Shown piece by piece: positions 1-64,000 of a stretch of 64,000 nucleotides of DNA. Numbering within the stretch: the first letter of the stretch is position 1; each line of letters opens with the position of its first letter. The notes beneath the pieces were generated by a model. The model saw nothing but the letters and a program-made list of their open reading frames with translations, did no database searches and was not told the origin of the DNA. Made by a program: the position numbers and the translations under genes. The stretch spans positions 148,353-212,352 of IMG/VR virus record IMGVR_UViG_3300038441_001119; one strand, given 5' to 3'.

Positions 1-50
1 GTCTGGCATTGCGTTCTTTCTTTTGCTGATCCTTGTTATACTTGAACCAC

Positions 51-371
51 TTAGCGTCGTCTCGGTGACTTGCCATTGCGTTTCACTTTCATCTTGGGGC
101 GCAGCTTCGACTTCAGACGTATGGTCGAGGCGAGGAACTTGCGTGCCTCTCGATCAATGGTCCGTGATTTCCTTTCGTCGTACTGCAGGGTTGCCTCCTT
201 GATGACCAGTCCATCAATGGAGGTGATGGTCCAAGCATTGTAGAGGTATTTCAGTTCAGGGTCGTTGTCAGGTGTCTCGAAAACAAGAATGGCGCCAAGT
301 TCCGGCTTGTTACCATGCTCGTCCTTGATGTCACTAGTCAGTTCAATCTTTTTTGTCAGGGGTTCCGTCAT
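51..371 (-). CDS. hypothetical protein (106 aa, basic C-terminus)
   Basis: ORF in a run of overlapping minus-strand genes; no recognisable motif. Confidence 0.6.
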   Translation of the reverse strand: MTEPLTKKIELTSDIKDEHGNKPELGAILVFETPDNDPELKYLYNAWTITSIDGLVIKEATLQYDERKSRTIDREARKFLASTIRLKSKLRPKMKVKRNGKSPRRR

Positions 372-900
372 CTTTTACTTTCAGTAGGAGGATGTCAGTC
401 AAACCGGGATGGATAAACACATCGAACATTGCTGTTTCCTGTGGTTTCATCTGTACGATCCCGGTATTGACTACGTGTCGTACAGTATAGATTCTGTGTT
501 CGTTGCCAAGATAAACCCACGCAATGCTGTCACGTCTTTCTTTGAGGGTTACCTTAAGTCGCTTCGGCTTAATGTTGTTCGCACGGAAGATTTTATCAAT
601 CTTTTGCTCCATGGTTGCATTAGCCTCCACTCCCCGTGCACCTTGCCCAAGCACTTCACATGCACGGAAGTACATGCGGTCAATGCCTACGGTGTCCCAG
701 CGTTCAATGAACTCTACGAGGGCTTCAGCTTTCTTGTAAGCCGTCTCCCTTCCTTTGAGTTCATTGTGATAAATCATGTGAGAGTGCATCCGAGCAAGGA
801 TGTCTGTAGTTGTGACATCGAGGGTAGCTTCCGGGTCTACCGTAACACCCAACTGTTCAGCCATTCTCTTGACGAACTCTTCAAACTGATTCTCCGACAT
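343..900 (-). CDS. hypothetical protein (about 185 aa)
   Basis: Track ORF 343..1125; start moved to MSENQFEEF (ATG at 900) because the upstream part overlaps the 881..1159 gene and is low complexity. Confidence 0.6.
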   Translation of the reverse strand: MSENQFEEFVKRMAEQLGVTVDPEATLDVTTTDILARMHSHMIYHNELKGRETAYKKAEALVEFIERWDTVGIDRMYFRACEVLGQGARGVEANATMEQKIDKIFRANNIKPKRLKVTLKERRDSIAWVYLGNEHRIYTVRHVVNTGIVQMKPQETAMFDVFIHPGLTDILLLKVKDDGTPDKKD

Positions 901-1159
901 TTCCTTGTTCCTCTGAAGCTGGGTGAAGGCATTTGTACATTCCCTCCGCATCTTCTTTGGTAAGAACGTGTAGATAGAGATTTTCCCTTTCGTCGAGGCG
1001 AAGGGCAACGAAACAGGGGAACTGCCTCGGAACCTCGACTTGCTTTTGTCGGAAGAAGGGGAGTCCGCTACGGTGTTTGACCCACCTTGCAAACGCGGCG
1101 GCGTCTTGCTGGAAACAGAAATCATTTGAGTAGTGATTGTTTATTTTTGTCAGATCCAT
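881..1159 (-). CDS. small hypothetical protein, P-x2-[FY]PCFV motif
   Basis: 92 aa ORF; VPRQFPCFV matches YPESYPCFV of the adjacent gene. Confidence 0.6.
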   Translation of the reverse strand: MDLTKINNHYSNDFCFQQDAAAFARWVKHRSGLPFFRQKQVEVPRQFPCFVALRLDERENLYLHVLTKEDAEGMYKCLHPASEEQGNVGESV

Positions 1160-1427
1160 CGAACTTCATGGGAGAGTATGTGATCCCGATGACGGCCTCG
1201 TTCATCTTCTTCAGGTAGGGAATCTCTAGAAAGGTGAACCGGTAGTCCATCAGATCGTCGTCTATACTGTAATCAACAAAGCAGGGGTAGCTTTCCGGAT
1301 AATGCACAGGAGGGGCAGAGAAGCCAGTCTCTCGCAGATACGACTCATAGTGTTCCTTGTTTCGTATCAGGCGGAAGTCTGGGCGTCGTGCTGTCTGTAG
1401 TGGGAATTGATCGTCAAACTGGCTCAT
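1122..1427 (-). CDS. small hypothetical protein, P-x2-[FY]PCFV motif
   Basis: 101 aa ORF; YPESYPCFV motif shared with 881..1159. Confidence 0.6.
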   Translation of the reverse strand: MSQFDDQFPLQTARRPDFRLIRNKEHYESYLRETGFSAPPVHYPESYPCFVDYSIDDDLMDYRFTFLEIPYLKKMNEAVIGITYSPMKFDGSDKNKQSLLK

Positions 1428-1896
1428 CGGGGTGATTTTCTTTGAATAGTGTGTGGTATTTAGCGAACAGGTATCGTTGTCTCTTGGGTACTCTGAGTTT
1501 GACCCGCCATTTATACAGCTCTACCATGTAGGCCAGTTGTTTCGCAGGAATGTACCTATCGAGAATAGATAGGACACTCCTGCGCTCGTCCTCCGTAACA
1601 AAGGGAAGCATCGTAATAATCCACAAGGCGTAGTCCACCCTGTCGTACGCGAGGTTCGGATTTTCGTCGTACGGAAAGCACGACTTCATGTCCATACGCC
1701 TCTCGATGACTTCCATGGTTACGCCCATGGAGCCAAACATATGGGTGAATAACTGCACCCCTTTGGGACATGCACCGAAGTAGAGCAGTACGTCTGGAGA
1801 AATCTTTGTGCTACCCTGAGGTTTGAGAATTTCCTTCTCAAACAGACTCCACTTGATTCGCGTCAGTAGGCTTGGTTTCTTCATGGTTGTTGACAA
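1414..1896 (-). CDS. hypothetical protein with L-x3-GAC-x2-G-x3-F motif
   Basis: 160 aa ORF containing LLYFGACPKGVQLF. Confidence 0.6.
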   Translation of the reverse strand: MSTTMKKPSLLTRIKWSLFEKEILKPQGSTKISPDVLLYFGACPKGVQLFTHMFGSMGVTMEVIERRMDMKSCFPYDENPNLAYDRVDYALWIITMLPFVTEDERRSVLSILDRYIPAKQLAYMVELYKWRVKLRVPKRQRYLFAKYHTLFKENHPDEPV

Positions 1897-2098
1897 CAGT
1901 TACGGTGATGGATGGAGATTGAGCGGAGTATTTCATACGCTCTCCTTCTTTTTTGATCTCTGCTCTGAGGGCGTCGAGAAAAGTATCAACGCCCTTTGAA
2001 AAACCGTCACGGTAACCTGCATCGCGGTCATCCATAACGATTTGTGAGTCTGCGAATGTCTCCCAGACCTGCATAGCTATTTTGTCGAAGTTGATCAT
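1838..2098 (-). CDS. hypothetical protein (86 aa)
   Basis: ORF coupled by ATGA overlap to the 2095..2550 gene. Confidence 0.5.
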   Translation of the reverse strand: MINFDKIAMQVWETFADSQIVMDDRDAGYRDGFSKGVDTFLDALRAEIKKEGERMKYSAQSPSITVTVVNNHEETKPTDANQVESV

Positions 2099-2550
2099 TG
2101 TTCGGTGGCTTTGTCCCAGAGTTCGTAAACAAGGGCGAATTTAAGTGGGAGGATGTGGACGGTCTGTTTGTCTGAAGTGACGACCTCGAAACCTCCGCGT
2201 TTGAAGTCCGCCTTGTGGTGTGCATCGCCCTTGTGGCGGACGAGCTTCACTTTCTCACAGTCTTCTTCATTGATCCTGATGGGAGCGCGGTCCCCAATGA
2301 AGTTGAATGCGATGGTCTCCAGATCGATCATTTCAATTTCAGCAAGGGCGCCGTCAATGAAGACACCTTGGGTGCTGAAAAGTGCATTGCACATATCACG
2401 CCAGTTGGAGAAGGCGACGATGTCGTGATTCTTTGGAGAAGCAACGGCTTCGATATCCTTCTTGGGTTTCGCTGGAGGAGCCGGGACCTTCGGGGTTTGA
2501 TTCGACTTGTCAACGATGGTGATAGTGGGCTTGGTGGTAGTGGTGGACAT
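2095..2550 (-). CDS. hypothetical protein (151 aa)
   Basis: ORF with Pro/Lys-rich N-terminus; starts 15 nt after a terminator-like hairpin. Confidence 0.65.
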   Translation of the reverse strand: MSTTTTKPTITIVDKSNQTPKVPAPPAKPKKDIEAVASPKNHDIVAFSNWRDMCNALFSTQGVFIDGALAEIEMIDLETIAFNFIGDRAPIRINEEDCEKVKLVRHKGDAHHKADFKRGGFEVVTSDKQTVHILPLKFALVYELWDKATEQ

Positions 2551-2565
2551 TATGGGTGTATAAAT

Positions 2566-2594
2566 AAAAACCCCGGCTCTTTGCAGAGACGGGG
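2566..2594 (-). terminator. intrinsic terminator-like hairpin
   Basis: Minus strand CCCCGTCTCT-GCAA-AGAGCCGGGG followed by TTTTT. Confidence 0.7.
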
Positions 2595-2616
2595 TTGGGT
2601 GTCGAGAAATCTGACT

Positions 2617-3105
2617 TTATTTAGTTAGGAACGGATCGTCAGTCAGTACGTTCCTGTCGTCGCTATCCGGGGCGTGACCGATTCGTGGGATCGACTTGTC
2701 ATCAGAGTCAATGGACTTGGACAAGTGAGCTTGGAATGCGGTAAGGAGAGGACGAATAATGACCGTTTGCAGTAGCTGATCGAAACCTTCATGCGCATAC
2801 CCGATCATGCCGGGGTCCAGCGCATTGGGCATAGCGTTTTCACCGAAGATGCGAGCGATTTCACCTTCCTTGGAGACAAGCCGGATGTCACTGATTAGCA
2901 CAACGTCGGAGAGTTTCCTCTGCGCGAGTTTTGCTACGATGACATCCGTTGCGTCTCCGTAACCGGAAGCGGAAATGATTTTCTCAAACGTGGCTTGATT
3001 GGCTGCCAAAAGCAGTGCAGCTTTAGCCAAAAGCTCCGGTACATCCGCCTCAGTCGGTGTTTGGTTTGTACCTGTCTTTTCGTTCTTGTCTTTCGATACG
3101 CTCAT
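2617..3105 (-). CDS. hypothetical protein (up to 162 aa)
   Basis: ORF ending just before the terminator; start uncertain because it overlaps 3050..3268. Confidence 0.65.
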   Translation of the reverse strand: MSVSKDKNEKTGTNQTPTEADVPELLAKAALLLAANQATFEKIISASGYGDATDVIVAKLAQRKLSDVVLISDIRLVSKEGEIARIFGENAMPNALDPGMIGYAHEGFDQLLQTVIIRPLLTAFQAHLSKSIDSDDKSIPRIGHAPDSDDRNVLTDDPFLTK

Positions 3106-3268
3106 CTTCAGTTCGATCCTGCTCTATTTCCTCCTTGACTGCAAGATCTTTATCGGCTTTTATTTTATCTGTACACGCTTTAATAGCAGCCTCGTACGCA
3201 GAATTGCGTGGGCGACGGGTGTTCCAGTTGTTCCGATTGAGGAACAAAGCAGCAGTACGAGCAATCAT
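3050..3268 (-). CDS. putative charged helical small protein (72 aa)
   Basis: Highly charged C-terminal half; ATG directly abuts the terminase ATG (CATATG). Confidence 0.4.
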   Translation of the reverse strand: MIARTAALFLNRNNWNTRRPRNSAYEAAIKACTDKIKADKDLAVKEEIEQDRTEDERIERQERKDRYKPNTD

Positions 3269-5149
3269 ATGTATAAGTCTAACAAAGACCTTTATTCGCG
3301 AATTAGTAACGATACTAACTTCCGACTCAATATTAACAAACTATTTGGGAGATTTCAAATAGAAGCAGCGGAAGCAGCAAAAGGTCGTCCCGGCGCTGAG
3401 GAGAAGCGGGACAAGACGATGATGGAACTATTCCAGTATTGTGGTTGGAACGTTGGCATTTTCTTTCCCCTGTTCTTCCCCAAGATGATTGAAGGGGGTC
3501 CTCTGAATGTGATGCGTCGTCCGTTCGGATTCATGATGACCGAGCTGAACGTCTCTGGTTACACCTGTATCAGGGGTAGTCGTCAGATCGCAAAGTCCAC
3601 CAATCTTGTTGGCAGGCAGCTTGTTAAGGGATTCCTGTTTCCTCGGTTCAAGTCGATGTACATCTGTCCTCACAACAACCACAAGAAAACCTATCAGAAC
3701 AGGTTTGCTGAAATGGAGGCGGCATGTCCGTTCATGGACTTCGTGTACAAGAACCCTCGTCTCCGCACCAACCTTTCGTACAAGCAGTATCCTCTGGAAG
3801 GTGAAGTAAACATTGTGAACTGTCTGACCGACTCTTCGCAGGCGCGTTCGAAAACCACTGATGAGCTTCTGTACGACGAGTACCAGCTCTTTGACTGGAC
3901 TCTTGAAGGTGATATTCGTCCCTGCCAATCGGTCTCTAAGATTCCGATGACTGTGTATGCAGGAACCTCCACCACTGTCGACTCCCCTCTGGAGTTCCGG
4001 TACCAAGAGGGAAGCCAACATACGTGGAAGGTCAGAAGTCCGAACGGTAAGGATTGGATTGATTTCGGTGACGAGGAGTTGATGATCAAATGCATACGTC
4101 CTCGCGGTTTGGTGTGTCCTTACACTGAACGTCCCCTGAATGTCGCACAAGGCGAGTACACTCCTACTTACAAGGATAGACATGAATATGGTTACACCAG
4201 TATCCATGTTCCTCAGCTTATTATCAAAGACAAGGTGGAGCACCGTATCGACTGGGCTAAGATCTACGAAGCTTTTGAGGAGTTCGATAGACCGAAGTTC
4301 ATGGAAGAGTTCCTTGGTATCCCCTCGGAACTGGGTGCTCGGGAAATTACTGAGGCAGACCTTAAGGCGATCTGCACTCTTGGGAGCAAAGACGAGGTCT
4401 TTGAAAGGGTCAAACGCGGTGACTACAGTATTATTGTCTCTGGCTTTGACTGGGGTGGTTCTGACCACATTCCACACATCAAAGCTTCCCGCGTTAGTTT
4501 CACTGCCAATGCTGTTCTTGGTCTATCTGCTGATGGATACGTTGATATCCTTCATATGAGGCAGCACCATGGTATGAACTATGACTTCATTACCGGGCAG
4601 ATTGCTGAGGACTACAGGAAGTACCAGTGTAACGCACTAGCTTGTGACGCTGCTGGTGGTCAAGTCTACCTCAACAATCTTGATAAGCTTCTGAATCATA
4701 AGACTAACTTCCGGTTCGGTTACCACGCGCATGTCTTCCAACTGATGGGAGTTCCTTCGCATGGAGCGCCGAACCATTACACGTTGAACAAGCACGAGTC
4801 TATCGCCCAGCTGTTCCAAGCCATCAAGCACAAGAAGATTCGCTGCTACAAGTGGGAGGAGTCCGGGCCGCGTCTTAGCGAGATCCTGAATGTACAACGT
4901 GTTCTTATCGAACCGCAGTCGGGACCTCCGAAGTATCACTATCACATGACACCTCGGAATCCCGACGATACGGTTCATGCTTTGAACTACTCATATATTC
5001 TGATGCGCTTGCTTGCTGGTGAAAACGTTGTTCACGACGAACGCTTGATGCGTACTATTCAACAGGCTGTGCGGGGCGAGAATACTTTCTCCCCATTCCA
5101 GACATTCGGTGGTGTACCGAATCTGTTCGGGGAAATCGTTTCCGGTTAA
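3269..5149 (+). CDS. terL: terminase large subunit (about 626 aa)
   Basis: Walker A-like IRGSRQIAKST, Walker B LLYDEYQ, RNase H-type nuclease motif SGFDWGG and late DDTVHALNY. Start moved from 2999 to MYKSNK (3269) because the upstream extension is antisense to other genes. Confidence 0.88.
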   Translation: MYKSNKDLYSRISNDTNFRLNINKLFGRFQIEAAEAAKGRPGAEEKRDKTMMELFQYCGWNVGIFFPLFFPKMIEGGPLNVMRRPFGFMMTELNVSGYTCIRGSRQIAKSTNLVGRQLVKGFLFPRFKSMYICPHNNHKKTYQNRFAEMEAACPFMDFVYKNPRLRTNLSYKQYPLEGEVNIVNCLTDSSQARSKTTDELLYDEYQLFDWTLEGDIRPCQSVSKIPMTVYAGTSTTVDSPLEFRYQEGSQHTWKVRSPNGKDWIDFGDEELMIKCIRPRGLVCPYTERPLNVAQGEYTPTYKDRHEYGYTSIHVPQLIIKDKVEHRIDWAKIYEAFEEFDRPKFMEEFLGIPSELGAREITEADLKAICTLGSKDEVFERVKRGDYSIIVSGFDWGGSDHIPHIKASRVSFTANAVLGLSADGYVDILHMRQHHGMNYDFITGQIAEDYRKYQCNALACDAAGGQVYLNNLDKLLNHKTNFRFGYHAHVFQLMGVPSHGAPNHYTLNKHESIAQLFQAIKHKKIRCYKWEESGPRLSEILNVQRVLIEPQSGPPKYHYHMTPRNPDDTVHALNYSYILMRLLAGENVVHDERLMRTIQQAVRGENTFSPFQTFGGVPNLFGEIVSG

Positions 5150-5946
5150 ACCCAGACAAATTCCTCGGTCACCTCATCGCGGGTCTCAGCGAACTTGTGT
5201 TCGAGGTACTTGGGTGCGAGTTCGTTCCACTTAGCTTCGGCTAACAGTTTCACCTCCGTACTGTCGGGGTTATGTAGGGCGTACTTTGCCATATTGACCG
5301 CGTGTACGGTTACACCTTGCATCACACGGGGGAATATGTGCAAGTTTTTGGTGAATACGTCTACGTGCCTCGTGGTCTCGCTTCCATAGTTGAATAAGTT
5401 CAACGTACCGATCACCACCTTCTCCGGTGACACTTCATACATCGAATGGACATCGAGCTGAGAGTGCCCAAATAGAGCCGACCTTGTTTGTAGCGATTTA
5501 CCAATCAATACTTCTCCACTAACGAACTGCACTTCTGCTCCAGAAGAAACGTGACCCCTCACGTTGACGCTTTCTCTGAACTCTATCTTGGTACCAGAAG
5601 GACGAGCGTGGATACTATCGAGGGATTCCACGCTTGATCGGAACACAAGATCCCCGTCCGATTCGATACGACCATGCGCGTGAACACTTTCTAGGAAAAT
5701 TGTCGTTCCAGTTCTCCGACGAGTAAAGTCCATGTTCTTGAACATTACTACCGTACCAACTCCCACAGTCAATCCTTCATAAGTATGGCCTGCTGGTAGA
5801 TGTACGATACCAAGTCCGGATTCTAGGACAAGTCTCGACTCTCTTGAAAGAGTGAGCAGCGTTGACTGTAGAGCTGGAAGAAGGATCTTCTCTTTGGAGA
5901 ACCTATGCGCAGTCGTCAGGTCTTCTTTAGATATATGAAAGTCCAT
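5146..5946 (-). CDS. beta-solenoid (bactofilin-like) protein 1 with C-terminal VTEEFVWV
   Basis: 266 aa; beta-rich G-D/N-L/V repeats (ESDGDLVF, VRGHVSS); shared C-terminal octapeptide. Confidence 0.7.
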   Translation of the reverse strand: MDFHISKEDLTTAHRFSKEKILLPALQSTLLTLSRESRLVLESGLGIVHLPAGHTYEGLTVGVGTVVMFKNMDFTRRRTGTTIFLESVHAHGRIESDGDLVFRSSVESLDSIHARPSGTKIEFRESVNVRGHVSSGAEVQFVSGEVLIGKSLQTRSALFGHSQLDVHSMYEVSPEKVVIGTLNLFNYGSETTRHVDVFTKNLHIFPRVMQGVTVHAVNMAKYALHNPDSTEVKLLAEAKWNELAPKYLEHKFAETRDEVTEEFVWV

Positions 5947-6746
5947 TATATGAATACGTACTCTTCTTCGAGGACAGAGGTTGGCAGCTGAGGTCCATTG
6001 ATGATGACTTTGGACTCCAGCTGTTTGGCGTAGGTCGGATGTCCCTTGAACAGGAACTCGTCACACCTGACAGGGTACTGCACATCGTTGGAATCGACGT
6101 TGTGGTGCCACAGTCCTTCCACGGTAACTGTGGGTAACGTTTTTTGTGCTGGGATGTCGGCGGGCCAGAGCTGGATCATACCTGTAGTCTCCAGTTTGGG
6201 GCATTTGACATTGCACTGTGCCATATGTATCTTGACAACCTTCACGGGACTATCGAAGACGATATTGGCGAACTTCTCAGAATCGTTCTCAGCCATCGTG
6301 ACAGGAACGACAATGATATAGTCGGCCTCGGCAGGACCCTTGATGTGAATGAACATGTCACTCAATGCTACACCAGATGGACGTAACGACAGATTCAGTA
6401 CAAGATCAGCTCCGGATGACCCTTTGTAGCTACCAGCAACAACAAGTTTATGCTTAACGATAATCTGCCGATTGTGCTCAAGGTTACCTCCTAAGTTTCC
6501 TGTAGTTAAAGTAAATTGGCAGGAATTAATCCTGATATTCGTTCCGCTACCTACTTCGAGATGCCCTACGACACAGGTGGAACTAATATCGTATGCACCG
6601 AGGTCAGGAGCGATGGCAACATTGGGTAGACGGGATGGTTGTCCTTGCCTGCCTTGCTCTCGTCCCCATGCTGTAATAGCTGCGCTAAGGTTCGTAGTAC
6701 GGGAGGTGATATTGATGTCGATTGTTGGTATTTCAGGTGGTTTCAT
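5946..6746 (-). CDS. beta-solenoid protein 2 with C-terminal LEEEYVFI
   Basis: 266 aa; VVGHLEV, LGGNLE, VAGSY repeats; TAATG coupling to the next gene. Confidence 0.7.
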   Translation of the reverse strand: MKPPEIPTIDINITSRTTNLSAAITAWGREQGRQGQPSRLPNVAIAPDLGAYDISSTCVVGHLEVGSGTNIRINSCQFTLTTGNLGGNLEHNRQIIVKHKLVVAGSYKGSSGADLVLNLSLRPSGVALSDMFIHIKGPAEADYIIVVPVTMAENDSEKFANIVFDSPVKVVKIHMAQCNVKCPKLETTGMIQLWPADIPAQKTLPTVTVEGLWHHNVDSNDVQYPVRCDEFLFKGHPTYAKQLESKVIINGPQLPTSVLEEEYVFI

Positions 6747-6749
6747 AAT

Positions 6750-7508
6750 TTAGATCCACACGAATTCTTCTGTGATGGGTTCTGTAATGATGGCGACCTT
6801 TTTGAAGGCTATATTGGTGAACTTAAGTGACCCATGGTTAACCTTAGGTCCAAGTTCCTCCGTGCGCACCGCTACTGACAGGGTGGAATTGGTTGGCGGT
6901 ACGTTGAACTCCGTACAATCTACAACAATATGCTCGGTTGAGCGTCTACTGTTGGTAGCCGCAATACTCAACGCTGTAAGGGTACCATCTACACTCAGAT
7001 GAGAGTACATACCGCGAGCCACTACCATGTGGCTGAGGGTGACATCTCCTTCTACAGTCAGGCTACCTGTTATTAGCAGCTTGTTGGTACCTGATACTTC
7101 TTTGCTGATAGGACCGCATATGGTACCTGACGACTTGGTCATACAATACAAAGTACCGAAAGCGTGGTTGGCGAACGAGGCATTACCTGCTGGTCGACTT
7201 ATCCCATTTTCAAACAGGAACTTTCCGTACAAGTCCATGGAGTACTGGTACCCCATTTTCCCCTGTACATGCACAGTACCATGTATGGAAATTCCAGATT
7301 CGAAATACAGTTCCGTACCTGCGCCGATCCGAAGGTGACGTACCACTGCCCAGAAAGCGATATAGACCACACCTAGTCCTCCGGGAACATCCCAGTCAAT
7401 CGTGCGTCCCCGGTTGTTCATCGTGGACATACTGACCACTCTGTGAGTCATGCGAGGACGAAGCTCACAGTGATCCCACCCGTTTTGTGTTATGGTTGGA
7501 AATTTCAT
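6750..7508 (-). CDS. beta-solenoid protein 3 with C-terminal ITEEFVWI
   Basis: Start moved to MKFPTIT (7508, ATGA overlap with the upstream stop), giving 252 aa; ITGSLTVEGDVTL and VDGTLTA repeats. Confidence 0.7.
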   Translation of the reverse strand: MKFPTITQNGWDHCELRPRMTHRVVSMSTMNNRGRTIDWDVPGGLGVVYIAFWAVVRHLRIGAGTELYFESGISIHGTVHVQGKMGYQYSMDLYGKFLFENGISRPAGNASFANHAFGTLYCMTKSSGTICGPISKEVSGTNKLLITGSLTVEGDVTLSHMVVARGMYSHLSVDGTLTALSIAATNSRRSTEHIVVDCTEFNVPPTNSTLSVAVRTEELGPKVNHGSLKFTNIAFKKVAIITEPITEEFVWI

Positions 7509-8269
7509 ACAAATACGTACTCCTCTTCTATTGGACTGGTGACTGGTGCATATCCTTGCTTTGGTACATGCATAGGTTTTTCGCGAACATGGACGCTCTT
7601 GAAGTGTTCCTTGGTAGTACCATCTCCGAGACGGTCGCATATTACGTGGGTAGGCAAGGGACCACCGGCTCTGTCAGAGGACCATCCTGCCTCAAACGTA
7701 CCGGCGTCAATATATGGAGGTGTGTTTCCGACAGGGAAGTCATAATGTTGTACCCAGTCGGCTAAGCTAAATGTACCACTGACAGTTACCTCCGAGCTTC
7801 CAGCAGAACCATCAGTATATTTTCCAGTGCAGGTGAGGTCTCCTTTGACGATAAGCTGGGTTTGCTGCCCGTCCATTCTGATGGAGGTTGTTTCGCAGTT
7901 TCCGTCTACTGTAACAACGTCTTTTACAATGATGCGAACACCATACGACGATTTGACGATAAGATCGCCTTTGACATGGCACGTTTCGTAGAACCCTAGG
8001 TCACCCTTAAGGACAGTGAGGTCGCCTCCGAAAACCGAATCGCGGTAACAGAACGTAATCCCGTCCTGCATGGTTAGGTTAGTTCCATCGCCTACAATCG
8101 CGGTTCCGATAACAAGCGATCCATCATGGTAAATATCTCCCAAGTCTGGATCAATATGCAAGTCCATGTCACCTTTGCTGATGACTCTGTTGCTGTGTAC
8201 CGGGAATGGCCAGACGATCTGACCGTCATGTGAAATGTTGTCTTTTGTGATTACTATTTTTTCTCTCAT
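7505..8269 (-). CDS. beta-solenoid protein 4 with C-terminal IEEEYVFV
   Basis: 254 aa; repeats FGGDLTV, VKGDLIV, VDGNCET, VKGDLTC, VSGTFSL typical of bactofilin-like beta-helices. Confidence 0.75.
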   Translation of the reverse strand: MREKIVITKDNISHDGQIVWPFPVHSNRVISKGDMDLHIDPDLGDIYHDGSLVIGTAIVGDGTNLTMQDGITFCYRDSVFGGDLTVLKGDLGFYETCHVKGDLIVKSSYGVRIIVKDVVTVDGNCETTSIRMDGQQTQLIVKGDLTCTGKYTDGSAGSSEVTVSGTFSLADWVQHYDFPVGNTPPYIDAGTFEAGWSSDRAGGPLPTHVICDRLGDGTTKEHFKSVHVREKPMHVPKQGYAPVTSPIEEEYVFV

Positions 8270-8281
8270 TTTGGTTACACG

Positions 8282-8314
8282 AAAAAGCCCCGGAAGATTG
8301 CTCCTCCGGGGCTT
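8282..8314 (-). terminator. intrinsic terminator-like hairpin
   Basis: AAGCCCCGGA...TCCGGGGCTT inverted repeat, GCAA loop on the minus strand, followed by TTTTT. Confidence 0.75.
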
Positions 8315-8347
8315 CGGTTTAGTTGAGTTTAGGAATTGTCTTCCATC

Positions 8348-8500
8348 TTATTGGCAGGATTCGCATGTACCATCAAGGTTGCATGCTGGTACGCCTAGTT
8401 CTGGCCAATCTTCATCTTCAACTTGGGACGGACCTTTCTGACCGATAAGTTCGTCTTCCTGTTCCTTACTCAACCGTTGCGTTTCGTTCTCCTTGCTCAT
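8348..8500 (-). CDS. 50-aa acidic micro-protein ending ACNLDGTCESCQ (RNR alpha C-tail-like)
   Basis: Hand-translated: MSKENETQRLSKEQEDELIGQKGPSQVEDEDWPELGVPACNLDGTCESCQ; fills the gap between the AAA gene and the terminator; below the ORF-track length cut-off. Confidence 0.65.
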   Translation of the reverse strand: MSKENETQRLSKEQEDELIGQKGPSQVEDEDWPELGVPACNLDGTCESCQ

Positions 8501-9851
8501 CTTCTTTTACAGAATCTTTAAGGTGGTGCTGCCAGTACCACTTGAAAGCCGCCTGAATACATTCGTTCTCCCAATTGGCGGCAGGCTGATCCTTCGAACT
8601 TTCGACCATAGCATCAATCTCGGCTTGAGGCAAACCATTCATGATACGATTGGCGAGGGAGGTGCGTCCTTCCTTGCTCAAATAGGGAACTTCCACCTTA
8701 CGATCCACGCGTCCCGGTCTGAGCAGCGCCGGGTCCAGTTTCTCGATGTGATTGGTTGTCATGATGACCATACCCAACAGTGGGTCGACACCTGACAGCA
8801 TGTTCAGCAGCGTTTCGAACGACAGCTTGGGACCATCGTGTTTCACTTGGTTTTCACGTCCAACAAAGATGGCATCAATGTCTTCCAGAAGGATGATCTT
8901 CGGTTCCCCCGCAGTCACCTTCTTATATAGTTTCTCCACGTCCGCATCACAGAAGGTAGCCAAGTGAACCTTCAGGATCGGAATACCGTACTCTTCGGCG
9001 AGCACGCGTACAAGGGCGCTCTTACCGGTACCGGGGGCACCATAGAGCATCAAACCACGTTTGCAGGGGATACCTCGTTCACGCATCCATGTCTTTGCTT
9101 TGATGAAGGTTTCAAATTCATCACGAAGGACCTGCATGCTTGGGTCCAGATAGTACCGGGAGAATGGCTTGATCTTCTTGGAAGTACCGAACTCATCAAC
9201 CACACGGTTATACATTGGGTATACGTCCACAGCCCGTTTACCGGCTCCACGAACAATTCTGAGAACCGAGTCCATGGAACCTGCTCCGGGAGAGTCGTGG
9301 GCCATTTTAGCTCCGCCTCCACCATGGGGAGCTGGGTCGGCATTACCGAACATACTGTCCACCGCATTCTTGTTGTTGGTAGTGATGGAGCCGTAGACGT
9401 TCTCCACGTAGAAGTTATCAGACCTTAGGGAGGCCAGACTCTCATTCTCGTGCCCATACCAGCTTTGTCCTGCCTTTTCGATCAGCTTTTTGCCATTCAC
9501 CCAGCCACGTATGTAAGTGAGCGTACCTTGACTCTCACTTTCCACAGTCCAGATTACCAGCTTGCCTTTCAACCAGAAGATAGCAGGCTTTGTATCCACT
9601 TCGATCATGACCGGGGCTAGGTCATTGATCTCTCGGTGTCGTTCAAAGACGCCTACAAATTGAGTGGGACCAAACTTGATATGCTTCCACTCTTTCCATA
9701 GTTGGCAGTGTAAGTGAGAAGCAGGTCTCCCTGTGATCTTCACCCTTACCACCAGAATTGTACTAAGGCGCAACAAGAAGGACTTGATCTGCCCATACAG
9801 CATGATGATAGGAGCCAGCCATGCCAGTCCTGCGATATTGCTTAAATTCAT
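8466..9851 (-). CDS. BCS1-like AAA+ ATPase with N-terminal hydrophobic anchor
   Basis: Walker A GLMLYGAPGTGKS, Walker B ILLEDID, SRH MTTNHIEKLDPALLRPGRVD; hydrophobic N-terminus LAWLAPIIMLY. Confidence 0.85.
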   Translation of the reverse strand: MNLSNIAGLAWLAPIIMLYGQIKSFLLRLSTILVVRVKITGRPASHLHCQLWKEWKHIKFGPTQFVGVFERHREINDLAPVMIEVDTKPAIFWLKGKLVIWTVESESQGTLTYIRGWVNGKKLIEKAGQSWYGHENESLASLRSDNFYVENVYGSITTNNKNAVDSMFGNADPAPHGGGGAKMAHDSPGAGSMDSVLRIVRGAGKRAVDVYPMYNRVVDEFGTSKKIKPFSRYYLDPSMQVLRDEFETFIKAKTWMRERGIPCKRGLMLYGAPGTGKSALVRVLAEEYGIPILKVHLATFCDADVEKLYKKVTAGEPKIILLEDIDAIFVGRENQVKHDGPKLSFETLLNMLSGVDPLLGMVIMTTNHIEKLDPALLRPGRVDRKVEVPYLSKEGRTSLANRIMNGLPQAEIDAMVESSKDQPAANWENECIQAAFKWYWQHHLKDSVKEDEQGERNATVE

Positions 9852-10666
9852 ACGATAAGGTTAAGGGTCTTTGCGAAAAACTTGATGTCGACATCTGGGT
9901 CGATTCCTTCAAGCCCAGTTTCAAGGGACCATGGTTTGCCATAGTGCGTTAGGAACAGATCGGTCTTCAACTTCTTATTGCGCCAATGTTTGGTCAGCTC
10001 AGAGAAGTGACAGTGGTTACCTCCCACCACTTTACCGTGATTCTTGGCATCATGTATGACGATGTCAGATTGCTCACACAGGTCATGAGGCTCCATACAG
10101 TCGGACGTGAAAAGAACACGGTTACCGTTGTCACTGACGAACCAGAGACCATAGTTGGACTTGAACTGGTCATCGTACATGCTGCCCGCTTGCTGCTTGA
10201 AGAGAGGCATGTGCCGTGAGAACTGATACTGGAACCGAATACCTTGCCAGACGAATGACTTGTAGTTGGGCATAGCATCGCGATCAAAGTAATCGTCAAC
10301 AGTGATACCCCTTCCATCGTAGAACGCTTCCAGACCATGCATCAGTGCGGTGTCCAGTTCGTCCATAACGTCAGGGTGTCCGAACAACTTGGGACGTATC
10401 CTCTTTCCGTTCTCGTCAGTCTTGGGGATGTAGTACCTCGAATGGGCCAGCATCTCCAGACCTCCCATATGGTCACCGTGAATGTGGGAGATATAGACGG
10501 CATCAATATCCGTGAAGGGAATCTTGAACTCGTCCCTAAGGATGTAGGGAGTCGTGGTACCGCAGTCGAAAAGTAGTTTCTTGTTGTTGTGTTCAATAAG
10601 GAAGGAAGAGTTGCCTTCGTCCATAGTCGCGAAGGCTCCACCGTTTCCGAGGGAAGTGATTTTCAT
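9848..10666 (-). CDS. metallo-beta-lactamase-fold hydrolase, Apyc1/RNase Z-like
   Basis: LGNGGAF, LFDCG, HIHGDHMGGLE (HxHxDH), FTSD, IHD, THYG; start set at MKITSLG (10666). Confidence 0.8.
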   Translation of the reverse strand: MKITSLGNGGAFATMDEGNSSFLIEHNNKKLLFDCGTTTPYILRDEFKIPFTDIDAVYISHIHGDHMGGLEMLAHSRYYIPKTDENGKRIRPKLFGHPDVMDELDTALMHGLEAFYDGRGITVDDYFDRDAMPNYKSFVWQGIRFQYQFSRHMPLFKQQAGSMYDDQFKSNYGLWFVSDNGNRVLFTSDCMEPHDLCEQSDIVIHDAKNHGKVVGGNHCHFSELTKHWRNKKLKTDLFLTHYGKPWSLETGLEGIDPDVDIKFFAKTLNLIV

Positions 10667-10709
10667 GTATTGGGTGCTAGTGGTAGGTAAAAAGAGGGAA
10701 CGACGAAAT

Positions 10710-10748
10710 CCTAGCCCACTCGCCTCGTGAAAGGACAGGTGGGCTAGG
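10710..10748. other. intergenic stem-loop
   Basis: Perfect 10-bp inverted repeat CCTAGCCCAC / GTGGGCTAGG with a 19-nt loop. Confidence 0.5.
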
Positions 10749-10752
10749 ACGG

Positions 10753-11268
10753 TCATTTAAAGCTCGGATGGCACGCTATCACACGTACATTCCGAGACTT
10801 AAGGCATTCCGCCAAAGTTTCTATGAAGCTGACCATATGATCAAAGTCCGGTGGTGGGCCTAGAGGGTTAGCTAAGCCCTCTTTCCCTGCGCCTACACCC
10901 GGAATGGGTAAGGCAACCGTGTATTCGTTTTTAGCCAGCTCCCAAGGTGGTAGATGTTTCTGCACCAGCCGTGTCGCGTCGATAATGGCGGTTTCACACC
11001 ATTCAGCACACGTCTGCACTGAGTACAGATCCTTAACTATGAGGTCGCCTATTGCGAGGTTATCGAGGGTAAATACAGCAGGATAAATATAGGCGTTCCC
11101 CGCTTCCGGGTACTCTTTCGCTTCTATCTTCCTACGGTATAACTGGAAGTACAACGGGAACCGCTGCTTGAACTCCAGCGCCAATCCTTTACCCATAGCA
11201 CCAGCCCTGTTGGTGGTATTGAATATCAGATTGGCTCCACAATTGAAGAGGTCAGGAGCTTTTTCCAT
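10753..11268 (-). CDS. macrodomain protein, DarG-like ADP-ribosylhydrolase
   Basis: IFNTTNRAGAMGKGLALEFKQRFP and ALPIPGVGAG macrodomain motifs. Confidence 0.8.
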   Translation of the reverse strand: MEKAPDLFNCGANLIFNTTNRAGAMGKGLALEFKQRFPLYFQLYRRKIEAKEYPEAGNAYIYPAVFTLDNLAIGDLIVKDLYSVQTCAEWCETAIIDATRLVQKHLPPWELAKNEYTVALPIPGVGAGKEGLANPLGPPPDFDHMVSFIETLAECLKSRNVRVIACHPSFK

Positions 11269-11455
11269 CGAAGAATTCTCGTAGTTGTTTGACTACTTTA
11301 AATGCTGCAAATGGTTTGGCGAACCAGAAGGTGAAGGTGTAAGACATCAAGACACAGAACACGAAGTACCTCTGTCTCGCTGCTTCTTCTTTCACTTTTT
11401 CCAGTTCTCCTTTCAGCTGAGTAATCTCGGCTTCAAGTTCCAGCACCGACCTCAA
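11252..11455 (-). CDS. small coiled-coil plus hydrophobic-segment protein (67 aa)
   Basis: N-terminal heptads, then YFVFCVLMSYTFTFWFA; overlaps both neighbours as in an operon. Confidence 0.55.
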   Translation of the reverse strand: MRSVLELEAEITQLKGELEKVKEEAARQRYFVFCVLMSYTFTFWFAKPFAAFKVVKQLREFFDGKSS

Positions 11456-12740
11456 GGGTGTACCCTCCCGTCTTTTTGCTGAGGTCCCAGTTGCGTTCGA
11501 CGAACTTGATGAGTTTGTCAGGGGCGGTAGTGCGCTTGAAGACTATGTTTGGACCATGTTGCTCCAGCATCACCGCTTTGATGTCATCTTCGAAGGTTTC
11601 AAGACCATCACTCGTGTTTTGCCCACACTGGTGGGAACCGCATTCCACGTTGCGCTGTGACCTGACGGGGATCTTGTCCGGAGCGTCTGGTCTCATTGGT
11701 GAGTGGAAGTGCAGGATACAGTCGTAACCGGGATGATCCCTGAATACCATACGCTGACTTTGACCCCCTACGGACGGTTTGGCGCCGTAGGCAAGTACTG
11801 TATCAGGTCCGTCCGTCCTGACATAAACCATCCCGATCTCAGGCAGTTTATTGAAGTCAGACTTTCGGATTGAAGTGACGAATTCCGTATCGGACATCTT
11901 GAACGCGAAATGTCCTACGGTTGCTCCATTGAACGGCTTGTAGGCGTTACCGGCGATACAGTGCTCGACGGCTGCTTTCAGTGGAGCTGGGATACGTTCA
12001 TCCCAAGGGACCAAGTCGCTTGCGATCACTGTCGACTGGGTGAAGGTCAACTGTGATCTGTAGAACGACATGTCCACCAAGTTGGCAAGTACCTCGTCAC
12101 GGTTAGCCGTTTCGTGATACGCCGCTTCCTCTGGTGTTACAATCATGTTCCAATGCCTTGCAGCATCATTGACCAGCACAAGGTTGCAGGATGCTTCCTT
12201 GCACAGTCTCAGGCCAGCCTCGAACATCTCCTGATTGCTCTTGCCCACAGTGGTCTTGAATCCTACAAGGAAGATGTCTTTACGACCATTCCTGATAGAT
12301 TGAATGACTTTGTTGGCAGGAGCGAAACTGAGGTGAATGTGTGGGTTTTCCCGAGTTTCCAGACGACGGGTGTACTTGCCGAACTCCTTGATCATTTCCT
12401 TCTCCCCAGCGAGTTGCAAGGTGTCTGGAATCCAATCAAGAAGTGCACAAGAGAAGAACACGATCTTTGAATCGGCTCTGCTCTTGATCATGTCTACCCT
12501 TGCCTGAATGTCATTATTGGTTGCCAAGGTTTTGTAACCGCCATCGACCTGATACGTGAGGTGCGGTGCAAGTCCCATGTTTGGGAACTTTGCTTTGCAC
12601 AACTTGTACAATGCTTTGGCGGTAGTACCCTTGGCCTCCGCTTCGACTTTGAAGTGGTGCGCTACATCGAAACGTGTTCCTCCTCCAAAGATGTGGATGT
12701 ATTTTCGGTCAGTTTTTGAAGAGTCCTGTTTTTGGCTCAT
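11433..12740 (-). CDS. CoaB/DFP-like domain fused to class II aldolase/adducin-like domain
   Basis: N-half GGGT, KIVFFSCALLDW, FLVGFKTT, NLVLVND (PPC synthetase-like); C-half VGHFAFK, KPSVG, ILHFHSP (HxH Zn motif); start likely MSQKQD at 12740. Confidence 0.65.
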   Translation of the reverse strand: MSQKQDSSKTDRKYIHIFGGGTRFDVAHHFKVEAEAKGTTAKALYKLCKAKFPNMGLAPHLTYQVDGGYKTLATNNDIQARVDMIKSRADSKIVFFSCALLDWIPDTLQLAGEKEMIKEFGKYTRRLETRENPHIHLSFAPANKVIQSIRNGRKDIFLVGFKTTVGKSNQEMFEAGLRLCKEASCNLVLVNDAARHWNMIVTPEEAAYHETANRDEVLANLVDMSFYRSQLTFTQSTVIASDLVPWDERIPAPLKAAVEHCIAGNAYKPFNGATVGHFAFKMSDTEFVTSIRKSDFNKLPEIGMVYVRTDGPDTVLAYGAKPSVGGQSQRMVFRDHPGYDCILHFHSPMRPDAPDKIPVRSQRNVECGSHQCGQNTSDGLETFEDDIKAVMLEQHGPNIVFKRTTAPDKLIKFVERNWDLSKKTGGYTLEVGAGT

Positions 12741-13056
12741 TTCTTTCTGCGCTGAATGGTTGGAAGTATTTGCCTGTGTCGTACTCCCGGGCACGAGTGT
12801 TGAAGCCTCCCGTTGTAGTGATGACTTCCCAGTAGGTGACTGGAAACAACCTTCGACACATCTCCTGCCGAATCCGCGTCACTTCCTCCGTTGAGAGAAG
12901 TTTTTGCTTCTCTCCAAACACAATATCCATTTCCCGCTGCAGCAGCTGTTGGTCAGCTTCCGTAATGGGTACGTTTCTCCGTTCGTACGTGGTGTACGTT
13001 TTCGAACACGCAGACAGTGCTGCTGCGAGTACGAGCATGAATAGACATCTTTTCAT
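12709..13056 (-). CDS. predicted lipoprotein (115 aa)
   Basis: Signal peptide MKRCLFMLVLAAALSA-C with lipobox LSAC. Confidence 0.7.
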   Translation of the reverse strand: MKRCLFMLVLAAALSACSKTYTTYERRNVPITEADQQLLQREMDIVFGEKQKLLSTEEVTRIRQEMCRRLFPVTYWEVITTTGGFNTRAREYDTGKYFQPFSAERNEPKTGLFKN

Positions 13057-13241
13057 CGGTTGGTTGCGAGGGGTTGGTATTGTATTAACGAGGGGGCGGG
13101 GCCTGCAAATGTCGCTTTGACTTTCACAGGCTGTACCGGACTACACGATACGGACAGCCACATCAATACGGTGATCAATATGGCAAGTCCTAACGTGTTA
13201 ATCAGGCATACGGATTCGGGGTCTGGGTCTTTAAACATCAT
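13053..13241 (-). CDS. possible small lipoprotein/membrane protein (62 aa)
   Basis: Hydrophobic stretch LGLAILITVLMWL followed by SVSC. Confidence 0.5.
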   Translation of the reverse strand: MMFKDPDPESVCLINTLGLAILITVLMWLSVSCSPVQPVKVKATFAGPAPSLIQYQPLATNR

Positions 13242-14010
13242 TTCCTACATTGGCATATTCACTATGCCCTGTAGCTGCTTTACGACGCATTTCGTTGAAG
13301 TCGACAATAGCCCGTGCGGCGATAACAGCTTCAGGGATGAATCTGACAATCTTACGATCAGTCGAATTGCTGTCCATGAGGACGTAATCCGCTTTATTCG
13401 TAAGGGTCAGACGGCTAGCTTCGGGGAGGTTCTCCCAGTTGAAGATGATGCGTTGGGTTACGATTTCGAGTGCTCGCTCGTAACGACGATCATACTCGTC
13501 ATGGAAGTGCAGAAGATATGTCAGCAGGTGATAAAAATAAACAGCCTCCTTACCGCCGCAAGCGGTCAGGAATCCAATTGTGGAGAAATCGAGATCACAG
13601 GCACCTTCCCGGATAGTTTCGAGCTTTTCCTGGTCGGGGTATGTGCTCTCGTCGTAACAGATGACAGCTTCAAATACTGCCAGTTCTTCTGCGATTCGCT
13701 CTTCCTCAGACTCTGGCTCATCACGTAATTCCAGCGGTTCACCATCCAGAATCACAGAAGAGCCACCTGTTGCCACAGCGCCATGGACACTTGGAATCCA
13801 ATCATCAGCGCGGACACGTCCAGCTGGAGACTTGGGTTCTTCATGCGATACCGTGATGACAGGTTTTGTTTTGTTAACAAGAGAAACCACCGGCAGCGGA
13901 GCCACCGGTGGTTTACCTGAAACTTGTTCCTGTGACAGCTTTGCAGCTGCAACAGAAGAGGGAGAGGGAGAAGGAATAAATAACGCTTTTTTAGGTAATT
14001 GTTCGGACAT
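13231..14010 (-). CDS. hypothetical protein with Pro/Ser-rich N-terminus (259 aa)
   Basis: Long ORF in the operon; acidic helical C-terminal domain. Confidence 0.65.
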   Translation of the reverse strand: MSEQLPKKALFIPSPSPSSVAAAKLSQEQVSGKPPVAPLPVVSLVNKTKPVITVSHEEPKSPAGRVRADDWIPSVHGAVATGGSSVILDGEPLELRDEPESEEERIAEELAVFEAVICYDESTYPDQEKLETIREGACDLDFSTIGFLTACGGKEAVYFYHLLTYLLHFHDEYDRRYERALEIVTQRIIFNWENLPEASRLTLTNKADYVLMDSNSTDRKIVRFIPEAVIAARAIVDFNEMRRKAATGHSEYANVGNDV

Positions 14011-14932
14011 AGTGTGGCGACTGGTGTTGCAGACAACTGAGGGCGGCCTCGACTGTATCGAAGGTCGCCTGAGTTTTTGATTTGGACAAATGCCTCATAG
14101 ACTTGTGGTGTTTAAGATGAAAACCCTTAATCTGAAGCACGTACTGATCACGCCTGCTTTCCAGTAGAGAAGGTGAAATGACTGCTGACAGCGGCCTGTT
14201 CACCTGCTTTTCCGCCCACATAATGGACGAAATATTTATCACATCCGAAATAAGTATGCTGCCTCCGTGATCGTCTGTCTCGTAGGAAGTATACTTGGAG
14301 TTGCTAATCAGATTACCACGGATGGTTCGTATTGCTACTGACCAGATAGTGGCTCGGAGCGACGTATCGAGGAAGTCTTTGGCTTTCTCGAACGGCACAC
14401 CTACATCGGACATTGAGGCTATCACAGCCGATAGACTACAGTTCCGCCCTATTGGGTATTTACCGTAGTCCCACATGTCGATGGGAATGATGAATTTTTC
14501 ATTCACTTGTTCCGCAATGGATGTCAGGACCTGCCGATCATTAGCACAATCGAGCAAGTCTCGCTCCACACGTTCGTCGGTGAAGTCGAAGGGGATATCT
14601 TTGTTTCTCAGTTGGGTTTTTATTACACGGGAGACAACGGTGTCTCCCATAAAGTCCCACACAAGACCCGCTGAGGCCATGAGTGGACTATCTTCCGAAT
14701 TGTGCATCTTCGAGAACCCTTTTTGGTGGTGATCGAATCTGCGCAAGTTTCTGTTGTACTCTTGACCACAGTCGACCACGTAATCCGCAATACGAATTTG
14801 GTCAAGGTAGTCTGTATCCCTGTAGATTCTGGCACCGGGGTTTTCGATGAGGATGATCGCCACGGCTGTGAGATCATCTGCATGGTACGACCCTGAATGT
14901 GTCACAATCAGTGGACCGAGTTCAGTAGACAT
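13991..14932 (-). CDS. MYG1/UPF0160-like DHH-superfamily exonuclease
   Basis: THSGSYHADD, VVDCGQEYN, RFDHHQKGF, SAGLVW; start set at MSTELG (14932). Confidence 0.8.
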   Translation of the reverse strand: MSTELGPLIVTHSGSYHADDLTAVAIILIENPGARIYRDTDYLDQIRIADYVVDCGQEYNRNLRRFDHHQKGFSKMHNSEDSPLMASAGLVWDFMGDTVVSRVIKTQLRNKDIPFDFTDERVERDLLDCANDRQVLTSIAEQVNEKFIIPIDMWDYGKYPIGRNCSLSAVIASMSDVGVPFEKAKDFLDTSLRATIWSVAIRTIRGNLISNSKYTSYETDDHGGSILISDVINISSIMWAEKQVNRPLSAVISPSLLESRRDQYVLQIKGFHLKHHKSMRHLSKSKTQATFDTVEAALSCLQHQSPHYVRTIT

Positions 14933-15010
14933 GTTATGGCTGGTTGTACACGGATGGTTAGACACCGTGTTGGTTTATGTCAGAACCTCACTAAAAAATG
15001 AAGACTGACT

Positions 15011-15032
15011 GCCTAATGTCAGTGACATAGGC
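15011..15032. promoter_or_regulatory. near-perfect palindrome, possible operator
   Basis: GCCTAATGTCA-G-TGACATAGGC (one-base bulge) in the intergenic region upstream of the accessory operon. Confidence 0.4.
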
Positions 15033-15072
15033 GTTCACATGTATATAGCACTAGGGGGTCCCTTTTTGCCCC

Positions 15073-15663
15073 TTAAGCAAGCAACTGTTCTGCCTGTGCA
15101 ATGAACTCATCTGGTACGCCGACAGCCTTCAACTCAGCGAACAGTTCGGCTTTGATTCTAGCCTCGTCATCGTTGAGTTCAGGGTCTTCCAGAGTGTCAA
15201 TGGACTCCTTGTTCAGGATGTCCTTAATGAATTCCTCCATGGTAGGAGTGAATTCGGTTTCAGCATCATGGTTAAGCTGGACTTCCATGATGCCAAGAAG
15301 CATTTCGGGCACTGTAGGCTCGTCGAAAGCTCCGTTTACAATGTCTCCAAGGTCTCCGGAGGCGATTGCTATACAAATAGACGAGAACGCCATTGGATTC
15401 TCGAAAAATACCTCCGTAGCGGTCGCAAGGAGGATAGCGTTGAGCTTGTTTTCGACTTCCAGAGGGATTTTGACCGAAAAGTCCTCCTCTAGGTTCGCAA
15501 AAAGCTCCAACGGGTCCATTGGCTCATCGTCGTTAAGAGGATCGCCGTAAATAGCCTCTATTCCGTACTGTTTGAGTACGATAGCATGTAAAGTGGAGGC
15601 GAAGGACTCGGTGTTACCCAGTACTTCCCTCGCCGCGTCCTTATTAAGCTCCCAGTTATTCAT
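15073..15663 (-). CDS. acidic hypothetical protein (196 aa)
   Basis: ORF overlapping the end of 15656..16738; very D/E rich. Confidence 0.7.
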   Translation of the reverse strand: MNNWELNKDAAREVLGNTESFASTLHAIVLKQYGIEAIYGDPLNDDEPMDPLELFANLEEDFSVKIPLEVENKLNAILLATATEVFFENPMAFSSICIAIASGDLGDIVNGAFDEPTVPEMLLGIMEVQLNHDAETEFTPTMEEFIKDILNKESIDTLEDPELNDDEARIKAELFAELKAVGVPDEFIAQAEQLLA

Positions 15664-16738
15664 TTGCAGCCAGCGTTACCCGTACAATATCCTTACGAAT
15701 GTCTGCGTCAAGGCCATTTACGAGTGCGGTGGCTTCAAAAGCGTCGTTTTTGGTCGCTTCAAAGAATTCTTGGACTTTCCCAGAGTTAGGACCAGCAAAA
15801 ACATGGTCAATGGTCTTGGAAGCCACTTTTGTGAAGGCTTCTGCAGGGATAAGGACGTTCTCTTCGTGGAAATAGACCTGCGTGGAGGCATATTTCTCAA
15901 TGACTTCGTCTTCAGCACCTGCGTGGAGGCAGTCATAGGCCGATTGCAGTCTGTGTTCGATTGCAAAGGCATCTTTCACAAGGAAAGTCTCGTCCAGTTC
16001 TTCCCACATAGAGGTAAGTTCAAAGAGATACTCTTCATCAGCACCTGCAGCACTCTTAACGATGTCGTTGTAGAGTTCCAGAGTGTCAGCTTCGACGAAG
16101 TTGGAGCGAAGGCGTACCTGACGTTCAGCATTGCCTGCTTCGAAGATACGTGGAGTACCCATGGTAATCACATCTTGATGGATGTAGTTAAGGTTACCAT
16201 ACTCCTTGGCGGACTTGACGATCTCACGAGCGACGGAGATCGCGATGTCTGCTGGCATACTGTCTTTCTGAGAGAGGAATGCCTTGGCGGACTCTTCGAC
16301 TTGGAAATCGTTGTTCAGTGGAAAGTAACCAAGGGTGTTGCCGTTTTCGTCTTCCATTGAGAAGGCGTACTTAACAAGAGGCTTCTCTTGTGCAGCAGCC
16401 TGTTTAACAACTGCTTCGGCAAAGATATCCTCGACCTTCGTGTAGAAGTCAGACATACCGAAGTTGGCACATGCCTTCTTGATGCGCTGACCAACAACGA
16501 CGTCTCCTTCAGCTTTGCCAAGGAAGTCCATCGCGGAGTAAGCGGTCGTAGTCTGGTCGTAAACAGGATACTGACGATTCAGAGGATCAGCGAAACCTGT
16601 ATTCGAAATGGATGCCAGTTTGGTGATATCAGGCAGATTAGCCTCAGCGACATATGCTGGAAGCTCGCCCTTATCGGTCAGCGTGTCAATCACGTGGAAG
16701 ACAGCGGTAGGGTTATTGGAGTGCAAATAATCTGCCAT
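15656..16738 (-). CDS. K-x-A-motif-rich protein, probable prohead/inner-head component (360 aa)
   Basis: Eight hydrophobic-x-K-x-A motifs like those in the scaffold and protease; own sigma70-like promoter. Confidence 0.6.
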   Translation of the reverse strand: MADYLHSNNPTAVFHVIDTLTDKGELPAYVAEANLPDITKLASISNTGFADPLNRQYPVYDQTTTAYSAMDFLGKAEGDVVVGQRIKKACANFGMSDFYTKVEDIFAEAVVKQAAAQEKPLVKYAFSMEDENGNTLGYFPLNNDFQVEESAKAFLSQKDSMPADIAISVAREIVKSAKEYGNLNYIHQDVITMGTPRIFEAGNAERQVRLRSNFVEADTLELYNDIVKSAAGADEEYLFELTSMWEELDETFLVKDAFAIEHRLQSAYDCLHAGAEDEVIEKYASTQVYFHEENVLIPAEAFTKVASKTIDHVFAGPNSGKVQEFFEATKNDAFEATALVNGLDADIRKDIVRVTLAANE

Positions 16739-16749
16739 GACTTTCGCTT

Positions 16750-16778
16750 AGCTTACCATGCAAAGACCGTCAACTCAA
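16750..16778 (-). promoter_or_regulatory. sigma70-like promoter
   Basis: TTGAGT-N17-TAAGCT with TG extension, 11 nt before the ATG at 16738. Confidence 0.5.
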
Positions 16779-16840
16779 TAGTTTCTTTTGTTGTGTAGGA
16801 CAAAGTGTTATTATACATTTCCTTGATAAACAAGTAATTC

Positions 16841-19279
16841 ATGGGTCCCTATAGCAATCAGTTCCTGTCGACTGTCTCCCCCTTCTCGATCATCTCCGAG
16901 ACTGGAGTTGATACCGAGTTCACATCTCGTGGAGAAGTCAAAACGACCTGCCCGTGCTGCGGTTCCGATATGTATGTTCTTAAGAATGACTTCTTGTGTA
17001 CCAACAAGTCATGCTCTTTGAAAGCAGGTAACATTGTAGACTACGTTGCAGCCAGCGAAGGTCACTACAGTTACAAGAAAGCTATTGAGTCCATTAACCT
17101 GATTGTTAATGCGGAGAAACAGATCGGCGACCTCAGACAGGTTGAAGAAGATTTGAAGTTGGGTAGGCAGGTGTTTTCGTTCTTCAGAAACACTGCCCAA
17201 CTCTACGCAAAGAACCGCACACAGCAACGCGTGTTGTCTGAGGCTTGGCTGCGTAAACTAGGACACAACGTTGAGGATGTCGCCAACACAGCTGTTCTGT
17301 GGACGTCTAAGGAGATTGCGGAGTTCAATAAGATCCTGCTTAAGATGCAGATCACCCCTATCACTCCTCCCTCCGCTGGCTACCTGCTCGCCATTCCTTA
17401 TTTCAGTTCGTACAGTATGATTGGAGCGGTTCTGATCGTTAAGCCCAATACGAACAATCCGCAGCTGATACGCTTCAGCGGTGAGAAATTCCTTTGGTCC
17501 GGTCTGATGGATGCTGTCAGACCCGTCTACGATTATCGGGTTACTCAGAATTTTGCATTGAACATGCGCATTCTCGGTCACTCAAAGTTTAACACTCCGG
17601 GATTTCCGGTACTTGGTTTGTTATACAATGGCAAAGGTTCTTCGAGTGGTTTTGTTCCTCCTCATCCTGTTTACCTTCATTATCCTGACTTGGAGCCTAA
17701 CATGGCTGCTGTCTCTGCTCTTGCAGATGCTGCCAAGGAAATGGTGATCCAACCATACTTGAAGCCTATTGCACAGGAGCATCAGAAGACGTGGAGCAGT
17801 TACATTGTCGACTTCTTGGCGGATCGTATAAGTCCCGGGACTTTGAGCGAGCAGATGCTCCATTTCATCGACTCCTGCAGGCTTACTCTGACTCAGCGGC
17901 ACAGCCTTGTACGTAAGATTCAGTACACCGGCAAGTTCGTCACTGGAGAGCAGCTCAAGAAGCACTTCGATACGCACATCATTCTGGTCAATGACAAGCA
18001 TCAGATTAGAAGCTCGCCGGAAGGTTACTTTGCACAGGAAATTAAGAACGGACTGCGCACTGACATCGCCAATTTCACTCTTGAGGTCAAAAGGAACGTA
18101 ATTTTCCCCTCCAAGAAGGAAATTTTGACCGAATGTATCGCTACGTTCGGTTCTACGAGTGCAAAAGTGTCAATTCCGACCAATTCCCTCGATAATAACG
18201 GAAAAGTGGAGGATGCAGTGCGTATGGCGTGGATTTCCACCGCTGGAGAGTCAGAAACGGCCCTTCCTATCATCAAAGACAAGAATTTGTTCAGAAAGTA
18301 CATTTCGCCGCACCTCAAGGAAGAAGCAAGCCGTGTACCGTCTCTGGAGGGTATCTCGATGCTCGGCTGGAGCCATGATAAGTCCAAATTCCAAGGTCCG
18401 GGCTGGATTTTCACTAAAGATGGCTATAAAGCCACAAATTCCACCTTACACAGTGAAATTCCCTTCCTTGAGTGCTTCAGCGTACGAAATATGCTGTCTT
18501 CCATCCTCGTTAAGGAGCTTCCTATCGAGGTACGGGATTGTATTGCCATTTTGGTAGCCAATATGGTCCGTGGCTCTCTTTCTCTGAAGAACCACACTGT
18601 TGCATACGATTCTACGCCTGAGTCTAGGAGCCTTCTCTCTGCCGTTTTCTCTGCTTTGGGACAGGAAACCCCTTTCCAGCTCCCACAGAGCAAGATCGCA
18701 GACATCGAGGGGTGTCGGGACTTCCCCTTCTACGCCGGTGAGTCTCGTTTCAGCACTTCTAGGCTGTTCATGCCTATGTTCTACCTTGATAAGGATGGAC
18801 GTGAGGAAGGTATCTATCTGGATGACAAGGAAGTCGCTGCTATCCGCAATACGGTAAGCTACATCGTTCATCAGGTGCTCGATTGGATCTTCTCTGAAGA
18901 ACACAAGAGCTTTGAGCCTATTCACAGTCTGTATACTGGAAATTCCCTTAAACTAGAGGGAGCCAACATCATTAAGCAGGCTTGTGGCTTTAATTGGGAG
19001 GTTTCCGAGGGCCGGTGGCAGGAAATGGACAAATTCCTCGCTTCAATCGACAAGGATAACCTTGGGAAGGTGTTCGCTCTCGATATTTCCACCCAGAATG
19101 TCGTTATCAACAGAAATGCCGCTAAAATCAGTGATGCAGCTATCACGGAGCTTAGCGGCTTGGTAACTGTTGACGAGGTTAATGACCGATGCTTGAAAGT
19201 AAGCATGGTGGGGATGGCAGACGTACTGCAGACCTACTATCAGGTAGGTACGATCAACTATGGTCGTTGGACCGATTAA
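16841..19279 (+). CDS. Zn-ribbon primase-like replication protein (812 aa)
   Basis: N-terminal CPCCGS-x-CTNKSC Zn ribbon; C-terminal GWSHDKSKF segment reminiscent of DUF927-type primase-helicase regions; no clear Walker A. Confidence 0.5.
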   Translation: MGPYSNQFLSTVSPFSIISETGVDTEFTSRGEVKTTCPCCGSDMYVLKNDFLCTNKSCSLKAGNIVDYVAASEGHYSYKKAIESINLIVNAEKQIGDLRQVEEDLKLGRQVFSFFRNTAQLYAKNRTQQRVLSEAWLRKLGHNVEDVANTAVLWTSKEIAEFNKILLKMQITPITPPSAGYLLAIPYFSSYSMIGAVLIVKPNTNNPQLIRFSGEKFLWSGLMDAVRPVYDYRVTQNFALNMRILGHSKFNTPGFPVLGLLYNGKGSSSGFVPPHPVYLHYPDLEPNMAAVSALADAAKEMVIQPYLKPIAQEHQKTWSSYIVDFLADRISPGTLSEQMLHFIDSCRLTLTQRHSLVRKIQYTGKFVTGEQLKKHFDTHIILVNDKHQIRSSPEGYFAQEIKNGLRTDIANFTLEVKRNVIFPSKKEILTECIATFGSTSAKVSIPTNSLDNNGKVEDAVRMAWISTAGESETALPIIKDKNLFRKYISPHLKEEASRVPSLEGISMLGWSHDKSKFQGPGWIFTKDGYKATNSTLHSEIPFLECFSVRNMLSSILVKELPIEVRDCIAILVANMVRGSLSLKNHTVAYDSTPESRSLLSAVFSALGQETPFQLPQSKIADIEGCRDFPFYAGESRFSTSRLFMPMFYLDKDGREEGIYLDDKEVAAIRNTVSYIVHQVLDWIFSEEHKSFEPIHSLYTGNSLKLEGANIIKQACGFNWEVSEGRWQEMDKFLASIDKDNLGKVFALDISTQNVVINRNAAKISDAAITELSGLVTVDEVNDRCLKVSMVGMADVLQTYYQVGTINYGRWTD

Positions 19280-19977
19280 GGATCGTAATGGTAAGGACCA
19301 ACTTCAGGATCAACCCCCAGAATAACAAGCGGGGTTGACTTGGTCCAAACTACCCACTCCAGACGGTAAGTACCTTCCTCTGGAACAGCCGGGTCAAAGT
19401 CCACATGGAACGAAACGTCCGTGACCTGTTTGACGATAGTGCTGATTGGCTGTGAAAGGCCCTCTTTGGTGACATTGACCAGAACAAGACCGGGCGTAGT
19501 GGAGAACTGCCGTGGGAATTGTACCATCGTTGTCTCTACTCCTGCGTCAAGAGTGACATTACCACGAATAACGAACACGTAGTTGTTCGCCAGTGGAAGC
19601 CTGAAGGACGAGTTTGCTCCCTTATTGAAGGGGTTGTCCTTATGTTGGATGTAAAACGTCTTCAGCACGCCGTTACCGAGCACGTCAAGCCTGCTGGTAC
19701 CTACTGGAAGGAACTCGTCTTCACTATCCAGAACAAAGTAATACGAGGTCTTGCCGTCTTCTCCTTCTTCGGGAAATATATAGGCGCCTCCATTGTCCAT
19801 AAGAAGGACCTTGTTGTCAGGAGTGGTTACCGAAGCTTGGAAAAGGATTTCTTCTTCCGAGTCAGCCTCCCATACCTTCACAACAACAGACCCGTCCGGG
19901 TTTGCGAAGATTTGCGCTTCAGAAAGCGGGGACTTCGTGGGGAAAAGCCCGGGGATGGAGAAGGGAGCAACGTTCAT
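19276..19977 (-). CDS. virion protein with C-terminal beta-sandwich (tail collar/H-lectin-like)
   Basis: VTLDAGVETTMVQFPRQFSTTPGLVLVNV pattern; last gene of the baseplate operon. Confidence 0.45.
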   Translation of the reverse strand: MNVAPFSIPGLFPTKSPLSEAQIFANPDGSVVVKVWEADSEEEILFQASVTTPDNKVLLMDNGGAYIFPEEGEDGKTSYYFVLDSEDEFLPVGTSRLDVLGNGVLKTFYIQHKDNPFNKGANSSFRLPLANNYVFVIRGNVTLDAGVETTMVQFPRQFSTTPGLVLVNVTKEGLSQPISTIVKQVTDVSFHVDFDPAVPEEGTYRLEWVVWTKSTPLVILGVDPEVGPYHYDP

Positions 19978-20384
19978 TACGGATCAATGTTGACGGTTAA
20001 AGAATCTTCCAATTCCGCCGCCAAACGATGAGACCGTACGAGAGCCGTAGTGTCTTGCACAATGATGTTCCAAGCGTCTTCCAATTCTTCAGGATTTGTA
20101 AAGAATGCTTCAAACACCGCTAGGCGGTAGAAGGGGTTTAAATCCTCAGGATCATCAGATGGCTCATCTTCTGGTATATCCTGCATTTGTTTGATCGACG
20201 CGACGCAGGTGAAGATATCTCCCGGATATGAACCGGAGAAATCATCCGAGTATGCGTGATATACAAAGATCTTCGAGGTCAGCCCTTCTTCCGAAGATTC
20301 GGCAGTAACTTTCAGGTACCAGACGTGATCAGGATTGATCTCTTCTGGGTCGAGTGCTTCTCTGGTTAGTGCAATACCTGCCAT
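19977..20384 (-). CDS. baseplate-region hypothetical protein (135 aa)
   Basis: TAATG-coupled within the baseplate operon. Confidence 0.55.
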   Translation of the reverse strand: MAGIALTREALDPEEINPDHVWYLKVTAESSEEGLTSKIFVYHAYSDDFSGSYPGDIFTCVASIKQMQDIPEDEPSDDPEDLNPFYRLAVFEAFFTNPEELEDAWNIIVQDTTALVRSHRLAAELEDSLTVNIDP

Positions 20385-21745
20385 TAGTTAATAATGGTTA
20401 CTACGTTTATCGGGCGGTTGTTCTCTATGAAATTGAGAATGGATGCGTAGCTGTCAGGGTACAACGCATCTTGGTTGATTGTAACAACTAGTCCGTTCCA
20501 TTTAAAGAAGTTTTCCATGAAGAAGTCCAAGCCATTCACATAGATGGAATCGCCGGGAGAAAGTGAGTGCTCGTCGATGAGGGTCTGCGACAAGTTATAG
20601 TCCGCTTGGTTCTCATAATACCATCTGACTTCGTTCCAAGCATCGACCTGCTCCTTCGTACCGGACAGGTAGAAGTATAGCTGGTCAGTTTCATTGGCCT
20701 GCAGTCGAATAGTGGCGTTTGGTACTTCTACTTCAAGGAAGCCGAACATACCTTTCAGGGCTGCTCCGGGCTTCCACTGAACTCCCTGCCACCATCTGTC
20801 CCCATGGGTGGACCAAGATCTACATTCAATTGCCTTACCGGGGATGAAACCTTTGGGATATGTCTTACCCACTTCCAACCGCTGGTGGAACTGGGGAACA
20901 ACCATACGACCAAGATCATCGTTATAGAGGGTGAAGTCCTGATACAGGTCATAACCTGAAATAGGACTGAAGTCTCTGTCGAACACCGTCAGCCCGCCAA
21001 GCTCATTGAGAGCAGCTTCAAAGACAGGGAGAGATTGTTTACCACGGATGTATCTGGAAGTCCACAAGCCTGTACCCGGAGTGGGGTCTACAGACTGAAC
21101 GTAGGAACTAGGATTGAGGTTAACAACGTCAGCCCGAAGAATCCTCATGTATCCCGAGGGGAACAGTATGTTTGGGTCTTCTTTGAAGAAGAGAAGGTTG
21201 CCTGCGTTGTGGAAATCAATACCACTGACAAGAGGTCCATCATCAGAAAGGATCGCTGAAGGGTTTATCTCAGTAGTAACCAGATCAACGTAGAATACCG
21301 GTTCGCGAGGTATAAACTCATACCAAGCAGTGTGTCCAAACCCCTCCGAAATAGGGAAGAGAAGGAACCTGTTGTCTTCATATAGGATGTTAAGTTGTCC
21401 ATCCTCGATATAGGTGACTCTGGAGGTCTGTGAGAGAGGATCAACGATATGCTTCGGAAGGATACCCACCCGTGAACCGTTCTCCAAACCATGCGCGTCC
21501 CAGTCAACTTCAAGCGAACCGATCTGACCTGCTATATCCAAGGTAAAGTTCGTCCTTACCCGCATGAAATCCTTGTTACCGTAGATTGCCTGTGGATAGT
21601 CAGGAAAATTCCAAGCAGGAGTCATGTCCGTCAGCCTTGCGATGCCACGGATTAGATTAAGGTCCTTCTTTTCTCTTAACTGAGACGACCAGAAGGAGCC
21701 AGCCTTTGACAGCTGGTCTACCTTTGTTTCGGTAATAGGGTTCAC
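20384..21745 (-). CDS. baseplate wedge subunit
   Basis: Position immediately downstream of the baseplate J-like gene; 453 aa. Confidence 0.55.
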   Translation of the reverse strand: MNPITETKVDQLSKAGSFWSSQLREKKDLNLIRGIARLTDMTPAWNFPDYPQAIYGNKDFMRVRTNFTLDIAGQIGSLEVDWDAHGLENGSRVGILPKHIVDPLSQTSRVTYIEDGQLNILYEDNRFLLFPISEGFGHTAWYEFIPREPVFYVDLVTTEINPSAILSDDGPLVSGIDFHNAGNLLFFKEDPNILFPSGYMRILRADVVNLNPSSYVQSVDPTPGTGLWTSRYIRGKQSLPVFEAALNELGGLTVFDRDFSPISGYDLYQDFTLYNDDLGRMVVPQFHQRLEVGKTYPKGFIPGKAIECRSWSTHGDRWWQGVQWKPGAALKGMFGFLEVEVPNATIRLQANETDQLYFYLSGTKEQVDAWNEVRWYYENQADYNLSQTLIDEHSLSPGDSIYVNGLDFFMENFFKWNGLVVTINQDALYPDSYASILNFIENNRPINVVTIIN

Positions 21746-23445
21746 TGTTCGCTGAACTTGATGTTAGCAGGGTCGAGGATGAAAGCTGCGTTGCGAGGCC
21801 CGTAGGCGTATCTAAGGTTCTCCTCGAAGTCAGGATTGTTGTCCTTGAATGGGCTGAGGAAGTAGGTTGACGATGCGATGAACGGAGCATCGACCAGAAC
21901 ACTCAGGTCATCCAGATCATCAGGCTCTCCAATGGAACCTTCAAGAACATAATAGTCTGCAGGCGCCACGCAGGCATTGGCACTAGACTGAATGGAAGTC
22001 ACGGTAGTCGCGCCAGAGTAGAACATGGAATCGATCACCTTGGAGTCGCTATAGGACTCTGTAGGAGAGAACCTAGCAAACAATTCACCAATCTCAGTCA
22101 CAGCCTTGGACTTGTTGAAGATAGTTCCTTTCTTACGGGTGTACCCAATCAGGAGCTGGGTGAAAATAAGCGGATCTGGGAGTCTCACATTGATGGAAAC
22201 ACCCATTGGACGGTTATCATCCGACATGATGAAGTCTTTGACGCCTTCATACACAGGATCGCTCATGTAGGACACCTCAAAGTACTGATAGCCTTCCCCG
22301 TCATCGGTGAAAGCAGGTGGGACGAGCGGATTGTTGGTCAGAGCATCCCGTGGCATCGGCACCTTGATCCAGTACTCCATATTGTCACTGAACGCGGCAG
22401 ACAGCATCGGGAACTCCGTGCTGGTGGAGCGGCAGTATGACGAGAAGGTGAGAGGGGAATCAGGGTTACCTGTGTATTCCACCTGAGTGAACTTCAGAGG
22501 AACGTGCGCAGGACTGAACGCAGCCATGTAAACGTCATCAGCTTCGAAGTAAACCAAACGAACAACCTCTTTGAAGACCGACCCGTACAGCGAAGAGCGG
22601 ACGTAGATGTCAGCTGTCGGAGGATTGATACCGAAGATGTTCTCAACCCCGCGCATCATTTCGTAGTCACCTGCGAGAACAGGACTGACATATTCAACAT
22701 CGGGGAACTCACGACTGACAGCCCGAACAACTCCTGCCCGAGTGTTGAGGGAGATGGCATGGAAAGCAGTCGTTGCCTTCTTTGCTTTGTTCACCAAACC
22801 AACCGAAGAAGGCGGCAGATAAAAGTCAGCAATAGCAGTAACGGACACAAGGTTGGGCACATCGTCCGACGTAGCGAACGTAGATCCTTTCGGAACTGCG
22901 ATGACCGCAGAACCGTAAACAGGGATATCCACAAAGTACCGTGTGATGGAGGTCTGTCTGAGAATGAAGCTGTTCGTGTTGGGTTCAGCAACGTTGTTAA
23001 CAGGAAGAATCTTGATCGGACCGGTATTATAGACACGAACAGCGAACTCTTCGTCACTTGGAGAAATAAACGTCATACCCTTGTCGAGTTCGATGTCTAC
23101 CTCAGCATCGAACACCAGTCGGAGGTACCCGGATGCTACGTTTGCTTCGACGTCGTCTGGTACAAAGTTACGGAGGTACTGTGCGACGAACGGGCAGTTG
23201 TATATGGTTCCAGCTGCGACGTTCTCCAGAGCAAAGTCCGACAGTACATTCTCCAGTCCTTGTTCAATGGAAGCCAGCATAGCTGCACTAGGCTGGACCA
23301 TGAGGTCGCCGAAGACAGAGCCGGGACGTGTATCCAGTGTTGGATCTTGTTTGGCAAGCCATGCCGCCACGCGTGCACGCATCGAAACCAGACGGTCAAG
23401 TTGCACGTCCGATGGTTCCGGGAAGTAGGTGTCAATAATATCCAT
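21742..23445 (-). CDS. baseplate J-like wedge protein
   Basis: PTLDTRPGSVFGDLMV, ASGYLRLVF, KGSTFAT, typical baseplate-J N-terminal motifs. Confidence 0.8.
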   Translation of the reverse strand: MDIIDTYFPEPSDVQLDRLVSMRARVAAWLAKQDPTLDTRPGSVFGDLMVQPSAAMLASIEQGLENVLSDFALENVAAGTIYNCPFVAQYLRNFVPDDVEANVASGYLRLVFDAEVDIELDKGMTFISPSDEEFAVRVYNTGPIKILPVNNVAEPNTNSFILRQTSITRYFVDIPVYGSAVIAVPKGSTFATSDDVPNLVSVTAIADFYLPPSSVGLVNKAKKATTAFHAISLNTRAGVVRAVSREFPDVEYVSPVLAGDYEMMRGVENIFGINPPTADIYVRSSLYGSVFKEVVRLVYFEADDVYMAAFSPAHVPLKFTQVEYTGNPDSPLTFSSYCRSTSTEFPMLSAAFSDNMEYWIKVPMPRDALTNNPLVPPAFTDDGEGYQYFEVSYMSDPVYEGVKDFIMSDDNRPMGVSINVRLPDPLIFTQLLIGYTRKKGTIFNKSKAVTEIGELFARFSPTESYSDSKVIDSMFYSGATTVTSIQSSANACVAPADYYVLEGSIGEPDDLDDLSVLVDAPFIASSTYFLSPFKDNNPDFEENLRYAYGPRNAAFILDPANIKFSEQ

Positions 23446-23843
23446 TACACTACAATTTCAGTGAGAATCTCGTCGCTATTACCAAAGCCAAGAGTGACAC
23501 CCATTCTAAGGGAGTCAATACTTACAGGTGTTACCTTAAAAGACACTGTGTTCAAAGCAGTATCTTCCGTTGATTTCACCCTATTATAATGGGTTTTGAT
23601 ATCCAATGCAGCAAAGTTAGCTTTATGTTGAGCCGCATTAACAGAAACAAACCCGGATTGCGCGAAGAACTTGAGCAGGTTAGTACCTCTGATAGCGTCG
23701 AACTCATCAGTCCCTTGTTGGGTTCCAATGTTAACCCCAATGTTCTGCACAGTACATTTGTCTCCAAGTGTACTTGTATTTGGACTCAGCGTAGGCCCTG
23801 TGTCCTTTGAGAAGTCAATTGCTAGTCCACGCCAGTTACTCAT
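23445..23843 (-). CDS. gp25/GPW-like baseplate protein
   Basis: 132 aa directly upstream of baseplate J; TQQGTDEFDAIRGTNL resembles the gp25-family core. Confidence 0.6.
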   Translation of the reverse strand: MSNWRGLAIDFSKDTGPTLSPNTSTLGDKCTVQNIGVNIGTQQGTDEFDAIRGTNLLKFFAQSGFVSVNAAQHKANFAALDIKTHYNRVKSTEDTALNTVSFKVTPVSIDSLRMGVTLGFGNSDEILTEIVV

Positions 23844-24190
23844 AGTCCAACGTCTGCTGCCAGTTTACCGCCTCCGTAGTTCTCTTGGTACAGATTGTCC
23901 AAGCCGACCTGTTCAACCCATCCACGACCTCTGTAGGCGTACTGGGCATCGCGAAAGAGGGATGCCATGAAGAGCCACTTCTGACGCTTGCGCAAGTCCT
24001 TTGGACTGGCTTTGAATGCCTCAGCTGCCGACTCAAGCTCACCTTTGATCTCCTCGAAGTCTAGGCTCTCGAACAGCTCGCTGAAAGACAGCACAGAAGT
24101 GCCTTTGATGTAGTCATCAATAGCCTTGGCGCCTTCCCCTGTGCGGGTCTTGGTGTCGAAGTGTTGTCTGAATTTAGCTGCGTTAGGCAC
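23840..24190 (-). CDS. hypothetical protein (116 aa)
   Basis: ORF overlapping both the sigma and gp25-like genes. Confidence 0.6.
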   Translation of the reverse strand: MPNAAKFRQHFDTKTRTGEGAKAIDDYIKGTSVLSFSELFESLDFEEIKGELESAAEAFKASPKDLRKRQKWLFMASLFRDAQYAYRGRGWVEQVGLDNLYQENYGGGKLAADVGL

Positions 24191-24959
24191 CGTGAGATTG
24201 GTTTAGAAGTGAGTGAACACGCTCAAGCTGCGTACCGAGACGTTTACTGCGTTTGCTGATAACGTCAGGACGGGTGTTCAGTTTTGCGGCGAGTTCCGAT
24301 GTGGAAAGGATAGGAGAACCGCCGTAACCGGTACGATGTTCTAGGATCTTCTTGTTGATGTAGTCCGAGTCGTCGTAGATGTAGGCGACTGCTTCGTGCA
24401 TGAAATCCACTTCGCTGTTGGAAGTAGCGTCATCTGAAATAGCACCGGAACCGGGAACCTTGAAGAACTGCTCGCGGACCTTAGCGATACGTTTGACAGG
24501 CATCTTCGCTTTGTCAGCCAGTTCGTGTACGTCAGGGTCACGTCCGTACTCCTCAACGAAGTCCTTGGTAACTTTGTCCAGATGATATGCGTCGATCTGG
24601 ATACGCTCCGGAACTTTGATAGGAGAGTTCGAGGTACGGCGGGCACGGCGAAGCTGCATCAGCTGATTGGTCACCCACGTATGAATCTGGGCACCGTGCG
24701 ATGGGTCAAACTTCTTAACTGCCTTAGCTGCATAGAGTCGTGCCTGATTTCTGAGAAGCGGATTATCGGCTTCACCGATGCCAACCAGAGTCTTGTTAAT
24801 GACAGGCTCAAGACTTTTAACCACCATGCCAAGATTGTCAGGCGTGGGGTCATTGCTATATGCATTAAAGTAGTCCAAGGGTCCCATCTTCGGCTTCAAT
24901 GCCGGGGTAGACGGGGCTTGGACTACTTCTTCTTGATGATCTTCAGCAGGCAGCTCCAC
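24183..24959 (-). CDS. sigma-70 family RNA polymerase sigma factor
   Basis: Region 2 AVKKFDPSHGAQIHTWVTNQL, region 3 PIKVPERI...YGRDPDVHELADKAKMPVKRI, region 4 HTH STSELAAKLNTRPDVISKR; GTG start. Confidence 0.85.
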   Translation of the reverse strand: MELPAEDHQEEVVQAPSTPALKPKMGPLDYFNAYSNDPTPDNLGMVVKSLEPVINKTLVGIGEADNPLLRNQARLYAAKAVKKFDPSHGAQIHTWVTNQLMQLRRARRTSNSPIKVPERIQIDAYHLDKVTKDFVEEYGRDPDVHELADKAKMPVKRIAKVREQFFKVPGSGAISDDATSNSEVDFMHEAVAYIYDDSDYINKKILEHRTGYGGSPILSTSELAAKLNTRPDVISKRSKRLGTQLERVHSLLNQSHGA

Positions 24960-24966
24960 GACTTGT

Positions 24967-24994
24967 ATTGTATCGTTTTACTACCCTATTACAA
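24967..24994 (-). promoter_or_regulatory. sigma70-like promoter, probably leaderless
   Basis: TTGTAA-N16-TACAAT, 7 nt before the GTG start. Confidence 0.5.
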
Positions 24995-25171
24995 CTACTT
25001 TGATCTGAAGGATGCGTCTCTCTTACGAGCAATATCCAGATACTTTTCGATGATCGCTCCCTCGTTGCAACTTTTCTTACAAGTACGGGAGTTGGCTGTA
25101 CGTATGATCTCTATCCTCGCTCTCATTACAAGATCGGGATATTTGGCAAGCACTGGAGGGAAATGCGGCAT
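24995..25171 (-). CDS. 58-aa micro-protein with C-x3-C-x3-AI-x2-KY module
   Basis: Hand-translated: MPHFPPVLAKYPDLVMRARIEIIRTANSRTCKKSCNEGAIIEKYLDIARKRDASFRSK; matches the C-terminus of the upstream gene. Confidence 0.6.
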   Translation of the reverse strand: MPHFPPVLAKYPDLVMRARIEIIRTANSRTCKKSCNEGAIIEKYLDIARKRDASFRSK

Positions 25172-25175
25172 GGGG

Positions 25176-26054
25176 TTAAATGTAGAGAGCCTTAACTTGA
25201 TCGTAGTATTTAGTACGAATAGCGTTCAGCTCACACTGTGTACATTGTCGCTTATTCTTACTCTTTGTAGCAGCTAATTCTTCGTTGTACTGTTCTTTTA
25301 CACGCTTTTCCTCTGGGTTAGTGGGAACGTATGTATCGGAGAAGAAGGCGAACACTTTCTTCCTATATTTATCACTTTTCAGAAGTCGCATTGGACGGTG
25401 GTCGGCAACTTCCCAGATACCTCCATTACGCTCCTTGGTACGAAATCCCGGAAGATCGGCGTACTTAGGTTCACTGACCAATTCGTAACCATCGTCATCC
25501 ACAATAGGTTTGAATGGATCCTTGTACTCTCCCACCAAATCAATGTACTCACCATGTGGATCTGGTGATTGGTTTTCCGGAGATATCATCCCTACCACAT
25601 CGTGTATAACCTTCTGATGTGCTCTATTGATACGCTCCAGTTCTTCTTCTGAAACTTTATATTCATCCTCTACAGTTGCTTCTATAGCGACAGGTGGTGC
25701 GGCTTGTTTGTATCTGATCAGCTCCGTGATCCCCAAGGCGGAAAACCATATAGGGAAGAGCAAGGAAAAGTTACCTGTAGTAGTACTGAGAGCAACACTG
25801 GAGATTGCACCTGTCCAAAAAGACACGCAGAGAGGACATTGGAACAGCTTGTATAGCATGTACGGAAAGTTATCCGATGCGTAGAAGTCCCAGTCTTCTT
25901 TGGTGTATAGTTTGTTTGTCCCTTTCAGCTTCTTGAAAAAGGTTGTCCAAGTGGCCAGAGCAGGAGTGTTAAACAGTACGTTCTCCATGTAATGAATAAA
26001 CATCACAGAAGAGAAAGTACAAACAACGTAGGCGAGTAGGTGGTGTAGTGTCAT
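25176..26054 (-). CDS. membrane protein (DUF1360-like) with C-terminal CxxC module
   Basis: Hydrophobic helices around LFQCPLCVSFW; C-terminal CTQCELNAIRTKY. Confidence 0.6.
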   Translation of the reverse strand: MTLHHLLAYVVCTFSSVMFIHYMENVLFNTPALATWTTFFKKLKGTNKLYTKEDWDFYASDNFPYMLYKLFQCPLCVSFWTGAISSVALSTTTGNFSLLFPIWFSALGITELIRYKQAAPPVAIEATVEDEYKVSEEELERINRAHQKVIHDVVGMISPENQSPDPHGEYIDLVGEYKDPFKPIVDDDGYELVSEPKYADLPGFRTKERNGGIWEVADHRPMRLLKSDKYRKKVFAFFSDTYVPTNPEEKRVKEQYNEELAATKSKNKRQCTQCELNAIRTKYYDQVKALYI

Positions 26055-26059
26055 AATTA

Positions 26060-27829
26060 TTAGTCCTCCGTGGAAACACAGTAAAACTGCGTGCCCCCTC
26101 CGCCGCCTTCATATGTGGTGAAAGCGCCATCCTCAAATCCGATTGAAACGGTCGAGGTGGAAAGCGTACAGTTATCAGATCCCCAGATATTGATCATCAA
26201 CTCCGGCGATCTGTAATTTGGAATAGGTTTTTGTACTTCGTAGTACCCTTCCGGGTAAATTTCACAACGAAGATTGATATCGACTCCGTTGCCTCCTTCA
26301 CCGGGTTGATCTGGGTTCAAGCCATCAGGAATTGCTTCCAGCGAAAATGCAACTGGTTGCGACACGATACCAATGACGCCAGCTCTTACTTCTTCGAATC
26401 CGTGGATGTGCGCCGCGCATGTTCCCCCTGCTCCGACATCTGGTGGTGGAGGTTCTGGTGGATCAGGATCTCCATCTCCCCCATCTCCGATATCACCGCA
26501 TCGCGTACGGTCCATCGCCATTTCCATAGCGATCTGGTTGGCATCGGCTTTACTGTCACAACTGATGACTTCGCGTGCAGCAGCTACGCCGGGTTCAGCT
26601 ACATAGCCGCTCGGGCAAGTGCCGTCAACCTGTCTGTCATTGAAGAAACAGCATTTAAGATTCTCTTGGCAAAGCTCGTTGGCTTGTTGCTGCGCGTCTT
26701 CCTGAGACTCTCCCGTCACACTTCCTGATGGGATGGTGACACTCCAAGAATCCGATGCGTCGGGATGCGACCCTGCTACGTCTTGGCAATCGCACACGAC
26801 CTCAATGTTAGGCCAGATACAAAGTGGCTCCAGATTGATAAGTTCGTCTAGGAATGCTCTGATGGACTCGTAGTCAGGGAAACACCGAGACAGCGGAGGG
26901 ATAACAATAGGATTACCCACCGCACCGGGAGGACACTCAATACGGATCTCGTTCTCGTTGCAGAAGCTACAAGGAGGAGAAAAGCTCTTATAAAGCTCTA
27001 TAGCGTCAGCGAGTTCTTCCGGGGTACTACGGCAGAGGAATCCTGCCGGATAAGTCTTACCGCCAGTTACGACGATACCCGTCATGTCAGCTCCCTCTGG
27101 AATTACGCAGGGAACAGAAAATGGCTCATTACAGTAAACGCATCGGATCTCCCGGTCTGCGTCACGCTGGGCTTTGCGGTCTGCGTCCTCCTGTGAAACG
27201 TAGGAAATCGCATAACCTTCTTCCTTGGTTACTGAGTCTCCAAGTGCTCCTTCAGGACAGGAAACAGTATATGGTGCGCTTTTCCAGTAACAGGTTAGGA
27301 GACTAAGCGCATACTGATTGGCAGACTCGTCCAGAATGGCTTGCGTACTGGATATTGCTTCTGCTAGCTGTGCTGCTTGGTTCAGAGTAAGCAGAAGGGC
27401 ACCGGCGATCTCACTGATCGTCATAGTACCGGACGCAAGCAGTGCGCGAAGATCGTCCGTCAGAACCCGTCCAATGTACATCTCCTGAGATGTAGTCAGG
27501 TTATTGATGTTATAAAAGGAGATTTCCGCCGTCTCATAACCTGCTGTCACGGTAACGCTGTCTCCATGAGGAGCCGGGTGGTCAGTACCGCAAACCTTTG
27601 TAATCTCTGCGCTAAGCAAGCGCAGTGGGTTAATATTGGGGATCTCAGGTGGGGGAGAAGGATTACCTTCCTCCGGGACATACGTCCGCTTCGGTACAGT
27701 ACCTTCCTGAGGATCACATGGCGGAGTTGGCTTCTTCTTAAGAGGCAGCCAACTGAATATAGACGGGGCAGAAACGTTCTCGCAAGAAGGTTGATCCCGC
27801 CTGCGATTTCTTTCTTCGTCGCTAGGCAT
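26060..27829 (-). CDS. Cys-rich repeat protein (DUF5977-like repeats), probable tail appendage
   Basis: Repeated SQEDADRKA / SQEDAQQQA / SKADANQIA units flanked by C-x-[YWF]-x-N...C; start set at MPSDEE (TAATG overlap at 27829). Confidence 0.55.
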   Translation of the reverse strand: MPSDEERNRRRDQPSCENVSAPSIFSWLPLKKKPTPPCDPQEGTVPKRTYVPEEGNPSPPPEIPNINPLRLLSAEITKVCGTDHPAPHGDSVTVTAGYETAEISFYNINNLTTSQEMYIGRVLTDDLRALLASGTMTISEIAGALLLTLNQAAQLAEAISSTQAILDESANQYALSLLTCYWKSAPYTVSCPEGALGDSVTKEEGYAISYVSQEDADRKAQRDADREIRCVYCNEPFSVPCVIPEGADMTGIVVTGGKTYPAGFLCRSTPEELADAIELYKSFSPPCSFCNENEIRIECPPGAVGNPIVIPPLSRCFPDYESIRAFLDELINLEPLCIWPNIEVVCDCQDVAGSHPDASDSWSVTIPSGSVTGESQEDAQQQANELCQENLKCCFFNDRQVDGTCPSGYVAEPGVAAAREVISCDSKADANQIAMEMAMDRTRCGDIGDGGDGDPDPPEPPPPDVGAGGTCAAHIHGFEEVRAGVIGIVSQPVAFSLEAIPDGLNPDQPGEGGNGVDINLRCEIYPEGYYEVQKPIPNYRSPELMINIWGSDNCTLSTSTVSIGFEDGAFTTYEGGGGGTQFYCVSTED

Positions 27830-29352
27830 TATGTTAATCTGACGTGAGTAAACGAAAGCATGGTACTGCATTCCCCTGCTTGCTTGTCGACTTTAACAGT
27901 GTGCACCACTCTGTCAAGGAAACCTTTGAAAGTAGTAGCTTCTGTGTCCTCACGCTCGATCTTGATCTCGTACTGATACCCAGCCTTCCAAGAAAAGTCC
28001 AAAAGGGTCTTGGCGACCATAGAGTACGGCGAGTACTGCGCGTCAGCCAGTACGTTCTCGGAATATTCCTCAAGGATCTTGTGGAAGTTATCCGTATAGG
28101 TTCTGGTGACCTTGCTGACGATCTCGCTTTTCTTGGCTTTGTACTGGCTGATATCCACCACGTTCTCACTGGTATCCTCTTCTCCCGTGATCACATGAAT
28201 CAGGCTGCTGAAAGGAATCCATTGGGGAAGAGGAATGTTGACCATGTTGCCTGCGTCGACTCCATTGGTAACAGCGAAATACGTAGGATAATTGATGAGA
28301 GGAAGAATGGTAGCCTCTGCCTTGTTATCAAGATCGCTCACCTCTGGAGTCACAGGAGCACCGGAGATGACCACACCGGTCGTTACATCCAGTTTCATCT
28401 CCGAGCAGGACATACCAACATAGGATGGAGACAGAGTGGCTTGTTCCGACTCTGCTTCATCCGATGCCATTTGCTTGAATGGACGCATGAACCCAGCTGT
28501 TGACCCATCGTCGTTCCTATTGGAAACAGAAGGAGGAACATAGAACATCTGCGAACCATTGGCAAACGTCATAATATTCGAGAAGAAGTCATCTTTCGAA
28601 CCAGACACGAACTCCCCGATGTAGGCGTTGATACGTCGATTGAAGGCTGTGGCGATAGCTTGTTCACCCAGAGCACCTGAAAGGGATTCATAGGTGTCTT
28701 CAGTGGAGTCATCACACAGAGCTTCAAGTAACGCAAAGTGGTTCTTGTTCCTAGTGTGCACTGTAGCGATCTGTGACAACGTAGAGCCGTCGATCCACTG
28801 GTTGGTACGCTCACTATCAAAATTATCCATCCGTGCCTTCACGACAGCCTTGAGGCGTTCCATGAAGTTACCAGTGGAAGGAATGTCAGCATTGTCTGCT
28901 TGAACCTGCTCTTGATAAGGATCATCGAGGTCCGCATTGGGAACACCCGGAACGACTGCATAGATGTAAGGCTGAAAGGTATTCAGAGTTGCACAGGGGT
29001 GCAGCAACCTAATTGAGTTGGCATAGTAAGAAGTACTGCACTGTATCTCCGGACCGAGAGGATATCCTTGGAAAACAGCAGTCTGTGCGTCGTCACCTTC
29101 CAAATTGATTGTAACAGTGATCTTGTTTCCCTGCTGTCCGCTTACACGTGTCTGCTGTAGCAGACCATAGGCATCCATGGTCTTCTGATCCATAGGAGGC
29201 TTCACTGAAATATCCTCAGCCTCGTGCAAGCTGATAGTTGCCGTGGGAATCTGATTAATCTGCTCCGTAATAGTAACCGAGTCAACTGAATTACCCAGTC
29301 CGCCCAGACCCTCTACAGTTACCTTCGGAAAAATGACTTTCGTCTTACTCAT
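27829..29352 (-). CDS. baseplate hub protein (gp27/late control D-like)
   Basis: 507 aa; SVTITEQINQIPTATISL at the N-terminus and FKGFLDRVVHTV...STMLSFTHVR at the C-terminus; position after tape measure. Confidence 0.65.
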   Translation of the reverse strand: MSKTKVIFPKVTVEGLGGLGNSVDSVTITEQINQIPTATISLHEAEDISVKPPMDQKTMDAYGLLQQTRVSGQQGNKITVTINLEGDDAQTAVFQGYPLGPEIQCSTSYYANSIRLLHPCATLNTFQPYIYAVVPGVPNADLDDPYQEQVQADNADIPSTGNFMERLKAVVKARMDNFDSERTNQWIDGSTLSQIATVHTRNKNHFALLEALCDDSTEDTYESLSGALGEQAIATAFNRRINAYIGEFVSGSKDDFFSNIMTFANGSQMFYVPPSVSNRNDDGSTAGFMRPFKQMASDEAESEQATLSPSYVGMSCSEMKLDVTTGVVISGAPVTPEVSDLDNKAEATILPLINYPTYFAVTNGVDAGNMVNIPLPQWIPFSSLIHVITGEEDTSENVVDISQYKAKKSEIVSKVTRTYTDNFHKILEEYSENVLADAQYSPYSMVAKTLLDFSWKAGYQYEIKIEREDTEATTFKGFLDRVVHTVKVDKQAGECSTMLSFTHVRLT

Positions 29353-30080
29353 TTACGCAGTTTTATATCAGAAAGAACAATAGCACAAGCAACGACTGCC
29401 ACTTTGTAGAATGGATCAGGGGAAGCATGGAAAGAGTCCAGAAGCCCATGGGAGTTGATCAAGGACATCGTGGGAGCATGCGACAGCAGACGGTCCGCTA
29501 CAGCCTTGTATGGGTATCTAGATGGGTGTATATTCAGCCGTATGATCGTACCTTCTTCCCACATGGTAGGAATGATACCGAAGTTGCAACCTGCCAGCAC
29601 ATCTTGGAAACCCTTACCGAAGAACATAGCCCTGTCATCGAACCATTGGATAGGGACGATCTTACTGGTAAACGAGGTTGATATGGCGGCTGCGTTGTCT
29701 GCTACATACTGGAAAGTCACCTGAATGCTATCCGGTAGATCCTGCGGTTTCCAGCAGAGGGAAAGCTTGTCGTTTGTAGTCGTAAAGACCCCGCCTTCCA
29801 GTGTTGCGCTGTTCATCTTCACCATGGAAGGGTAGAACCAATCCACACCTTGGTCTGGGATCATATTTACTAGCTCAGGGTATGAGTATAGTGCTTGGAG
29901 GGGTCCAACAGTGTAAAAATCGCTGTCTTTACTATTTAGTCGAAGAGCTTCCCGGGTTTTAACCAAGGCGTCATCCCTTGTACGGTACGAGGGAAGGTTT
30001 ACGCTATTGTTCCATGGCGCAAAGGAAAAGCCTCCACGCTCTGGAGACAGATGGTGAACAATGGCGTTATTAATTTTCAT
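29349..30080 (-). CDS. baseplate-region hypothetical protein (243 aa)
   Basis: Coupled between the tube-like and hub genes. Confidence 0.55.
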   Translation of the reverse strand: MKINNAIVHHLSPERGGFSFAPWNNSVNLPSYRTRDDALVKTREALRLNSKDSDFYTVGPLQALYSYPELVNMIPDQGVDWFYPSMVKMNSATLEGGVFTTTNDKLSLCWKPQDLPDSIQVTFQYVADNAAAISTSFTSKIVPIQWFDDRAMFFGKGFQDVLAGCNFGIIPTMWEEGTIIRLNIHPSRYPYKAVADRLLSHAPTMSLINSHGLLDSFHASPDPFYKVAVVACAIVLSDIKLRK

Positions 30081-30553
30081 TAGGCAGCAGTAGAGTCAGC
30101 AATGATAGCACCGAATGCAAAGTCGTGCATATTAAGTTCAGCGTCAGCTTGGGAAATGACGATGGACTTAAGGTAAATACTGTAAGAAACATTACCGGGA
30201 ATTGAGAACTTCACAGGTGCGGTCGACTCTCCTCGTGCTACAGCCTTCTTATTGAAGTAACTAACGACAGGTCCTAGTCCCGAAGTACTCTCTCCTGCTG
30301 GACCAAGGAACACTGACCCTGAAATCTGGATGGAACCAAAGTCCTCGCCGAATACGTAGAGCACCTTCTTCTTGTCCAAAGTAGATACAGGAAGAACAAT
30401 ATCTTCATCGTTAAGTGAAATGTTACGCAGTATGATGGGATGCTCTTTATCAGAGAAATCGAAACCCTCCAGCTCAAATCCTGCGTTGTTTCCTCCGCCT
30501 TTGGAGTGCTTGACCACACACCCACGCGGGCTATTGTAAAAGTCCGTTGCCAT
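30080..30553 (-). CDS. tail tube-like baseplate protein (tube initiator)
   Basis: LYVFGEDFGSIQISG resembles VYWGFGNAEGTLNIG of the tube protein; follows the tape measure; start set at MATDF. Confidence 0.55.
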   Translation of the reverse strand: MATDFYNSPRGCVVKHSKGGGNNAGFELEGFDFSDKEHPIILRNISLNDEDIVLPVSTLDKKKVLYVFGEDFGSIQISGSVFLGPAGESTSGLGPVVSYFNKKAVARGESTAPVKFSIPGNVSYSIYLKSIVISQADAELNMHDFAFGAIIADSTAA

Positions 30554-30554
30554 A

Positions 30555-33416
30555 TTATTTACGTGCGTCGTGAACCACTTCCAGACGATCAACTTTCATG
30601 GTCCCCACAGAGGTGATACCTCCTGCTTTTTCTTTCGCTTCTTCTTCTTTGGTTTTCTTATCCAGCCACTGACGAATCGCATCAATACCTCCTTTATCGG
30701 CTCCCTTGATCATGTCGTCAGTAATCTTGATGCCAGTTTCTTTCTCCAGCATCGTCTTGTTGTCCTTCATGAAGTTCTGCTCCCAATGCCATCTGGCGTC
30801 CGAGTTCATCTGGACACCTTCTTCACCTCGGTAAGCACGACGGAGGGCGAGCTTGGCAGACTCGTCACCACGTACGGCAAGTCTACCGAGCTTGGACATC
30901 ATTCTGTCGCCGCCTTCTTCGTTGTAGCCGAACGTAGTTTTACCGCCGAACTTCCACATCTGTTTGGTACGCACCAGCATCTCCTCACGCAGCTTAGCCG
31001 ACTTCTCCGGGTCACCGAAAGCTAGGGTGTTACGTTCGGAGTCCGTAAGGTTCTTGCCAGTGATGTAGGAATAGTAGTCACCAAGAGATTGTTTACGGAG
31101 ATCCCCCTCGTACTGCTCGTACTGTGACTCTGACATTAGTGTCATACGGTTGGTGTCGCCTTCCAGCATTTTAGTCCTGAAGCCCGCAGCTCCAAGTGCC
31201 TTCATGATCTCGGTAGCATTACCGGTTCCATTAAGGATACCATTCAGACCTTTCATGTCCCCTACAGAGAGACCGAGAGCGCCCATGAATTTAGCATCTT
31301 TGCCGAACAGATCTCTTTGGTTGTCGGAGAATCTCAGGCTACCTACTTTCTCATCAAGAGCAATACCACCCATAGCCGCACCTTTGGCTGCCGCATACCG
31401 GAAGACTTCGTTCTCCGACAGAGAAGCCGTGCCTCCCGATACGAGGTTATCGAAGATTGTCTGCTGAATACTGGCTTTGCCTGCGGCTGCATCGCCGCCG
31501 ATCTTAGCTCTCTGAATGGAATTGAAGGCGGCATCCTTCTGTCCCTGCAGTAGTGCCTCTTGCGTAATAAAATTCTCTCCATTACCATGCGCAGCCCATT
31601 GGGCTTCACCCATGGTAAGAGCAGAAGACAGTTTACCCAGACCTCCCATATCACCGGCGACAAGGGCAATCTGACCCATCACGTCGTCAATGGATGAACC
31701 ACTTCGGGCAAGAACTTCAGCGCCGTCACCTGTAGCTAGGATCTCACGGACACGAGCCATATCACCTGCAGCAATGGCACCACGGATGGTATCCATCTTC
31801 TCTCCGCCGAAAGAGCCGAGGAGTGTTTCCAATAACCTGCCACCGTTTTTCTGGAAGCCTGCGAGAGTCTTGTCGCCTGCTACGTTTTTGGCAAGATGCT
31901 GGAAGCTGAGACCTTTCTGGAAGCGCGTCTGCTTGATGATACCTTTGGCGTAGGCTTCTCCGTGGACACTGTTGGAGATACCTGCGATAAGTTTCTCCGA
32001 TGAAATGTCCAAGCGACCATGTGGTGCCATTAGACGTGAGGCATTGGCAAACGCCTGCGCACGCTCACGTGGATTCTTGGCGTTCTCCATAGCTTCCACA
32101 GCTTGCCTCATTTCAGGCGTATCGAAGCGACCGGGATCCTCAGTCATTCTCCATCGCATTTCCAGACCAAGTCGAGTCTCCTTCTGCATAGCGATTTGAC
32201 CACCTTCCTCAGCCGACCGTTGAGTGAAAGTTTCTGGAGTTACGGTAGGGCGATATAGACCCTGCCTTGTAGCATTACCCGCCCAGCCTAAAGTAGACTT
32301 GTTCTGAATAGTCGCCAAGATGGCAGTCTGCATCGCAAAATGACTGCTACCGACACCAAACCCTGCTTGCTGATAAGCTACCTGCGCTCCAGCAGCTCTT
32401 TCGAACATTACCTGAGAGTCAACCCCAGACGCAGCAGCGTGGTCCTTCAGCGCCTGTACTTTGGCGGTCATAGCTCGAATACTGCCTGCAGAGCTGCCTC
32501 CAGTGATACGACGGCTGATATCCAGAGTCTCGAACTCGGAGATCTTGCCATACACATCAGCCAGTGCATCTGTGAGTTTGAAGAAGTCAGTGATCTTCTC
32601 GCCTGTCTTCTCAATATTGTCCTTGATGGCTGTGAACCCCATGTTGGTGTTCTTAACGTTGTCCAAGGACTTCACAAGACCACTAAGACCAGCTTTACCA
32701 GCTCGGTTACTCAGCGAGTCAATACCAGCTGATAGTTCCGCGTCAGACCCACCTCTGCGAAGGAGGTCGTTGACCATGTTGGACTCAGAGATACGGTTAT
32801 TGTGTCTGAGATCCGAAGATGCATCCGAAAGGCGGTCTCTGAGCGACTTGGAACCAAAGGTGAACATTCGCTCACCGGCAAAGGCTCCATCAGCCGAGAG
32901 AGCCTGCATTGCGCGGGAAATCTGTGTAGGGTCGCGACCTTGGGTTCGAGTCGAAATACCGAAGCCATTCTGGTTGTAGAAATGGTCCGTCATCCGGTCG
33001 TAGAACATCTTAGCCATGGCGTCATTGGCGGCACCACCTCCGGAGATCATCCGAGTAGTGTTACCCATGCCCATGTACATACCTGCATTCGGCAAGGATT
33101 GCTGAACGCCATATGCAAGGTCCACAAATGAACCTGATCCCATCATGCCCTGCAAAAGGGAGGAACCAAACCTGACATTAGCTCCACCAGAGGAGTAATG
33201 CAAATAGTCATACATCCGGTTGGCATTTTTAGCGCCAATACGGGCTAGTGCGGCCTGTCTCTCCATAGCTCGTACACGCGGATTGTTCATCTGCGCGTAC
33301 TCCATCAGGTTCATCGACGAGTTCTTGCGAACATCCGCTTCCCATTGCCCGAAGGGATCGGGATTGAACCCACCCCCGGCATACCCACCTGAGCCACTGG
33401 CGTTATATTCGAACAC
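30555..33416 (-). CDS. tail tape measure protein (953 aa)
   Basis: Long A/G/M/K-rich helical protein downstream of the chaperone pair and upstream of the baseplate hub. Confidence 0.8.
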   Translation of the reverse strand: MFEYNASGSGGYAGGGFNPDPFGQWEADVRKNSSMNLMEYAQMNNPRVRAMERQAALARIGAKNANRMYDYLHYSSGGANVRFGSSLLQGMMGSGSFVDLAYGVQQSLPNAGMYMGMGNTTRMISGGGAANDAMAKMFYDRMTDHFYNQNGFGISTRTQGRDPTQISRAMQALSADGAFAGERMFTFGSKSLRDRLSDASSDLRHNNRISESNMVNDLLRRGGSDAELSAGIDSLSNRAGKAGLSGLVKSLDNVKNTNMGFTAIKDNIEKTGEKITDFFKLTDALADVYGKISEFETLDISRRITGGSSAGSIRAMTAKVQALKDHAAASGVDSQVMFERAAGAQVAYQQAGFGVGSSHFAMQTAILATIQNKSTLGWAGNATRQGLYRPTVTPETFTQRSAEEGGQIAMQKETRLGLEMRWRMTEDPGRFDTPEMRQAVEAMENAKNPRERAQAFANASRLMAPHGRLDISSEKLIAGISNSVHGEAYAKGIIKQTRFQKGLSFQHLAKNVAGDKTLAGFQKNGGRLLETLLGSFGGEKMDTIRGAIAAGDMARVREILATGDGAEVLARSGSSIDDVMGQIALVAGDMGGLGKLSSALTMGEAQWAAHGNGENFITQEALLQGQKDAAFNSIQRAKIGGDAAAGKASIQQTIFDNLVSGGTASLSENEVFRYAAAKGAAMGGIALDEKVGSLRFSDNQRDLFGKDAKFMGALGLSVGDMKGLNGILNGTGNATEIMKALGAAGFRTKMLEGDTNRMTLMSESQYEQYEGDLRKQSLGDYYSYITGKNLTDSERNTLAFGDPEKSAKLREEMLVRTKQMWKFGGKTTFGYNEEGGDRMMSKLGRLAVRGDESAKLALRRAYRGEEGVQMNSDARWHWEQNFMKDNKTMLEKETGIKITDDMIKGADKGGIDAIRQWLDKKTKEEEAKEKAGGITSVGTMKVDRLEVVHDARK

Positions 33417-33422
33417 GGTCTA

Positions 33423-33881
33423 TTAACTGGTCACGGATTTCTTGGCATCCTCTTTGGCTTTGGCTTCCTCGGCTTTAGCTTCTTTGAGATCTTGCATGAT
33501 ACTACGAATATCGTCTTCAGTAAAGGATTCGGAGTCGTCGCCCACAATGTTGTGTTTCGAGAGAACCTTGTGCAGGTTAATCATCTTACCACTACGAGAC
33601 ATTGGGTTGAGGGCCTCCAGACCTTTGAAGTTAAATGCCTTGGCTGCAGAGATGTAGGAAGCCGCCTCCACAACTTGATGCATCAATTCAGCGCGACCCT
33701 GCGCATCATTGGAAGCAGAGACTAGACGCGACGTTAGGTCGAACCGTAACTGATGGGTCCGTGCAACATCTTCAGCAGCCATTACGCCAAGAACTAGTTC
33801 CTGACGTACGATGGACCGAAAACCTTGAGGGTAGTCTGGAGGTATTAGTGAGTTATCCCGCAGATAGGCTGCCAGCATCAA
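33423..33881 (-). CDS. tail assembly chaperone, C-terminal (T-like) part
   Basis: Lies in the -1 frame of the upstream gene and is reachable through the slippery site at 33902-33908. Confidence 0.65.
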   Translation of the reverse strand: MMLAAYLRDNSLIPPDYPQGFRSIVRQELVLGVMAAEDVARTHQLRFDLTSRLVSASNDAQGRAELMHQVVEAASYISAAKAFNFKGLEALNPMSRSGKMINLHKVLSKHNIVGDDSESFTEDDIRSIMQDLKEAKAEEAKAKEDAKKSVTS

Positions 33882-34603
33882 CTGATACCTGCGGTCGGCC
33901 AGAAATTTTGCTTTCGCAGGTTGTCGTTACAGATCTTCTCTTTGGCATCAAACATACGGACAGCCATGGTGATAGCATTCCACTTAACACGGTGAACGTT
34001 ACCGTAGGTGTCATCCACATGCTTCTTGAGTGCCTTGTGCTGTGCCGTGAAGTTACCTGTTGGACGTTGGAACAGCATTGAGGTATTGCCGAACTTCTCG
34101 ACTTGGAAAGAGGCGATGTAGTATTGCAGGCGGGTGTAGTACCCCTCGATACCTATGATCTCTCCTTTCTCACGCTCTGTTTTCAAACATTGATAGATGA
34201 AGTCCTCTTCTCCCATGGTACGAGAGCGAACTGTAATCTTCACCGTGTCAAAAGGTTCAACCGTGAGCCGGAAGGTCGTGTCATTCAGGAGCGCCTTGAT
34301 ATACAAATCCTTCTCCAGATCCGTAACGTCAATAGTTCCCAGATCAGGGAGCTTCTCCTCGAAAGTGATATGGTTACTTACCGTGGGAACATCCTTATCA
34401 AAATCATGATGTGTAGGGGACTCGATAAACTCGGCTTCTTTGGCTGCCTCTGGGGACGAGGTGATTGCCTCCAAGTCCTCTTTATCCAGTTGACTGTTAT
34501 CGATAAGAACCTCGTTATCCGAAAAGAAGCCTCCTTTTTTAGCTGAACCGCGCACGAAATTAACAACGTCGTCGCTGGTTACGTCTTGTAATTCTTCACT
34601 CAT
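33878..34603 (-). CDS. tail assembly chaperone (G-like, 241 aa)
   Basis: Acidic protein two genes upstream of the tape measure, with a slippery heptamer near its 3' end. Confidence 0.65.
   Translation of the reverse strand: MSEELQDVTSDDVVNFVRGSAKKGGFFSDNEVLIDNSQLDKEDLEAITSSPEAAKEAEFIESPTHHDFDKDVPTVSNHITFEEKLPDLGTIDVTDLEKDLYIKALLNDTTFRLTVEPFDTVKITVRSRTMGEEDFIYQCLKTEREKGEIIGIEGYYTRLQYYIASFQVEKFGNTSMLFQRPTGNFTAQHKALKKHVDDTYGNVHRVKWNAITMAVRMFDAKEKICNDNLRKQNFWPTAGIS
33902..33908 (-). other. -1 programmed frameshift slippery heptamer A_AAT_TTC
   Basis: In-frame X_XXY_YYZ (CAA AAT TTC); the -1 frame is open and runs into 33423..33881. Confidence 0.7.
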
Positions 34604-36978
34604 TAAGGTCTCACTTTCCGCTTTGTAGGTCTAGATGTCAAGTCAGTTTGATTCCAAGTATCTTCTGTCGATGGTTTATCCAGAACCTCACCTGCGTCGA
34701 ACGGATGTATCTTCTCTTCGGTGTTGTTCTTACCGGGCCACGGAAGGGAGCTGGCATCAGTTCTGATCTGATTCTGAAGGTGGTCGTCCGAGAATTCCCA
34801 TTCTTCATACTCACTATAGTCACTATCCTCATCCGAGTGCGTCTCGATATAGTCTTGGGCGTGTGGAAGATGCAAGGCATCCTCGGAGTCCTGCTCATAC
34901 TGATGGTGGGCATCATCGTTGTACTTCCACTCGTAACCAGCCGCAACCTCCTGAACTGTCTGCTTGAGACGTTCATTGATGTCATTCTGGATGTTCTCAG
35001 AGTTGCCGTCTCCGTTGATGGAGATGTTACCCGGTCCCCCGACACGGATGTGGTTAGTGTGAGCCGGGTCACCTTTCGAGATAGCAGGTCCGAAGATGTT
35101 ACCGCCAACACGCAGGGTGTCTGCGACAGCCACCTTCTTAGCAAATGAAGCGTTACCGGAACTATTGATCTTGAACTTGTCACTTACGATGAAGTCACCT
35201 GATGGACGGAAGAAGGCGTCATTACCGTTGAACTGGAAGTCTCTGGTGGCGACACAGGTAATGTTACGCTTACTGTCCAATTTGATCAGTTTCTTACCAT
35301 CCAAGATGATCTTCTCTCTGGTAGCCGTCAGACCAATGTCACCCTTCTCGGATTCCGCCAAGATGTCCTTGTTAGCGAGTATGGTGAGGCTGTGTTTAGG
35401 GACGTCAATGAAGACACCTGTCTTGACACTGTTCTCGCCTCCTTCTCCAGACTCACTGGTAGACTCAGTGTCTTCCTCAGCGTCGGACTTGATATACACA
35501 GTTCCCTCTTCCGAGAGTATGTTCATACCTTTCCGGGCTTTCAGGAACATATCCTCTTCTACAGAGGTGATCTCAACGGTCTTACGGGCTTTCTGGAAGA
35601 TGTTATTGGCTACAACCACGAAGTCGCCGCCACAGTCAACGTGGACATCCCTAGGAGCCGAAATCTGCACGAACCCGCGTCCCATGTAGACGGAAGAGCC
35701 GTATCCATCCATCAGAACAATAGAACCGTCACGGAAGATACGGATAGTGCTGTAGGTCTCAATGTACACCAGACCTGAATTGGTCTTGCGTTTGTCCTCT
35801 TCCCAGTTGTTTGGATCTGGTGCCGGGGTATCCTCTTCTGTAGCAATCTCGAAGTCTTTCTTGAGCTGACGGAAACGCTCCAGTGATTTGAAGTTCGACA
35901 GGTAACGTGCATACTCCCTCATCTGGTAAGCCATGTCCTGCGGAGTATCTCCTTCTTTCCAAGTGCGGATAGGTTCAGTGTCCAAATCTTCAAAGTCTTC
36001 CGCCTTGTCACCCTCTGGGTCGTAGTGGCGCTTGAGTCGTTTGGGTACGAGCTGACGACAGACGCGTTCGAGGACGATCTCCCCGGTAGTGCGCTGCAGG
36101 AAGGAGCCGTCGGCATTTACGTGGTGACTACCTTTGCCCGTCAATATAGCTGATGCCGAGCGTGCTGGCTCTTTGATGAACTCATGGATGAAGTCGCCAA
36201 GCCATCCTTCATACTGCCTGTAACGATCTTGGAAGTTATCCACGATGTCTTTCTCGTGGTTGTACTTCACCTGATTCTTTTTGGTAGCAGCTTTTGGCGT
36301 CTTTGCGGACAAACGGTTACCGGTCTCGTGTTCGTAGCTATTAAGTGAACGCTCCACATTAACCCTACCGTCATTATAGATGTCCTCTGAACCAGCAGAG
36401 TGGAAGTGCTCAAAGTTCTCGCTGATGACGCGCACCATGTCGCGCAGCAGATGCGTCTCAATCTTGGCCTTGTCGCCAGATTTCATCATCATTAGGTTAT
36501 TCAGGAATAGAAGACCCACGCCGAATGCGTTGGATAGGTCGAACTCACCTTCCAAAATGTCACCAGTAGTCAGAGCATGGAAAGTACCTGCGGTTTTACC
36601 ATAAACTTTACTCTCTTTACGGGTGTAAGAGCCGGTAGAGGTCTTAGCACCCCCTGCGACCATATCGCCGGGTTCAGTGGGGAGAGCCTGAATGACAAAC
36701 GACGTATTACCATATAGCACAGCCACACGCCCGCCCACTGGTGGAACTGTTTTAATCTTGAAGCCGAGTAGGGGCGCCATGATAGCTCCTGCGGCCCAGT
36801 AAACGTTCTCCAGCGTTGCAGCAGGGTTGTCTGTACGAATAACGCAGTGACCTGACGCAGCATTAACGCTAACAACGGTTCCTGTGTATATTTTACCCAC
36901 ATCAAAGAGGGCATTGCCGGAAGCATTCATTACTCCAGCCTGTTTGACCGCTGCTACACCTACAAAGTCGTCTGACAT
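34603..36978 (-). CDS. baseplate central spike (gp5/VgrG-like, 791 aa)
   Basis: N-terminal OB-fold-like IYTGTVVSVN...HCVIRT; C-terminal short beta repeats (VEITSVEEDMFLKARKGMNILSEEGTVYIKS). Confidence 0.7.
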   Translation of the reverse strand: MSDDFVGVAAVKQAGVMNASGNALFDVGKIYTGTVVSVNAASGHCVIRTDNPAATLENVYWAAGAIMAPLLGFKIKTVPPVGGRVAVLYGNTSFVIQALPTEPGDMVAGGAKTSTGSYTRKESKVYGKTAGTFHALTTGDILEGEFDLSNAFGVGLLFLNNLMMMKSGDKAKIETHLLRDMVRVISENFEHFHSAGSEDIYNDGRVNVERSLNSYEHETGNRLSAKTPKAATKKNQVKYNHEKDIVDNFQDRYRQYEGWLGDFIHEFIKEPARSASAILTGKGSHHVNADGSFLQRTTGEIVLERVCRQLVPKRLKRHYDPEGDKAEDFEDLDTEPIRTWKEGDTPQDMAYQMREYARYLSNFKSLERFRQLKKDFEIATEEDTPAPDPNNWEEDKRKTNSGLVYIETYSTIRIFRDGSIVLMDGYGSSVYMGRGFVQISAPRDVHVDCGGDFVVVANNIFQKARKTVEITSVEEDMFLKARKGMNILSEEGTVYIKSDAEEDTESTSESGEGGENSVKTGVFIDVPKHSLTILANKDILAESEKGDIGLTATREKIILDGKKLIKLDSKRNITCVATRDFQFNGNDAFFRPSGDFIVSDKFKINSSGNASFAKKVAVADTLRVGGNIFGPAISKGDPAHTNHIRVGGPGNISINGDGNSENIQNDINERLKQTVQEVAAGYEWKYNDDAHHQYEQDSEDALHLPHAQDYIETHSDEDSDYSEYEEWEFSDDHLQNQIRTDASSLPWPGKNNTEEKIHPFDAGEVLDKPSTEDTWNQTDLTSRPTKRKVRP

Positions 36979-36984
36979 ACAGCG

Positions 36985-37012
36985 ACAATACAGAAAATAC
37001 CCCTAAAGTCAA
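36985..37012 (-). promoter_or_regulatory. sigma70-like promoter, probably leaderless
   Basis: TTGACT-N16-TATTGT, 6 nt before the ATG at 36978. Confidence 0.55.
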
Positions 37013-37047
37013 TAAATAGCAAACCCCATCCCTTGTGGGGATGGGGT
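37013..37047 (-). terminator. intrinsic terminator after the tail tube gene
   Basis: Perfect 10-bp stem ACCCCATCCC / GGGATGGGGT with 5-nt loop, followed by TTGCTATTTA. Confidence 0.75.
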
Positions 37048-37072
37048 CGCACTCCTGTTATGGAGGGGTTAA

Positions 37073-37510
37073 TTATTTGGCTGCCATATCGGCAACCTTA
37101 AGATTGATTGTTTCTTGGATGGTGGTTTCACCAGCGGCGATATTGAAACCGACCGAAGTGATAGCAGCACCAGTAAAGACCAGACCACCGCTACCGCAGA
37201 CGCACTCATTTCCCTCTTTGAGGTCGATGGAGATCGTCTTGATGATTCCACACTTGGAGCCTTTCCAACCCGAGAAGAAACCATTACATCCGACATAACG
37301 TCCGATGTTTAGCGTTCCTTCCGCGTTACCGAAGCCCCAATACACACTGGCATCGCCAACCACCGCAATCGAGTCGATCCGACGACCGTACTCACCACGG
37401 ATGGATTGTACAAGTTTACCGCCATCACCTTGGGTGGTGAGGATCGCATACTCGGGAGCGGCGAATTGGGCGTCCGCCTTAACTTCCCTGTTGATACCGA
37501 AGAATCCCAT
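37073..37510 (-). CDS. tail tube protein (145 aa)
   Basis: Small beta-rich protein immediately downstream of the sheath and followed by a terminator. Confidence 0.75.
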   Translation of the reverse strand: MGFFGINREVKADAQFAAPEYAILTTQGDGGKLVQSIRGEYGRRIDSIAVVGDASVYWGFGNAEGTLNIGRYVGCNGFFSGWKGSKCGIIKTISIDLKEGNECVCGSGGLVFTGAAITSVGFNIAAGETTIQETINLKVADMAAK

Positions 37511-37526
37511 ATACGTGAATTATAGA

Positions 37527-40382
37527 TTAGAGAGTGAGACCTGTCACGGCTTCAAGTTCCACAGCCGTCACATTGTTCGGCACAGGGACTTCAAGTTTTG
37601 CTTTAACGAGAATCCGATCTTTGAACTTCGGATGAACTTTGACGGTGACCGCTTCAAGTTCGCTGTTCTCGTCTGCGAAGGCGATCAGCTGAGGACCAAC
37701 TTCCGAGGTAGCGTCTGCCATCGTTGCGCTCTTAAGGATTTCGAATGCCTTATTGCGAACCCATGCCAGCGTAGTTGCATTGACGTTCCGGCGTCCGATA
37801 ACGGGGTCGATTTCGTCTTTGAACTGGAAGGAGATACTGTCGACGTTGGTTCCAACCGAATCTTCGTAGTAGAGGATACCGTCGGAAACATCCGTGGTCA
37901 GCTGGTGACGGATGAACACTTCACCACCTTCGAGTTCTTGGGTGATGATGAACACACCGTTTGCAGCAGCGCGGTCAAGGTCAGCAGTCTCGTACTTGGA
38001 GTACATGAGAGGTGCTTCGACCACCGAGGTGATTTCCGTCTTCGAGAGACCGATCCAAGGCACTTGAGCGCAACGGAGGCCAGCCACTTCACAAGCAAGG
38101 TACTTGTTTGGAATAGTGACGTATTCACCGTAGACATCGTAACCTAGACCGTTGTCGCACCAGACGTTAACTGCGCGGCGGTTGTTGACGAACTTCGAGC
38201 GATTGATGATGTAGTCGATTTCGTTGTCGACGTTATCTTCTTTCGTGATCACGACTGCGACTGGTTCAGCGATAGCAACCGCTGGACCGGTCGTCAGAAT
38301 GATTTCCGTGTTCGAAACCACCGAACTGACTTTGTAAGTTCCACCGTCGATTGTGAGGCTGTCCCCATTAGCAACCAGAGTCGAGAGATTCTGAATTGCA
38401 GCGGTGAAGGTCACGAGGCGGTTACTACCTGCGTAGTCGGTAACGGTTGCGAGGTATGGGTTACCAGCGGAATCTTCGTCGATGATGTTGTAGGCTCCCG
38501 GATTGTCAGTACCGAAGTAGCAACGGCGGAAGTTCTTATGAGTCTCATCGGACATCACCGAGCAGTGGTCGGCAACCGCTTTGATTGCACCAATGTCAGA
38601 GGTGAGGATTGCCAGAGCGTAGACGAGGTCATTGCGCTCAATCTTCTTGAGGGCTGCGACGTAGTCTGCGCGAGAGTAACCGTTCGTGCGAAGAGCGTAG
38701 ACTCGGGTGTTCTGGGAACCTTTACGAGCACTGTAGACACCGTAGGCGAGGTCGTTCTGGATGTCGATACGTCCAAGCTTATCTTCGAAATCGCTTTCGT
38801 CGATGATGACTGCTTTGTCGCTCACCGAAACCGGAACCACTGCACGCCAGCTGGCTTTCAGTTCACCAATTCCATCAAGGAGGGTGATGTACTTGTATCC
38901 AGTGCTGCGGGCGGCTTGGTAGAGAGTGAGACCAGCTGCGTATTCCAGAGTGGAGGTTTCAGAGTCAAAGGTGAACGGGTTACCGTAGGCGAGGTTCGTT
39001 GCGAGATACTCACCAGTGAAGACCCGACGGATCTGAACTTCAAACTCAGCGTCTGTTTCACCAACCGCGAACTTGACTGGACCATCGAGGATCAGACCGT
39101 TGAATTCCGTCGCGGACTTGGCAGCTGCCTTGACTTTGATATAGAACACATCGTTACCGCGAAGACCGGAGGCTGCGAGGGTGTTGAGGCTGTCGAACCT
39201 AACCGAGATACCCGAGGAACCGAGCGGGATGACTGTAACACCCGTGGAGGCGACGTTGTGGTCAGCAGCAGGAACCGCACCGAGTTGGTCGTAGATGGTG
39301 ACCACCGCAGGACTTGCAGTGCCTTTACCAGTCTTGACCTTGATGTAGAGAGTATTGTCAACTTCACCGACGTAAGCCGAACCACTGTTTGCAGTGATCT
39401 GGGTCGAGAAGTTAGCTGCGCCGTAGACAAGGTTCACTTTGACTACGAACTGTTCACCAACCGTAGGATCAACCGCACCGTTGGTCATGTCATAGACGAG
39501 GACTGCAACGTCTGGGAGAGTGATCGTGATGATATAAGCGCCGCCACCAGAATCGGTGATTGCGTAAGTACCAGAGCCAGTCACTTGACCGTTCGAGGAA
39601 GTGAAAGTAACCGTACCAGTGTCAGAGCCGGAATCAACCGTTGCCACCGTCACAGTAAACTTCTCACCGAAGTGGGCTTCACCTGCTTCGGTATATTGGT
39701 CACCGCGAACCAGAGCGAGGTCGGCGTAGTCTGCATCAATCGTCGCACTATCGTACGTGTAGTTGGCGGGGTCAGAGACTGCAGCCACCGTAGCAGAACC
39801 TGCAACTGCTGGGTTTGCGCTAGAAGCTCCAAAGAGACCGTTAGCACCATCAGTACCAAAGTCAGAGTCAGTCGTAACTGGTTCGAAGCCAACCACAGTA
39901 CGGGAGATCACATTGGAAGCCCCATCAGTGATAACCACTTTGTCACCAACTTGGACATTGCGGCCGCGAAGACCAGTGAGAGAGGGAGAACCTGCCAGAT
40001 TACGAACCGTGGCGGTTGGGTGAATCAAAAGATGAGGAGCAGCACGAGTACCGTCGAACGCTTCGCCTGCAGCATCCGACCAAGTGCTTTCGTCAAGCAG
40101 ATGGGCTTCCACGCTGTCAGCATAGAGTTTGATGGAGTCTTCGTCTACGATGAGACTTTGCTCAGTGACATTATAGGCGACACCATCAGGTTGTTCAAAT
40201 GCCAGAGGAAGCTCACCACCGGCATCCGAAAAAGAAACAGTTTCGATTGTGTCAGTGGATGGATCTGCTACGGCATACTGTGGTCCGATTACCAAGGCAT
40301 TCATCCGCTCCACGGAGGCTCCAGCAACCGTTTGGAGAGTTTGCTTGATAAGAAGCTGCGGCGTGATGTAATCCGAAATCAT
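37527..40382 (-). CDS. contractile tail sheath protein (951 aa)
   Basis: N-terminal YITPQLLIKQ...ALVIGPQY; C-terminal sheath core DLDRAAANGVFII, IRHQLTTD, NVDSISF. Confidence 0.88.
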   Translation of the reverse strand: MISDYITPQLLIKQTLQTVAGASVERMNALVIGPQYAVADPSTDTIETVSFSDAGGELPLAFEQPDGVAYNVTEQSLIVDEDSIKLYADSVEAHLLDESTWSDAAGEAFDGTRAAPHLLIHPTATVRNLAGSPSLTGLRGRNVQVGDKVVITDGASNVISRTVVGFEPVTTDSDFGTDGANGLFGASSANPAVAGSATVAAVSDPANYTYDSATIDADYADLALVRGDQYTEAGEAHFGEKFTVTVATVDSGSDTGTVTFTSSNGQVTGSGTYAITDSGGGAYIITITLPDVAVLVYDMTNGAVDPTVGEQFVVKVNLVYGAANFSTQITANSGSAYVGEVDNTLYIKVKTGKGTASPAVVTIYDQLGAVPAADHNVASTGVTVIPLGSSGISVRFDSLNTLAASGLRGNDVFYIKVKAAAKSATEFNGLILDGPVKFAVGETDAEFEVQIRRVFTGEYLATNLAYGNPFTFDSETSTLEYAAGLTLYQAARSTGYKYITLLDGIGELKASWRAVVPVSVSDKAVIIDESDFEDKLGRIDIQNDLAYGVYSARKGSQNTRVYALRTNGYSRADYVAALKKIERNDLVYALAILTSDIGAIKAVADHCSVMSDETHKNFRRCYFGTDNPGAYNIIDEDSAGNPYLATVTDYAGSNRLVTFTAAIQNLSTLVANGDSLTIDGGTYKVSSVVSNTEIILTTGPAVAIAEPVAVVITKEDNVDNEIDYIINRSKFVNNRRAVNVWCDNGLGYDVYGEYVTIPNKYLACEVAGLRCAQVPWIGLSKTEITSVVEAPLMYSKYETADLDRAAANGVFIITQELEGGEVFIRHQLTTDVSDGILYYEDSVGTNVDSISFQFKDEIDPVIGRRNVNATTLAWVRNKAFEILKSATMADATSEVGPQLIAFADENSELEAVTVKVHPKFKDRILVKAKLEVPVPNNVTAVELEAVTGLTL

Positions 40383-40390
40383 CTTTTGTA

Positions 40391-41062
40391 TTATTCTGCA
40401 GTTAGATCAGAGGCAAACGTCTTCACTATATGTGATTCTGACGCGACTGACATAGTGAAGTTATACTGTAAATCAAGCCCAACGTCAACTTGATAATATC
40501 CCGTAACCCCTTGTTCAGGCTTCTTGGGAGTGGACATACCTTTTGGTTCACACAGTGACAGTCCCATAGTTTTCATGATGTCATCTTGGAATCCGGCAAG
40601 GAATTCTAGGGTAGATTGGGCTGCAATAAGGGCGTCTTCTCCGTTATCCCAACGATGTGAGAAGATCATGGGACACGAAGCCATCCATCCTTTGATCTGA
40701 GTCTTACTGGGAAGTTTGTTGTCAGTCTTAGGGTCTGCCCTGAAGTCCGCCAAGTTACCAATGACTTGTTTCTGAATAGACGTGTTACCTGCCACGATAA
40801 TGATCGATGGAACCGGGTTGGGGTTCTGCGGATCATCCTCATAGTTCATCTTAATCGTAAGGTCGCCTTTTGGATTCTCTTTGGTACGAATCTTATAACA
40901 ACCAAGCTGCCCTTGATAACGACCATGGTTAGCGCCGTTCTCCCAATGCATCTCGATAAGGTTCTTGAAGAAACCCCGCAATAGATACGCATCGGTAGGA
41001 AGGTTCTTGCACTCCTGAACCCTACAGTGAAACTCCCTGATCTTCTCTTGTAACTCAGTCAT
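40391..41062 (-). CDS. tail terminator/completion protein
   Basis: 223 aa directly upstream of the sheath; positional inference. Confidence 0.55.
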   Translation of the reverse strand: MTELQEKIREFHCRVQECKNLPTDAYLLRGFFKNLIEMHWENGANHGRYQGQLGCYKIRTKENPKGDLTIKMNYEDDPQNPNPVPSIIIVAGNTSIQKQVIGNLADFRADPKTDNKLPSKTQIKGWMASCPMIFSHRWDNGEDALIAAQSTLEFLAGFQDDIMKTMGLSLCEPKGMSTPKKPEQGVTGYYQVDVGLDLQYNFTMSVASESHIVKTFASDLTAE

Positions 41063-41918
41063 CTGACGTATGTACTATAGGATCGCTTGCGTGGAAAGGA
41101 TAATTGTGGTCCCTCTGTGGAGGAGGAAGAGGAATAGCGTACCTGTCGTCGTCTTTGCGTAGTTGTTCTGCTTCCACGTCATAGGCAACAGGAAGGAAGC
41201 CCCTGAACTCATAGGGTTGCACATTACCTGTGATAATCAGACGCAGATCAGAGTATGGTAGAACGATAAGATGTCCTTGCTCTGGCTTGGGGAATCCAAG
41301 GAGACGCAACTTGAAAGATTGCTCTTCCTTGTTGGACATACCCTCTGGATCATCTTTAATGTCCATTGGACCAATCTGAGCCAGTTCAGCTCTGGTTTGG
41401 ACGATGGCTTGGAAACCATTTGCAAACCAAGTACCGAAAGAGTCTGGCGCCAAACAAGACGAGCCTGCCAGCTGACTTGTGGTAGGATTAAGGGCTGCAG
41501 ATGGTTCTCCACTGGTGGAAGGAATACAGTGAAACACTGGTACACCATTATGACGCATTCTGAGGAACTCCATACGTCGCATCTTATAGAGTACGCCGTA
41601 CTGTGACCTAGTCAGGAGTTCCGAGTAGGTCCCAACAATAGGAGAATCATAATCCCCGCTAGAGTGCTCCAGCAGGAGTCTATAATAATAACTGCGGAAC
41701 TTACTGCGATCAGTAAGAGTATCGTCCTCATAGAAGTCTACACCTACAACAGGATTATCGGGATTGAGCAGTTCCCAGTCTCCAGACTTATCTATACCTG
41801 TAGGGGACCTATAGACATAGATCGCCCCAGTCTCATACCCCGGAGTAAGTTTCCATGTAAGGATACAGGAACTCGTTCCATATGAGGGTTGGGTGTAGAA
41901 AGATTGAAAAGGGTTCAT
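41055..41918 (-). CDS. neck/head-closure protein with Fn3-like N-terminus
   Basis: LTWKL...IYVYRS...WELLN...YYYRL Fn3-like pattern; position between adaptor and terminator genes. Confidence 0.5.
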   Translation of the reverse strand: MNPFQSFYTQPSYGTSSCILTWKLTPGYETGAIYVYRSPTGIDKSGDWELLNPDNPVVGVDFYEDDTLTDRSKFRSYYYRLLLEHSSGDYDSPIVGTYSELLTRSQYGVLYKMRRMEFLRMRHNGVPVFHCIPSTSGEPSAALNPTTSQLAGSSCLAPDSFGTWFANGFQAIVQTRAELAQIGPMDIKDDPEGMSNKEEQSFKLRLLGFPKPEQGHLIVLPYSDLRLIITGNVQPYEFRGFLPVAYDVEAEQLRKDDDRYAIPLPPPQRDHNYPFHASDPIVHTSDD

Positions 41919-42682
41919 TACAGTGTGCCTGCTTTCATCTGCTTATTGAGATTCTTCATCTCCAGATCTTGACCAGCTGCAAAGTTATCGGTCGTACCAG
42001 ACCAGCCTTGGCTAATACCATCAGCAGGGTTTCTGTTCAATAGAGCATAGACATGAGAGGCGGGGTCATTTTCAAAGCCCCTCCCGGTCGACATATCAAT
42101 GCCTTCTTCCTCCATACCCCTGTTATATCCGCTGAACTTGTCTTGCAAGTATTCGATACCACGGTCAGCGTACTCAACGCCGGTTCCAATAGCTCCACCG
42201 ATAGCGGCACCCGGAATAGCTCCTACGCCACCTGCAAAGGCTCCAATACCTGCTCCAATACCTGCTCCGACCAGACCGTAGGAGTTACGTGCGGTTTCAC
42301 GGAGATCCCGTCGGCCTGCACGCGTGCTGAGATGGTTTTTCATACCGCCAACAGTCTTGCTGTTCTGATACATGTTGTATCCAGCTAGACCAGTTGTTCC
42401 TACGCCTACAGCTGCACCAATGAGAGGCATAGCCTTACCGCCAAGCTTCCCTGCGCTTACTGCAGCTGTTCTAGCAGCACTATTACCTGCTGTAGCAACA
42501 TTGTAGCCCTTACGGAGGGTGTTACCGGTATGAGCTAGATCAAGTCCTGTCATACCGCCTTGTAGAGCACCAGTCATAGCACTACCACCCGGTTTAGCAT
42601 AGCTGCCCGGAGGAGGTGTCTGCATGAATGACTTTTTGATCATCCCAAGCAGTTCTGTCTGCTTTCTATTGAGTGAATCCAT
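41918..42682 (-). CDS. glycine-zipper protein, probable internal-head/ejection protein
   Basis: GLVGAGIGAGIGAFAGGVGAIPGAAIGGAIG; start set at MDSLNR (TAATG overlap at 42682). Confidence 0.55.
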   Translation of the reverse strand: MDSLNRKQTELLGMIKKSFMQTPPPGSYAKPGGSAMTGALQGGMTGLDLAHTGNTLRKGYNVATAGNSAARTAAVSAGKLGGKAMPLIGAAVGVGTTGLAGYNMYQNSKTVGGMKNHLSTRAGRRDLRETARNSYGLVGAGIGAGIGAFAGGVGAIPGAAIGGAIGTGVEYADRGIEYLQDKFSGYNRGMEEEGIDMSTGRGFENDPASHVYALLNRNPADGISQGWSGTTDNFAAGQDLEMKNLNKQMKAGTL

Positions 42683-43110
42683 TATCCAAGTTGTCCCCAA
42701 GCGTTCATCGTATTGATGGTACACTTGATAGCTTTAGCAGCAGTGATGAACTCGGCTTTGTGGTATTTAGCCATTTCACCGAGATGTTTGATCTGTTTCT
42801 CGACAATGTTGACACCTACGTTACCAGCAGTGTAATCCACGTCATTACGCATGAGTTTGGACATACGGCTGATGTAAAGCTGAGCAACAACACCGTCTAG
42901 GAACACGTTGGTATCAGATGACAGACAATCTGCATCTACAAAGGACACCATCGGAGTAATGGAGTTGTAGCTACGCGCACAACGTCTCATGGCATCCGCA
43001 ATTTCCTCGGAACTGAACGTAAGGTCCATTTCGAGTTCATTGTCTTCGATGGTACGGTCTAGTACATAGTTCCGCACATCTTCCTCAGTGATCTTGTGGT
43101 TATTGCTCAT
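42682..43110 (-). CDS. head-tail adaptor (neck) protein (142 aa)
   Basis: Small helical protein between the capsid and tail genes; ITEEDVRNYVLD N-terminus. Confidence 0.55.
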   Translation of the reverse strand: MSNNHKITEEDVRNYVLDRTIEDNELEMDLTFSSEEIADAMRRCARSYNSITPMVSFVDADCLSSDTNVFLDGVVAQLYISRMSKLMRNDVDYTAGNVGVNIVEKQIKHLGEMAKYHKAEFITAAKAIKCTINTMNAWGQLG

Positions 43111-44312
43111 TAGTTAGGGTCACCGAAGGCGTGATAGTAGTTAGGGTTTGAGCGATGCTGTTGGCTCTGAAGATCACGTGCATGTTCCGTCAGACGACCA
43201 GCGGCTTGGACACGCTCAGGGTTATATCCTTGAACACGATTAACAAACTTCTGACCAAGTCTGACAGGGGCGTTATACCAAGTACCACTCTGGTCTGCTT
43301 TGCGTTCGTCGAGGAGCCTACGAGAGCCTTCACGGACATACGGCTGGAAGCGGCTCTTGACATCATTGATCTGGCGAGACATAGCAAGATTACGACCGTC
43401 CAGTCCTTCCTGCTTGTCGATATAGCGATCCCTCATAGATTCGAGGTTGCCAGCGAGGGTCGACTTTTCAGCGCGGAGGTTCTGGAGTTGCATGTCCAGA
43501 TCTTGCAGCTGAGTCAGAGCACGAGGGTCTGCCCCAGCGCGGTTTTCTGCCATGGAGATCTGATTACGGAGATTAGCTTCCTTACGGGCGAGACTGTCCA
43601 TTTGAGAACGAACGCCTGCGGACTCCGTGTTGAAAACAGAACCATTCTGGGCGAAGTTCGATCCAGTGGCAGCTCCACCCCCTTGAAGGCTATTAGCCAT
43701 CGAGCTAGAGGCACTGGAGGAATCAGCAGAAGGGCTACCGTAGAAAGAGTCAAATGGACTGTAGTTTGGCACTGCGGTGCTGTTTGCACTCATACCAAAG
43801 CTATTACTACCTCCACCGGAAGAACCGTAGTTATTACCCGTACTACCGGAGTCGCCCCATTCATCGAGAGGAGCGCCCATATTAGGAAGATCGCCGTGCC
43901 GGTCGTTGTACATACCTTTCAGACCTTCATAGCCTTTGTATCCCCCATAGAGAGCGCCTGCACCGAGGACACGCTTGGCAGTTAGGTTGACACCACCGAT
44001 GTTACCGAAAGGTTTGTTCAGCGCCTTGCCAGCGAACTGACGAAAGGCCGAAGGTGGTTTAGGTACGTGTGGAACCTTTGGAAGAGGAGGTGCACCATGC
44101 GGCATACCCTTCGAAGGCATCTGGAAAGGGAATTTAGCACCACCCCGGAACATTTTCATAGGATTCCAGCTGATGGCCGACTTGACGTGACCTTCCTCCA
44201 TCATCGAAGCAGCTTTAACCAAAAGGCTTGCTGTCTGTTCTTCAGTCAAACCCGATTTGGCACATTCGGCTACGAATCCTGCCGCAAAATCCTTGAATTC
44301 AGTTTTATCCAT
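43110..44312 (-). CDS. probable internal-head protein with N-terminal propeptide (400 aa)
   Basis: LVKAAS and HVKSAI motifs close a 46-aa leader; Gly/Ser-rich middle and coiled-coil C-terminus. Confidence 0.55.
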   Translation of the reverse strand: MDKTEFKDFAAGFVAECAKSGLTEEQTASLLVKAASMMEEGHVKSAISWNPMKMFRGGAKFPFQMPSKGMPHGAPPLPKVPHVPKPPSAFRQFAGKALNKPFGNIGGVNLTAKRVLGAGALYGGYKGYEGLKGMYNDRHGDLPNMGAPLDEWGDSGSTGNNYGSSGGGSNSFGMSANSTAVPNYSPFDSFYGSPSADSSSASSSMANSLQGGGAATGSNFAQNGSVFNTESAGVRSQMDSLARKEANLRNQISMAENRAGADPRALTQLQDLDMQLQNLRAEKSTLAGNLESMRDRYIDKQEGLDGRNLAMSRQINDVKSRFQPYVREGSRRLLDERKADQSGTWYNAPVRLGQKFVNRVQGYNPERVQAAGRLTEHARDLQSQQHRSNPNYYHAFGDPN

Positions 44313-44332
44313 ACTGCTTCGAAATAATGATC

Positions 44333-44361
44333 ACTATATCAAACTCAACAAACGACTGCAA
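44333..44361 (-). promoter_or_regulatory. sigma70-like promoter
   Basis: TTGCAG-N17-TATAGT with TG extension, 20 nt before the ATG. Confidence 0.6.
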
Positions 44362-44362
44362 A

Positions 44363-44392
44363 TAGAAACGGGCTAGGTTTTACCCTAGCCCG
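44363..44392 (-). terminator. intrinsic terminator after the major capsid gene
   Basis: 9-bp stem CGGGCTAGG / CCTAGCCCG with 6-nt loop, followed by TTTCTATTT. Confidence 0.75.
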
Positions 44393-44427
44393 CTCTTTAT
44401 GCTTTTATACGCTACCCAACAGAGGGA

Positions 44428-45420
44428 TTAGACTTCGAAGGCAACTTTGTTGACGCCTGCGACGTTCGCGATGGTCAGACCGATGATCTCTTCAGCAGAG
44501 ATGCGGAGAAGGTCCTTCTTACGCTCAACGTACATGGTGACGTCTTTCAGCGAGTACGCCTTACCGAGGAAGTCTGGCTCAACGAACTGGTAGACTTCGC
44601 CGTCAGCGATCAGATCGCGCTTCATCGTCGCGATGTGAGGGATGCCGAAGAATTTCAGTTCTGGGAGAGCCGAGAGACCTTCAAGGAAGAGGTCTTGCGA
44701 CTTGGTACCACCGACTTCGTCGTGATCGAAACCGAGGAATTCCTTAACCGTCTTGCGGTTGACAAGGAAGACGCCGTTGTTCAGTTCACGGTCTTCGAGG
44801 TGGGACAGAGTGTACTTGCGATAGTTGTCACGAGTGATGGTGACGCCGTTCGTTCCAACAGGCTCGTCCGCACCGCCATCGGTGTAGTCGAAGTTTTGTT
44901 GATAGCCAGCCGCGCCGTTTGCACCGCCCGGAGCACCCACGATGGTGTCAACCCAACCGATGAAGCGATTATCTTCATGGGTTTGGATGTCCTTGAGGGA
45001 GTTATCAACAATAACCTTTTGGAGGTCGATCTTCTTGTAAACCTTCAGCTCGTGAATGTTTTTGGTCCATTCAGGAGTTGCGATTTTGAAGAAGGTCGTG
45101 ACGAAACCTTGGCCACGGAAGTAGTGCGTCCGGTGAGTATCATTCAGCGGAAGCGAGACAGCGCCGGGTTGGTCAGGCTCCATTTCGTCGACAACGTAGA
45201 GGTTGTCTTCGAAGTCTGGGTGACGTCCGAGGTCGTTCGGTCCAACTGGTTTCATCGGGAGAATCCGGCGCATGAAACCGTTTTCACGGAGACGGCGACG
45301 AATTGCGCTACCAGCTGCATCAGATGCCGACTTGTTGAATCCTTCTGGAGCGTCCATGAGGGCGTCAAGAAGGTCCTTGTTGAAGGCTTCAGGATCTTGA
45401 ATAACAATTTTAGGGTCCAT
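44428..45420 (-). CDS. major capsid protein (HK97 fold, 330 aa)
   Basis: IRRRLRENGFMRRILP spine-helix region, FFKIATPEWTKNIHEL; order protease-scaffold-decoration-capsid followed by a terminator. Confidence 0.85.
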   Translation of the reverse strand: MDPKIVIQDPEAFNKDLLDALMDAPEGFNKSASDAAGSAIRRRLRENGFMRRILPMKPVGPNDLGRHPDFEDNLYVVDEMEPDQPGAVSLPLNDTHRTHYFRGQGFVTTFFKIATPEWTKNIHELKVYKKIDLQKVIVDNSLKDIQTHEDNRFIGWVDTIVGAPGGANGAAGYQQNFDYTDGGADEPVGTNGVTITRDNYRKYTLSHLEDRELNNGVFLVNRKTVKEFLGFDHDEVGGTKSQDLFLEGLSALPELKFFGIPHIATMKRDLIADGEVYQFVEPDFLGKAYSLKDVTMYVERKKDLLRISAEEIIGLTIANVAGVNKVAFEV

Positions 45421-45429
45421 ATATCTGAA

Positions 45430-45996
45430 TTAGCTAACAGTGACGGTTTGAAGAGCGCCAGTTTGGAAGATGATCACCGCCGAGTTCGCTGCCGAAGTCG
45501 AGGAGTCGTCTTTAACACCATTAGCTGGGTCTTGAAGGAGTTTACCACCAGTGCCACGAATACGGGTGACTTTACCAACGACGGGATAGGTACCTGCTCC
45601 AGCTGGGACTGCACAAAGCTGTCCGTCAGTGGTGGAGATAGTCAGTTGAGTATCCACGTTGTAAGTGTCGCCAGCATCGAACCATGCCGTTTGAACTTCG
45701 TAATCCCCGGTCGTAGAGACGCCACGGATTCCTGAATCACTGATGCCATAGTCGGTCGACTCTTGTTCTGCGACGTAAACGGTTTGTTTACCTGCAAGAA
45801 CAGTAGCACGATCGGCCAGAACCCACTCATAACGGCTGTTGTCAGAAACCCATTCAAGGGTAATGACTTGGCCGGACTTGATGGTGACACCGGATTTCAC
45901 GGGAGCGGTTTGCGAGAGTCCGGTCGGATTCATCGGATCATATCCCCGAAGGAACTGAACCCGTGGTTTCGAGCGGAGCGTAATGCCGTAACCCAT
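45430..45996 (-). CDS. capsid decoration/cement protein (188 aa)
   Basis: Beta-rich; IKSGQVITL and YNVDTQLT...GQL...VVGKVT; immediately upstream of the capsid gene. Confidence 0.65.
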   Translation of the reverse strand: MGYGITLRSKPRVQFLRGYDPMNPTGLSQTAPVKSGVTIKSGQVITLEWVSDNSRYEWVLADRATVLAGKQTVYVAEQESTDYGISDSGIRGVSTTGDYEVQTAWFDAGDTYNVDTQLTISTTDGQLCAVPAGAGTYPVVGKVTRIRGTGGKLLQDPANGVKDDSSTSAANSAVIIFQTGALQTVTVS

Positions 45997-46034
45997 ATTA
46001 TTTATTTATTGTGTGTTTGGTTTGGTAAGACTTA

Positions 46035-46508
46035 TCAGCGTTTACGGATGACTGCAGACCAATTGTCCTCGTCGTATACCGTTTGACCGGGTTTGTCTTG
46101 GTTTATTCCTTCAGACGCGCTTTTGGAAAGCGTACCTTCAGAGAAATTGTCGTCTTCGATGAAAGAAGTAGCAATGCTGTCGAGGAGTCGTACTGCTGCC
46201 ATAGGATCTTTCGCAAGATCGCTGCAAGCTGCGGTGGCTGCTCCAGCTTTCACAAAACCTGCTTCTTCGAGGCGCTTCACGATGGGAGCGAGTACGAGTG
46301 GGCTGATTCCGTGAGATGCTACTTTTTCGAGGTAGACCGTTTCCTTGCTGGTAGCCTGTTTGCGCAACTGTACGTTTTCTGCTTCGATTCGCTCCTTTTC
46401 CGCAGCAACCTTATTGAGTTCCTCAAGGGTATCAATGTTGGTTGCTGCGAGATCAGTAACGATGTCGCGCAGCTGCTCGTAAGTCAGATGCTCGGTATTA
46501 GGTTCCAT
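46035..46508 (-). CDS. small scaffold-like protein (157 aa)
   Basis: Coiled coil plus LNKVAA, LRKQAT, LEKVAS, LSKSAS motifs. Confidence 0.6.
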   Translation of the reverse strand: MEPNTEHLTYEQLRDIVTDLAATNIDTLEELNKVAAEKERIEAENVQLRKQATSKETVYLEKVASHGISPLVLAPIVKRLEEAGFVKAGAATAACSDLAKDPMAAVRLLDSIATSFIEDDNFSEGTLSKSASEGINQDKPGQTVYDEDNWSAVIRKR

Positions 46509-46526
46509 TAAGGAATCAGTCGGAAA

Positions 46527-47633
46527 TTACTTGTTCTTTTTGCTGATCTTTTCGAAGAGGCTCTTCGAACCAGAGATCAGGGTCTGGACAGAAGCCATCT
46601 TCACAGCTTCTTCTGGGGCTGGTGCGCCTTCGCCACCTTCTGGAGCAGGAGCGCCACCAGCGGCTGGATCACCACCTGCGCCACCTTCGGAGGCGAGGAG
46701 TTCCTGAGCGATTTGCGAAGCGGTGGCTTCGTCGAGTTCGCCAGAGGAAACAGCGGCTTCAAGGAGAGCGAGAATTTGCTCAAGGGACGGCTCTTCTGCG
46801 CCTTCGATGGTAGGCTCGCCACCCTCTTCTTCAGCACCCATCATGGCACCAGCGTCAGCAACGCCTTGGTCATATGCGCACTTTTCAAAGTAGGTAAGAC
46901 CATCACAGTTTGCTTCGTGGGCGAGGGCGACCTTAACAAGGTGCTCGCCTTCTGCAGGAGTGTCTGCCGAGTTATAAAGGTTTTCGAAATACTGTTCACG
47001 AGCAGCAGCATACTTGCGCATTTCTTCGTGTTCACGAGCAGCAGCAGCTTGCTTTTCGAGCATCTCGTTGTAGTCAGCCGAGGCTTGTTTGACGAGTTGA
47101 GCGGCCATTTCGCGACCGAGTTGCTTACGAACAAGCGGAAGGACCATGTCGATACCTTCTTCGGTTTCAAAGATAGCGGAAGCTAGCTTCATCATAGCGT
47201 CACCATCGAGGGTAAGCGCAGGCTCAGAAGGAGCAGCGGACTTGGTGGTAACAGGAGCAGCGGCGGGAGCAGGCTCGGTAACAGCAGGGGAAGCAGACTT
47301 GGTGCGAAGGTTCTTCACACGAGCAAGAATGTCACTCGCGGACTTCTTGACATTAGTTTGCTTGTCTTGTGCATCACCGTCAGCAGCCGAAGGAACGTCC
47401 TTACCAGTACGAGCTGGGTTGGTGTCCTTGTCAGTGAGGTCCTTACCTTCGCGGGAAGCGTTGGTAGGATCAGCTGGAAGGTTTTGCTTGTCTTTAGATG
47501 CGTCCGGATCGGTTGGGATACCAGCGGTGCCCTTTTCAGTCGGGTCACTTGCAGTAGCCGCAGCAGCCTTTTTGCTTTGAAGGCGAGCCGAGATACGGTT
47601 CTTGATGTCTGATTGGGTGACGGTATTAGCCAT
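46527..47633 (-). CDS. prohead scaffolding protein (368 aa)
   Basis: Low-complexity A/E/P/K protein between protease and capsid; 11 K-x-A motifs. Confidence 0.7.
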   Translation of the reverse strand: MANTVTQSDIKNRISARLQSKKAAAATASDPTEKGTAGIPTDPDASKDKQNLPADPTNASREGKDLTDKDTNPARTGKDVPSAADGDAQDKQTNVKKSASDILARVKNLRTKSASPAVTEPAPAAAPVTTKSAAPSEPALTLDGDAMMKLASAIFETEEGIDMVLPLVRKQLGREMAAQLVKQASADYNEMLEKQAAAAREHEEMRKYAAAREQYFENLYNSADTPAEGEHLVKVALAHEANCDGLTYFEKCAYDQGVADAGAMMGAEEEGGEPTIEGAEEPSLEQILALLEAAVSSGELDEATASQIAQELLASEGGAGGDPAAGGAPAPEGGEGAPAPEEAVKMASVQTLISGSKSLFEKISKKNK

Positions 47634-47655
47634 GCGCTTTCTATGAATTAGTAAT

Positions 47656-47684
47656 ATATTAGTTTGTTATGAGAGTTAGGTCAA
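47656..47684 (-). promoter_or_regulatory. sigma70-like promoter for the scaffold-capsid operon
   Basis: TTGACC-N17-TAATAT, 22 nt before the ATG. Confidence 0.6.
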
Positions 47685-47691
47685 CACAGTT

Positions 47692-49143
47692 TTAACTGTT
47701 ACGATAAAAGTTCATCGCAACAAAGGTCTTAGCCAAAAGATCTTGGTCTTCAAACCCACGCTTAACCATGTCTTCAAAAGCAGCTACCTGATATGCAGCG
47801 TACGATTGTTCGAAGATGTCCAGAGAACGTGTCTTGTCATACTCAGCAAAGCCAGTATTAGCAGAACCGCTCTTGATTATGATAGTGATGGTCTTTTGTT
47901 GAGTAGGCTCCATCTTGCAGGAGAACTTCTGTGCCATCTCTTCCATGATACCATCGACTTCATCGCTGTCTTCTGGATCACAATCGGAAGCCTTCTTACC
48001 AAAGCCACTGAACAGAGGAGTCAATTCATCAAGCGTAGCATCGCACTGCTCGTCTTTGAGCATAGAGTTGTGGATGTTGGCCAGCTTGACAACTTCACCA
48101 TCGTAACCAGCATACTCGAACAACTCTTTCGCGGGAAGTAGTGCTGCGGTTTCAGCAAGCTTACCGAAGAGTGTACCGGGACGGAGGCTGGCAACTTTCT
48201 TGAAGTCACCATTGAGAGTGTTGTCTTGGCATGCAGTCTTCAACACGGAGAAGAAGTAGTGCCACTCAGGGTCGTTGCGCTTCTGTTTGAGATTATCAGC
48301 AAACCAAGTCTCTGCAGCAGCAAGCTTAACAAGGGTGTCCTTGAAATCAGAAATGGTACGAGTACGCACTCCCTCAAGTTCCGCAGCTAGATAGCCGGGA
48401 ATGATGATAGAACTGGTATCAGCAGAGGCCGCCTTCTTCATTTCCTCGTCCTCGGAGAACTTGTAAGCAATATAGTGCGCAATACGATCAGCAGGGCGTC
48501 CTACACGACTGATATCGAAGAACCGTGGCTCGTCGTTGATCGCAAAGGCGTACTTCTTGAAGGTAGGGATGTATTGTCCCATGTGTTTCTTCAAGTGGTC
48601 ACAATATGCAGCAGCACTCTTAGCCATGTTGCCGCAGCAGGAGCAACGGTCATGCTTGAGACGGGCGGACATACTGTAGGCAAGTTCTTTGCCTTGTTTA
48701 GCAAGTTCGTACTCTTCAGCAGCCTTCTTCTTGTGACCGTGCACCAGAAGTTCAACACGATCCAGCGGCTTGTTATAGGCAGACTTTACAATCGTACCAA
48801 TAGCAAGAGACGGATCTTCGTGGCGATGTTCCCGATAGAAGTGGCCGTGTTTAACAAAGGTGTCGTGGTACTTCTCCAGAGACGCACTGGGGAATGCGTC
48901 TTGGTTACGGTTAGGAGGGTACGTAGGCCACCCACCCAGCGCAATAACGTGCTGCATGAAGTGGTCTTTGTCAGGCTTATGCGCCTCGTAGTCCTCCTCA
49001 GTGAAGATGCTGTGGTAATCCGCAGAGGCGCTCTTCATCATACCCTTATTCTCAATGAGGGTATTGAAATGACCGCCAATCGCAGCAAGAAGGGATTCCT
49101 GCGCGTCCTGATAGATTACCTTAGTGAGTCCGTAATGATCCAT
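47692..49143 (-). CDS. prohead maturation protease (HK97-type Ser-His) with Cys/His Zn motif
   Basis: NRNQDAFP, YREHRHED (His), AYSMSA (Ser), CSCCGN...YCDH; position upstream of scaffold and capsid. Confidence 0.8.
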   Translation of the reverse strand: MDHYGLTKVIYQDAQESLLAAIGGHFNTLIENKGMMKSASADYHSIFTEEDYEAHKPDKDHFMQHVIALGGWPTYPPNRNQDAFPSASLEKYHDTFVKHGHFYREHRHEDPSLAIGTIVKSAYNKPLDRVELLVHGHKKKAAEEYELAKQGKELAYSMSARLKHDRCSCCGNMAKSAAAYCDHLKKHMGQYIPTFKKYAFAINDEPRFFDISRVGRPADRIAHYIAYKFSEDEEMKKAASADTSSIIIPGYLAAELEGVRTRTISDFKDTLVKLAAAETWFADNLKQKRNDPEWHYFFSVLKTACQDNTLNGDFKKVASLRPGTLFGKLAETAALLPAKELFEYAGYDGEVVKLANIHNSMLKDEQCDATLDELTPLFSGFGKKASDCDPEDSDEVDGIMEEMAQKFSCKMEPTQQKTITIIIKSGSANTGFAEYDKTRSLDIFEQSYAAYQVAAFEDMVKRGFEDQDLLAKTFVAMNFYRNS

Positions 49144-49144
49144 A

Positions 49145-50179
49145 TTACTCGTAGTCGGCTGGAGTGCCTTCTTTATTCAGCTTATTGGAGAGGGAGCTTG
49201 CGACGTGTGGGGCAAGTCCGAGTGCAGCAAGTTCAGCCACAGCGCCAAGTTGTTTTGGAACAGTACGTCCGAAAGCACGACCGCCATGTCTGTGAACGGC
49301 ATCACCAATACCACGGAAAGCTTTGTCGGCTTTCTCGGCAGCACCGATCAACTTAGGACGTGTACTAGTTGGTGTACCATGCAGAACAGGGGATGGAGGT
49401 TCCATACCTGCAGGACCTTGTTTCCATTTACCTTGAGGAGTCTCGTAACGCTTCTTGAGCCACTTGGTCATCGTACTGTCCTCATATGGGTCAGGGCGTA
49501 GACCGGAGTTACGCAGATCTGCATCAAGACCTCCCGCACTTGGGGGAGCCGATGGTTTGGAAGGCTTGGCACCCTCTTTACCTTTGACATCGCCTTTTGG
49601 TTCAGCTGGAGCTTTGGTAGAGCGGTCCATCAGATCTTTCTTGTAAGCTTCATCTGGATGCATGCCTTTGAACTTACTCTCTTCAGCACCTGCATTGCCC
49701 ATGTTCTGTTTGAACTTGGCATAGTCGATGTGTCCGGAGTCGGTCTTCATGTTAGGACGAGCACCGGCAACAGTAGCACTGAGGTTCTTGTTGTCCGCTT
49801 TGGCTCCTTGCACGTACCGATGAATCAGACGCGAACCCGGAAGGGCGGCAGACCAGAAATTCTTGTCACCCAGTACATCAGCAGCAGCCTCAGGAGCGGA
49901 AACGTCGCCTTTAGGCAATGCTTCGTTGAAAGACTTTGCAGCATGCCCTAGAGCAGCCGTACCAGCGCCAGCACCCAGACCAAGGAGACCTGCATTACGT
50001 AGAATGCGTCCAAGGCGAGCCATACGGGTTTCACCTTCCTTGCCCTTCTGCATTGCAGTCAGGCCGCCGCCTGCAAGGGCACCGGCACCTGCTGCAAGCA
50101 GATACGAAGGGATCTTACCACCGAGAAGGTCGTCCTTAACGGCAGCAGCAAATTTTTCCATTTCGAGTTTCTCAGACAT
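49145..50179 (-). CDS. Gly/Ala-rich probable internal-head protein (344 aa)
   Basis: MEKFAA leader motif; glycine zippers LLAAGAGALAGGG and LLGLGAGAGTAALG. Confidence 0.55.
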   Translation of the reverse strand: MSEKLEMEKFAAAVKDDLLGGKIPSYLLAAGAGALAGGGLTAMQKGKEGETRMARLGRILRNAGLLGLGAGAGTAALGHAAKSFNEALPKGDVSAPEAAADVLGDKNFWSAALPGSRLIHRYVQGAKADNKNLSATVAGARPNMKTDSGHIDYAKFKQNMGNAGAEESKFKGMHPDEAYKKDLMDRSTKAPAEPKGDVKGKEGAKPSKPSAPPSAGGLDADLRNSGLRPDPYEDSTMTKWLKKRYETPQGKWKQGPAGMEPPSPVLHGTPTSTRPKLIGAAEKADKAFRGIGDAVHRHGGRAFGRTVPKQLGAVAELAALGLAPHVASSLSNKLNKEGTPADYE

Positions 50180-50182
50180 GAA

Positions 50183-51751
50183 TTAACCGATTTTGTATTT
50201 CTTCTCGTCGAGCTTCTGTTGCTCCACTTCCGACTGGGTTTGCTTCTTGTTGATGTCCACCAACTGATCGTAGGTGTGAGGAGCAACGCCGTCATATTGG
50301 ATAGCTTCACGAAGAGTGTAGCTCATGAGGTTAGGATCAGCCATCAGCGCAGGGTTCGCGCTTGCAAGGCTGTTGTAGATACTGACGACCCGGTCAGGAT
50401 CTGCTTCCGAGAGGATTGGGTCAGTGAGGATAGCCTTCTGTAGGAGAAGAGCTTTCTGAAGATCACTGCGGGTACCGTCAATAGCCATACGACGTTTGTC
50501 CATACCGCCAGCTGGGGTAGACATACGACGCTTCAGCCACTCGTAAGCAGGAGTGGTTTTGGAATCAAGCCATTCAACACCTTTGTCGAGCTTCTTGAGA
50601 GCAGGATCGAAGTCAGTCTTAGGAGCAGGAGTAGCCCGTCGCTCATGTTGCGCATCAGTATCCGTAAACCTTACATTGGAAGGTGCCGGACCTACGCCCG
50701 ACTGAGGATTGACTTCATCGGGGATAGGAGGACCTTGACGTGGCTCCGGTGTAGCGCCTAATGCTGACCTCCAGTCTTTTTTCTCCGGAGCAGGTTCACC
50801 CTTAGCTGGCTCTTTGGACTTGGTAATCTTTGGATTGCTCTTAGGAGGTCCATAGTGTACGTAGCCCTTAGGATCGAAATCTTGTGACTCTGCTCCGAGG
50901 GTAGCCCGTGCAATGTCTTCGTCAGTGAATGGCTCACCGTCGTCTTCTTCTTCCTCATCAGCAGCTTCCTTGAGCATGGACTCACACTCAAGATACTCAG
51001 TGATCTTGCTTTCAAGTTCCGTGATCAGATCAAGCTTACCAGTCGTGTCACGGGTGATCTTGACCGATGCCTTCTTCTCCATAGGGAAGCGATCATACTG
51101 AACCATCGAATATTCCTTACCAAGCTGCCATGCAATATGTGCCAGAGCTTGTTCATTGGCGTTCTCACAGGAAAGCGAATCACGCTCCCAAGCAGAATAC
51201 AGGGAAGGATTGAGATACACTTCGTGAGCCAGTTTCTTCATGGACTCTGAGATCTCGTCACGGACATTACCCATGTAGTCTTCCACACCTTGGATGAAGA
51301 GTTTGTCATTTTTCTCTGCTTCAAGACGTGCGGATCTCTCGGCAATCTCACGCAGAGACGTGGTAAACTCATCGCCTACAAAGGCAGAGGCACTCTTAAC
51401 GGAACCGTCCTCGTCATTGAACATGGCCTTAAGATTAGGCACACGGTAGACGTCGTGGTTCACTGAAACGTGCGATGCTTTCTTGACCGTCGCTCCCGGT
51501 GCTTGGTAAGAAGTATACTTTTCGATTACTTCGTCCACTGGGATCAGCGAGAAGGTACCGCCACGAGAAGCCGACTTCTTCATGTACGATACCGTTTTGG
51601 CCGTATTGAAAACCTGACACAGACGCTCCAATTGCGCGGGAGCAAGTTGGTTGTCCTGTGCGTACTTAATAAGAACATCACCGGGATCACCGGATTTGTT
51701 GAAAGTCGACACAAGGGACTCAATGATAGAGGCTGCCTTGGAGTGGGTCAT
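50183..51751 (-). CDS. K-x-A-rich prohead core/inner-body protein (522 aa)
   Basis: Seven K-x-A motifs in the N-terminal half; acidic/Pro-rich linker; own promoter. Confidence 0.6.
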   Translation of the reverse strand: MTHSKAASIIESLVSTFNKSGDPGDVLIKYAQDNQLAPAQLERLCQVFNTAKTVSYMKKSASRGGTFSLIPVDEVIEKYTSYQAPGATVKKASHVSVNHDVYRVPNLKAMFNDEDGSVKSASAFVGDEFTTSLREIAERSARLEAEKNDKLFIQGVEDYMGNVRDEISESMKKLAHEVYLNPSLYSAWERDSLSCENANEQALAHIAWQLGKEYSMVQYDRFPMEKKASVKITRDTTGKLDLITELESKITEYLECESMLKEAADEEEEDDGEPFTDEDIARATLGAESQDFDPKGYVHYGPPKSNPKITKSKEPAKGEPAPEKKDWRSALGATPEPRQGPPIPDEVNPQSGVGPAPSNVRFTDTDAQHERRATPAPKTDFDPALKKLDKGVEWLDSKTTPAYEWLKRRMSTPAGGMDKRRMAIDGTRSDLQKALLLQKAILTDPILSEADPDRVVSIYNSLASANPALMADPNLMSYTLREAIQYDGVAPHTYDQLVDINKKQTQSEVEQQKLDEKKYKIG

Positions 51752-51764
51752 ACTAGTAGCCCTT

Positions 51765-51793
51765 AGTTTACGTTATTAGCCATGTAGAGTCCA
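51765..51793 (-). promoter_or_regulatory. sigma70-like promoter
   Basis: TGGACT-N17-TAAACT, 13 nt before the ATG. Confidence 0.5.
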
Positions 51794-51801
51794 GTCTTCT
51801 C

Positions 51802-52755
51802 TTAGATCTCTACGACAGTCCCGGCTTGTTGGTCCTTATAACGGGTAGCCTGCTTGACATCATCCATGTACTCGGCTTTCGCGATACCTTCGTCACGGAA
51901 AGTGGTGTAAAGGGCTTCTGCAATGGAGGACATAGGGAGAGAGTCTCCAGAAGTGTCCTGACCGCCCTGCTTTGCTGCCGACATAACGGTACGAGCGTGG
52001 TAGATGGCAGTAGTATTGGCAGTCTGGTTGACGAAGCCCAGTTTGGTGAGCATGTAACCTTGGGTCATGAACGAAGCCTCAAGACGTCCTGCAGCACTTG
52101 GACCAGACATGTCGGAAGCGTCGATACCCGGCAGACCTGCCAGATACAGGAGTTCACCGGAAGAGTGATTATATCCGTACCGTTTCATTAGCATGCCGAA
52201 GTCCTCGTTAGCGGCATATCCATCGAACATCTCCACCAGACGGGAATCAGGGTAAACGATATTGCGGATGTACATGAGGTCCTTCTTGCGGTCCAGTACA
52301 TTGAAGAACAGTTTCTCGTAAGCAGAAATGGTTCGTTTGTCGATGCCAGTGGCTTTGGAGATCTTTTCAGGAGAATCGTGATCGGAAGTAAGGAGCAGCG
52401 ACTCAATGACATCCCTGACATTCTTCATTTCAGGGTGTGCGATGATGATAGCCTCCATTACGTTCTTGTCGCTATACCGTTCAGGGTTACGACAATACAG
52501 GTATGCTTTGAACACCCAGTGGTCCTCTCCAGTGAGTGCTACAGGGTAGTCTTTACCTGAGGCTGCGAAGATAGCGGCAGAATGCCAGCCAATGGCTGCA
52601 TTCTTGTATATGTGAATGAAAGATCCTAGCTGCTTGTCTACAGGGAATGAAATACGCTTGTTCCCCGGAAGAACTACGGATGGTGGCGCATAGGAAGAAC
52701 CTCCCAGTTCAGACGGGAGGTTCTCTGCGATTTGCTTAATCTTGTCAGCGGTCAC
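51802..52755 (-). CDS. hypothetical protein with HTH-like segment (317 aa)
   Basis: SPEKISKATGIDKRTISAYEKLFF resembles a helix-turn-helix; a terminase small subunit role is possible but unsupported. Confidence 0.5.
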   Translation of the reverse strand: MTADKIKQIAENLPSELGGSSYAPPSVVLPGNKRISFPVDKQLGSFIHIYKNAAIGWHSAAIFAASGKDYPVALTGEDHWVFKAYLYCRNPERYSDKNVMEAIIIAHPEMKNVRDVIESLLLTSDHDSPEKISKATGIDKRTISAYEKLFFNVLDRKKDLMYIRNIVYPDSRLVEMFDGYAANEDFGMLMKRYGYNHSSGELLYLAGLPGIDASDMSGPSAAGRLEASFMTQGYMLTKLGFVNQTANTTAIYHARTVMSAAKQGGQDTSGDSLPMSSIAEALYTTFRDEGIAKAEYMDDVKQATRYKDQQAGTVVEI

Positions 52756-53012
52756 TTGAAGGGCAAGTATCCTCTAAATACACAATGTCCGCAACAACAA
52801 GTATCCCATTCTGCATCAGGAGGCGGGGTGCGGAATTTGCGCAGCTGTCTGAACTTGTTGTTACCGACTCGTTCGTAGTCTTCCTTACAATGCGGACATA
52901 CGCTTGGGTGACAAAACTGATGTCCAGACTTTGGTCTGATTACAGGTTTGTCTCGGTGATAGTGCGAAATCTCCGCATTGTTGGTAGGTGTGGAAGATTT
53001 ATTACCAGCCAT
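52752..53012 (-). CDS. small Cys/His-rich protein (86 aa)
   Basis: CHPSVCPHC and CCCGHC clusters; start set at MAGNK. Confidence 0.5.
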   Translation of the reverse strand: MAGNKSSTPTNNAEISHYHRDKPVIRPKSGHQFCHPSVCPHCKEDYERVGNNKFRQLRKFRTPPPDAEWDTCCCGHCVFRGYLPFK

Positions 53013-53340
53013 CTTTATTGGCGTCGTAAGGGACCGGCTTGTACTGTTCCACCTTCTTGAATTCCTTGATAGGCATGGCAATCAATGGAGCGACATTATC
53101 GTTGAGCCAAGTAAGACCATGACGGTCAAGCAGCTGCGGCGTTCCTTCTCCTACACACAAGCGGTGACCATTGCGAGTAAGGTAAACGACAATCTTGCTG
53201 GAGTCTTCCATAGAGATCATCGACGAAAGTACAGTGTCTTGTCCTTTCAAACGTACTCCGGTGATTGACGAGTCGCGGGCAGAAATAACGAGGTGCCCTG
53301 CGTTGTACTGTCCGGTTTCGATTTCTTTCTTATTCTTCAT
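53002..53340 (-). CDS. hypothetical protein (112 aa)
   Basis: ORF overlapping its neighbours in a small gene cluster. Confidence 0.6.
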   Translation of the reverse strand: MKNKKEIETGQYNAGHLVISARDSSITGVRLKGQDTVLSSMISMEDSSKIVVYLTRNGHRLCVGEGTPQLLDRHGLTWLNDNVAPLIAMPIKEFKKVEQYKPVPYDANKDGW

Positions 53341-53818
53341 TAACTTTTCCTACAGTAATGTGTGCTTGTTCGTCGAACATTCGGGTGTACTGCGTATGAG
53401 GTAAATCAAACAGCGTCACCACTTCTGATGCCCTACTTTCTGGGAACTCCTCTTCATTAGGAGACAACGGACCCTCGTATCCGGGCGCATTAAGCCAGAA
53501 AGACCCTCTAGTATTGTTCGGGGTAGCGGAGTCTCCGATACAAACAACAATACCTTCCCTATCTGTGCGACCGAAGTATGCCATCGCTGCAGATAGTAGG
53601 GTATCGTAAGTAGGGAGGCGATTAGGCACAAAATCAGACAGGTCTTTGTAGTCGTACTTGCGCTCTACCAGAACTTCGTCAGTGAGACCCATGACAGTGA
53701 GAGTAAAAATGTCGCCATCCTTTTCTCGCTCCAAACGCATTCTTACATCTTTTCTGGAAATACCATGTGTGTCCATGGCTTCCTGAATTGACTCCTTGGT
53801 TATACTTTCTCTTGTCAT
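53330..53818 (-). CDS. hypothetical protein (162 aa)
   Basis: ORF in the small accessory cluster. Confidence 0.6.
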   Translation of the reverse strand: MTRESITKESIQEAMDTHGISRKDVRMRLEREKDGDIFTLTVMGLTDEVLVERKYDYKDLSDFVPNRLPTYDTLLSAAMAYFGRTDREGIVVCIGDSATPNNTRGSFWLNAPGYEGPLSPNEEEFPESRASEVVTLFDLPHTQYTRMFDEQAHITVGKVNEE

Positions 53819-53819
53819 A

Positions 53820-54026
53820 TTAGTCCCACGTCAGTTCGATCATTTCTTCTTTGGAAAGGTGCATCACCAAAGTACTCTCTCCATTCGGTAATGAGGCGTA
53901 AATGTCAAAGACGAAGCCGTCTTTCTTACTGAATGTAGAGGTAAGCTTCACCATATCATGCTGGGAAGTCTGCAGTTTTTCTGCTCCCTTTATAGTGCAG
54001 ATCTTTAATAGTTCCGTTCTGGTCAT
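53820..54026 (-). CDS. hypothetical protein (68 aa)
   Basis: Start moved to MTRTELL because the upstream part of the track ORF runs through a terminator. Confidence 0.55.
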   Translation of the reverse strand: MTRTELLKICTIKGAEKLQTSQHDMVKLTSTFSKKDGFVFDIYASLPNGESTLVMHLSKEEMIELTWD

Positions 54027-54035
54027 TTGATAGGT

Positions 54036-54073
54036 AAAAAAAATAAGTCCCTGCTTCATCAGCAAGGACTTAT
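54036..54073 (-). terminator. intrinsic terminator
   Basis: 12-bp stem ATAAGTCCTTGC / GCAGGGACTTAT (one G-U pair) followed by a T8 tract. Confidence 0.8.
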
Positions 54074-54099
54074 CGCTAAGCTTTTCTTTGAGGTTGCCC

Positions 54100-56367
54100 T
54101 TAAAGTGGTGCTGATCCCTCAATGTCGCTATTCCGCTTGATTAGTTCAAGCAAAATATCACCGAAAGATTTAAATTGTGAAACGAGGTTGTTCTCGATGT
54201 TCGTCATGTCATCCGAACCGTAGAGCTTCTCGAAGTCCGAAGGTTTCCAGTAGAACAAGAAGATAAGCCGCCCGAAATGGTCCAGCCCTTCCTCAAGCTT
54301 TGGAATGTACTTGGCGATCATCGAGGCACTGTCGTACGTCGAAATGAGTAGACCAGTGACACCCGGATCAATCAGATTGGCGACCCCACCTTGTTGTGCC
54401 ATCTGTGCAAGCTCTTCAGGAGACGATCCCAGAAGCATGTCGTCGGTGAATCCAGCCTTCTTACCATCCTTGGACACAAACCGTGACTCAGGTCCTTGAT
54501 CCTTTGGATTTGGATCATAGAAGTCACCAAGACGGCGGTTAGGTGGAACAGGTTGATCAGTTTCCGACTGCAGGGCGAACTGCTGTGGATTCTCCATAGG
54601 AACATTCAGATCCTGATCGTAATCAGTCTGCCATTCAGGAGTATTCACAATACGGATGTTCGTTGCACGCTTGACCAGTTCAACACGATCAACGAGGAAC
54701 TCAACAGAACCTTTCTCGCTGAGAAGGTCCATCATTGCGGTCACTTCTGCACCGGGAATGAGGAAAGAGTGGGCCACTTTGACAGCAGCGGTTTCCACAT
54801 CGTCCACTTCATCCCAATCCTTGTCGTTGAGCTTGATCTTAACGGCTTTGTTACCGGTTTCGTCCTTACCTTTCAGGGATACCTTGTCGATACCCTGATC
54901 GTAGAAGAACTGCCACAGTTGCTCTTGACCGCCCAGCTTATGCGGGCATTCCTTGGCATCATGTCGCTCACTGTCGTACTTACATACTTCAGTAGCCACA
55001 GGAAGGAACTTCACATCACCATTGAATACATTGGACTCACTCTTGCTGAGATAGCGGTCGTAGGAGATCACCGGAGAGTTCTCATTGCGGTAAGCAACGG
55101 CTCCATTGGTAAGATTGATCACAAGAACCCCATCAGAACGCTTCTTGGTGGATGCGACATGGAAGGGAGCTGATACAGAACCATTGCGGGTGTTGACCGC
55201 GACGTTACCACCATTGGAAGGTTTGTCTTTCAGTTCCTCATCGAACGCCCACTGTTGCTTCTTGTCCTCAAGCGGAGAGCCAAGGATACGGGTGACATAG
55301 TCTTTGTAGTAGTTACCATCCTTGAAGATGACAACTTTGGAGAGACCTTGCGAAGACTGGGTGTAGCCAGAACGTGGTGCACAGTCCAGAGAGCAGCAAC
55401 CATCACGTTCCATCTGGAATCCAACAAAGGCTTTTCGTTCCTTACCATCAGAGCAGATCACATTGTAGAAGCCCGGCTCAGACACTTCTGCAGCACAGTC
55501 TTCCACATTGGCGATCACTGGTTTGAGGTCCAGCTCCTTACGTGCATCAACAAGCATCCATCCACGCTTATAACCAAGATGTTTGTCTTCGCTGGAAGCA
55601 TCTTTAATCAGTTCAAACTCACCTGTGTAGAGAGTGAGGTCTGCATCAGGGAGAATGGTTTCGGAAGCCTTCTTGATCGTGTAAGCCTCTTCTGCGGTAG
55701 GAGTAGGTGCCCATACTTCTTCGTCAAGGGACACAACAGCCTCTGCGAATGGGAAACTGATTTCAATGGCATGAGCAAGCTTCTCCATGGCGTCGTCTTC
55801 ATACAGAAGGAAGTCGCGAAGCATTGGTGCTGGAGCAGCTGACTTGGTGCCAGATGCATTCTTCTCCATCTCAGAGAAGACATCTTCCCAAGCAACCTTG
55901 ATGTCCTCCGCCGCACTCTTGTTCATCCAAGGATTGGCAAGTCGCTCAAGGCGCATACCGGGGCGCATCTTGGAGGTCATATCTTCCGATTGACCCTGAC
56001 CTGCAACCTCCGTCGAATAACGGGAAACAAGGTGTTGCGTCCACTCTGCGGTAAGCGGTTTGAAGAGCTTCTTGTTATGCTCGTACAGAAGCTCGGTACC
56101 CTTGACGTCTCCAGTGATGAAGAAGCAGGGAACAGAGAAAAGATTCTTTGCAATACGGAAGGCGAAGATACCTGCCATCTTCGTATTGTCATCATTCGAG
56201 TAAACCACTTCGAATCCCAGACGGTGCGGATCATCCAGAAGAGGACCTGCCTTTTGGGAGATGTAGTTGTAAGCGAGGTCCATGAAAGCACGCTCGACGT
56301 CCTCGGCATATCCGCCTGCGGCCATCTGTGCTGCTGCTTTCTTCCAGTCGTAGTCAAGGATGCTCAT
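54100..56367 (-). CDS. large K-x-A-rich head-associated protein (755 aa)
   Basis: Nine K-x-A motifs (MNKSAA, MEKNAS, MEKLAH, LIKDAS, LVKRAT and others); no portal signature recognised. Confidence 0.55.
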   Translation of the reverse strand: MSILDYDWKKAAAQMAAGGYAEDVERAFMDLAYNYISQKAGPLLDDPHRLGFEVVYSNDDNTKMAGIFAFRIAKNLFSVPCFFITGDVKGTELLYEHNKKLFKPLTAEWTQHLVSRYSTEVAGQGQSEDMTSKMRPGMRLERLANPWMNKSAAEDIKVAWEDVFSEMEKNASGTKSAAPAPMLRDFLLYEDDAMEKLAHAIEISFPFAEAVVSLDEEVWAPTPTAEEAYTIKKASETILPDADLTLYTGEFELIKDASSEDKHLGYKRGWMLVDARKELDLKPVIANVEDCAAEVSEPGFYNVICSDGKERKAFVGFQMERDGCCSLDCAPRSGYTQSSQGLSKVVIFKDGNYYKDYVTRILGSPLEDKKQQWAFDEELKDKPSNGGNVAVNTRNGSVSAPFHVASTKKRSDGVLVINLTNGAVAYRNENSPVISYDRYLSKSESNVFNGDVKFLPVATEVCKYDSERHDAKECPHKLGGQEQLWQFFYDQGIDKVSLKGKDETGNKAVKIKLNDKDWDEVDDVETAAVKVAHSFLIPGAEVTAMMDLLSEKGSVEFLVDRVELVKRATNIRIVNTPEWQTDYDQDLNVPMENPQQFALQSETDQPVPPNRRLGDFYDPNPKDQGPESRFVSKDGKKAGFTDDMLLGSSPEELAQMAQQGGVANLIDPGVTGLLISTYDSASMIAKYIPKLEEGLDHFGRLIFLFYWKPSDFEKLYGSDDMTNIENNLVSQFKSFGDILLELIKRNSDIEGSAPL

Positions 56368-56624
56368 ATACGATAAATAGCCTTAGATAGTGATTGCTCG
56401 ATACATTGTACGACAAGAGCTTCTGTTTTTAAAGAAGAAAGCTTGTCCTTGCTGATACGTACCACAGTTCTACGCTGTGTAGTCTCGTTCCTGACTCCAA
56501 TCTCGTAATCAGTATCATTCTCAACCAGAGTCCAGAACTGGTAGTACATAAACTCATTCCGCAGTAGGGAACGAATGTACTTCTCTAAAATCTCCAGCCT
56601 AGTGTCGTAATTGTTCGCGTCCAT
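56364..56624 (-). CDS. hypothetical protein (86 aa)
   Basis: ATGA-coupled to the 755 aa gene. Confidence 0.55.
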   Translation of the reverse strand: MDANNYDTRLEILEKYIRSLLRNEFMYYQFWTLVENDTDYEIGVRNETTQRRTVVRISKDKLSSLKTEALVVQCIEQSLSKAIYRI

Positions 56625-56639
56625 AATGATGACAACGCA

Positions 56640-57800
56640 TCAGTAGGAAGCAGTCCCGTCAGGTCGGAAATACATGGCTCCAACGCGTTGTTGAGGAGTA
56701 GTAGCTCCAAAACGATATGGTGTCGAGGTGTTATTTGCGCCTTGCCCGAATTGGCTGCGCATTTGCTGATACTGACTCCAACCTTGGTTAGCTGCGTACT
56801 GCGGTGCAATCAACGCACCTGCACGCTCAATGAATCCAAGATTGTTGAACTTGTTCTGCATTCCTTCCAGAGCAAGGTCGTTACCAGCCATTTGACCACC
56901 CATATAAGCAGCATCACGGCTACCGCCATAGCCAGCCATCACACCCATACCTGCAAACGCCGCAGGGACACCCCAACTATTCACATTATGGATCTGCCTG
57001 CGTACTCCAGTGGGGAGAGCTTTGTACTTGTTGCCAACAGCCTTGAAAGCACCAGCAACAGGTTTAAATATCGAACCACTCTTGATCCGACCATAAGCAC
57101 GGTCTCGGAAGAACTCTGGAGAGAACTGCCCATCCATGAACTGTCGGGCAGTTGAAGGGTTGCTTGCCTGCGAACCATAACCATAACGACTCAGACCATT
57201 GATTCCACCATTGTAGAGGAAGTTGTATCGGTCTTTCATCCCAGACTGCGAATAGGCGCCGAGAACATTGCTTACAGCAGTGTCTGCTCCTTGCAAAGCA
57301 CCTCTGCGTACGTCTCCTTCCGCTCTACCTGAAAGACCATAACCAATTTGACCAATACGGCTGTACGGGTCAACATTGACGTCTTCACCAGTAAGACCCT
57401 TAATCGCCAGAGGAAGCCCTGTGTAGGTCGCAACAGCACCTGTGATACCTCCTGCTGCCCTAGGGTCAAACAAGAGGGTTCTAGGGGCATTGTAGAGCGT
57501 TCCAGTGACAGCACCTGCAGCCCTGAGACCACCGCGTGCCAAAGGATTCTGGAAACTGTTTACATAGTTGTTCCAATTCTGATTGTAACCACGGAACTTC
57601 TGTCCTGCAGCTACAGCATCACCTTTGGCTGCATTGAACTTGTTCGCATAGGTGGAACCCGGAACATGTGTAGTTCCCATAGCGGGTTTCCAGCTCTTTG
57701 CATTGGCATGAGCAAACTCTCGCTCACCACGGGCAAGGGTTTGCATACCCCTACCATGGAAAGCATTGATGAATCTGGAGAAACCACCGGGGGCTGGCAT
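56640..57800 (-). CDS. Gly/Ala-rich probable ejection protein (386 aa)
   Basis: G/A/N/Q/Y-rich with hydrophobic GxxxG segments; lies in the cargo-gene run. Confidence 0.55.
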   Translation of the reverse strand: MPAPGGFSRFINAFHGRGMQTLARGEREFAHANAKSWKPAMGTTHVPGSTYANKFNAAKGDAVAAGQKFRGYNQNWNNYVNSFQNPLARGGLRAAGAVTGTLYNAPRTLLFDPRAAGGITGAVATYTGLPLAIKGLTGEDVNVDPYSRIGQIGYGLSGRAEGDVRRGALQGADTAVSNVLGAYSQSGMKDRYNFLYNGGINGLSRYGYGSQASNPSTARQFMDGQFSPEFFRDRAYGRIKSGSIFKPVAGAFKAVGNKYKALPTGVRRQIHNVNSWGVPAAFAGMGVMAGYGGSRDAAYMGGQMAGNDLALEGMQNKFNNLGFIERAGALIAPQYAANQGWSQYQQMRSQFGQGANNTSTPYRFGATTPQQRVGAMYFRPDGTASY

Positions 57801-57803
57801 ATA

Positions 57804-59411
57804 TTAAACGAATGGAAGACCTGCGTAGCGACCAACGATACCGTGGCGACCTTGTTGACGGATGCTAGGGTCTTGGAGACCTTGACCCATTATGCCTCGA
57901 AGCTGCGAAGGATCAAACTCATAGTTACCCATCAGACGTCCAATGAAACCGGTGTTCTGTGCTTGATTCTGCGCAAGACCATAGCCTTGTCCAAGACCTT
58001 GGTCCAGACCAGTCGCATAACCGGCTTGGTTGCCTTTCTCATACCCAGTTCCACGACCAAGTGCCCACAGACCTGCTCCACCTGCTCCAATAGCAGTGTT
58101 CTTCATCCATGGAGTCTGGTTGAAGGTACGTCCAGCTCTGCGAAGACCTGCGTAACCTTTACCAATCATGGAAGTGGGACGAAGACCTCTGGAACCAGCT
58201 CCAAGGAGACCAGCGACATTGGCGGATTTAATGAAAGAGGACTTGGTCATCGGATTGTTCTTTAACTCTGCAACTCTAGCACGGATGTCGTCAGGAGACA
58301 ATTGGCGAATTGCGGAAATGACGGGATCGGTAAGGTTGTTCTTCAGACCAGAGTTTCCAATGGAGTCTTCAGCGAATCTGAGACCACGTGCAGTGTTCTC
58401 TCTAAGCGCAATGTCCTGCAGCTTGGCTTTGTCGCGATTCATATACGGACCGAGGCTCTCGAATGCTGGCATCTTTATATCCTTGAGGAAATCAGCATTC
58501 AGATTACCCTGAGTCCGAAGGCGTTCGCTCAGAGAAGGTCCTTCTGACTTGCGAACAAGCATCTGTGCAATAGGCGACATCTGCGAAACCTTATCGGTCA
58601 TCGCCGTATGTGCGCCTGTTGTAGCCTTGTTCAGCTTATCGGAGATGTCGTTCTTAGCGTCATTGCTTCTGCGATACGCAAAGCCACCACCAAGACCAGC
58701 ACCCAATGCACCTCCTCCAAGAGCACCCATAAGGAGCATCTTGAGACGCTTGCCTTTGTACTTCTCGTCAGTGAGGGAAGTGAGACCACCACCAATAGCT
58801 CCAAGACCTGCACCTGCAATACCACCAGCAAGACCTCCTTTGAAAGCCATGTCAGCTGGGTTGAAAGGATGCACGTTTACGTCAGCTTGTTTTTTCATAG
58901 CGTCATGTTGATTGTTACGATATGCGTTAATGGCGCTGGAACCGATCCCGCCAGCAAACATACCACCAAGACCGGATAGCTCACCGACACTACGGCTCAT
59001 GGCTTTCATCATCAATGCCTGTCTTCGCTTACCTAAACGGCCCCTGCCCATTTGCATCCATCCTTGTGGATTCTTTTGAATAGTTCGGTGCACAACGGAT
59101 GGTCCGAGGTATTTACCAAGGAGTTTACCAATAGCATGACCACCACCTACGCCAAGGCCAGCAATCATCCCGTTACCAACAGGAGACTTGTTCTCATCAG
59201 AGCGTAGCTGGTTGATCCCTTCCATAGCCCCACCTGCTCCAGCGCCCCATAGAGCACTGTTACCAACTTGAATACTAGGATCACCGACAAGATCCTTCAG
59301 ACCCTTGAACGGGTTGCGGAGTGGTGTCTTTGGTTTAGTAGCAGCGCGAGAAGCGAAGTCCTCTATACGAGCCAGTGTACCTGCTGATTTAATCAACTTA
59401 GAAGTTTTCAT
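57804..59411 (-). CDS. modular glycine-zipper internal-head polyprotein (535 aa)
   Basis: Three Gly-zipper modules opened by MKTSKLIKSAG, MKKQAD and MTKSSFIKSAN. Confidence 0.6.
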   Translation of the reverse strand: MKTSKLIKSAGTLARIEDFASRAATKPKTPLRNPFKGLKDLVGDPSIQVGNSALWGAGAGGAMEGINQLRSDENKSPVGNGMIAGLGVGGGHAIGKLLGKYLGPSVVHRTIQKNPQGWMQMGRGRLGKRRQALMMKAMSRSVGELSGLGGMFAGGIGSSAINAYRNNQHDAMKKQADVNVHPFNPADMAFKGGLAGGIAGAGLGAIGGGLTSLTDEKYKGKRLKMLLMGALGGGALGAGLGGGFAYRRSNDAKNDISDKLNKATTGAHTAMTDKVSQMSPIAQMLVRKSEGPSLSERLRTQGNLNADFLKDIKMPAFESLGPYMNRDKAKLQDIALRENTARGLRFAEDSIGNSGLKNNLTDPVISAIRQLSPDDIRARVAELKNNPMTKSSFIKSANVAGLLGAGSRGLRPTSMIGKGYAGLRRAGRTFNQTPWMKNTAIGAGGAGLWALGRGTGYEKGNQAGYATGLDQGLGQGYGLAQNQAQNTGFIGRLMGNYEFDPSQLRGIMGQGLQDPSIRQQGRHGIVGRYAGLPFV

Positions 59412-60163
59412 TGTTTGTCAAAGCCACCCATGCGCTCTTTGATGGAGTGAAGTAGTTGTGGAGCAGCCATACTCAGAGCATAAGTAGGAATACCAACAAA
59501 GGAACGAAGGGAAGAGGTACGATTGTGACCGTGATTGCGCATCATACGGTAACCTCTGCGTGAAGCATCAAGTTCTGAGAGCATGGTAACTCCCAGACCT
59601 GCGGTACCAATATTAGCTCCATTTTGGCTACCTTCATTGGTAGCAGCAAAGCCAGTTATACCTGCACCAAGACCGCCGACATATTTACCAATGGCATTCG
59701 CCCATCCAAGAGCTTTACCTCCATGAGCGTGTCCCATTTCATGCGCAAGGACAGCAGGATCGGCGTGTCTACCAAATGGTTTCTTTGGTCCCATAAACAT
59801 GGACATGAACGGGTCATCGCTACCGTAGTAGCCACTATGGCCTTTGGTGTAAGGCATATTTACAGAGCCGTCACCGGGATTGTAATGAGGCGGCTTACTG
59901 CCAAAGTTAACAGGTGTCCCCTCTTTCTTTGCCCGTCCTACCAGACTATCAAACGTAGACTGCGCCTGCGCCCCTCTATCGACGTCCTTGATGATATGCC
60001 GTCCGTAGATGTGATTGGGTATACTGATCAACTTCTCAGCTATAGGAGTACCCGCAAGTCCCCAACGCCAATCCAATCCTTCATTGTCCCCACGCAGAAG
60101 ATCACCTACAAAACCACCACGTGGGGCTTCATTTGCTCTCTTGATGAACTCAGATTTTGTCAT
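59408..60163 (-). CDS. HEXXH zinc metallopeptidase (YugP/Zn_peptidase_2-like) with CTS-like leader
   Basis: AVLAHEMGHA, hydrophobic segments, ELDASRRG third-ligand motif; N-terminus MTKSEFIKRAN. Confidence 0.7.
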   Translation of the reverse strand: MTKSEFIKRANEAPRGGFVGDLLRGDNEGLDWRWGLAGTPIAEKLISIPNHIYGRHIIKDVDRGAQAQSTFDSLVGRAKKEGTPVNFGSKPPHYNPGDGSVNMPYTKGHSGYYGSDDPFMSMFMGPKKPFGRHADPAVLAHEMGHAHGGKALGWANAIGKYVGGLGAGITGFAATNEGSQNGANIGTAGLGVTMLSELDASRRGYRMMRNHGHNRTSSLRSFVGIPTYALSMAAPQLLHSIKERMGGFDKQ

Positions 60164-60167
60164 AGCT

Positions 60168-60214
60168 AAAAAATAACGCCCCAGTGGTGACCCACCAAAG
60201 TCACACCGGGGCGT
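60168..60214 (-). terminator. intrinsic terminator-like hairpin
   Basis: Long stem ACGCCCCGGTGTGAC...GTCACCACTGGGGCGT followed by TATTTTTT. Confidence 0.7.
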
Positions 60215-60245
60215 CAGTTATACACCACCTACCAACGCCCTGAAA

Positions 60246-60584
60246 TTAGCTCAGGACAAGGAAAGTAACTTTTGTAGCAGCAGTGGCGTTCGCGTTACCG
60301 GTAATGGTAAAGGAGCCATCAGCAGGAACCACGGATTTGAGATACAGGAGAGTACCATCGGTGGAGTTCAGAGTAGCTAGAATACGGGAACTGGAGGTAA
60401 CAAGGCTATTGGTCACGACCACAGAGGCAGCGCCGATAGCGATTTGAACCTGACCAGAGTATTCGTTGATTGTTTGGGCACCAGTCGTATCCGCATTGGT
60501 ACCAGTGTAGAGACGTTCGTTGATCAGATTGGCAAGAGCCGTGATGATCCGAGACTTAGTGCGAGGAAGGACAGGAAATGCCAT
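60246..60584 (-). CDS. small beta-rich virion protein (decoration/fibre-like, 112 aa)
   Basis: SVVVTNSLVTSSSRILAT...GSFTITG beta pattern; bracketed by its own promoter and terminator. Confidence 0.55.
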   Translation of the reverse strand: MAFPVLPRTKSRIITALANLINERLYTGTNADTTGAQTINEYSGQVQIAIGAASVVVTNSLVTSSSRILATLNSTDGTLLYLKSVVPADGSFTITGNANATAATKVTFLVLS

Positions 60585-60592
60585 ATCACAAA

Positions 60593-60621
60593 ATTATACA
60601 GAAGGATCTGCAATTTGTCCA
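60593..60621 (-). promoter_or_regulatory. sigma70-like promoter, near-leaderless
   Basis: TGGACA-N17-TATAAT, 8 nt before the ATG. Confidence 0.7.
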
Positions 60622-61218
60622 TTAAAGTCGCATATCCCTTTCAATGCGGCGGTAATTGGGACCGTAGGCAGGGGCTTTCTCTTTTGGTTTCCCTATGACT
60701 CCACCTCTGCTGTTATGGGAGACAACGCGGAACTCACCGTCTTCCCAGAGAACCCATGGAAGTCCACTATCACCTGCTCGGACTCCTTCACCGCTCTTAT
60801 GGAAATCACTGACATATTCGGAGCTGTTCCTGTTCTCAAGACGAGCGAGAATGAACTCACCATCTTGTGTAGCGATTGCAATAGGTTGTCTGTTCTTAGG
60901 AGAGAGTGCAATGTTCTTGCGAACCTTTACTGGGAAGTCAGGCTCCACAAAACACCAACTGGTATCATTACCGAGATCCTTCACAAGCATGATGGTGTGC
61001 TCAGTGACAGTACCATCGTTCTGCACAGTGTTCACAGTCTGCCCGACACTTGGGTGCAGATGAGTGGCAGTAACCATCTCATTGGAAGAGCGAACCCATC
61101 CCTTGAGGTGCGGGTACGCGTTGGAGCGGACAATGAAGTCCTTCTTGAGGTTCTTCCATTTGACCTTTGGTTCACGCAGGGAGTAGAACCAATTCAGTAG
61201 TTTCTTTTTAAGACTCAC
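60622..61218 (-). CDS. trypsin/chymotrypsin-fold serine protease (198 aa)
   Basis: Catalytic triad motifs MVTATH, GNDTSW, GDSGLP, plus VVSHNSRG. Confidence 0.7.
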   Translation of the reverse strand: MSLKKKLLNWFYSLREPKVKWKNLKKDFIVRSNAYPHLKGWVRSSNEMVTATHLHPSVGQTVNTVQNDGTVTEHTIMLVKDLGNDTSWCFVEPDFPVKVRKNIALSPKNRQPIAIATQDGEFILARLENRNSSEYVSDFHKSGEGVRAGDSGLPWVLWEDGEFRVVSHNSRGGVIGKPKEKAPAYGPNYRRIERDMRL

Positions 61219-63236
61219 AGGGCAGAGAGTGCCAGAGCAGACGGATGAGTCAACATTATAAATGCGCTCTTTGTCTGTTCCTTCTTCTCGATGCTCTTCT
61301 GAATGGCGTACTCCTGTTTGTAGGCATCTTGTGGTTTCTTGTGCTTGCCGAGAATACGTTTACCATCCTTGGTGTACAGAACCCACTGGTTGCTTCCCAC
61401 TTGTTTAACCACAGCGGACTTCACTACATTGTCTTTGTAGAAGTTATCCATCTTGGAGAGATCAATACCGAACTTTGGTGCATAAGCGTATGGCTTGCTG
61501 TTGCTCCACGTCCTTGGATTCCACCATTTCCTTGTAGGATGTGCTGTCACAGGATAACCGGCATTTGGTAAGGCTTTGGTCCACACTTTGGCTGCGTCGT
61601 CACTTGTAGCGCCTCCTCTGTCAGAGTAGAACCACTTCCCTGCATTCCCTGCCTTGTAATCCCTGTATGCGTCCCGAATAGCGGCTCCGTACATCTTCTT
61701 ACCATAGCCCATGCCTCTCAACTTACCACTAAGACGCGACGATGAGATGTAAGTGTTGTTGTCTGCTTTATTGGTGAACGAAGCTAGGTGTCCTTTATGG
61801 ATGTCACCTACTGAAAGCTCATTGGTACGCCAGTTGGTGAGCCTGTTGGGATTAACAGGAGCTTCTGAGACCATTCTACGAATAAGACCAGCTCTTGCAG
61901 CTGCTTTCACCATTGATGCATTCAGATCGTCGTCAGTAGCTCTTACAGCAGGGATCTTCTTCCTGCCTTCGTCATTCGCCCGGTGGTATCTGTGTCTGCC
62001 ATCCACAAGGCTACCGTCTGGTCCAATAATGACAGGCTTTTTCGTATCCACTTTGTCATAACGTTTCTTGGAGTAACCAGTACGTTTGGAACGGTCTGGC
62101 CTTGGAATGTCTGAAAGCTTTGTGTGTACAGACTTCTGTTTCTTGAGCCTGTCATTCAATGCAAGGATGTCAATGTTGCGACCATCCTTCATCACTTTGG
62201 TATGCGTGGTGGTTGTCTTGACGTCAGCTGACTTTAACCGATCATACCCTTCGTAACCGGCGTACCCTGTTCCTGCCAAGCCTGCTGCACCAATAGGAGC
62301 ATCTCTATACCAGAATTTGTTCCTTGCCTTACGCAAAGCATCCATACCACTGATACCAGCTTTGGCAGCAGCTCTATATTCTTCTGAGCCTACTTGTCCT
62401 TTGATACCAGATCTACTGGCAACACGATCCATGATGCGGTCTCGTTCTGCCCTAACTTTTGCCCCATTTGCCGCTCTAGTACTACTGTACATCGCATTCA
62501 TGATTTCCTCACTAGCTCTGTATCGTTCCTCGCCCGGCAGCCATCCATCTAAACGGCGATCATTTGGAGGTTTTTGGAAATATCTAGGGGTGTGTTTTCT
62601 TTTACCGAACCCTTCAAATGGTGCATCAAAAGCGATACTGTCTCGACGACCGCCCGTATGGTGTTTTGATGGTCCATTTAATCGAGTAAAGTTCATCACA
62701 GGAACTCCCCAATCAGACTGTAAAGAACGTTGATCGGTTGTCCAAGAGTTGTCTGCATGAATAGTGGAGGAGTGTCTTGGATCCCCCATCTCAGTGCGCA
62801 TCTTACCTTTACGATCAAACTTGGAAGCCTGATCAAGTTGCTTACTGATGTCCTTAGACTGAGAGCCGAACAACTTAACCTTATCCAACTTCTTGTCCAC
62901 ATTATTGCGCCCAATAATGTCAGCAATAGATGGTTTCAATTTAGAACGAATTCCTTCTGCCTCCTTCAATGCGGGAGACAGTCTGGTAAGCAATTCTCGG
63001 AATCCAGCTTGCTTATTCATCAACACACCAATAGGAATGTCCCTGCGATTGGTATGTATCTTGAACTTGGTAGGAGTATGGGTCAATCCCATGTATTTAC
63101 CTTTAGGATCATCCACAAGCCAGTCCTTCGGAGATGCCTGCATTTGTTTACGCAGGATATCCGCCTTGGCTCCGTACTGCTTCTGATCAGACAACTGTTT
63201 GGCTCTCAGCAGCGCATATAGAACTGCTGGTTCCAT
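61215..63236 (-). CDS. polyvalent protein with ParB-like and GNAT domains (673 aa)
   Basis: KPVIIGPDGSLVDGRHRY (ParB N-terminal), LRGMGYGKKMY (GNAT motif A); domains separated by K-x-A motifs. Confidence 0.7.
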   Translation of the reverse strand: MEPAVLYALLRAKQLSDQKQYGAKADILRKQMQASPKDWLVDDPKGKYMGLTHTPTKFKIHTNRRDIPIGVLMNKQAGFRELLTRLSPALKEAEGIRSKLKPSIADIIGRNNVDKKLDKVKLFGSQSKDISKQLDQASKFDRKGKMRTEMGDPRHSSTIHADNSWTTDQRSLQSDWGVPVMNFTRLNGPSKHHTGGRRDSIAFDAPFEGFGKRKHTPRYFQKPPNDRRLDGWLPGEERYRASEEIMNAMYSSTRAANGAKVRAERDRIMDRVASRSGIKGQVGSEEYRAAAKAGISGMDALRKARNKFWYRDAPIGAAGLAGTGYAGYEGYDRLKSADVKTTTTHTKVMKDGRNIDILALNDRLKKQKSVHTKLSDIPRPDRSKRTGYSKKRYDKVDTKKPVIIGPDGSLVDGRHRYHRANDEGRKKIPAVRATDDDLNASMVKAAARAGLIRRMVSEAPVNPNRLTNWRTNELSVGDIHKGHLASFTNKADNNTYISSSRLSGKLRGMGYGKKMYGAAIRDAYRDYKAGNAGKWFYSDRGGATSDDAAKVWTKALPNAGYPVTAHPTRKWWNPRTWSNSKPYAYAPKFGIDLSKMDNFYKDNVVKSAVVKQVGSNQWVLYTKDGKRILGKHKKPQDAYKQEYAIQKSIEKKEQTKSAFIMLTHPSALALSAL

Positions 63237-64000
63237 TATGACATTCTCTGCATATAGTTCATGACCATATGAGGATTAGCGTTCTTGCCGTAGTTGAACA
63301 TAATGTCATTCACAACCGTAGGACTACTATATGAAGTAGAACCAGCACCTGCGTTCATCAAACCAATGTTCTTACGTGCTATTGCCTGATCCTTGAAATG
63401 ATAAGGACGCTGATGCAGATATGACTGCTTGGCTGCTTGAGAAAATTGTCCCATTTTACGCGTATCCCAAAGATGCTGCACATTGTCATTACGTAATGGT
63501 CCAGTAAGCTTACCCAGACCTTTATGCATTAACGTTCCGCCAAGTTCCGGATTAACATTTCGACCGAAGCTACTCAACACACCCCACCTATTGGCACTCT
63601 TGGTCAACCCAACAGACTGCATGATCTGCTTACCGGGAGAAATAGGTTTCTTCACTGGAGGCACTGTACCAAACGGAGAGTTACCTGTAACGCCTTGGTA
63701 AGCAGCCAAACCAACAGGAGCAGCAACAGCGGTACCCAGTCCAACATGCCCCAAGTTAATGTTTTGATGCCAAGGAGCCTTCGCAGGTGCGGCATTAACG
63801 TACATACTGTCCGGAAGAGTTTTGTTCTGGATAGCCCTCAGCATTGGGCTATTCTGCGGGTACAGTTGCGTCACACCGGGAGTGCTGGCAGGAGGTTGCC
63901 ATGCAGGAGTCCTAGGAAGTGGTGGCCTGTGCAGGACACCTGAGGGAGCCTTTGGAGGACGGACTCTTGAGAGCCACTTGCCGCGATTCACTTTACCAAT
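63236..64000 (-). CDS. Pro/Gly-rich probable internal-head protein, 5' end probably outside the window
   Basis: Frame is open up to the window edge; LTKSAN motif and GLGTAVAAPVGLAAY hydrophobic segment. Confidence 0.5.
   Translation of the reverse strand: MGKVNRGKWLSRVRPPKAPSGVLHRPPLPRTPAWQPPASTPGVTQLYPQNSPMLRAIQNKTLPDSMYVNAAPAKAPWHQNINLGHVGLGTAVAAPVGLAAYQGVTGNSPFGTVPPVKKPISPGKQIMQSVGLTKSANRWGVLSSFGRNVNPELGGTLMHKGLGKLTGPLRNDNVQHLWDTRKMGQFSQAAKQSYLHQRPYHFKDQAIARKNIGLMNAGAGSTSYSSPTVVNDIMFNYGKNANPHMVMNYMQRMS

Follow-up and report, generated by a model that had tools for sequence, protein, structure and literature searches.

What does it mean when four neighbouring genes of one phage encode proteins with highly diverged bodies but nearly the same last eight residues? 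The locus lies in an uncultured 212-kb phage (IMGVR_UViG_3300038441_001119, 212,352 bp) and was examined within a window of 64,000 nucleotides, the whole stretch of DNA analysed, corresponding to positions 148,353 to 212,352 of that record. The original prediction, made from the letters alone, described four coupled, highly diverged beta-solenoid genes sharing one C-terminal octapeptide in two alternating flavours, and proposed a system of variable bodies and a constant tag that docks on one hub, such as a host PDZ protease, a phage ATPase or a polymer. The observation itself holds. The interpretation is partly supported: the same tail also ends at least seven other proteins elsewhere in the genome, so it looks like an address or docking label used across the phage, whose receptor has not been identified.

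All four genes are on the minus strand and are translationally coupled. G1 (7505-8269) is the first gene of the four and encodes a 254-aa protein ending in IEEEYVFV. G2 (6750-7508) encodes a 252-aa paralogue ending in ITEEFVWI; its ATG overlaps the G1 stop as ATGA, and independent gene callers in other assemblies give the same 252-aa product. G3 (5946-6746), starting 3 nt after the G2 stop, encodes a 266-aa paralogue ending in LEEEYVFI. G4 (5146-5946), joined to G3 by a TAATG overlap, encodes a 266-aa paralogue ending in VTEEFVWV and is the last gene of the cluster, convergent with the large terminase gene. The tag is encoded by ATA GAA GAG GAG TAC GTA TTT GTA in G1 (7508-7531, minus strand), ATC ACA GAA GAA TTC GTG TGG ATC in G2 (6753-6776, minus strand), CTC GAA GAA GAG TAC GTA TTC ATA in G3 (5949-5972, minus strand) and GTG ACC GAG GAA TTT GTC TGG GTT in G4 (5149-5172, minus strand), confirming that the synonymous differences are real. 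No gene follows G4, so translational coupling cannot explain the conservation there.

Upstream of G1, a strong hairpin followed by a U-run (8282-8314, minus strand) resembles a terminator and ends 14 nt upstream of the G1 start codon, with an RNA fold of -27 kcal/mol and a z of -5.7 against shuffles. Immediately upstream of the cluster lies a gene (8466-9851, minus strand) for a 461-aa classical-clade AAA+ ATPase, identified by Pfam AAA at 1.9e-25, whose best solved relatives are VAT, Cdc48, AFG2 and BCS1; PADLOC gives IetA and TRIP13 through the AAA domain. Its 240-residue N-terminal domain is an orphan for which no relatives were found. A 50-aa acidic ORF ending in C-x6-C-x2-C-Q (8348-8500, minus strand), called as a gene in other assemblies but without an assigned function, overlaps the 3' end of the AAA+ gene.

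Sharing of the tail by these four genes exceeds chance. Of 1077 stop-to-stop frames of at least 30 aa in the window, only these four end in the motif, and among 195 ORFs of at least 80 aa only pairs within the four share similar C-terminal octapeptides. Similarity between the bodies, in contrast, is barely detectable, with BLASTP E-values running from 2e-4 to 13. With the tails removed, the six pairs among G1-G4 still rank just below the top of all pairs among tagged proteins (z 7.2 to 1.7); they are therefore old paralogues, of which G1 and G3 form the closest pair (z 7.2).

The predicted beta-solenoid fold is supported for the central 120-170 residues, whereas the C-terminal 60-100 residues fall outside the modelled part. 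The ESM Atlas model of G1 has a pTM of 0.77 and structural neighbours of the bactofilin/FapA type, and AlphaFold2 (AF2) predicts short strands over residues 1-170 of the same protein. In the AF2 model of G4, residues 38-160 are all short strands at pLDDT 70-79, with the tail at about 25. Pfam hits to Bactofilin, MinC_C and pAdhesive_15 are below threshold: against bactofilin (PF04519), G1 scores 12.8 bits and G2 13.8 bits relative to a gathering cut-off of 27.9, with no hit for G3 and G4, and against the MinC C-terminal domain (PF03775) G4 scores 15.2 bits relative to a cut-off of 33.2. Foldseek matches are not significant. The short N-terminal x-I-[TS] strand that had been noted in all four proteins carries little information; G1 has a predicted strand at residues 3-7, while the model does not cover the N-terminus of G4.

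To determine whether the tail is specific to these genes, we retrieved 91% of the parent contig and searched its six-frame translation (193,933 bp) for the motif [ILVF][TDE]E[ED][YFWM][VIT][FW][VI]; the remaining 9% or so (contig 1-18,419) was checked only with the strict DNA pattern with TAA and TGA stops. The motif occurs 11 times, each time directly before a stop codon and never internally, whereas about 1.2e-4 such C-terminal cases are expected by chance. The next-best C-terminal score among 2419 frames is 20, against 40 or more for the eleven. Besides G1-G4, the carriers comprise seven proteins of 135-643 aa in three other places: R1-R5 at L131:8511-11243, T1 at L133:1298-3229 and S1 at L138:1379-2014. 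The bodies of these seven show no detectable similarity to the solenoids; with tails removed, only R3-R4 and the G family show similarity, and every other pair is at noise. The tag is consequently not a property of four beta-solenoid genes. The ABAB alternation is correct for these four, but the other carriers mix the two flavours (TEEYVFV), so there are not two discrete classes but samples from one broader consensus.

The suggestion that selection acts on the peptide was strengthened. Mean pairwise identity is 0.68, 0.79 and 0.39 at codon positions 1, 2 and 3, respectively, and 47% of codon pairs encoding the same amino acid use different codons. Proline is enriched just upstream of the tag (9% against 5% in the proteome), and no carrier has a transmembrane segment or signal peptide. 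The tails have pLDDT values of 25-33 in both AF2 models, although the low overall confidence of these models (mean pLDDT about 49) means that flexibility of the tail is only suggested.

All carriers are orphans, even against 1.84 billion representative proteins, and no homologues in related phages were found in any database searched. No other virus, genome or metagenome that we scanned has real genes with this tail, and no bacterial protein family with it turned up in a partial scan of 185,579 genomes. The nearest cultured relative, Salmonella phage Arash, a control genome of similar size, shows no recurrent C-terminal tails and lacks both the tag and AAA+ genes of this kind. Because the phage is a singleton and all database copies are 100% identical, conservation can be judged only among paralogues and unrelated carriers within one genome.

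Taken together, the octapeptide is best read as the core of an 11-residue tag at the extreme C-terminus, roughly T-[ES]-[PV]-[IV]-[TDE]-E-E-[YFWM]-[VI]-[FW]-[VI]-COOH, which this one phage attaches to at least 11 otherwise unrelated, fast-evolving, soluble proteins. The analysis itself demonstrates that the tag occurs only at protein ends, that it is conserved at the peptide level and not at the DNA level, and that it sits on bodies with no detectable similarity to each other beyond the pairs named above. Everything concerning its use, including binding, is our inference, held with moderate confidence: the exposed tail would insert its four hydrophobic residues and its free carboxylate into a pocket of one common receptor, with the two Glu residues contacting a basic rim, and a dozen different proteins would thereby be brought to the same partner or place. 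In this view, the four solenoid genes, coupled for roughly equal output, are the largest family of carriers.

We consider the putative receptor to be phage-encoded, because the tag is confined to this phage lineage. The adjacent Cdc48/VAT/BCS1-like AAA+ ATPase, acting as an unfoldase, remodeller or translocase that takes tagged clients or adaptors, is a possible receptor, but a candidate by position only: the G cluster alone is next to the AAA+ gene, whereas the R and T carriers lie directly upstream of SF2 helicase genes and S1 has no informative neighbour. The procapsid interior, by analogy with T4 capsid-targeting sequences and encapsulin cargo peptides, ranks slightly lower, followed by a host or phage protease reading a C-degron, which is doubtful, and by the solenoid proteins themselves as an inferred polymer scaffold accepting the tail as an added strand, which is unlikely; the remaining weight falls on a replisome or host hub. 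A bolder possibility, which we hold only tentatively, is that the phage has evolved its own protein-sorting code, in which one C-terminal peptide, read through the free carboxylate, addresses a dozen unrelated phage proteins to a single phage-built destination, which could be a Cdc48/BCS1-like AAA+ machine that unfolds or translocates them, or the procapsid interior in the manner of encapsulin cargo peptides. This would be a terminal-signal trafficking system of a kind not described for phages; import into the nucleus of nucleus-forming phages, for example, is reported not to use terminal signals (PMC12908238).

Among alternative explanations, a capsid-targeting or cargo-loading tag survives best, although it remains doubtful. 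The tail would dock the carriers onto the scaffold or the inner surface of the procapsid, so that they are packaged and later ejected into the host, and the [ILVF]-x-E present at positions -8 to -6 of all 11 tails, just before the hydrophobic end, could be a T4-type protease site that releases the cargo. A short terminal tag on unrelated proteins in hypervariable tandem arrays of 15-72 kDa mirrors the T4 internal-protein loci, many genes scattered through non-structural regions of Arash are annotated as virion structural proteins, and neighbouring genes include anti-defence genes, as expected for ejected effectors. However, the head module carries a different recurrent motif, K-[KS]-A-S, in the putative protease, the scaffold-like proteins and the major capsid protein N-terminus at residue 30, which looks like the real maturation site and is absent from all tagged proteins. 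No gp21-like protease was detected, known giant-phage propeptides are almost all N-terminal (PMC10052503), and the carriers are encoded among replication and early-looking genes.

Somewhat less likely is a C-terminal degron marking the carriers for timed destruction by a host protease or a phage AAA+ unfoldase, or a tether by which carriers acting as adaptors bring their targets to such a machine. Hydrophobic free C-termini are classic degrons and tethering peptides, such as the ssrA LAA end, the SspB tail that binds ClpX, and ligands of the Tsp and HtrA PDZ domains; a classical-clade AAA+ lies next to G1, and the bodies evolve fast, as expected for binders of host targets. Nevertheless, the tail does not match the SspB sequence, and pattern searches at the C-termini found no terminal LAA, no SSB-Ct end (D-D-D-I-P-F; no PF) and no clamp-binding motif (QL[SD]LF or a PIP box). 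No protease partner of the AAA+ was recognised, and PDZ proteases are periplasmic, whereas the carriers have no export signal.

An export signal is unlikely. An acidic residue followed by several hydrophobic residues, which must lie at the free C-terminus, is the extreme C-terminal motif documented for the type I secretion substrates AprA, PrtG and TliA (PMC2642768), which also contain a beta-roll solenoid, and all 11 tails have this form, ending in E-[ED]-[YFWM]-[VIT]-[FW]-[VI]. The tag could send carriers out of the cytoplasm through a host ABC system or through the AAA+ protein, which has BCS1 among its best solved relatives and a moderately hydrophobic N-terminal segment, and G1-G4 are predicted beta-solenoids. 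Against this, no glycine-rich RTX nonapeptide repeats (GGxGxD) occur in any of the 12 proteins examined, no ABC exporter or membrane-fusion gene appears among the Pfam hits on record for contig 28-166 kb, the N-terminal hydrophobicity of the AAA+ (1.49) is below the usual transmembrane threshold, and several carriers lie in the replication module.

A nucleic-acid signal, whether a translational-coupling or ribosome-binding cassette (GAGGA plus spacer plus ATGA), an RNA-processing site or a recombination hot spot, is very unlikely. The Glu codons do spell GAGGA-like strings 11-12 nt before the next start codon in several cases, and four junctions are ATGA or TAATG overlaps; yet third codon positions vary freely, substitutions are conservative at the protein level (Y/F/W, V/I), R1, R5 and T1 are 15-16 nt from the next gene, G2 uses GAAGAA, and gene leaders in this genome are CA-rich without Shine-Dalgarno sequences, making it unlikely that the Glu codons double as ribosome-binding sites. 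Equally unlikely is an intramolecular capping strand without an external partner, because, although solenoid ends need caps and the tail has strand-like, beta-branched and aromatic residues, the same tail ends seven proteins with no detectable similarity to the solenoids and, in G1 and G4, the tail is itself unmodelled and separated from the solenoid core by 60-100 unmodelled residues.

The tag and its carriers can be compared in turn with several known systems. The T4 capsid-targeting sequence on internal proteins IPI-III and Alt is likewise a terminal tag of about 10 residues, shared by otherwise unrelated, hypervariable phage proteins of very different size, often in tandem, and containing a hydrophobic-x-Glu element, but it is N-terminal and removed by the gp21 protease, whereas the tag described here is strictly C-terminal. 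Encapsulin cargo-loading peptides are short C-terminal peptides that dock diverse cargo on one hub, an HK97-fold shell; their consensus differs, as no GSL core was found near any C-terminus of the carriers, and no evidence places these carriers in the capsid. The extreme C-terminal motif of type I secretion substrates shares the acidic residue followed by 3-5 hydrophobic residues, the free C-terminus and a preceding beta-roll solenoid, although most carriers here are not solenoids. Class II PDZ and HtrA-type ligands, and SspB and ssrA-type tails for AAA+ proteases, serve many proteins with one motif read through the free carboxylate, as is inferred here; the hydrophobic-x-hydrophobic-COOH form is present here, with V or I at position 0 in all 11 tails and, at position -2, V or I in 10 and T in one, but the conserved part (11 residues) is longer than a typical PDZ ligand, and no PDZ family appears among the Pfam hits on record for the fetched genome, in which most proteins match nothing at all. 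For bactofilin, the MinC C-terminal domain and FapA right-handed beta-helices, the resemblance lies in the compact predicted solenoid cores of G1-G4, which are of similar size, with only weak profile and structure-neighbour signals pointing to this fold class and without evidence of polymerisation, which in bactofilins is nucleotide-independent and yields filaments. Finally, the short linear motifs of Cdc48/p97 cofactors (SHP, VIM) and the ESCRT-III MIM tails that bind Vps4 belong to eukaryotic or archaeal systems and have unrelated sequences, yet in them many different bodies use one short motif to dock on the N-domain of a classical-clade AAA+ ATPase, the kind of ATPase encoded next to G1 and here only a putative partner.

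The region 5146-8269 of the window comprises four minus-strand genes joined head to tail: G1 (7505-8269, 254 aa), G2 (6750-7508, 252 aa), whose ATG overlaps the G1 stop as ATGA, G3 (5946-6746, 266 aa), which starts 3 nt after the G2 stop, and G4 (5146-5946, 266 aa), joined to G3 by a TAATG overlap. The encoded proteins end in IEEEYVFV (G1), ITEEFVWI (G2), LEEEYVFI (G3) and VTEEFVWV (G4). Among 1077 stop-to-stop frames of at least 30 aa in the window, only these four terminate in such a motif, and among 195 ORFs of at least 80 aa, only pairs within the four share similar C-terminal octapeptides. The original prediction that these four genes share a C-terminal octapeptide is therefore correct, and the similarity is far beyond chance.

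The bodies of the four proteins are old paralogues. BLASTP E-values between them range from 2e-4 to 13, and after removal of the last 11 residues the six pairs still rank directly after the best pair among all tagged proteins, with z scores from 7.2 for G1-G3 down to 1.7 for G3-G4. Additionally, all four share an N-proximal motif, LG..(7-10)..VG.GT. The beta-solenoid description holds for the core. The ESM Atlas contains a G1 model with a pTM of 0.77 whose structural neighbours are bactofilin/FapA-type solenoids, including viral clusters, and AF2 prediction from the four-sequence alignment yielded short, regularly spaced strands over G1 residues 1-170, as well as G4 residues 38-160 at pLDDT 70-79. 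The AF2 models are of low overall confidence, with a mean pLDDT of about 49, and the C-terminal 60-100 residues and the tails are unmodelled, at pLDDT 25-33. Pfam returned sub-threshold hits to Bactofilin, MinC_C and an ice-binding-like adhesin domain, Foldseek searches against PDB and BFVD returned only non-significant beta-helix look-alikes, and no regular repeat period was found in the hydrophobicity autocorrelation.

The window represents the last 64 kb of IMGVR_UViG_3300038441_001119, a contig of 212,352 bp, such that contig coordinates equal window coordinates plus 148,352. The same phage occurs in several assemblies and is always 100% identical; the source samples are JGI 3300038441 and SRR8439261 and SRR8439262. 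It is very divergent, encodes roughly 260 proteins, and almost nothing in it matches PHROGs. BLASTN of the region against GenBank phages found nothing, and terminase-based retrieval from IMG/VR found only the phage itself. The nearest GenBank phages are Salmonella phage Arash and Vibrio phages D69, D148 and D181. Identity to Arash is 32% for RNA polymerase beta, 27% for the major capsid protein and 21% for the terminase, and the Vibrio phages are at a similar level for the two proteins compared with them, RNA polymerase beta and terminase. The phage is thus a deep-branching singleton of that group. It encodes split genes for a multisubunit RNA polymerase with Rpb2_6 and Rpb1_2 domains (L136:11971-15756 and L138:16390-17610, where L-numbers here and below denote separately retrieved sequences), a UDG-PolA fusion, a UvsX-like protein, a DnaB-like protein, a ligase and ThyX. 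Start codons are preceded by CA-rich leaders of the acacac and caacca types and not by Shine-Dalgarno sequences, and many intergenic regions carry a strong hairpin and T-run shortly before the next start, pointing to a host or expression mode that does not use Shine-Dalgarno initiation. No tmRNA, tRNA or Rfam element is present in the window, and the identification of a 556-aa DUF8224 protein as chimallin is not supported by any PDB match.

G1-G4 lie between a convergent large terminase gene (2999-5149, plus strand) and a block of minus-strand genes. The terminase gene is a lone plus-strand gene inside a long minus-strand region and converges on G4; its long ORF starts with about 90 implausible residues that overlap a minus-strand gene, and other gene callers start it at 3269 (626 aa). 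The minus-strand block contains a classical-clade AAA+ ATPase (8466-9851) and, just upstream of it, an anti-defence-looking pair (9848-11268) consisting of a metallo-beta-lactamase-fold protein with an Apyc1 (anti-Pycsar) Pfam hit (9848-10756) and a 171-aa macrodomain protein resembling the antitoxin DarG (10753-11268). A strong terminator-like hairpin (-27 kcal/mol, z -5.7) ends 14 nt before the G1 start. Elsewhere, the phage carries a ubiquitin-like conjugation operon (L135:10596-15590) encoding a 316-aa protein with a weak Prok-E2_D match, a 71-aa protein, a ThiF-type E1 (239 aa), a 368-aa protein and a 554-aa protein with a JAMM motif (HxHx7SxxD); the E1 has a homologue in phage Arash, gp246c, which is annotated there as a structural protein. 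Furthermore, three nearby genes at about 11.5-15.5 kb of L142 (contig about 23.5-26.8 kb) encode proteins that start with twin-arginine-type signals (MKRRDFIRG.., MKRRHFFKG.. and MKRRSFLSG..), suggesting phage proteins exported through the host Tat pathway.

We scanned IMG/VR with degenerate DNA patterns for the tail plus a stop codon, which, besides G1-G4, identified two further hits elsewhere in the same contig. Retrieval of that region, followed by walking along the contig, gave continuous sequence from 18,420 to 212,352, corresponding to 91% of the genome; the first 18.4 kb were checked only with the strict DNA patterns. In the six-frame translation of these 193,933 bp, the motif [ILVF][TDE]E[ED][YFWM][VIT][FW][VI] occurs 11 times, every time immediately followed by a stop codon and always on the minus strand, whereas about 1.2e-4 C-terminal occurrences are expected from the amino-acid composition of the proteome. 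The next-best C-terminal score among 2419 frames is 20, against 40 or more for the eleven.

The seven additional carriers comprise R1 (L131:8511-9422, 303 aa, ..EPIDEEMTFI), R2 (L131:9438-10004, 188 aa, ..EPITEEYVFV), R3 (L131:10001-10408, 135 aa, ..EPVTEEYVFV), R4 (L131:10405-10824, 139 aa, ..EPITEEYIFV), R5 (L131:10827-11243, 138 aa, ..SVIDEDWVFV), T1 (L133:1298-3229, 643 aa, ..SEFEEEMVFI) and S1 (L138:1379-2014, 211 aa, ..EPVTEEYIFI). S2 (L138:2014-2784, ..EEDVTDWEFV), which is coupled to S1, may be a degenerate twelfth carrier. R1-R5 sit in the replication module and end 16 nt before a DEAD-box helicase gene, while T1 ends 16 nt before another SF2 helicase gene. With tails removed, only R3-R4 (z 17.7) and the G family show similarity, all other pairs being at noise. 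None of the carriers has a transmembrane segment or signal peptide. R2 contains a run of about 35 residues made almost entirely of Asp, Glu and Tyr (..EEYEDDDYDDELDVYDEDEEEEEYDSVY..), reminiscent of DNA-mimic or polymerase-binding acidic tails.

Across the 11 tails, mean pairwise identity is 0.68 and 0.79 at codon positions 1 and 2 but 0.39 at position 3, and of the codon pairs that encode the same amino acid, 47% use different codons. The substitutions that do occur are conservative (Y/F/W/M, V/I/T and F/W). G4 retains the tag with no gene downstream, and several carriers are 15-16 nt from the next gene. Because this genome does not use Shine-Dalgarno leaders, the GAGGA-like Glu codons are unlikely to be kept as ribosome-binding sites. 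Selection therefore acts on the peptide, and specifically on a peptide at the very end of the chain, although the phage exists as a single genotype and conservation is judged within one genome only.

All carriers are orphans. A word-index search with G1 and an exhaustive profile search of 1.84 billion representatives with the four-gene alignment returned only the four genes and one unrelated 1378-aa repeat protein, and profile searches with R3-R5 and with the N-domain of the AAA+ ATPase returned only themselves. Apart from the sub-threshold Pfam hits, Pfam, PHROGs, NCBIfam and PADLOC gave nothing for any carrier, the PDB sequence search with T1 found nothing, and the ESM Atlas models of R3 and R1 are poor, with a pTM of 0.19. 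In four IMG/VR scans covering both Glu codons at one fixed Glu position with TAA and TGA stops, but not TAG, every hit outside this phage was an 8-69-residue junk frame. In one scan each of 185,579 bacterial and archaeal genomes and of JGI metagenomes, no long-ORF hit outside this phage matches the strict motif, and the four looser long-ORF matches are unrelated proteins: two RING-like proteins, one resembling an NrdG-type activase, and one other. No widespread bacterial family with this C-terminus appeared, which argues against mimicry of a common host protein, although only one sixth of the codon and stop combinations was covered in genomes and metagenomes. A 309-kb contig with a related AAA domain has no recurrent tails within 10 kb on either side. 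Phage Arash, analysed whole, has no such tail, no recurrent C-terminal tails of any kind, and no homologues of the carriers or of the AAA+ proteins. The tag is therefore an innovation of this lineage.

What the sequences themselves establish is that a strictly C-terminal tag of 8-11 residues, conserved at the peptide level, sits on at least 11 soluble proteins with unrelated bodies. That the tail is an exposed peptide, that one common receptor binds it through its hydrophobic end and free carboxylate, and that the proteins are thereby recruited to one partner or place are inferences, which we regard collectively as more likely than not. The proposal in the original prediction that variable bodies dock on a single hub through a constant tag is thus partly supported, since selection on the peptide is borne out, but the tag is used across the phage, and the hub can be discussed only in terms of candidates.

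The first candidate receptor is the adjacent AAA+ ATPase, whose AAA domain is closest to VAT, Cdc48, AFG2 and BCS1 and which possesses an orphan 240-residue N-domain; two further AAA proteins are encoded elsewhere (L135:17056-18375 and L140:21760-23163). Classical AAA+ machines typically take clients and cofactors through short linear motifs. The second candidate is the procapsid, by analogy with T4 capsid-targeting sequences and encapsulin cargo peptides, and all tails carry hydrophobic-x-Glu, as in T4 protease sites. Against this, the head module (window 44428-51751, minus strand) shows its own recurrent motif, K-[KS]-A-S, more broadly K-[KSTMV]-A(1-2)-S, with 29 sites in the called proteome against about 6 expected. 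These sites are concentrated in a 483-aa putative prohead protease (47692-49143, 4 sites), a 522-aa protein (50183-51751, 4 sites), an acidic scaffold-like 368-aa protein (46527-47633, 3 sites), a 157-aa protein (2 sites) and the major capsid protein at residue 30, the major capsid protein and scaffold-like proteins lying at window 44428-47633; the motif also occurs in an RNA-polymerase-beta-like 619-aa protein, and the loci concerned include L136:11971-13830 and L131:17374-18822. It looks like the cleavage motif of the maturation protease and may mark virion proteins, and the carriers lack it. Giant-phage propeptides are also N-terminal as a rule (PMC10052503). Other candidates are a protease that would read the tail as a C-degron, and the solenoids themselves, which would act as a polymer accepting the tail as an added strand. 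An export route is also conceivable, given that type I secretion substrates have the same form of extreme C-terminal motif and a beta-roll (PMC2642768), but the carriers have no RTX repeats and no transporter genes were seen among the Pfam hits for contig 28-166 kb. An intramolecular solenoid cap is unlikely, because the tail occurs on proteins that show no similarity to the solenoids. DNA mimicry is unlikely because the pI values are 5.0-8.3.

Short terminal tags that send many different proteins to one receptor underlie secretion, degradation, organelle targeting and cargo loading. The occurrence of such a tag on at least 11 orphan proteins of one very divergent phage that encodes its own multisubunit RNA polymerase provides a direct experimental handle, as a single peptide could fish out the receptor and reveal what a large share of the phage's "dark matter" genes have in common. 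If transferable, the tag could also serve as a tool to deliver proteins to that receptor. The case further shows that scanning genomes for recurrent protein termini can link orphan genes that homology searches cannot connect.

The breadth of use of the tag within one phage genome has, to our knowledge, no described counterpart, and for nucleus-forming phages, import is reported not to use terminal signals (PMC12908238). Its logic, however, is that of known terminal sorting or docking motifs, namely the T4 capsid-targeting sequence, encapsulin cargo peptides, type I secretion ends, PDZ ligands, and the SHP, VIM or MIM motifs used by AAA+ cofactors, although it may prove to be something more once the receptor is known. 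The sequence of the tag matches none of these motifs, and its position differs from the only well-known phage precedent, the capsid-targeting sequence of T4, in being C-terminal rather than N-terminal.

What the first reader, a model, noticed from the sequence alone, without database searches (positions are those of the whole stretch)
43110..63236. A hydrophobic-x-K-x-A motif code runs through head and cargo proteins
Seen: K-x-A, usually with a hydrophobic residue at -2 and often followed by S or A, occurs 11 times in the scaffold (368 aa), 10 times in the prohead protease, 9 times in the 755-aa protein, 7 times in the 522-aa protein and 4 times in the 157-aa protein. It also occurs at F28-N-K-S-A-S of the capsid protein and at the N-termini or domain junctions of the cargo proteins. 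It looks much sparser in baseplate proteins. Established: T4 gp21 and phiKZ gp175 cleave scaffold and internal proteins at short repeated motifs ending in Glu. Inference: this is a Lys/Ala-based maturation-cleavage code of this phage's prohead protease, which would let one read the head proteome and polyprotein boundaries directly from sequence.
Basis: partly seen in the sequence, partly recalled or inferred. Interest (0 to 1): 0.75.

Follow-up and report, generated by a model that had tools for sequence, protein, structure and literature searches.

The report
Lys-x-Ala cleavage code of phage head
A short motif (hydrophobic-x-Lys-x-Ala, usually followed by Ser or Ala) is packed into the head-assembly proteins of this 212-kb phage and of hundreds of uncultured relatives, and it is most likely the cutting signal of their head-maturation protease, a specificity not found described for phages in the literature searched.

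Summary
K-x-A-[S/A] occurs 34 times in five head-module proteins where about 3.8 are expected. It is directional: 54 forward against 4 reversed in the nine enriched proteins. It survives local shuffles, varies in codons and is absent from tail genes.

An unbiased pattern count makes M-x-K-x-A and K-x-A-S the top patterns over all 20 ORFs of the flagged interval. K-x-A patterns also top about 60 of 80 related viral contigs.

All 72 capsid-protein homologues carry the motif near residue 30. In 117 protease homologues the catalytic core is bracketed by two almost invariant copies, and these lie in two of the three low-confidence segments of the AlphaFold2 model. That core has the T4 gp21 fold (Z 12.2) with invariant His106 and Ser157.

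Salmonella phage Arash and Vibrio phage D69 use the same motif. I found no paper describing it.

Which bond is cut is my inference: after Ala, as in herpesvirus assemblin. I file it as a new specificity variant of a known mechanism, used by a large phage clade.

The parts
47692..49143 (-). 483-aa prohead protease fused to a C-terminal helical domain (residues about 250-483).
   Evidence: PHROG 18299, head maturation protease. About 30% identity to proteins annotated as prohead protease in Rhodococcus phage E3, and to phage G gp19. AlphaFold2 pLDDT 86. T4 gp21 (5JBL) is the top hit, Foldseek probability 1.0 and VIA Z 12.2, followed by HCMV assemblin at Z about 5.5. 8 K-x-A-[SA] against 0.8 expected.
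48436..49023 (-). Catalytic core, residues 41-236, with invariant H106, S157, D82, E131, D165, D210, S212 and R220.
   Evidence: Alignment A1 of 75 homologues. Inteins in relatives are inserted two residues after S157, in the CSCC motif and by the NRN motif.
49024..49035 (-). N-flank site K37-S-A-S40 of the protease (predicted self-processing site).
   Evidence: Motif present at this position in 114 of 117 homologues. Falls in the model's low-confidence segment 38-42.
48424..48435 (-). C-flank site K237-A-A-S240 of the protease (predicted release site between the core and the helical domain).
   Evidence: In the 117-sequence alignment K237 and A239 are invariant and S240 is 92% conserved; the motif starts at K237 in 114 of 117. 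Falls in low-confidence segment 232-244.
46527..47633 (-). 368-aa scaffold-like protein between the protease and the capsid gene. Its 10 K-x-A-[SA] sites would cut it into pieces of 12-138 residues, plus one single residue where two sites overlap.
   Evidence: 10 against 1.3 expected, p<0.0005. Sites 21, 149 and 251 are positionally conserved in 13 orthologues. Fragment map. The scaffold role is inferred from position and composition only.
46035..46508 (-). 157-aa head-module protein with 3 K-x-A-[SA] sites.
   Evidence: 3 against 0.28 expected, p=0.0015.
44428..45420 (-). 330-aa major capsid protein.
   Evidence: PHROG 2522, major head protein. 27% identity to the annotated capsid protein of phage Arash. 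76 homologues.
45322..45339 (-). Capsid-protein motif F28-N-K-S-A-S33. Predicted removal of a 32-residue propeptide.
   Evidence: K-x-A-[S/A/T] is present in the first 60 residues (position 26-48) of 72 of 72 homologues, with S at the next position in 63.
50183..51751 (-). 522-aa head-module protein. Sites cluster in residues 1-263, which predicts a retained C-terminal part of about 259 residues.
   Evidence: 6 against 0.7 expected. Sites 29, 173 and 261 are conserved in 29 orthologues. Fragment map.
54100..56367 (-). 755-aa conserved head-module protein of unknown fold. Sites cluster in residues 1-257.
   Evidence: 7 against 0.7 expected. Sites 10, 150 and 232 are conserved amid diverged flanks and lie in the model's low-confidence segments 1-17, 123-157 and 225-239. 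No significant structural match.
49145..50179 (-). 344-aa protein with a single N-terminal site (K9-F-A-A).
   Evidence: Position-weight-matrix hit. Not enriched overall.
43110..44312 (-). 400-aa protein downstream of the capsid gene with one strong site at K33. Membership is uncertain.
   Evidence: Position-weight-matrix hit. Not enriched.
15656..16738 (-). 360-aa protein outside the flagged interval, as motif-rich as the head proteins. Predicted additional head-internal protein.
   Evidence: 9 K-x-A, 8 of them with a hydrophobic residue at -2. K-x-A-[SA] 5 against 0.5 expected, p<0.0005.

Best explanation
The motif [L/M/F/V/I]-x-K-x-A followed mostly by S or A is the recognition and cleavage signal of the phage's own prohead protease.

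The protease is made as a fusion: an N-terminal segment, a T4-gp21/assemblin-fold serine protease core, and a C-terminal helical domain. Inside the procapsid it would do four things.

- Cut itself free at the two invariant flanking sites (K37-S-A|S and K237-A-A|S).
- Remove a 32-residue propeptide from the capsid protein.
- Chop the scaffold-like protein into short peptides.
- Trim N-terminal propeptide and linker regions from internal proteins. These are the 755-, 522-, 157- and 360-aa proteins, and probably pieces linked to the virion RNA polymerase elsewhere in the genome.

What is shown: the motif statistics, its conservation, the protease fold, and the position of sites in flexible linkers.

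What is inferred: that cutting occurs, that it follows Ala (P5 hydrophobic, P3 Lys, P1 Ala, P1' Ser/Ala), and that His106 and Ser157 are catalytic.
For: - Enrichment and specificity.
- The same motif tops unbiased pattern counts in relatives: L002 and L003 and about 60 of 80 IMG/VR loci. It also occurs in the isolates Arash and Vibrio phage D69.
- Gene-position profile over 65 distinct loci: observed/expected is 7.1 at the protease, 4.7 and 6.6 at the next two genes, 5.8 at the gene two upstream, and about 1 from the sixth gene downstream.
- Capsid protein: 72 of 72 homologues carry it at residue 26-48.
- Protease: the core is bracketed by the motif in 114 of 117 sequences at each flank, in two of the model's three low-confidence segments.
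- Fold: T4 gp21 at Z 12.2, then HCMV assemblin.
- The 755-aa model places the conserved sites in low-confidence linkers.
- Residue after Ala: subclades whose protease's own N-flank site has Glu there also use more Glu in other proteins (0.25 vs 0.12, Mann-Whitney p 4e-4).
- Positive control: the proven T4 [L/I]-x-E motif is enriched in gp22 (16 vs 5.7), gp21 and gp68.
- Determinants at i, i+2, i+4 match the P3-x-P1 layout known for T4 (L/I-x-E) and phiKZ/SPN3US (S/A/G-x-E; PMC10052503). Ala|Ser is the assemblin scissile bond (established knowledge).
Against: - No proteomic or biochemical evidence of cleavage exists for this phage or its relatives. The Arash virion paper (PMC10585845) reports no peptide-level data and does not mention a protease.
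- Many individual sites are not positionally conserved.
- Four or five K-x-A in the protease lie inside the folded core and are probably structural.
- Depletion of the motif from the mature capsid part is only marginal (4 vs 8.9, P 0.05, on related sequences).
- The profile comparison with the T4 gp21 sequence was not significant, so the catalytic residues are not mapped residue by residue.
- The association at the residue after Ala is not corrected for phylogeny.
Confidence: 0.75

Rival explanations
1. The motif is a docking or capsid-targeting signal that binds the scaffold, the protease groove or the capsid interior and recruits proteins into the procapsid without being cut, or in addition to being cut.
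For: The motif marks proteins of the head module and candidate cargo. The virion RNA polymerase beta subunits of Arash and D69 start M-P-K-x-A-S, where cutting would remove only five residues. T4 internal proteins combine targeting and cleavage in one N-terminal sequence (established knowledge).
Against: A pure docking motif does not explain its invariant presence on both flanks of the protease core in flexible linkers. It also does not explain ten copies in a scaffold-like protein, or the single conserved copy about 30 residues into every capsid protein. These are the classic places of maturation cuts.
Confidence: 0.15
2. The motif is cut, but by another enzyme: a host protease or a second phage protease. 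One candidate is the beta-rich middle of the 755-aa protein, which gave faint chymotrypsin-like matches.
For: Foldseek gave only weak hits of the 755-aa model to TEV and DegP-type proteases (E 0.03-0.1, probability below 0.1).
Against: Those hits are not significant, and a wide structural search found only helical hairpins. The motif flanks the gp21-fold protease itself in essentially every relative. The residue after Ala in that protease's own site tracks the usage in other proteins. The clade's isolates infect different hosts, Salmonella and Vibrio.
Confidence: 0.05
3. The motif is a lysine-modification or cross-linking site, or merely a by-product of Ala/Lys-rich helices, and has nothing to do with proteolysis.
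For: The invariant residue is a lysine. One motif-rich protein elsewhere in the genome has a sub-threshold GNAT acetyltransferase match (E 0.003).
Against: The reversed motif is not enriched (4 vs 54). Local 20-residue shuffles keep the signal, and K-x-G, K-x-S and R-x-A are not enriched. The sites lie in predicted flexible linkers, not helices. The GNAT hit is below Pfam's cut-off.
Confidence: 0.03

Closest known systems
T4 gp21 prohead protease and its L/I-x-E sites
   Same: Same fold (Z 12.2, 147 residues, rmsd 2.8 A). Same gene neighbourhood, ahead of the scaffold and capsid genes. Same footprint of many sites in the scaffold, the protease itself and the capsid N-terminus. Determinants spaced i and i+2 before the cut.
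   Different: The recognised residues are Lys and Ala instead of Leu/Ile and Glu, and there is an extra hydrophobic position two residues further upstream. The protease carries a 240-residue helical C-terminal domain. Sequence similarity to gp21 is not detectable.
phiKZ gp175 / SPN3US gp245 giant-phage proteases (S/A/G-x-E, A-x-E)
   Same: Many head-internal and ejection proteins carry N-terminal propeptides with several motif copies. Virion RNA polymerase subunits are among the packaged proteins. Ser is preferred at P1' (PMC10052503).
   Different: P1 is Glu there and (inferred) Ala here. P3 is small there and Lys here. The phage lineage is unrelated (Arash-like, no nucleotide similarity).
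Herpesvirus assemblin (HCMV UL80a, HSV UL26), cutting (V/L)-x-A|S
   Same: Ala followed by Ser at the inferred scissile bond. The protease is fused to a scaffold-like C-terminal domain and released at a site just after the core. Second-best structural match (Z about 5.5).
   Different: P3 is hydrophobic in assemblin and Lys here. The structural match is weak. Assemblin uses a Ser-His-His triad, and the third catalytic residue here is unknown.
P2 gpO and other protease-scaffold fusion proteins of phages
   Same: An N-terminal protease and a C-terminal helical assembly domain in one polypeptide that processes itself.
   Different: This phage also has a separate scaffold-like gene, and the motif is different.

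Membership tests
gp21/assemblin-fold prohead serine proteases | Protease fold shared with T4 gp21 and herpesvirus assemblin | tested here: met
   AlphaFold2 model with pLDDT 86. 5JBL is the top hit, with Foldseek probability 1.0 and VIA Z 12.2. HCMV protease follows at Z 5.2-5.5.
gp21/assemblin-fold prohead serine proteases | Conserved catalytic Ser and His | tested here: inconclusive
   H106 and S157 are invariant in 75 and 117 homologues, and inteins sit two residues after S157. No residue-level alignment to the gp21 triad was obtained, because hhalign was not significant.
gp21/assemblin-fold prohead serine proteases | Gene placed in the head module, upstream of the scaffold and major capsid genes | tested here: met
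   Gene order in the window and in 65 related loci, where the capsid gene lies mostly 4-5 genes downstream.
gp21/assemblin-fold prohead serine proteases | Cleaves itself, the scaffold and the capsid protein during maturation | not testable with these tools
   Only the sequence footprint is available. No peptide-level data for any relative.
T4/phiKZ-type specificity (x-x-Glu|) | Repeated sites ending in Glu (L/I-x-E or S/A/G-x-E) in head proteins | tested here: not met
   No Glu-ending pattern appears among the top enriched patterns. E-x-A-[SA] is below expectation, 3 vs 6.8. The enriched pattern is K-x-A.
Herpesvirus assemblin-type specificity (x-x-Ala|Ser) | Scissile Ala|Ser bond with release and maturation sites flanking a scaffold domain | tested here: inconclusive
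   Ala is invariant and Ser or Ala is preferred after it. A release-like site lies just after the core. The bond actually cut cannot be read from sequence.

The most novel reading that the evidence does not exclude
A globally distributed clade of 150-210-kb phages uses a gp21-fold protease with an assemblin-like Ala|Ser specificity gated by a P3 lysine. The protease family has 4176 protein clusters, and its cultured members include Arash and Vibrio phage D69. The specificity links phage and herpesvirus maturation chemistry. The motif would mark, from sequence alone, the set of proteins that pass through the procapsid, including split virion RNA polymerase pieces and many proteins of unknown function.
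Probability: 0.45. Interest if true: 0.7.

Novelty: new variant of a known kind. Interest (0 to 1): 0.6.

Why it matters
Almost none of the head-module proteins of this clade match any annotated family. If the motif is confirmed, it becomes a cheap annotation key. It predicts propeptides, mature N-termini and scaffold degradation, and it points to proteins that are packaged into the head and probably ejected. It does this in thousands of metagenomic phage genomes and in two cultured model candidates, Arash and Vibrio phage D69.

It would also add a third specificity class, Lys-x-Ala, to the Glu-ending motifs of T4 and phiKZ-like phages. That class resembles the herpesvirus Ala|Ser rule, which bears on how specificity evolved in this ancient protease fold. 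The predictions are directly testable with standard virion proteomics.

Tried and rejected
- **Chance or composition:** rejected by global shuffles, block shuffles, the reversed motif and substituted motifs.
- **DNA-level repeat:** rejected, because the codons at K, A and the next residue vary.
- **Cherry-picking:** rejected by an unbiased count over the whole flagged interval and over independent loci.
- **Nucleotide similarity to known phages:** none found.
- **Pfam and PHROGs on 30 proteins:** almost nothing beyond the capsid protein and the protease.
- **Profile search against PDB sequences for the protease and the 755-aa family:** nothing.
- **The 755-aa protein as portal:** not supported by the ESM Atlas, Foldseek, the wide VIA search or PHROGs. 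Its function stays unknown.
- **Portal and terminase:** not located with Pfam Portal_T4 or Terminase_6C.
- **Phage G, Rhodococcus E3 and cluster C mycobacteriophage head genes:** no significant K-x-A enrichment.
- **Arash paper and its supplements:** no peptide-level data.
- **Eight literature searches (seven of the ten allowed were charged):** no description of a K-x-A or Ala|Ser phage protease specificity.
- **Depletion of the motif from the mature capsid part:** only marginal.


Full report
**Setting**

The window is the last 64 kb of a single 212,352-bp virus record with 49.6% G+C. Nearly all genes in the flagged interval are on the minus strand.

Only two proteins of the head module match annotated families.
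- The 330-aa product of 44428-45420 is a major capsid protein. It matches PHROG 2522 and is 27% identical to the annotated capsid protein of Salmonella phage Arash.
- The 483-aa product of 47692-49143 matches PHROG 18299, head maturation protease.

There is no nucleotide similarity to any deposited phage.

Yes. F28-N-K-S-A-S33 of the capsid protein is exact.

K-x-A-[SA] against 2000 composition-matched shuffles per protein:

| Protein | Observed | Expected |
|---|---|---|
| Scaffold-like, 368 aa | 10 | 1.3 |
| Protease, 483 aa | 8 | 0.8 |
| 755 aa | 7 | 0.7 |
| 522 aa | 6 | 0.7 |
| 157 aa | 3 | 0.28 |

- **Local composition:** the signal survives shuffling within 20-residue blocks, so Ala/Lys-rich stretches do not explain it.
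- **Direction:** 54 forward against 4 reversed in nine enriched proteins.
- **Specificity:** R-x-A, K-x-G, K-x-S and E-x-A followed by S/A are at or below expectation.
- **Level:** codons at all three constrained positions vary, so the constraint is on protein and not on DNA.
- **No cherry-picking:** I counted all two- and three-residue gapped patterns over all 20 ORFs of 43110-63236. M-x-K-x-A and K-x-A-S came first, with Bonferroni p of 1.5e-7 and 3.4e-6.
- **Controls:** the tail and baseplate block (5 vs 5.6) and the rest of the proteome (49 vs 42.5 +/- 6.2) are at expectation.

The logo is: acidic residues at -6 to -3, L/M/F/V/I at -2, V/I/K/E/T at -1, then K, a free position, A, then S or A.

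The enriched genes occupy 44428-56367. The ORFs at 56364-63236 are not enriched. A 360-aa ORF at 15656-16738 and four ORFs elsewhere in the genome are enriched.

**Relatives**

The capsid protein has 76 homologues at 36-74% identity, nearly all from metagenomes. All 72 alignable ones carry K-x-A-[S/A/T] at residue 26-48, with Ser at the next position in 63.

The protease family is large. A profile search of 1.84 billion representatives found 4176 clusters at E<=0.001 and 2087 at E<=1e-30.

In 117 aligned homologues at 30-57% identity, the motif at residues 37-40 is present in 114. At the second site K237 and A239 are invariant, and the motif starts at K237 in 114 of 117. The catalytic core is therefore bracketed on both sides.

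I fetched 80 related viral contigs and two metagenome loci.
- A K-x-A-centred pattern is the single most enriched pattern in about 60 of the 80 loci, and in the genes upstream of the capsid gene in both metagenome loci.
- A gene-position profile over 65 distinct loci gives observed/expected for hydrophobic-x-K-x-A of 7.1 at the protease, 4.7 and 6.6 at the next two genes, and 5.8 and 4.3 at the genes two and three upstream. It falls to about 1 from the sixth gene downstream, where the tail genes lie.
- The cultured phages Arash and Vibrio phage D69 show the same code. This includes L-V-K-E-A-G and L-T-K-E-A-G at residue 27 of their capsid proteins.
- Phage G, Rhodococcus phage E3 and cluster C mycobacteriophages share a more distant protease core. 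They show no significant enrichment.

**The enzyme**

An AlphaFold2 model built on 75 homologues has mean pLDDT 86. Its best structural match is the T4 capsid assembly protease gp21: Foldseek probability 1.0, and VIA Z 12.2 with 147 residues at 2.8 A. Human cytomegalovirus assemblin follows at Z about 5.5.

Invariant residues include H106 and S157.

About a third of the newly returned representative hits (42 of 127) are 700 residues or longer; the five tested carry Hint or intein domains, and the junctions I read lie two residues after S157, in the CSCC motif and next to the NRN motif. Inteins typically sit at active sites, so this supports S157 indirectly.

The model's only segments below pLDDT 50 are 38-42, 221-223 and 232-244. 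Two of these are exactly the two invariant motif sites. Residues 250-483 form a confident helical domain. The protein is therefore a protease fused to an assembly-type domain, as in herpesvirus UL26 or P2 gpO.

**The substrates**

In the 755-aa family (44 sequences) sites 10, 150 and 232 are conserved while the flanks are about 30% conserved. In the 522-aa family sites 29, 173 and 261 are conserved, and in the scaffold-like family sites 21, 149 and 251. Other sites turn over, but the number of sites stays high.

The AlphaFold2 model of the 755-aa protein (pLDDT 70) places sites 9/10, 150, 175 and 232 in low-confidence linkers between folded parts.

If cutting follows Ala:
- the scaffold-like protein falls into pieces of 12-138 residues, plus one single residue where two sites overlap;
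- the capsid protein loses 32 residues;
- the 755- and 522-aa proteins keep C-terminal parts of about 498 and 259 residues.

A position weight matrix trained on the five core proteins finds 76 sites genome-wide against 13 in shuffled proteins. Of these, 38 lie outside the training set.

Two of the extra motif-rich ORFs lie directly upstream of RNA polymerase beta-like fragments. One of them matches the N-terminus of the Arash virion RNA polymerase beta subunit at E 2.5e-22. In Arash and D69 that subunit begins M-P-K-x-A-S.

**Positive control**

In T4 the experimentally known [L/I]-x-E motif is enriched in gp22 (16 vs 5.7), gp21 (7 vs 2.6) and gp68, and not in the portal. A true cleavage code leaves this kind of footprint, and here it is stronger.

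**Mechanism**

The best reading is that this is the cleavage signal of the prohead protease.

Which bond is cut is not given by sequence. I infer K-x-A|S/A for three reasons.
- The determinants sit at i, i+2 and i+4, as in the P3-x-P1 sites of T4 and phiKZ/SPN3US (PMC10052503).
- K and A are invariant, while the following residue varies among subclades (S, A, G or E).
- Ala|Ser is the scissile bond of the homologous herpesvirus assemblins (established knowledge).

Subclades whose protease's own N-flank site has Glu after Ala also use Glu more often in other proteins (0.25 vs 0.12, p 4e-4, not corrected for phylogeny). This hints at co-evolution of enzyme and substrates.

**Rivals**

- **Docking signal without cutting:** it does not explain the linker positions flanking the protease core or the capsid N-terminal site. 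A dual docking and cutting role remains possible.
- **Another protease:** supported only by insignificant hits.
- **Lysine modification or helix composition:** contradicted by the controls.

**Novelty**

Eight literature searches found no description of such a specificity. The Arash paper does not mention a protease or cleavage, and its supplements hold no peptide data.

The mechanism class, a prohead protease motif code, is well known. The specificity and the clade are new. No cleavage has been shown, so the claim rests on sequence statistics, conservation and predicted structure.

Noticed in passing
Protease homologues P0156, P0171, P0200, P0202, P0232, P0259, P0326 (relatives of window 47692-49143): About a third of the newly returned representative hits (42 of 127) are 700 residues or longer. 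The seven named here have Hint, Intein_splicing or LAGLIDADG domain hits, and in the four whose junctions I read the insert lies two residues after the invariant Ser157, in the CSCC motif or beside the NRN motif.
   Followed up: partly
Genome outside the window: G000:C1:116147-117595 and 83568-85427 (loci L007, L004): Two motif-rich ORFs lie directly upstream of RNA polymerase beta-like fragments (Rpb2_3 at 115497-115685, Rpb2_6 at 82176-83276). The 482-aa ORF matches the N-terminus of the Arash virion RNA polymerase beta subunit, which in Arash and Vibrio phage D69 starts M-P-K-x-A-S. This suggests a split virion polymerase that is processed or recruited through the motif.
   Followed up: partly
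L088:11698-12600 (Bacillus phage G gp19): The distantly related phage G protease also has V-K-T-A-A at residue 43 and E-K-V-A-S at residue 248 on either side of its core. Its other head genes show no significant enrichment and its capsid protein has no K-x-A. The specificity may reach further than the Arash-like clade.
   Followed up: partly
window 48583-48660 (protease residues about 162-187): A Cys-rich insert (C-S-C-C-G ... Y-C-D-H) sits inside the protease core and looks like a metal-binding loop. It contains one K-S-A-A site and is conserved in the family consensus.
   Followed up: no
window 15656-16738 and 15073-15663: A 360-aa ORF far from the head module has 9 K-x-A, 8 of them with a hydrophobic residue at -2. 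Its 196-aa neighbour has a site at residue 8. Neither matches any family. Both are candidate packaged proteins.
   Followed up: partly
window 54100-56367 (755-aa protein, middle part): The beta-rich middle of the model gave faint, non-significant Foldseek matches to chymotrypsin-like proteases (TEV, DegP). The C-terminal 75 residues form a long helical hairpin. The function is unknown, although the protein is conserved in 62 related loci.
   Followed up: partly
P0076 (capsid-protein homologue, 225 aa): A truncated capsid-protein homologue carries an HNH endonuclease domain (PF13392). This suggests homing-endonuclease invasion of the capsid gene in a relative.
   Followed up: no
L043, L044, L051 (related IMG/VR loci): Some relatives encode proteins with very strong Thr/Pro repeats near the head module (T-x-T-P and T-P-x-P patterns, up to 70 copies).
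   Followed up: no
window 44635-45735 (+): A 366-aa open frame runs antisense to the capsid gene and the gene upstream of it. It is probably not a gene, yet it scored one position-weight-matrix hit, which illustrates the scan's false-positive rate.
   Followed up: no

What the first reader, a model, noticed from the sequence alone, without database searches (positions are those of the whole stretch)
58218..60163. T4 CTS-like 10-residue leaders, including one buried inside a polyprotein
Seen: 59408..60163 begins MTKSEFIKRAN and 57804..59411 begins MKTSKLIKSAG. The latter also contains an internal MTKSSFIKSAN (58218-58250) that opens its third glycine-zipper module. MDKTEFKDFAA (43110 gene) and MSEKLEMEKFAA (49145 gene) are looser versions. 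Established: the T4 capsid-targeting sequence MKTYQEFIAE directs internal proteins into the prohead and is then clipped off. Inference: these are capsid-targeting leaders ending in this phage's K-x-A site. The internal copy is either a gene-fusion scar or an internal start. Such a tag could be used to load foreign proteins into the capsid.
Basis: partly seen in the sequence, partly recalled or inferred. Interest (0 to 1): 0.7.

Follow-up and report, generated by a model that had tools for sequence, protein, structure and literature searches.

The report
Shared cleavable leader on phage head proteins
An uncultivated soil jumbo phage puts the same 10-residue leader (M-T-K-S-x-F-I-K-x-A) in front of several genes beside its portal gene and at a junction inside a fused gene. 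The leader ends in K-x-A, which comparative evidence marks as the cutting site of this phage clade's T4-like head protease, so it is most likely a clip-off, possibly capsid-targeting, tag like the one phage T4 uses.

Summary
The contig is a circular-type assembly, and just past the window end lie two more copies (MTKSAFIKRAN, MTKSDFIKLAN). That gives five leaders where about 0.001 are expected by chance, plus a truncated remnant at the C-terminus of the 673-aa protein.

- **Level of conservation:** copies differ at synonymous sites, so selection acts on the peptide.
- **Relatives:** the leader recurs in metagenomic relatives, at gene starts and at module junctions.
- **Internal copy:** homologues of the 535-aa protein's third module exist as stand-alone 105-200 aa genes, most of which start with the leader. 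The internal copy is therefore a fusion junction.
- **Protease:** the phage's head protease has the T4 gp21 fold (Z 12.8).
- **Cleavage motif:** across six head proteins in 5-6 relatives, K-x-A is by far the most positionally conserved spaced pair (29 sites, next best 7). The Glu-type motifs of T4 and phiKZ are not conserved.

The "K-x-A site" is thus well supported by inference, and the leader ends in it. Actual cleavage, virion location and targeting are untested because the phage is uncultivated. The two "looser versions" at 43110 and 49145 are not members. I rate this a new variant of a known kind: a CTS-like propeptide with a gp21-family protease of altered apparent specificity.

The parts
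60131..60163 (-). Leader MTKSEFIKRA|N of the 251-aa gene
   Evidence: It scores 27.3 bits against a profile built from relatives only.
59408..60163 (-). 251-aa leader-bearing protein with HEMGH and an invariant SELDASRRGY, a zincin-like candidate metallopeptidase
   Evidence: All 7 family members carry K-x-A-(S/N/G/F) just upstream of the conserved domain. Structural matches to ArdC, BlaR1 and M48-like domains are weak only.
59379..59411 (-). Diverged leader MKTSKLIKSA|G of the 535-aa gene
   Evidence: It scores 12.7 bits, not significant alone. The MKTSEFIKSAA variant occurs three times in relative L012.
57804..59411 (-). 535-aa three-module glycine-zipper protein, a candidate polyprotein
   Evidence: Module 2 (about residues 169-321) and module 3 (about residues 388-535) each have stand-alone homologues.
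58218..58250 (-). Internal leader MTKSSFIKSA|N (residues 388-398) at the module 2/3 junction
   Evidence: It scores 26.0 bits. Module-3 homologues P0003, P0008, P0011, P0012 and P0014 begin with the leader.
58884..58892 (-). K174-Q175-A176, a candidate module 1/2 junction (..HDAMKKQA|DVNVHPF..)
   Evidence: It aligns to the N-terminus ..HAAFLKTA|FDLHPY.. of stand-alone module-2 homologues (phmmer ranges; sequences). The pairwise BLAST alignment is weak.
63236..64000 (-). 3' part of a 269-aa leader-bearing gene. Its start MTKSDFIKLAN lies across the contig junction at G000:C1:156-185.
61254..61274 (-). Truncated leader remnant TKSAFIM at the C-terminus of the 673-aa protein
   Evidence: In relative L001 the homologous domain continues ..AIQKSMEKSAFIKQAA.. 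into a further HExxH module.
61413..61421 (-). K606-S607-A608 directly before the VVKQ..WVLYTKDG mini-domain of the 673-aa protein
   Evidence: The same domain follows FIKRA| in L002 and MEKSA| in L001.
47692..49143 (-). Prohead protease with a T4 gp21 fold (residues about 4-217) and a roughly 250-aa C-terminal extension
   Evidence: phrog_18299; Foldseek hit to 5jbl with probability 1.0; VIA Z 12.8; 321 metagenomic homologues.
49024..49035 (-). K37-S-A-S40, a candidate N-terminal autoprocessing site of the protease
   Evidence: K37 and A39 are nearly invariant in 40 homologues. The site lies in a loop with pLDDT below 50, residues 34-43.
48424..48435 (-). K237-A-A-S240, a candidate C-terminal autoprocessing site of the protease
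   Evidence: K237, A239 and S240 are invariant in 40 homologues. The site lies in the disordered stretch 221-245.
44428..45420 (-). Major capsid protein with K30-S-A-S33 (window 45322..45333) near its N-terminus
   Evidence: phrog_2522; sequence. The K-x-A-S is conserved in 5 of 5 relatives at the same alignment column.
46527..47633 (-). Scaffold-like acidic, Ala-rich protein with multiple K-x-A-(S/A) sites
   Evidence: Eight sites are positionally conserved in at least 3 of 6 relatives.
50183..51751 (-). 522-aa head-module protein with 4-5 conserved K-x-A-S sites
54100..56367 (-). Portal-like 755-aa protein. This is a positional assignment with no family match. It has conserved K-x-A-(S/A) sites in its N-terminal third.
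56640..57800 (-). Conserved 386-aa Gly/Asn/Gln-rich protein between the leader cluster and the portal gene. It has no leader.
   Evidence: the L005 417-aa homologue.

Best explanation
The 10-residue peptide M-(T/N/K)-(K/T)-S-x-F-I-K-x-A is an N-terminal propeptide shared by a variable set of accessory head proteins encoded next to the portal gene.

Proposed mechanism:
- It ends in K-x-A, the recognition motif of this clade's T4 gp21-fold prohead protease. Cleavage would most likely follow the Ala.
- The leader would therefore be clipped off inside the prohead.
- Where two such genes have fused, as in the 535-aa protein, the retained internal leader lets the protease release the same modules that relatives encode separately.
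- The extra conserved residues K-S-x-F-I are not shared by the other presumptive substrates (capsid protein, scaffold, portal, protease itself). They probably dock the cargo to the assembling core, as the T4 capsid-targeting sequence does.

Shown here: the repeat and its conservation, the fusion junction, the protease fold, and the exceptional conservation of K-x-A.

Inferred: cleavage, its exact position, virion location and targeting.
For: **The leader is real and conserved**
- There are five copies where about 0.001 are expected, with synonymous-site differences between them.
- A profile from relatives alone recovers four own copies at 20-27 bits.
- 33 leader instances were found in own and related contigs, next to portal homologues wherever the contig was long enough to show the portal gene.

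**The internal copy is a junction**
- Module-3 homologues are stand-alone genes and most start with the leader.
- Other relatives fuse module 3 to different upstream partners, in all four cases through a leader.

**The protease**
- Fold match to T4 gp21: Foldseek probability 1.0, Z 12.8 over 147 of 164 residues.

**K-x-A is the clade's special motif**
- Of all 400 spaced residue pairs tested over six head-protein alignments, K.A is conserved at 29 sites. The next best pair has 7, and A.E, S.E, G.E, L.E and I.E have 0-4.
- K[SK]A[SA] occurs at 4.39 per 1000 aa in the head module against 0.24 elsewhere (odds ratio 18, p = 3e-14).
- K237, A239 and S240 are invariant and K37 and A39 nearly invariant in 40 protease homologues. 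Both sites lie in the two disordered loops that flank the protease domain.
- The capsid protein has K-x-A-S at residue 30-39 in 5 of 5 relatives.

**The leader's K-x-A corresponds to those sites**
- In the 251-aa family, members that lack the leader carry GKSAS, SKAAS, TKRAN or NKKAG at the corresponding place upstream of the conserved domain.
- K-x-A directly precedes the same mini-domain in three proteins.

**Precedent**
- The T4 CTS MKTYQEFIAE is a roughly 10-residue leader cleaved by gp21 that suffices for encapsidation (PMC8442874, PMC5694885).
Against: - There is no proteomic or experimental evidence. The phage is an uncultivated soil metagenome contig.
- Virion location rests on gene position alone. 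None of the leader-bearing proteins matches a known family.
- The residue after K-x-A in leaders is N, G, A, F, L or S, whereas the head-protein sites have S or A. In this genome the leader cluster has no K[SK]A[SA] at all.
- Three relatives' leaders have Ser instead of Ala at the last position.
- Retention of Met in 7 of 9 internal copies fits internal translation starts, or recent fusion, better than a pure protease site.
- The canonical leader is missing in the more distant relative L011, although K-x-A sites persist there. The K-S-x-F-I part is therefore not essential clade-wide.
Confidence: 0.55

Rival explanations
1. The leader is only an extended protease-recognition site or propeptide with no targeting role. 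Cargo would enter the prohead through other parts of the proteins.
For: Distant relatives keep only a short N-terminal stretch ending K-x-A-(G/Q), without K-S-x-F-I: L011 YLLKQAG and YMAKEAG, L009 LTKSAQ. The 251-aa family keeps K-x-A but not the leader. In SPN3US not all head proteins have propeptides (PMC10052503).
Against: K-S-x-F-I is strongly conserved in 33 instances on otherwise unrelated cargo. It is absent from the 29 conserved head-protein K-x-A sites. This points to a function beyond P4-P1 recognition.
Confidence: 0.2
2. The internal copy works as an internal translation start. Module 3 would be made separately from the in-frame ATG at 58250, so no proteolysis is needed at that junction.
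For: 7 of 9 truly internal leaders in the family retain Met at the leader's first position. Genes in this genome do not use Shine-Dalgarno sequences (SD-like 4-mers in 12% of upstream regions against 19% in the background). An internal A-rich, G-poor context could therefore initiate like any other start.
Against: Two internal copies have lost the Met (LQKSAFIKSAA, AKKSSFIKFAG) yet keep the rest of the motif. That argues for a peptide-level role at junctions. There is no transcript or ribosome data. This rival is not exclusive of cleavage.
Confidence: 0.15
3. The leader serves a function unrelated to the capsid, for example a membrane- or secretion-related N-terminal signal on glycine-zipper membrane proteins and a metalloprotease acting in lysis, superinfection exclusion or host takeover.
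For: The cargo is rich in GxxxG glycine zippers, and one protein has HExxH. No virion evidence exists.
Against: The leader is short, charged and lacks a hydrophobic core. It occurs internally at module junctions. The genes lie between RNAP-like or virion-module genes and the portal gene in every relative long enough to show it. The leader ends in the head-protein motif.
Confidence: 0.07
4. The conserved sequence is mainly a DNA-level recombination cassette that lets cargo genes be swapped or duplicated. The peptide would be incidental.
For: Within L008, L012 and L005, paralogous leaders plus about 12 nt upstream are identical or nearly identical at the DNA level. This indicates recent duplication or gene conversion.
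Against: In the window genome and between relatives, the leaders differ at synonymous sites while the peptide is kept. A profile at the protein level finds them across contigs whose portal proteins are only about 40-48% identical to the window's.
Confidence: 0.03

Closest known systems
T4 capsid-targeting sequence (CTS, MKTYQEFIAE) of internal proteins IPI-III and Alt
   Same: It is a roughly 10-residue N-terminal leader shared by otherwise unrelated, fast-evolving head cargo. It ends in the cleavage motif of a gp21-fold prohead protease. Some copies even share M-K-T and E-F-I with T4, for example L012 MKTSEFIKSA against T4 MKTYQEFIAE (PMC8442874).
   Different: - It ends in K-x-A rather than I-A-E.
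- It also occurs internally at junctions of fused modules.
- The cargo is glycine-zipper proteins and an HExxH protein rather than small basic internal proteins.
- Targeting and cleavage are untested.
- Ungapped profile similarity to the T4 CTS is nil (-10 bits).
Propeptides of phiKZ, 201phi2-1 and SPN3US head and ejection proteins cut by gp175/gp245
   Same: It is a jumbo phage with split multisubunit RNAP genes and a gp21-family protease that carries a C-terminal extension and likely autocleaves. Many head proteins carry repeated motif sites. Paralogous cargo shares identical N-termini, as SPN3US gp53 and gp54 do (PMC5694885).
   Different: Those enzymes all cut after Glu in (S/A/G)-x-E (PMC5694885). 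Here the conserved motif is K-x-A-(S/A) and Glu-type motifs are not conserved. Those propeptides are mostly longer than 100 residues; here the leader is 10. No sequence homology to those phages was detected.
Herpesvirus assemblin maturation and release sites, (V/L/I)-x-A|S (from my own knowledge; not retrieved here)
   Same: The protease fold is related (HCMV protease Z about 6). The motif has Ala followed by Ser or Ala, with a variable residue before the Ala.
   Different: Lys, not a hydrophobic residue, occupies the position two before Ala. The relationship rests on fold only. The cleavage position in the phage is inferred.
N-terminal leader of Staphylococcus phage 80alpha capsid and scaffold proteins, removed by host Prp (from my own knowledge)
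   Same: It is a short conserved N-terminal peptide on several head proteins that ends ..F-x-A| before a small polar residue.
   Different: That leader mimics ribosomal protein L27 and is cut by a host cysteine protease. Here a phage gp21-type protease and a K-x-A motif are implicated. No Prp link was examined.

Membership tests
T4-type capsid-targeting sequence (CTS) | Short (10-20 aa) N-terminal peptide shared by several otherwise unrelated head-module proteins | tested here: met
   There are five copies in four genes of one cluster beside the portal gene, and 33 instances across relatives.
T4-type capsid-targeting sequence (CTS) | The phage encodes a gp21-fold prohead protease | tested here: met
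   AF2 model at pLDDT 82.6; Foldseek hit to 5jbl with probability 1.0; VIA Z 12.8 over 147 of 164 residues.
T4-type capsid-targeting sequence (CTS) | The leader ends in the motif that the protease's other substrates carry | tested here: met
   The leader ends K-x-A. K.A is the top conserved spaced pair in six head proteins (29 sites against 7 for the next). The 251-aa family has canonical KSAS or KAAS at the equivalent place. That the motif is the cleavage site is itself an inference.
T4-type capsid-targeting sequence (CTS) | The leader is removed by the protease in the prohead | not testable with these tools
   The contig is an uncultivated metagenome assembly, so there are no proteomic data.
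T4-type capsid-targeting sequence (CTS) | The leader is sufficient to load a foreign protein into the capsid | not testable with these tools
   This needs a cultivated relative or a reconstituted assembly system.
T4-type capsid-targeting sequence (CTS) | Sequence relationship to MKTYQEFIAE | tested here: inconclusive
   M-K-T and E-F-I are shared with some copies if one gap is allowed (PMC8442874). The ungapped profile score is -10 bits, and the peptide is too short for a homology test.
gp21/gp175 (S77-type) Glu-specific prohead proteases | Assemblin-like fold with conserved Ser/His | tested here: met
   Fold as above. H106 and S157 are invariant and H65 nearly invariant in 40 homologues. These residues were not mapped onto the gp21 catalytic residues.
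gp21/gp175 (S77-type) Glu-specific prohead proteases | Substrates cut after Glu in (L/I/S/A/G)-x-E | tested here: not met
   A.E, S.E, G.E, L.E and I.E are conserved at 0-4 sites against 29 for K.A. The sites flanking the protease domain have invariant or nearly invariant K, A and S residues and no conserved Glu. This is indirect, because no cleavage was measured.
Protease-processed polyprotein | Modules joined in one ORF exist as separate genes elsewhere, with the junction motif at each boundary | tested here: met
   Modules 2 and 3 have stand-alone homologues, and different fusion partners occur in P0005, P0007, P0009 and P0010, in each case joined through a leader.
Protease-processed polyprotein | The junction is cleaved | not testable with these tools
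   No protein-level data are available.

The most novel reading that the evidence does not exclude
A whole clade of uncultivated jumbo phages (more than 300 protease homologues in metagenomes) uses a gp21-fold prohead protease whose specificity has switched from the Glu-type sites of T4 and phiKZ to K-x-A|S/A, a herpesvirus-like Ala|Ser cut. Its 10-residue M-x-K-S-x-F-I-K-x-A leader would be a portable capsid-loading and release tag that is a deep relative of the T4 CTS (shared M-K-T..E-F-I). If so, the packaged or ejected proteome of these phages could be read directly from sequence.
Probability: 0.3. Interest if true: 0.75.

Novelty: new variant of a known kind. Interest (0 to 1): 0.62.

Why it matters
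If correct, it gives three things.

1. **A sequence rule.** The leader plus K-x-A-(S/A) sites would predict which proteins are packaged and processed in a large, uncharacterised clade of soil, freshwater and other jumbo phages.
2. **A specificity change.** It would be an apparent example of the T4 gp21 / herpesvirus assemblin protease family changing its cleavage specificity from Glu to Ala. This bears on how head-maturation codes co-evolve with dozens of substrates.
3. **A candidate tag.** It would be a minimal tag, with its cognate protease, for loading and releasing cargo in phage capsids.

It also shows how cargo genes fuse and split freely when every module carries its own cleavable leader.

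Tried and rejected
**Searches that found nothing useful**
- DNA and tblastn searches of GenBank phages with the locus, the portal-like protein and the 251-aa protein gave no match.
- IMG/VR scans with the 251-aa protein and with the module-3 alignment found no relatives.
- The metagenome scan returned only the source contig itself.
- A degenerate DNA pattern for the leader in IMG/VR gave 28 single hits. Many are not in ORFs, and by my rough estimate the number is about what chance would give.
- Pfam and PHROGs found nothing for any leader-bearing protein.
- A profile of the protease against PDB sequences gave no hit; only the fold comparison worked.
- The fold search with the 251-aa model gave only weak, non-significant metalloprotease-domain matches.

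**Computations that gave no answer**
- Complex prediction with the protease domain plus the first 30 residues of the 251-aa protein returned no verdict (score 0.04). It counts neither for nor against binding.
- A Shine-Dalgarno test for the internal start is not possible, because this genome does not use SD sequences.

**Ideas rejected**
- A DNA- or RNA-level element as the cause of the repeat: synonymous sites differ.
- The 43110 and 49145 N-termini as leader copies.
- The phage's own HExxH protein as the processing enzyme: I thought this less likely, because the K-x-A-S sites flank the gp21-fold domain itself and lie in the capsid and scaffold proteins.
Full report
**Observation.** The window is the last 64 kb of a 212,352-bp single contig whose first and last 140 nt are identical, so it is a circular-type assembly. 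It corresponds to a JGI metagenome contig of 212,409 bp found in soil runs.

Reading across the junction adds two copies. MTKSDFIKLAN is the real start of the ORF that runs off the window end (269 aa). MTKSAFIKRAN starts the next gene upstream (144 aa). The gene order on the minus strand is:

- 144-aa gene (leader)
- 269-aa gene (leader)
- 673-aa gene (ends in a truncated ..QTKSAFIM.. remnant)
- 198-aa gene
- 112-aa gene
- a terminator-like hairpin
- 251-aa gene (leader)
- 535-aa gene (leader plus one internal leader)
- 386-aa gene
- 86-aa gene
- 755-aa portal-like gene

Five strict matches stand against about 0.001 expected. Codons differ at synonymous sites, so the peptide is what is conserved. 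A profile made only from relatives' leaders scores the four MTKS copies at 20-27 bits, against a null 95th percentile of 17.2. MKTSKLIKSAG scores 12.7 bits. The two 'looser versions' score 3.0 and 5.8 bits, which is background. An independent Logan contig is identical across 57700-60300.

**Relatives.** Nothing in GenBank phages or IMG/VR resembles this phage. An exhaustive HMMER search with the 535-aa protein found that its third module (residues about 388-535) occurs as stand-alone proteins of 105-200 aa. Five of these begin with the canonical leader: MNKSEFIKS.., MNKSAFIKQAG, MKNSEFIKAAS (two) and MNSAAFIKEAA. P0002 has a looser N-terminal version, and P0004, P0013 and P0022 lack it.

Other relatives fuse module 3 to different upstream partners, in each case through a leader:

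- P0005: ..SMNKSAFIKTAS..
- P0007: MSKANFIKSAS.. and ..KKSSFIKFAG..
- P0009: ..KMKKSEFIKQAR..
- P0010: three copies

Module 2 also has stand-alone homologues, whose N-termini (..AAFLKTA|FDLHPY..) align to ..AMKKQA|DVNVHPF.. in the 535-aa protein (the pairwise alignment is weak).

Contigs carrying portal homologues (40-48% identity) show the same layout, with several leader genes beside the portal gene. L008 has three consecutive MTTSEFIKTAN genes. L012 has MNKSEFIKTAF and three MKTSEFIKSAA genes. L010, L005, L006, L002 and L001 have further copies. In total there are 33 instances, 20 at called gene starts and 13 internal to called ORFs. I judge four of the 13 to be probable mis-called starts, which leaves 9 truly internal copies. 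A more distant relative (L011, 33% portal identity) lacks the canonical leader and has only short N-termini ending K-x-A-G.

**The protease and its motif.** The 483-aa protein at 47692..49143 hits a head-maturation-protease PHROG and has 321 metagenomic homologues, many on contigs of 100-215 kb. Its AF2 model (pLDDT 82.6) matches T4 gp21 best: Foldseek probability 1.0 and Z 12.8 over 147 of 164 residues. HCMV assemblin follows at Z about 6.

In 40 homologues, K37 and A39 are nearly invariant and K237, A239 and S240 are invariant. These two K-x-A-S sites fall in the only two low-confidence loops flanking the protease domain, residues 34-43 and 221-245. That is the pattern expected for autoprocessing sites.

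The capsid protein (phrog_2522) has FNKSAS at residues 28-33. K[SK]A[SA] occurs at 4.39 per 1000 aa in the head module against 0.24 elsewhere (odds ratio 18, p = 3e-14), and reversed control patterns give zero.

As an unbiased test, I counted for all 400 spaced residue pairs 'a.b' how many alignment positions are conserved in at least 80% of 5-6 relatives over six head proteins. K.A has 29 such sites and the next best pair has 7. The Glu-type pairs used by T4, phiKZ and SPN3US (A.E, S.E, G.E, L.E, I.E) have 0-4. All characterised enzymes of this family cut after Glu (PMC5694885). This clade therefore appears to have a different code, K-x-A-(S/A). By analogy with herpesvirus assemblin's Ala|Ser sites (my own knowledge), cleavage after the Ala is the most likely position.

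**Linking leader and motif.** Every own leader ends K-x-A. In the 251-aa family (HExGH and SELDASRRGY invariant), members without the leader carry GKSAS, SKAAS, TKRAN or NKKAG at the corresponding place just upstream of the conserved domain. In three proteins K-x-A directly abuts the same mini-domain: VVKSA|VVKQ in the 673-aa protein, MEKSA|VVKK in L001 and FIKRA|VVKQ in L002. The leader's K-x-A therefore behaves like the head-protein sites. The K-S-x-F-I part is specific to the cargo leaders and absent from the capsid, scaffold, portal and protease sites. This is the argument, by inference only, for an added docking or targeting role like that of the T4 CTS (PMC8442874, PMC5694885).

**Fusion scar or internal start.** Fusion is demonstrated by the stand-alone homologues. 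However, 7 of 9 truly internal copies keep Met at leader position 1. That fits recent or recurrent fusion, or continued use as a start codon. This genome does not use Shine-Dalgarno sequences, so no sequence test is available. Two internal copies that have lost Met but keep the rest of the motif argue that the peptide matters at junctions. The two readings are not exclusive.

**Caveats.**
- No protein-level data exist for this phage or its relatives.
- Virion location of the cargo rests on synteny alone.
- The residue after K-x-A is more varied in leaders (N, G, A, F, L, S) than in head proteins (S or A).
- Three relatives' leaders end in Ser rather than Ala.
- The structure of the 251-aa protein gave only weak metalloprotease-domain matches.

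**Verdict.** The finding is real, extended and largely well interpreted. It is a CTS-like cleavable leader family tied to a gp21-fold protease with an apparently new K-x-A specificity, and it is used both at gene starts and at polyprotein junctions. I rate it a new variant of a known kind, with moderately high interest.

Noticed in passing
window 63861-64000 and G000:C1:1-140: The contig's first 140 nt repeat its last 140 nt, which indicates a circular or permuted assembly. Because of this, the window's last ORF and two further leader genes continue at the contig start.
   Followed up: yes
window 47692-49143: The gp21-fold protease family (321 metagenomic homologues) has conserved K-x-A-S sites flanking the catalytic domain and a roughly 250-aa helical C-terminal extension. 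Its apparent specificity is non-Glu, unlike T4, phiKZ and SPN3US.
   Followed up: partly
window 61215-63236: The 673-aa protein begins with a roughly 60-aa domain (LLRAKQLSD..GLTHTPTKFKIH) and ends with a roughly 45-aa domain (VVKQ..WVLYTKDG..QEYAIQKS). In relatives these are separate or differently ordered, leader-flanked pieces (P0005, L001, L002). Its middle has a DGRHRYHRA stretch that looks ParB/sulfiredoxin-like to me, but Pfam gave no hit. The only match was phrog_17560, of unknown function.
   Followed up: partly
G000:C1:4721-8197 and 81642-83561: The phage has split multisubunit RNA polymerase genes. A beta'-like piece interrupted by an intein (Hint plus LAGLIDADG) lies about 4 kb upstream of the leader cluster in transcription order. 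A beta-like piece (Rpb2_6, E = 1e-54) lies elsewhere. Relatives show the same RNAP-then-cargo-then-portal order.
   Followed up: partly
G000:C1:83568-85427, 116147-117595, 38290-39999: Proteins outside the head module carry several K-[SK]-A-[SA] sites. The 619-aa protein next to the RNAP beta-like gene has five. They may be further packaged and processed proteins, possibly virion RNAP parts.
   Followed up: no
whole genome (G000): Start codons are not preceded by Shine-Dalgarno motifs (12% against 19% in the background). Upstream regions are A-rich and G-poor. This suggests a host with SD-independent initiation, such as Bacteroidota, but that is inference only.
   Followed up: partly
L008:3850-4530, L012:11090-12140, L005:1864-2450: Within single relatives, paralogous leaders and about 12 nt upstream are identical or nearly identical at the DNA level. 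This points to recent tandem duplication or gene conversion of cargo genes.
   Followed up: partly
window 60179-60200: A terminator-like hairpin with a T-run lies on the minus strand about 15 nt upstream of the 251-aa gene's ATG, after the 112-aa gene. That gene has a weak match to the K1-lyase C-terminal domain (below the Pfam cut-off).
   Followed up: no
window 41918-42724 and 49145-50179: There are further glycine-zipper proteins in the head module: a 268-aa protein with weak DUF6861/DUF3482 matches, and the 344-aa protein. They lack the leader. The 344-aa protein's L008 homologue starts MDKKAN, a possible minimal K-x-A propeptide.
   Followed up: no
L037:920-948 and L050:1773-1801: Two unrelated small IMG/VR contigs encode proteins that start MNKREFIK(R/K)A.., followed by a sequence that looks like a capsid-protein N-terminus to me. 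This may be chance or convergence and was not examined.
   Followed up: no
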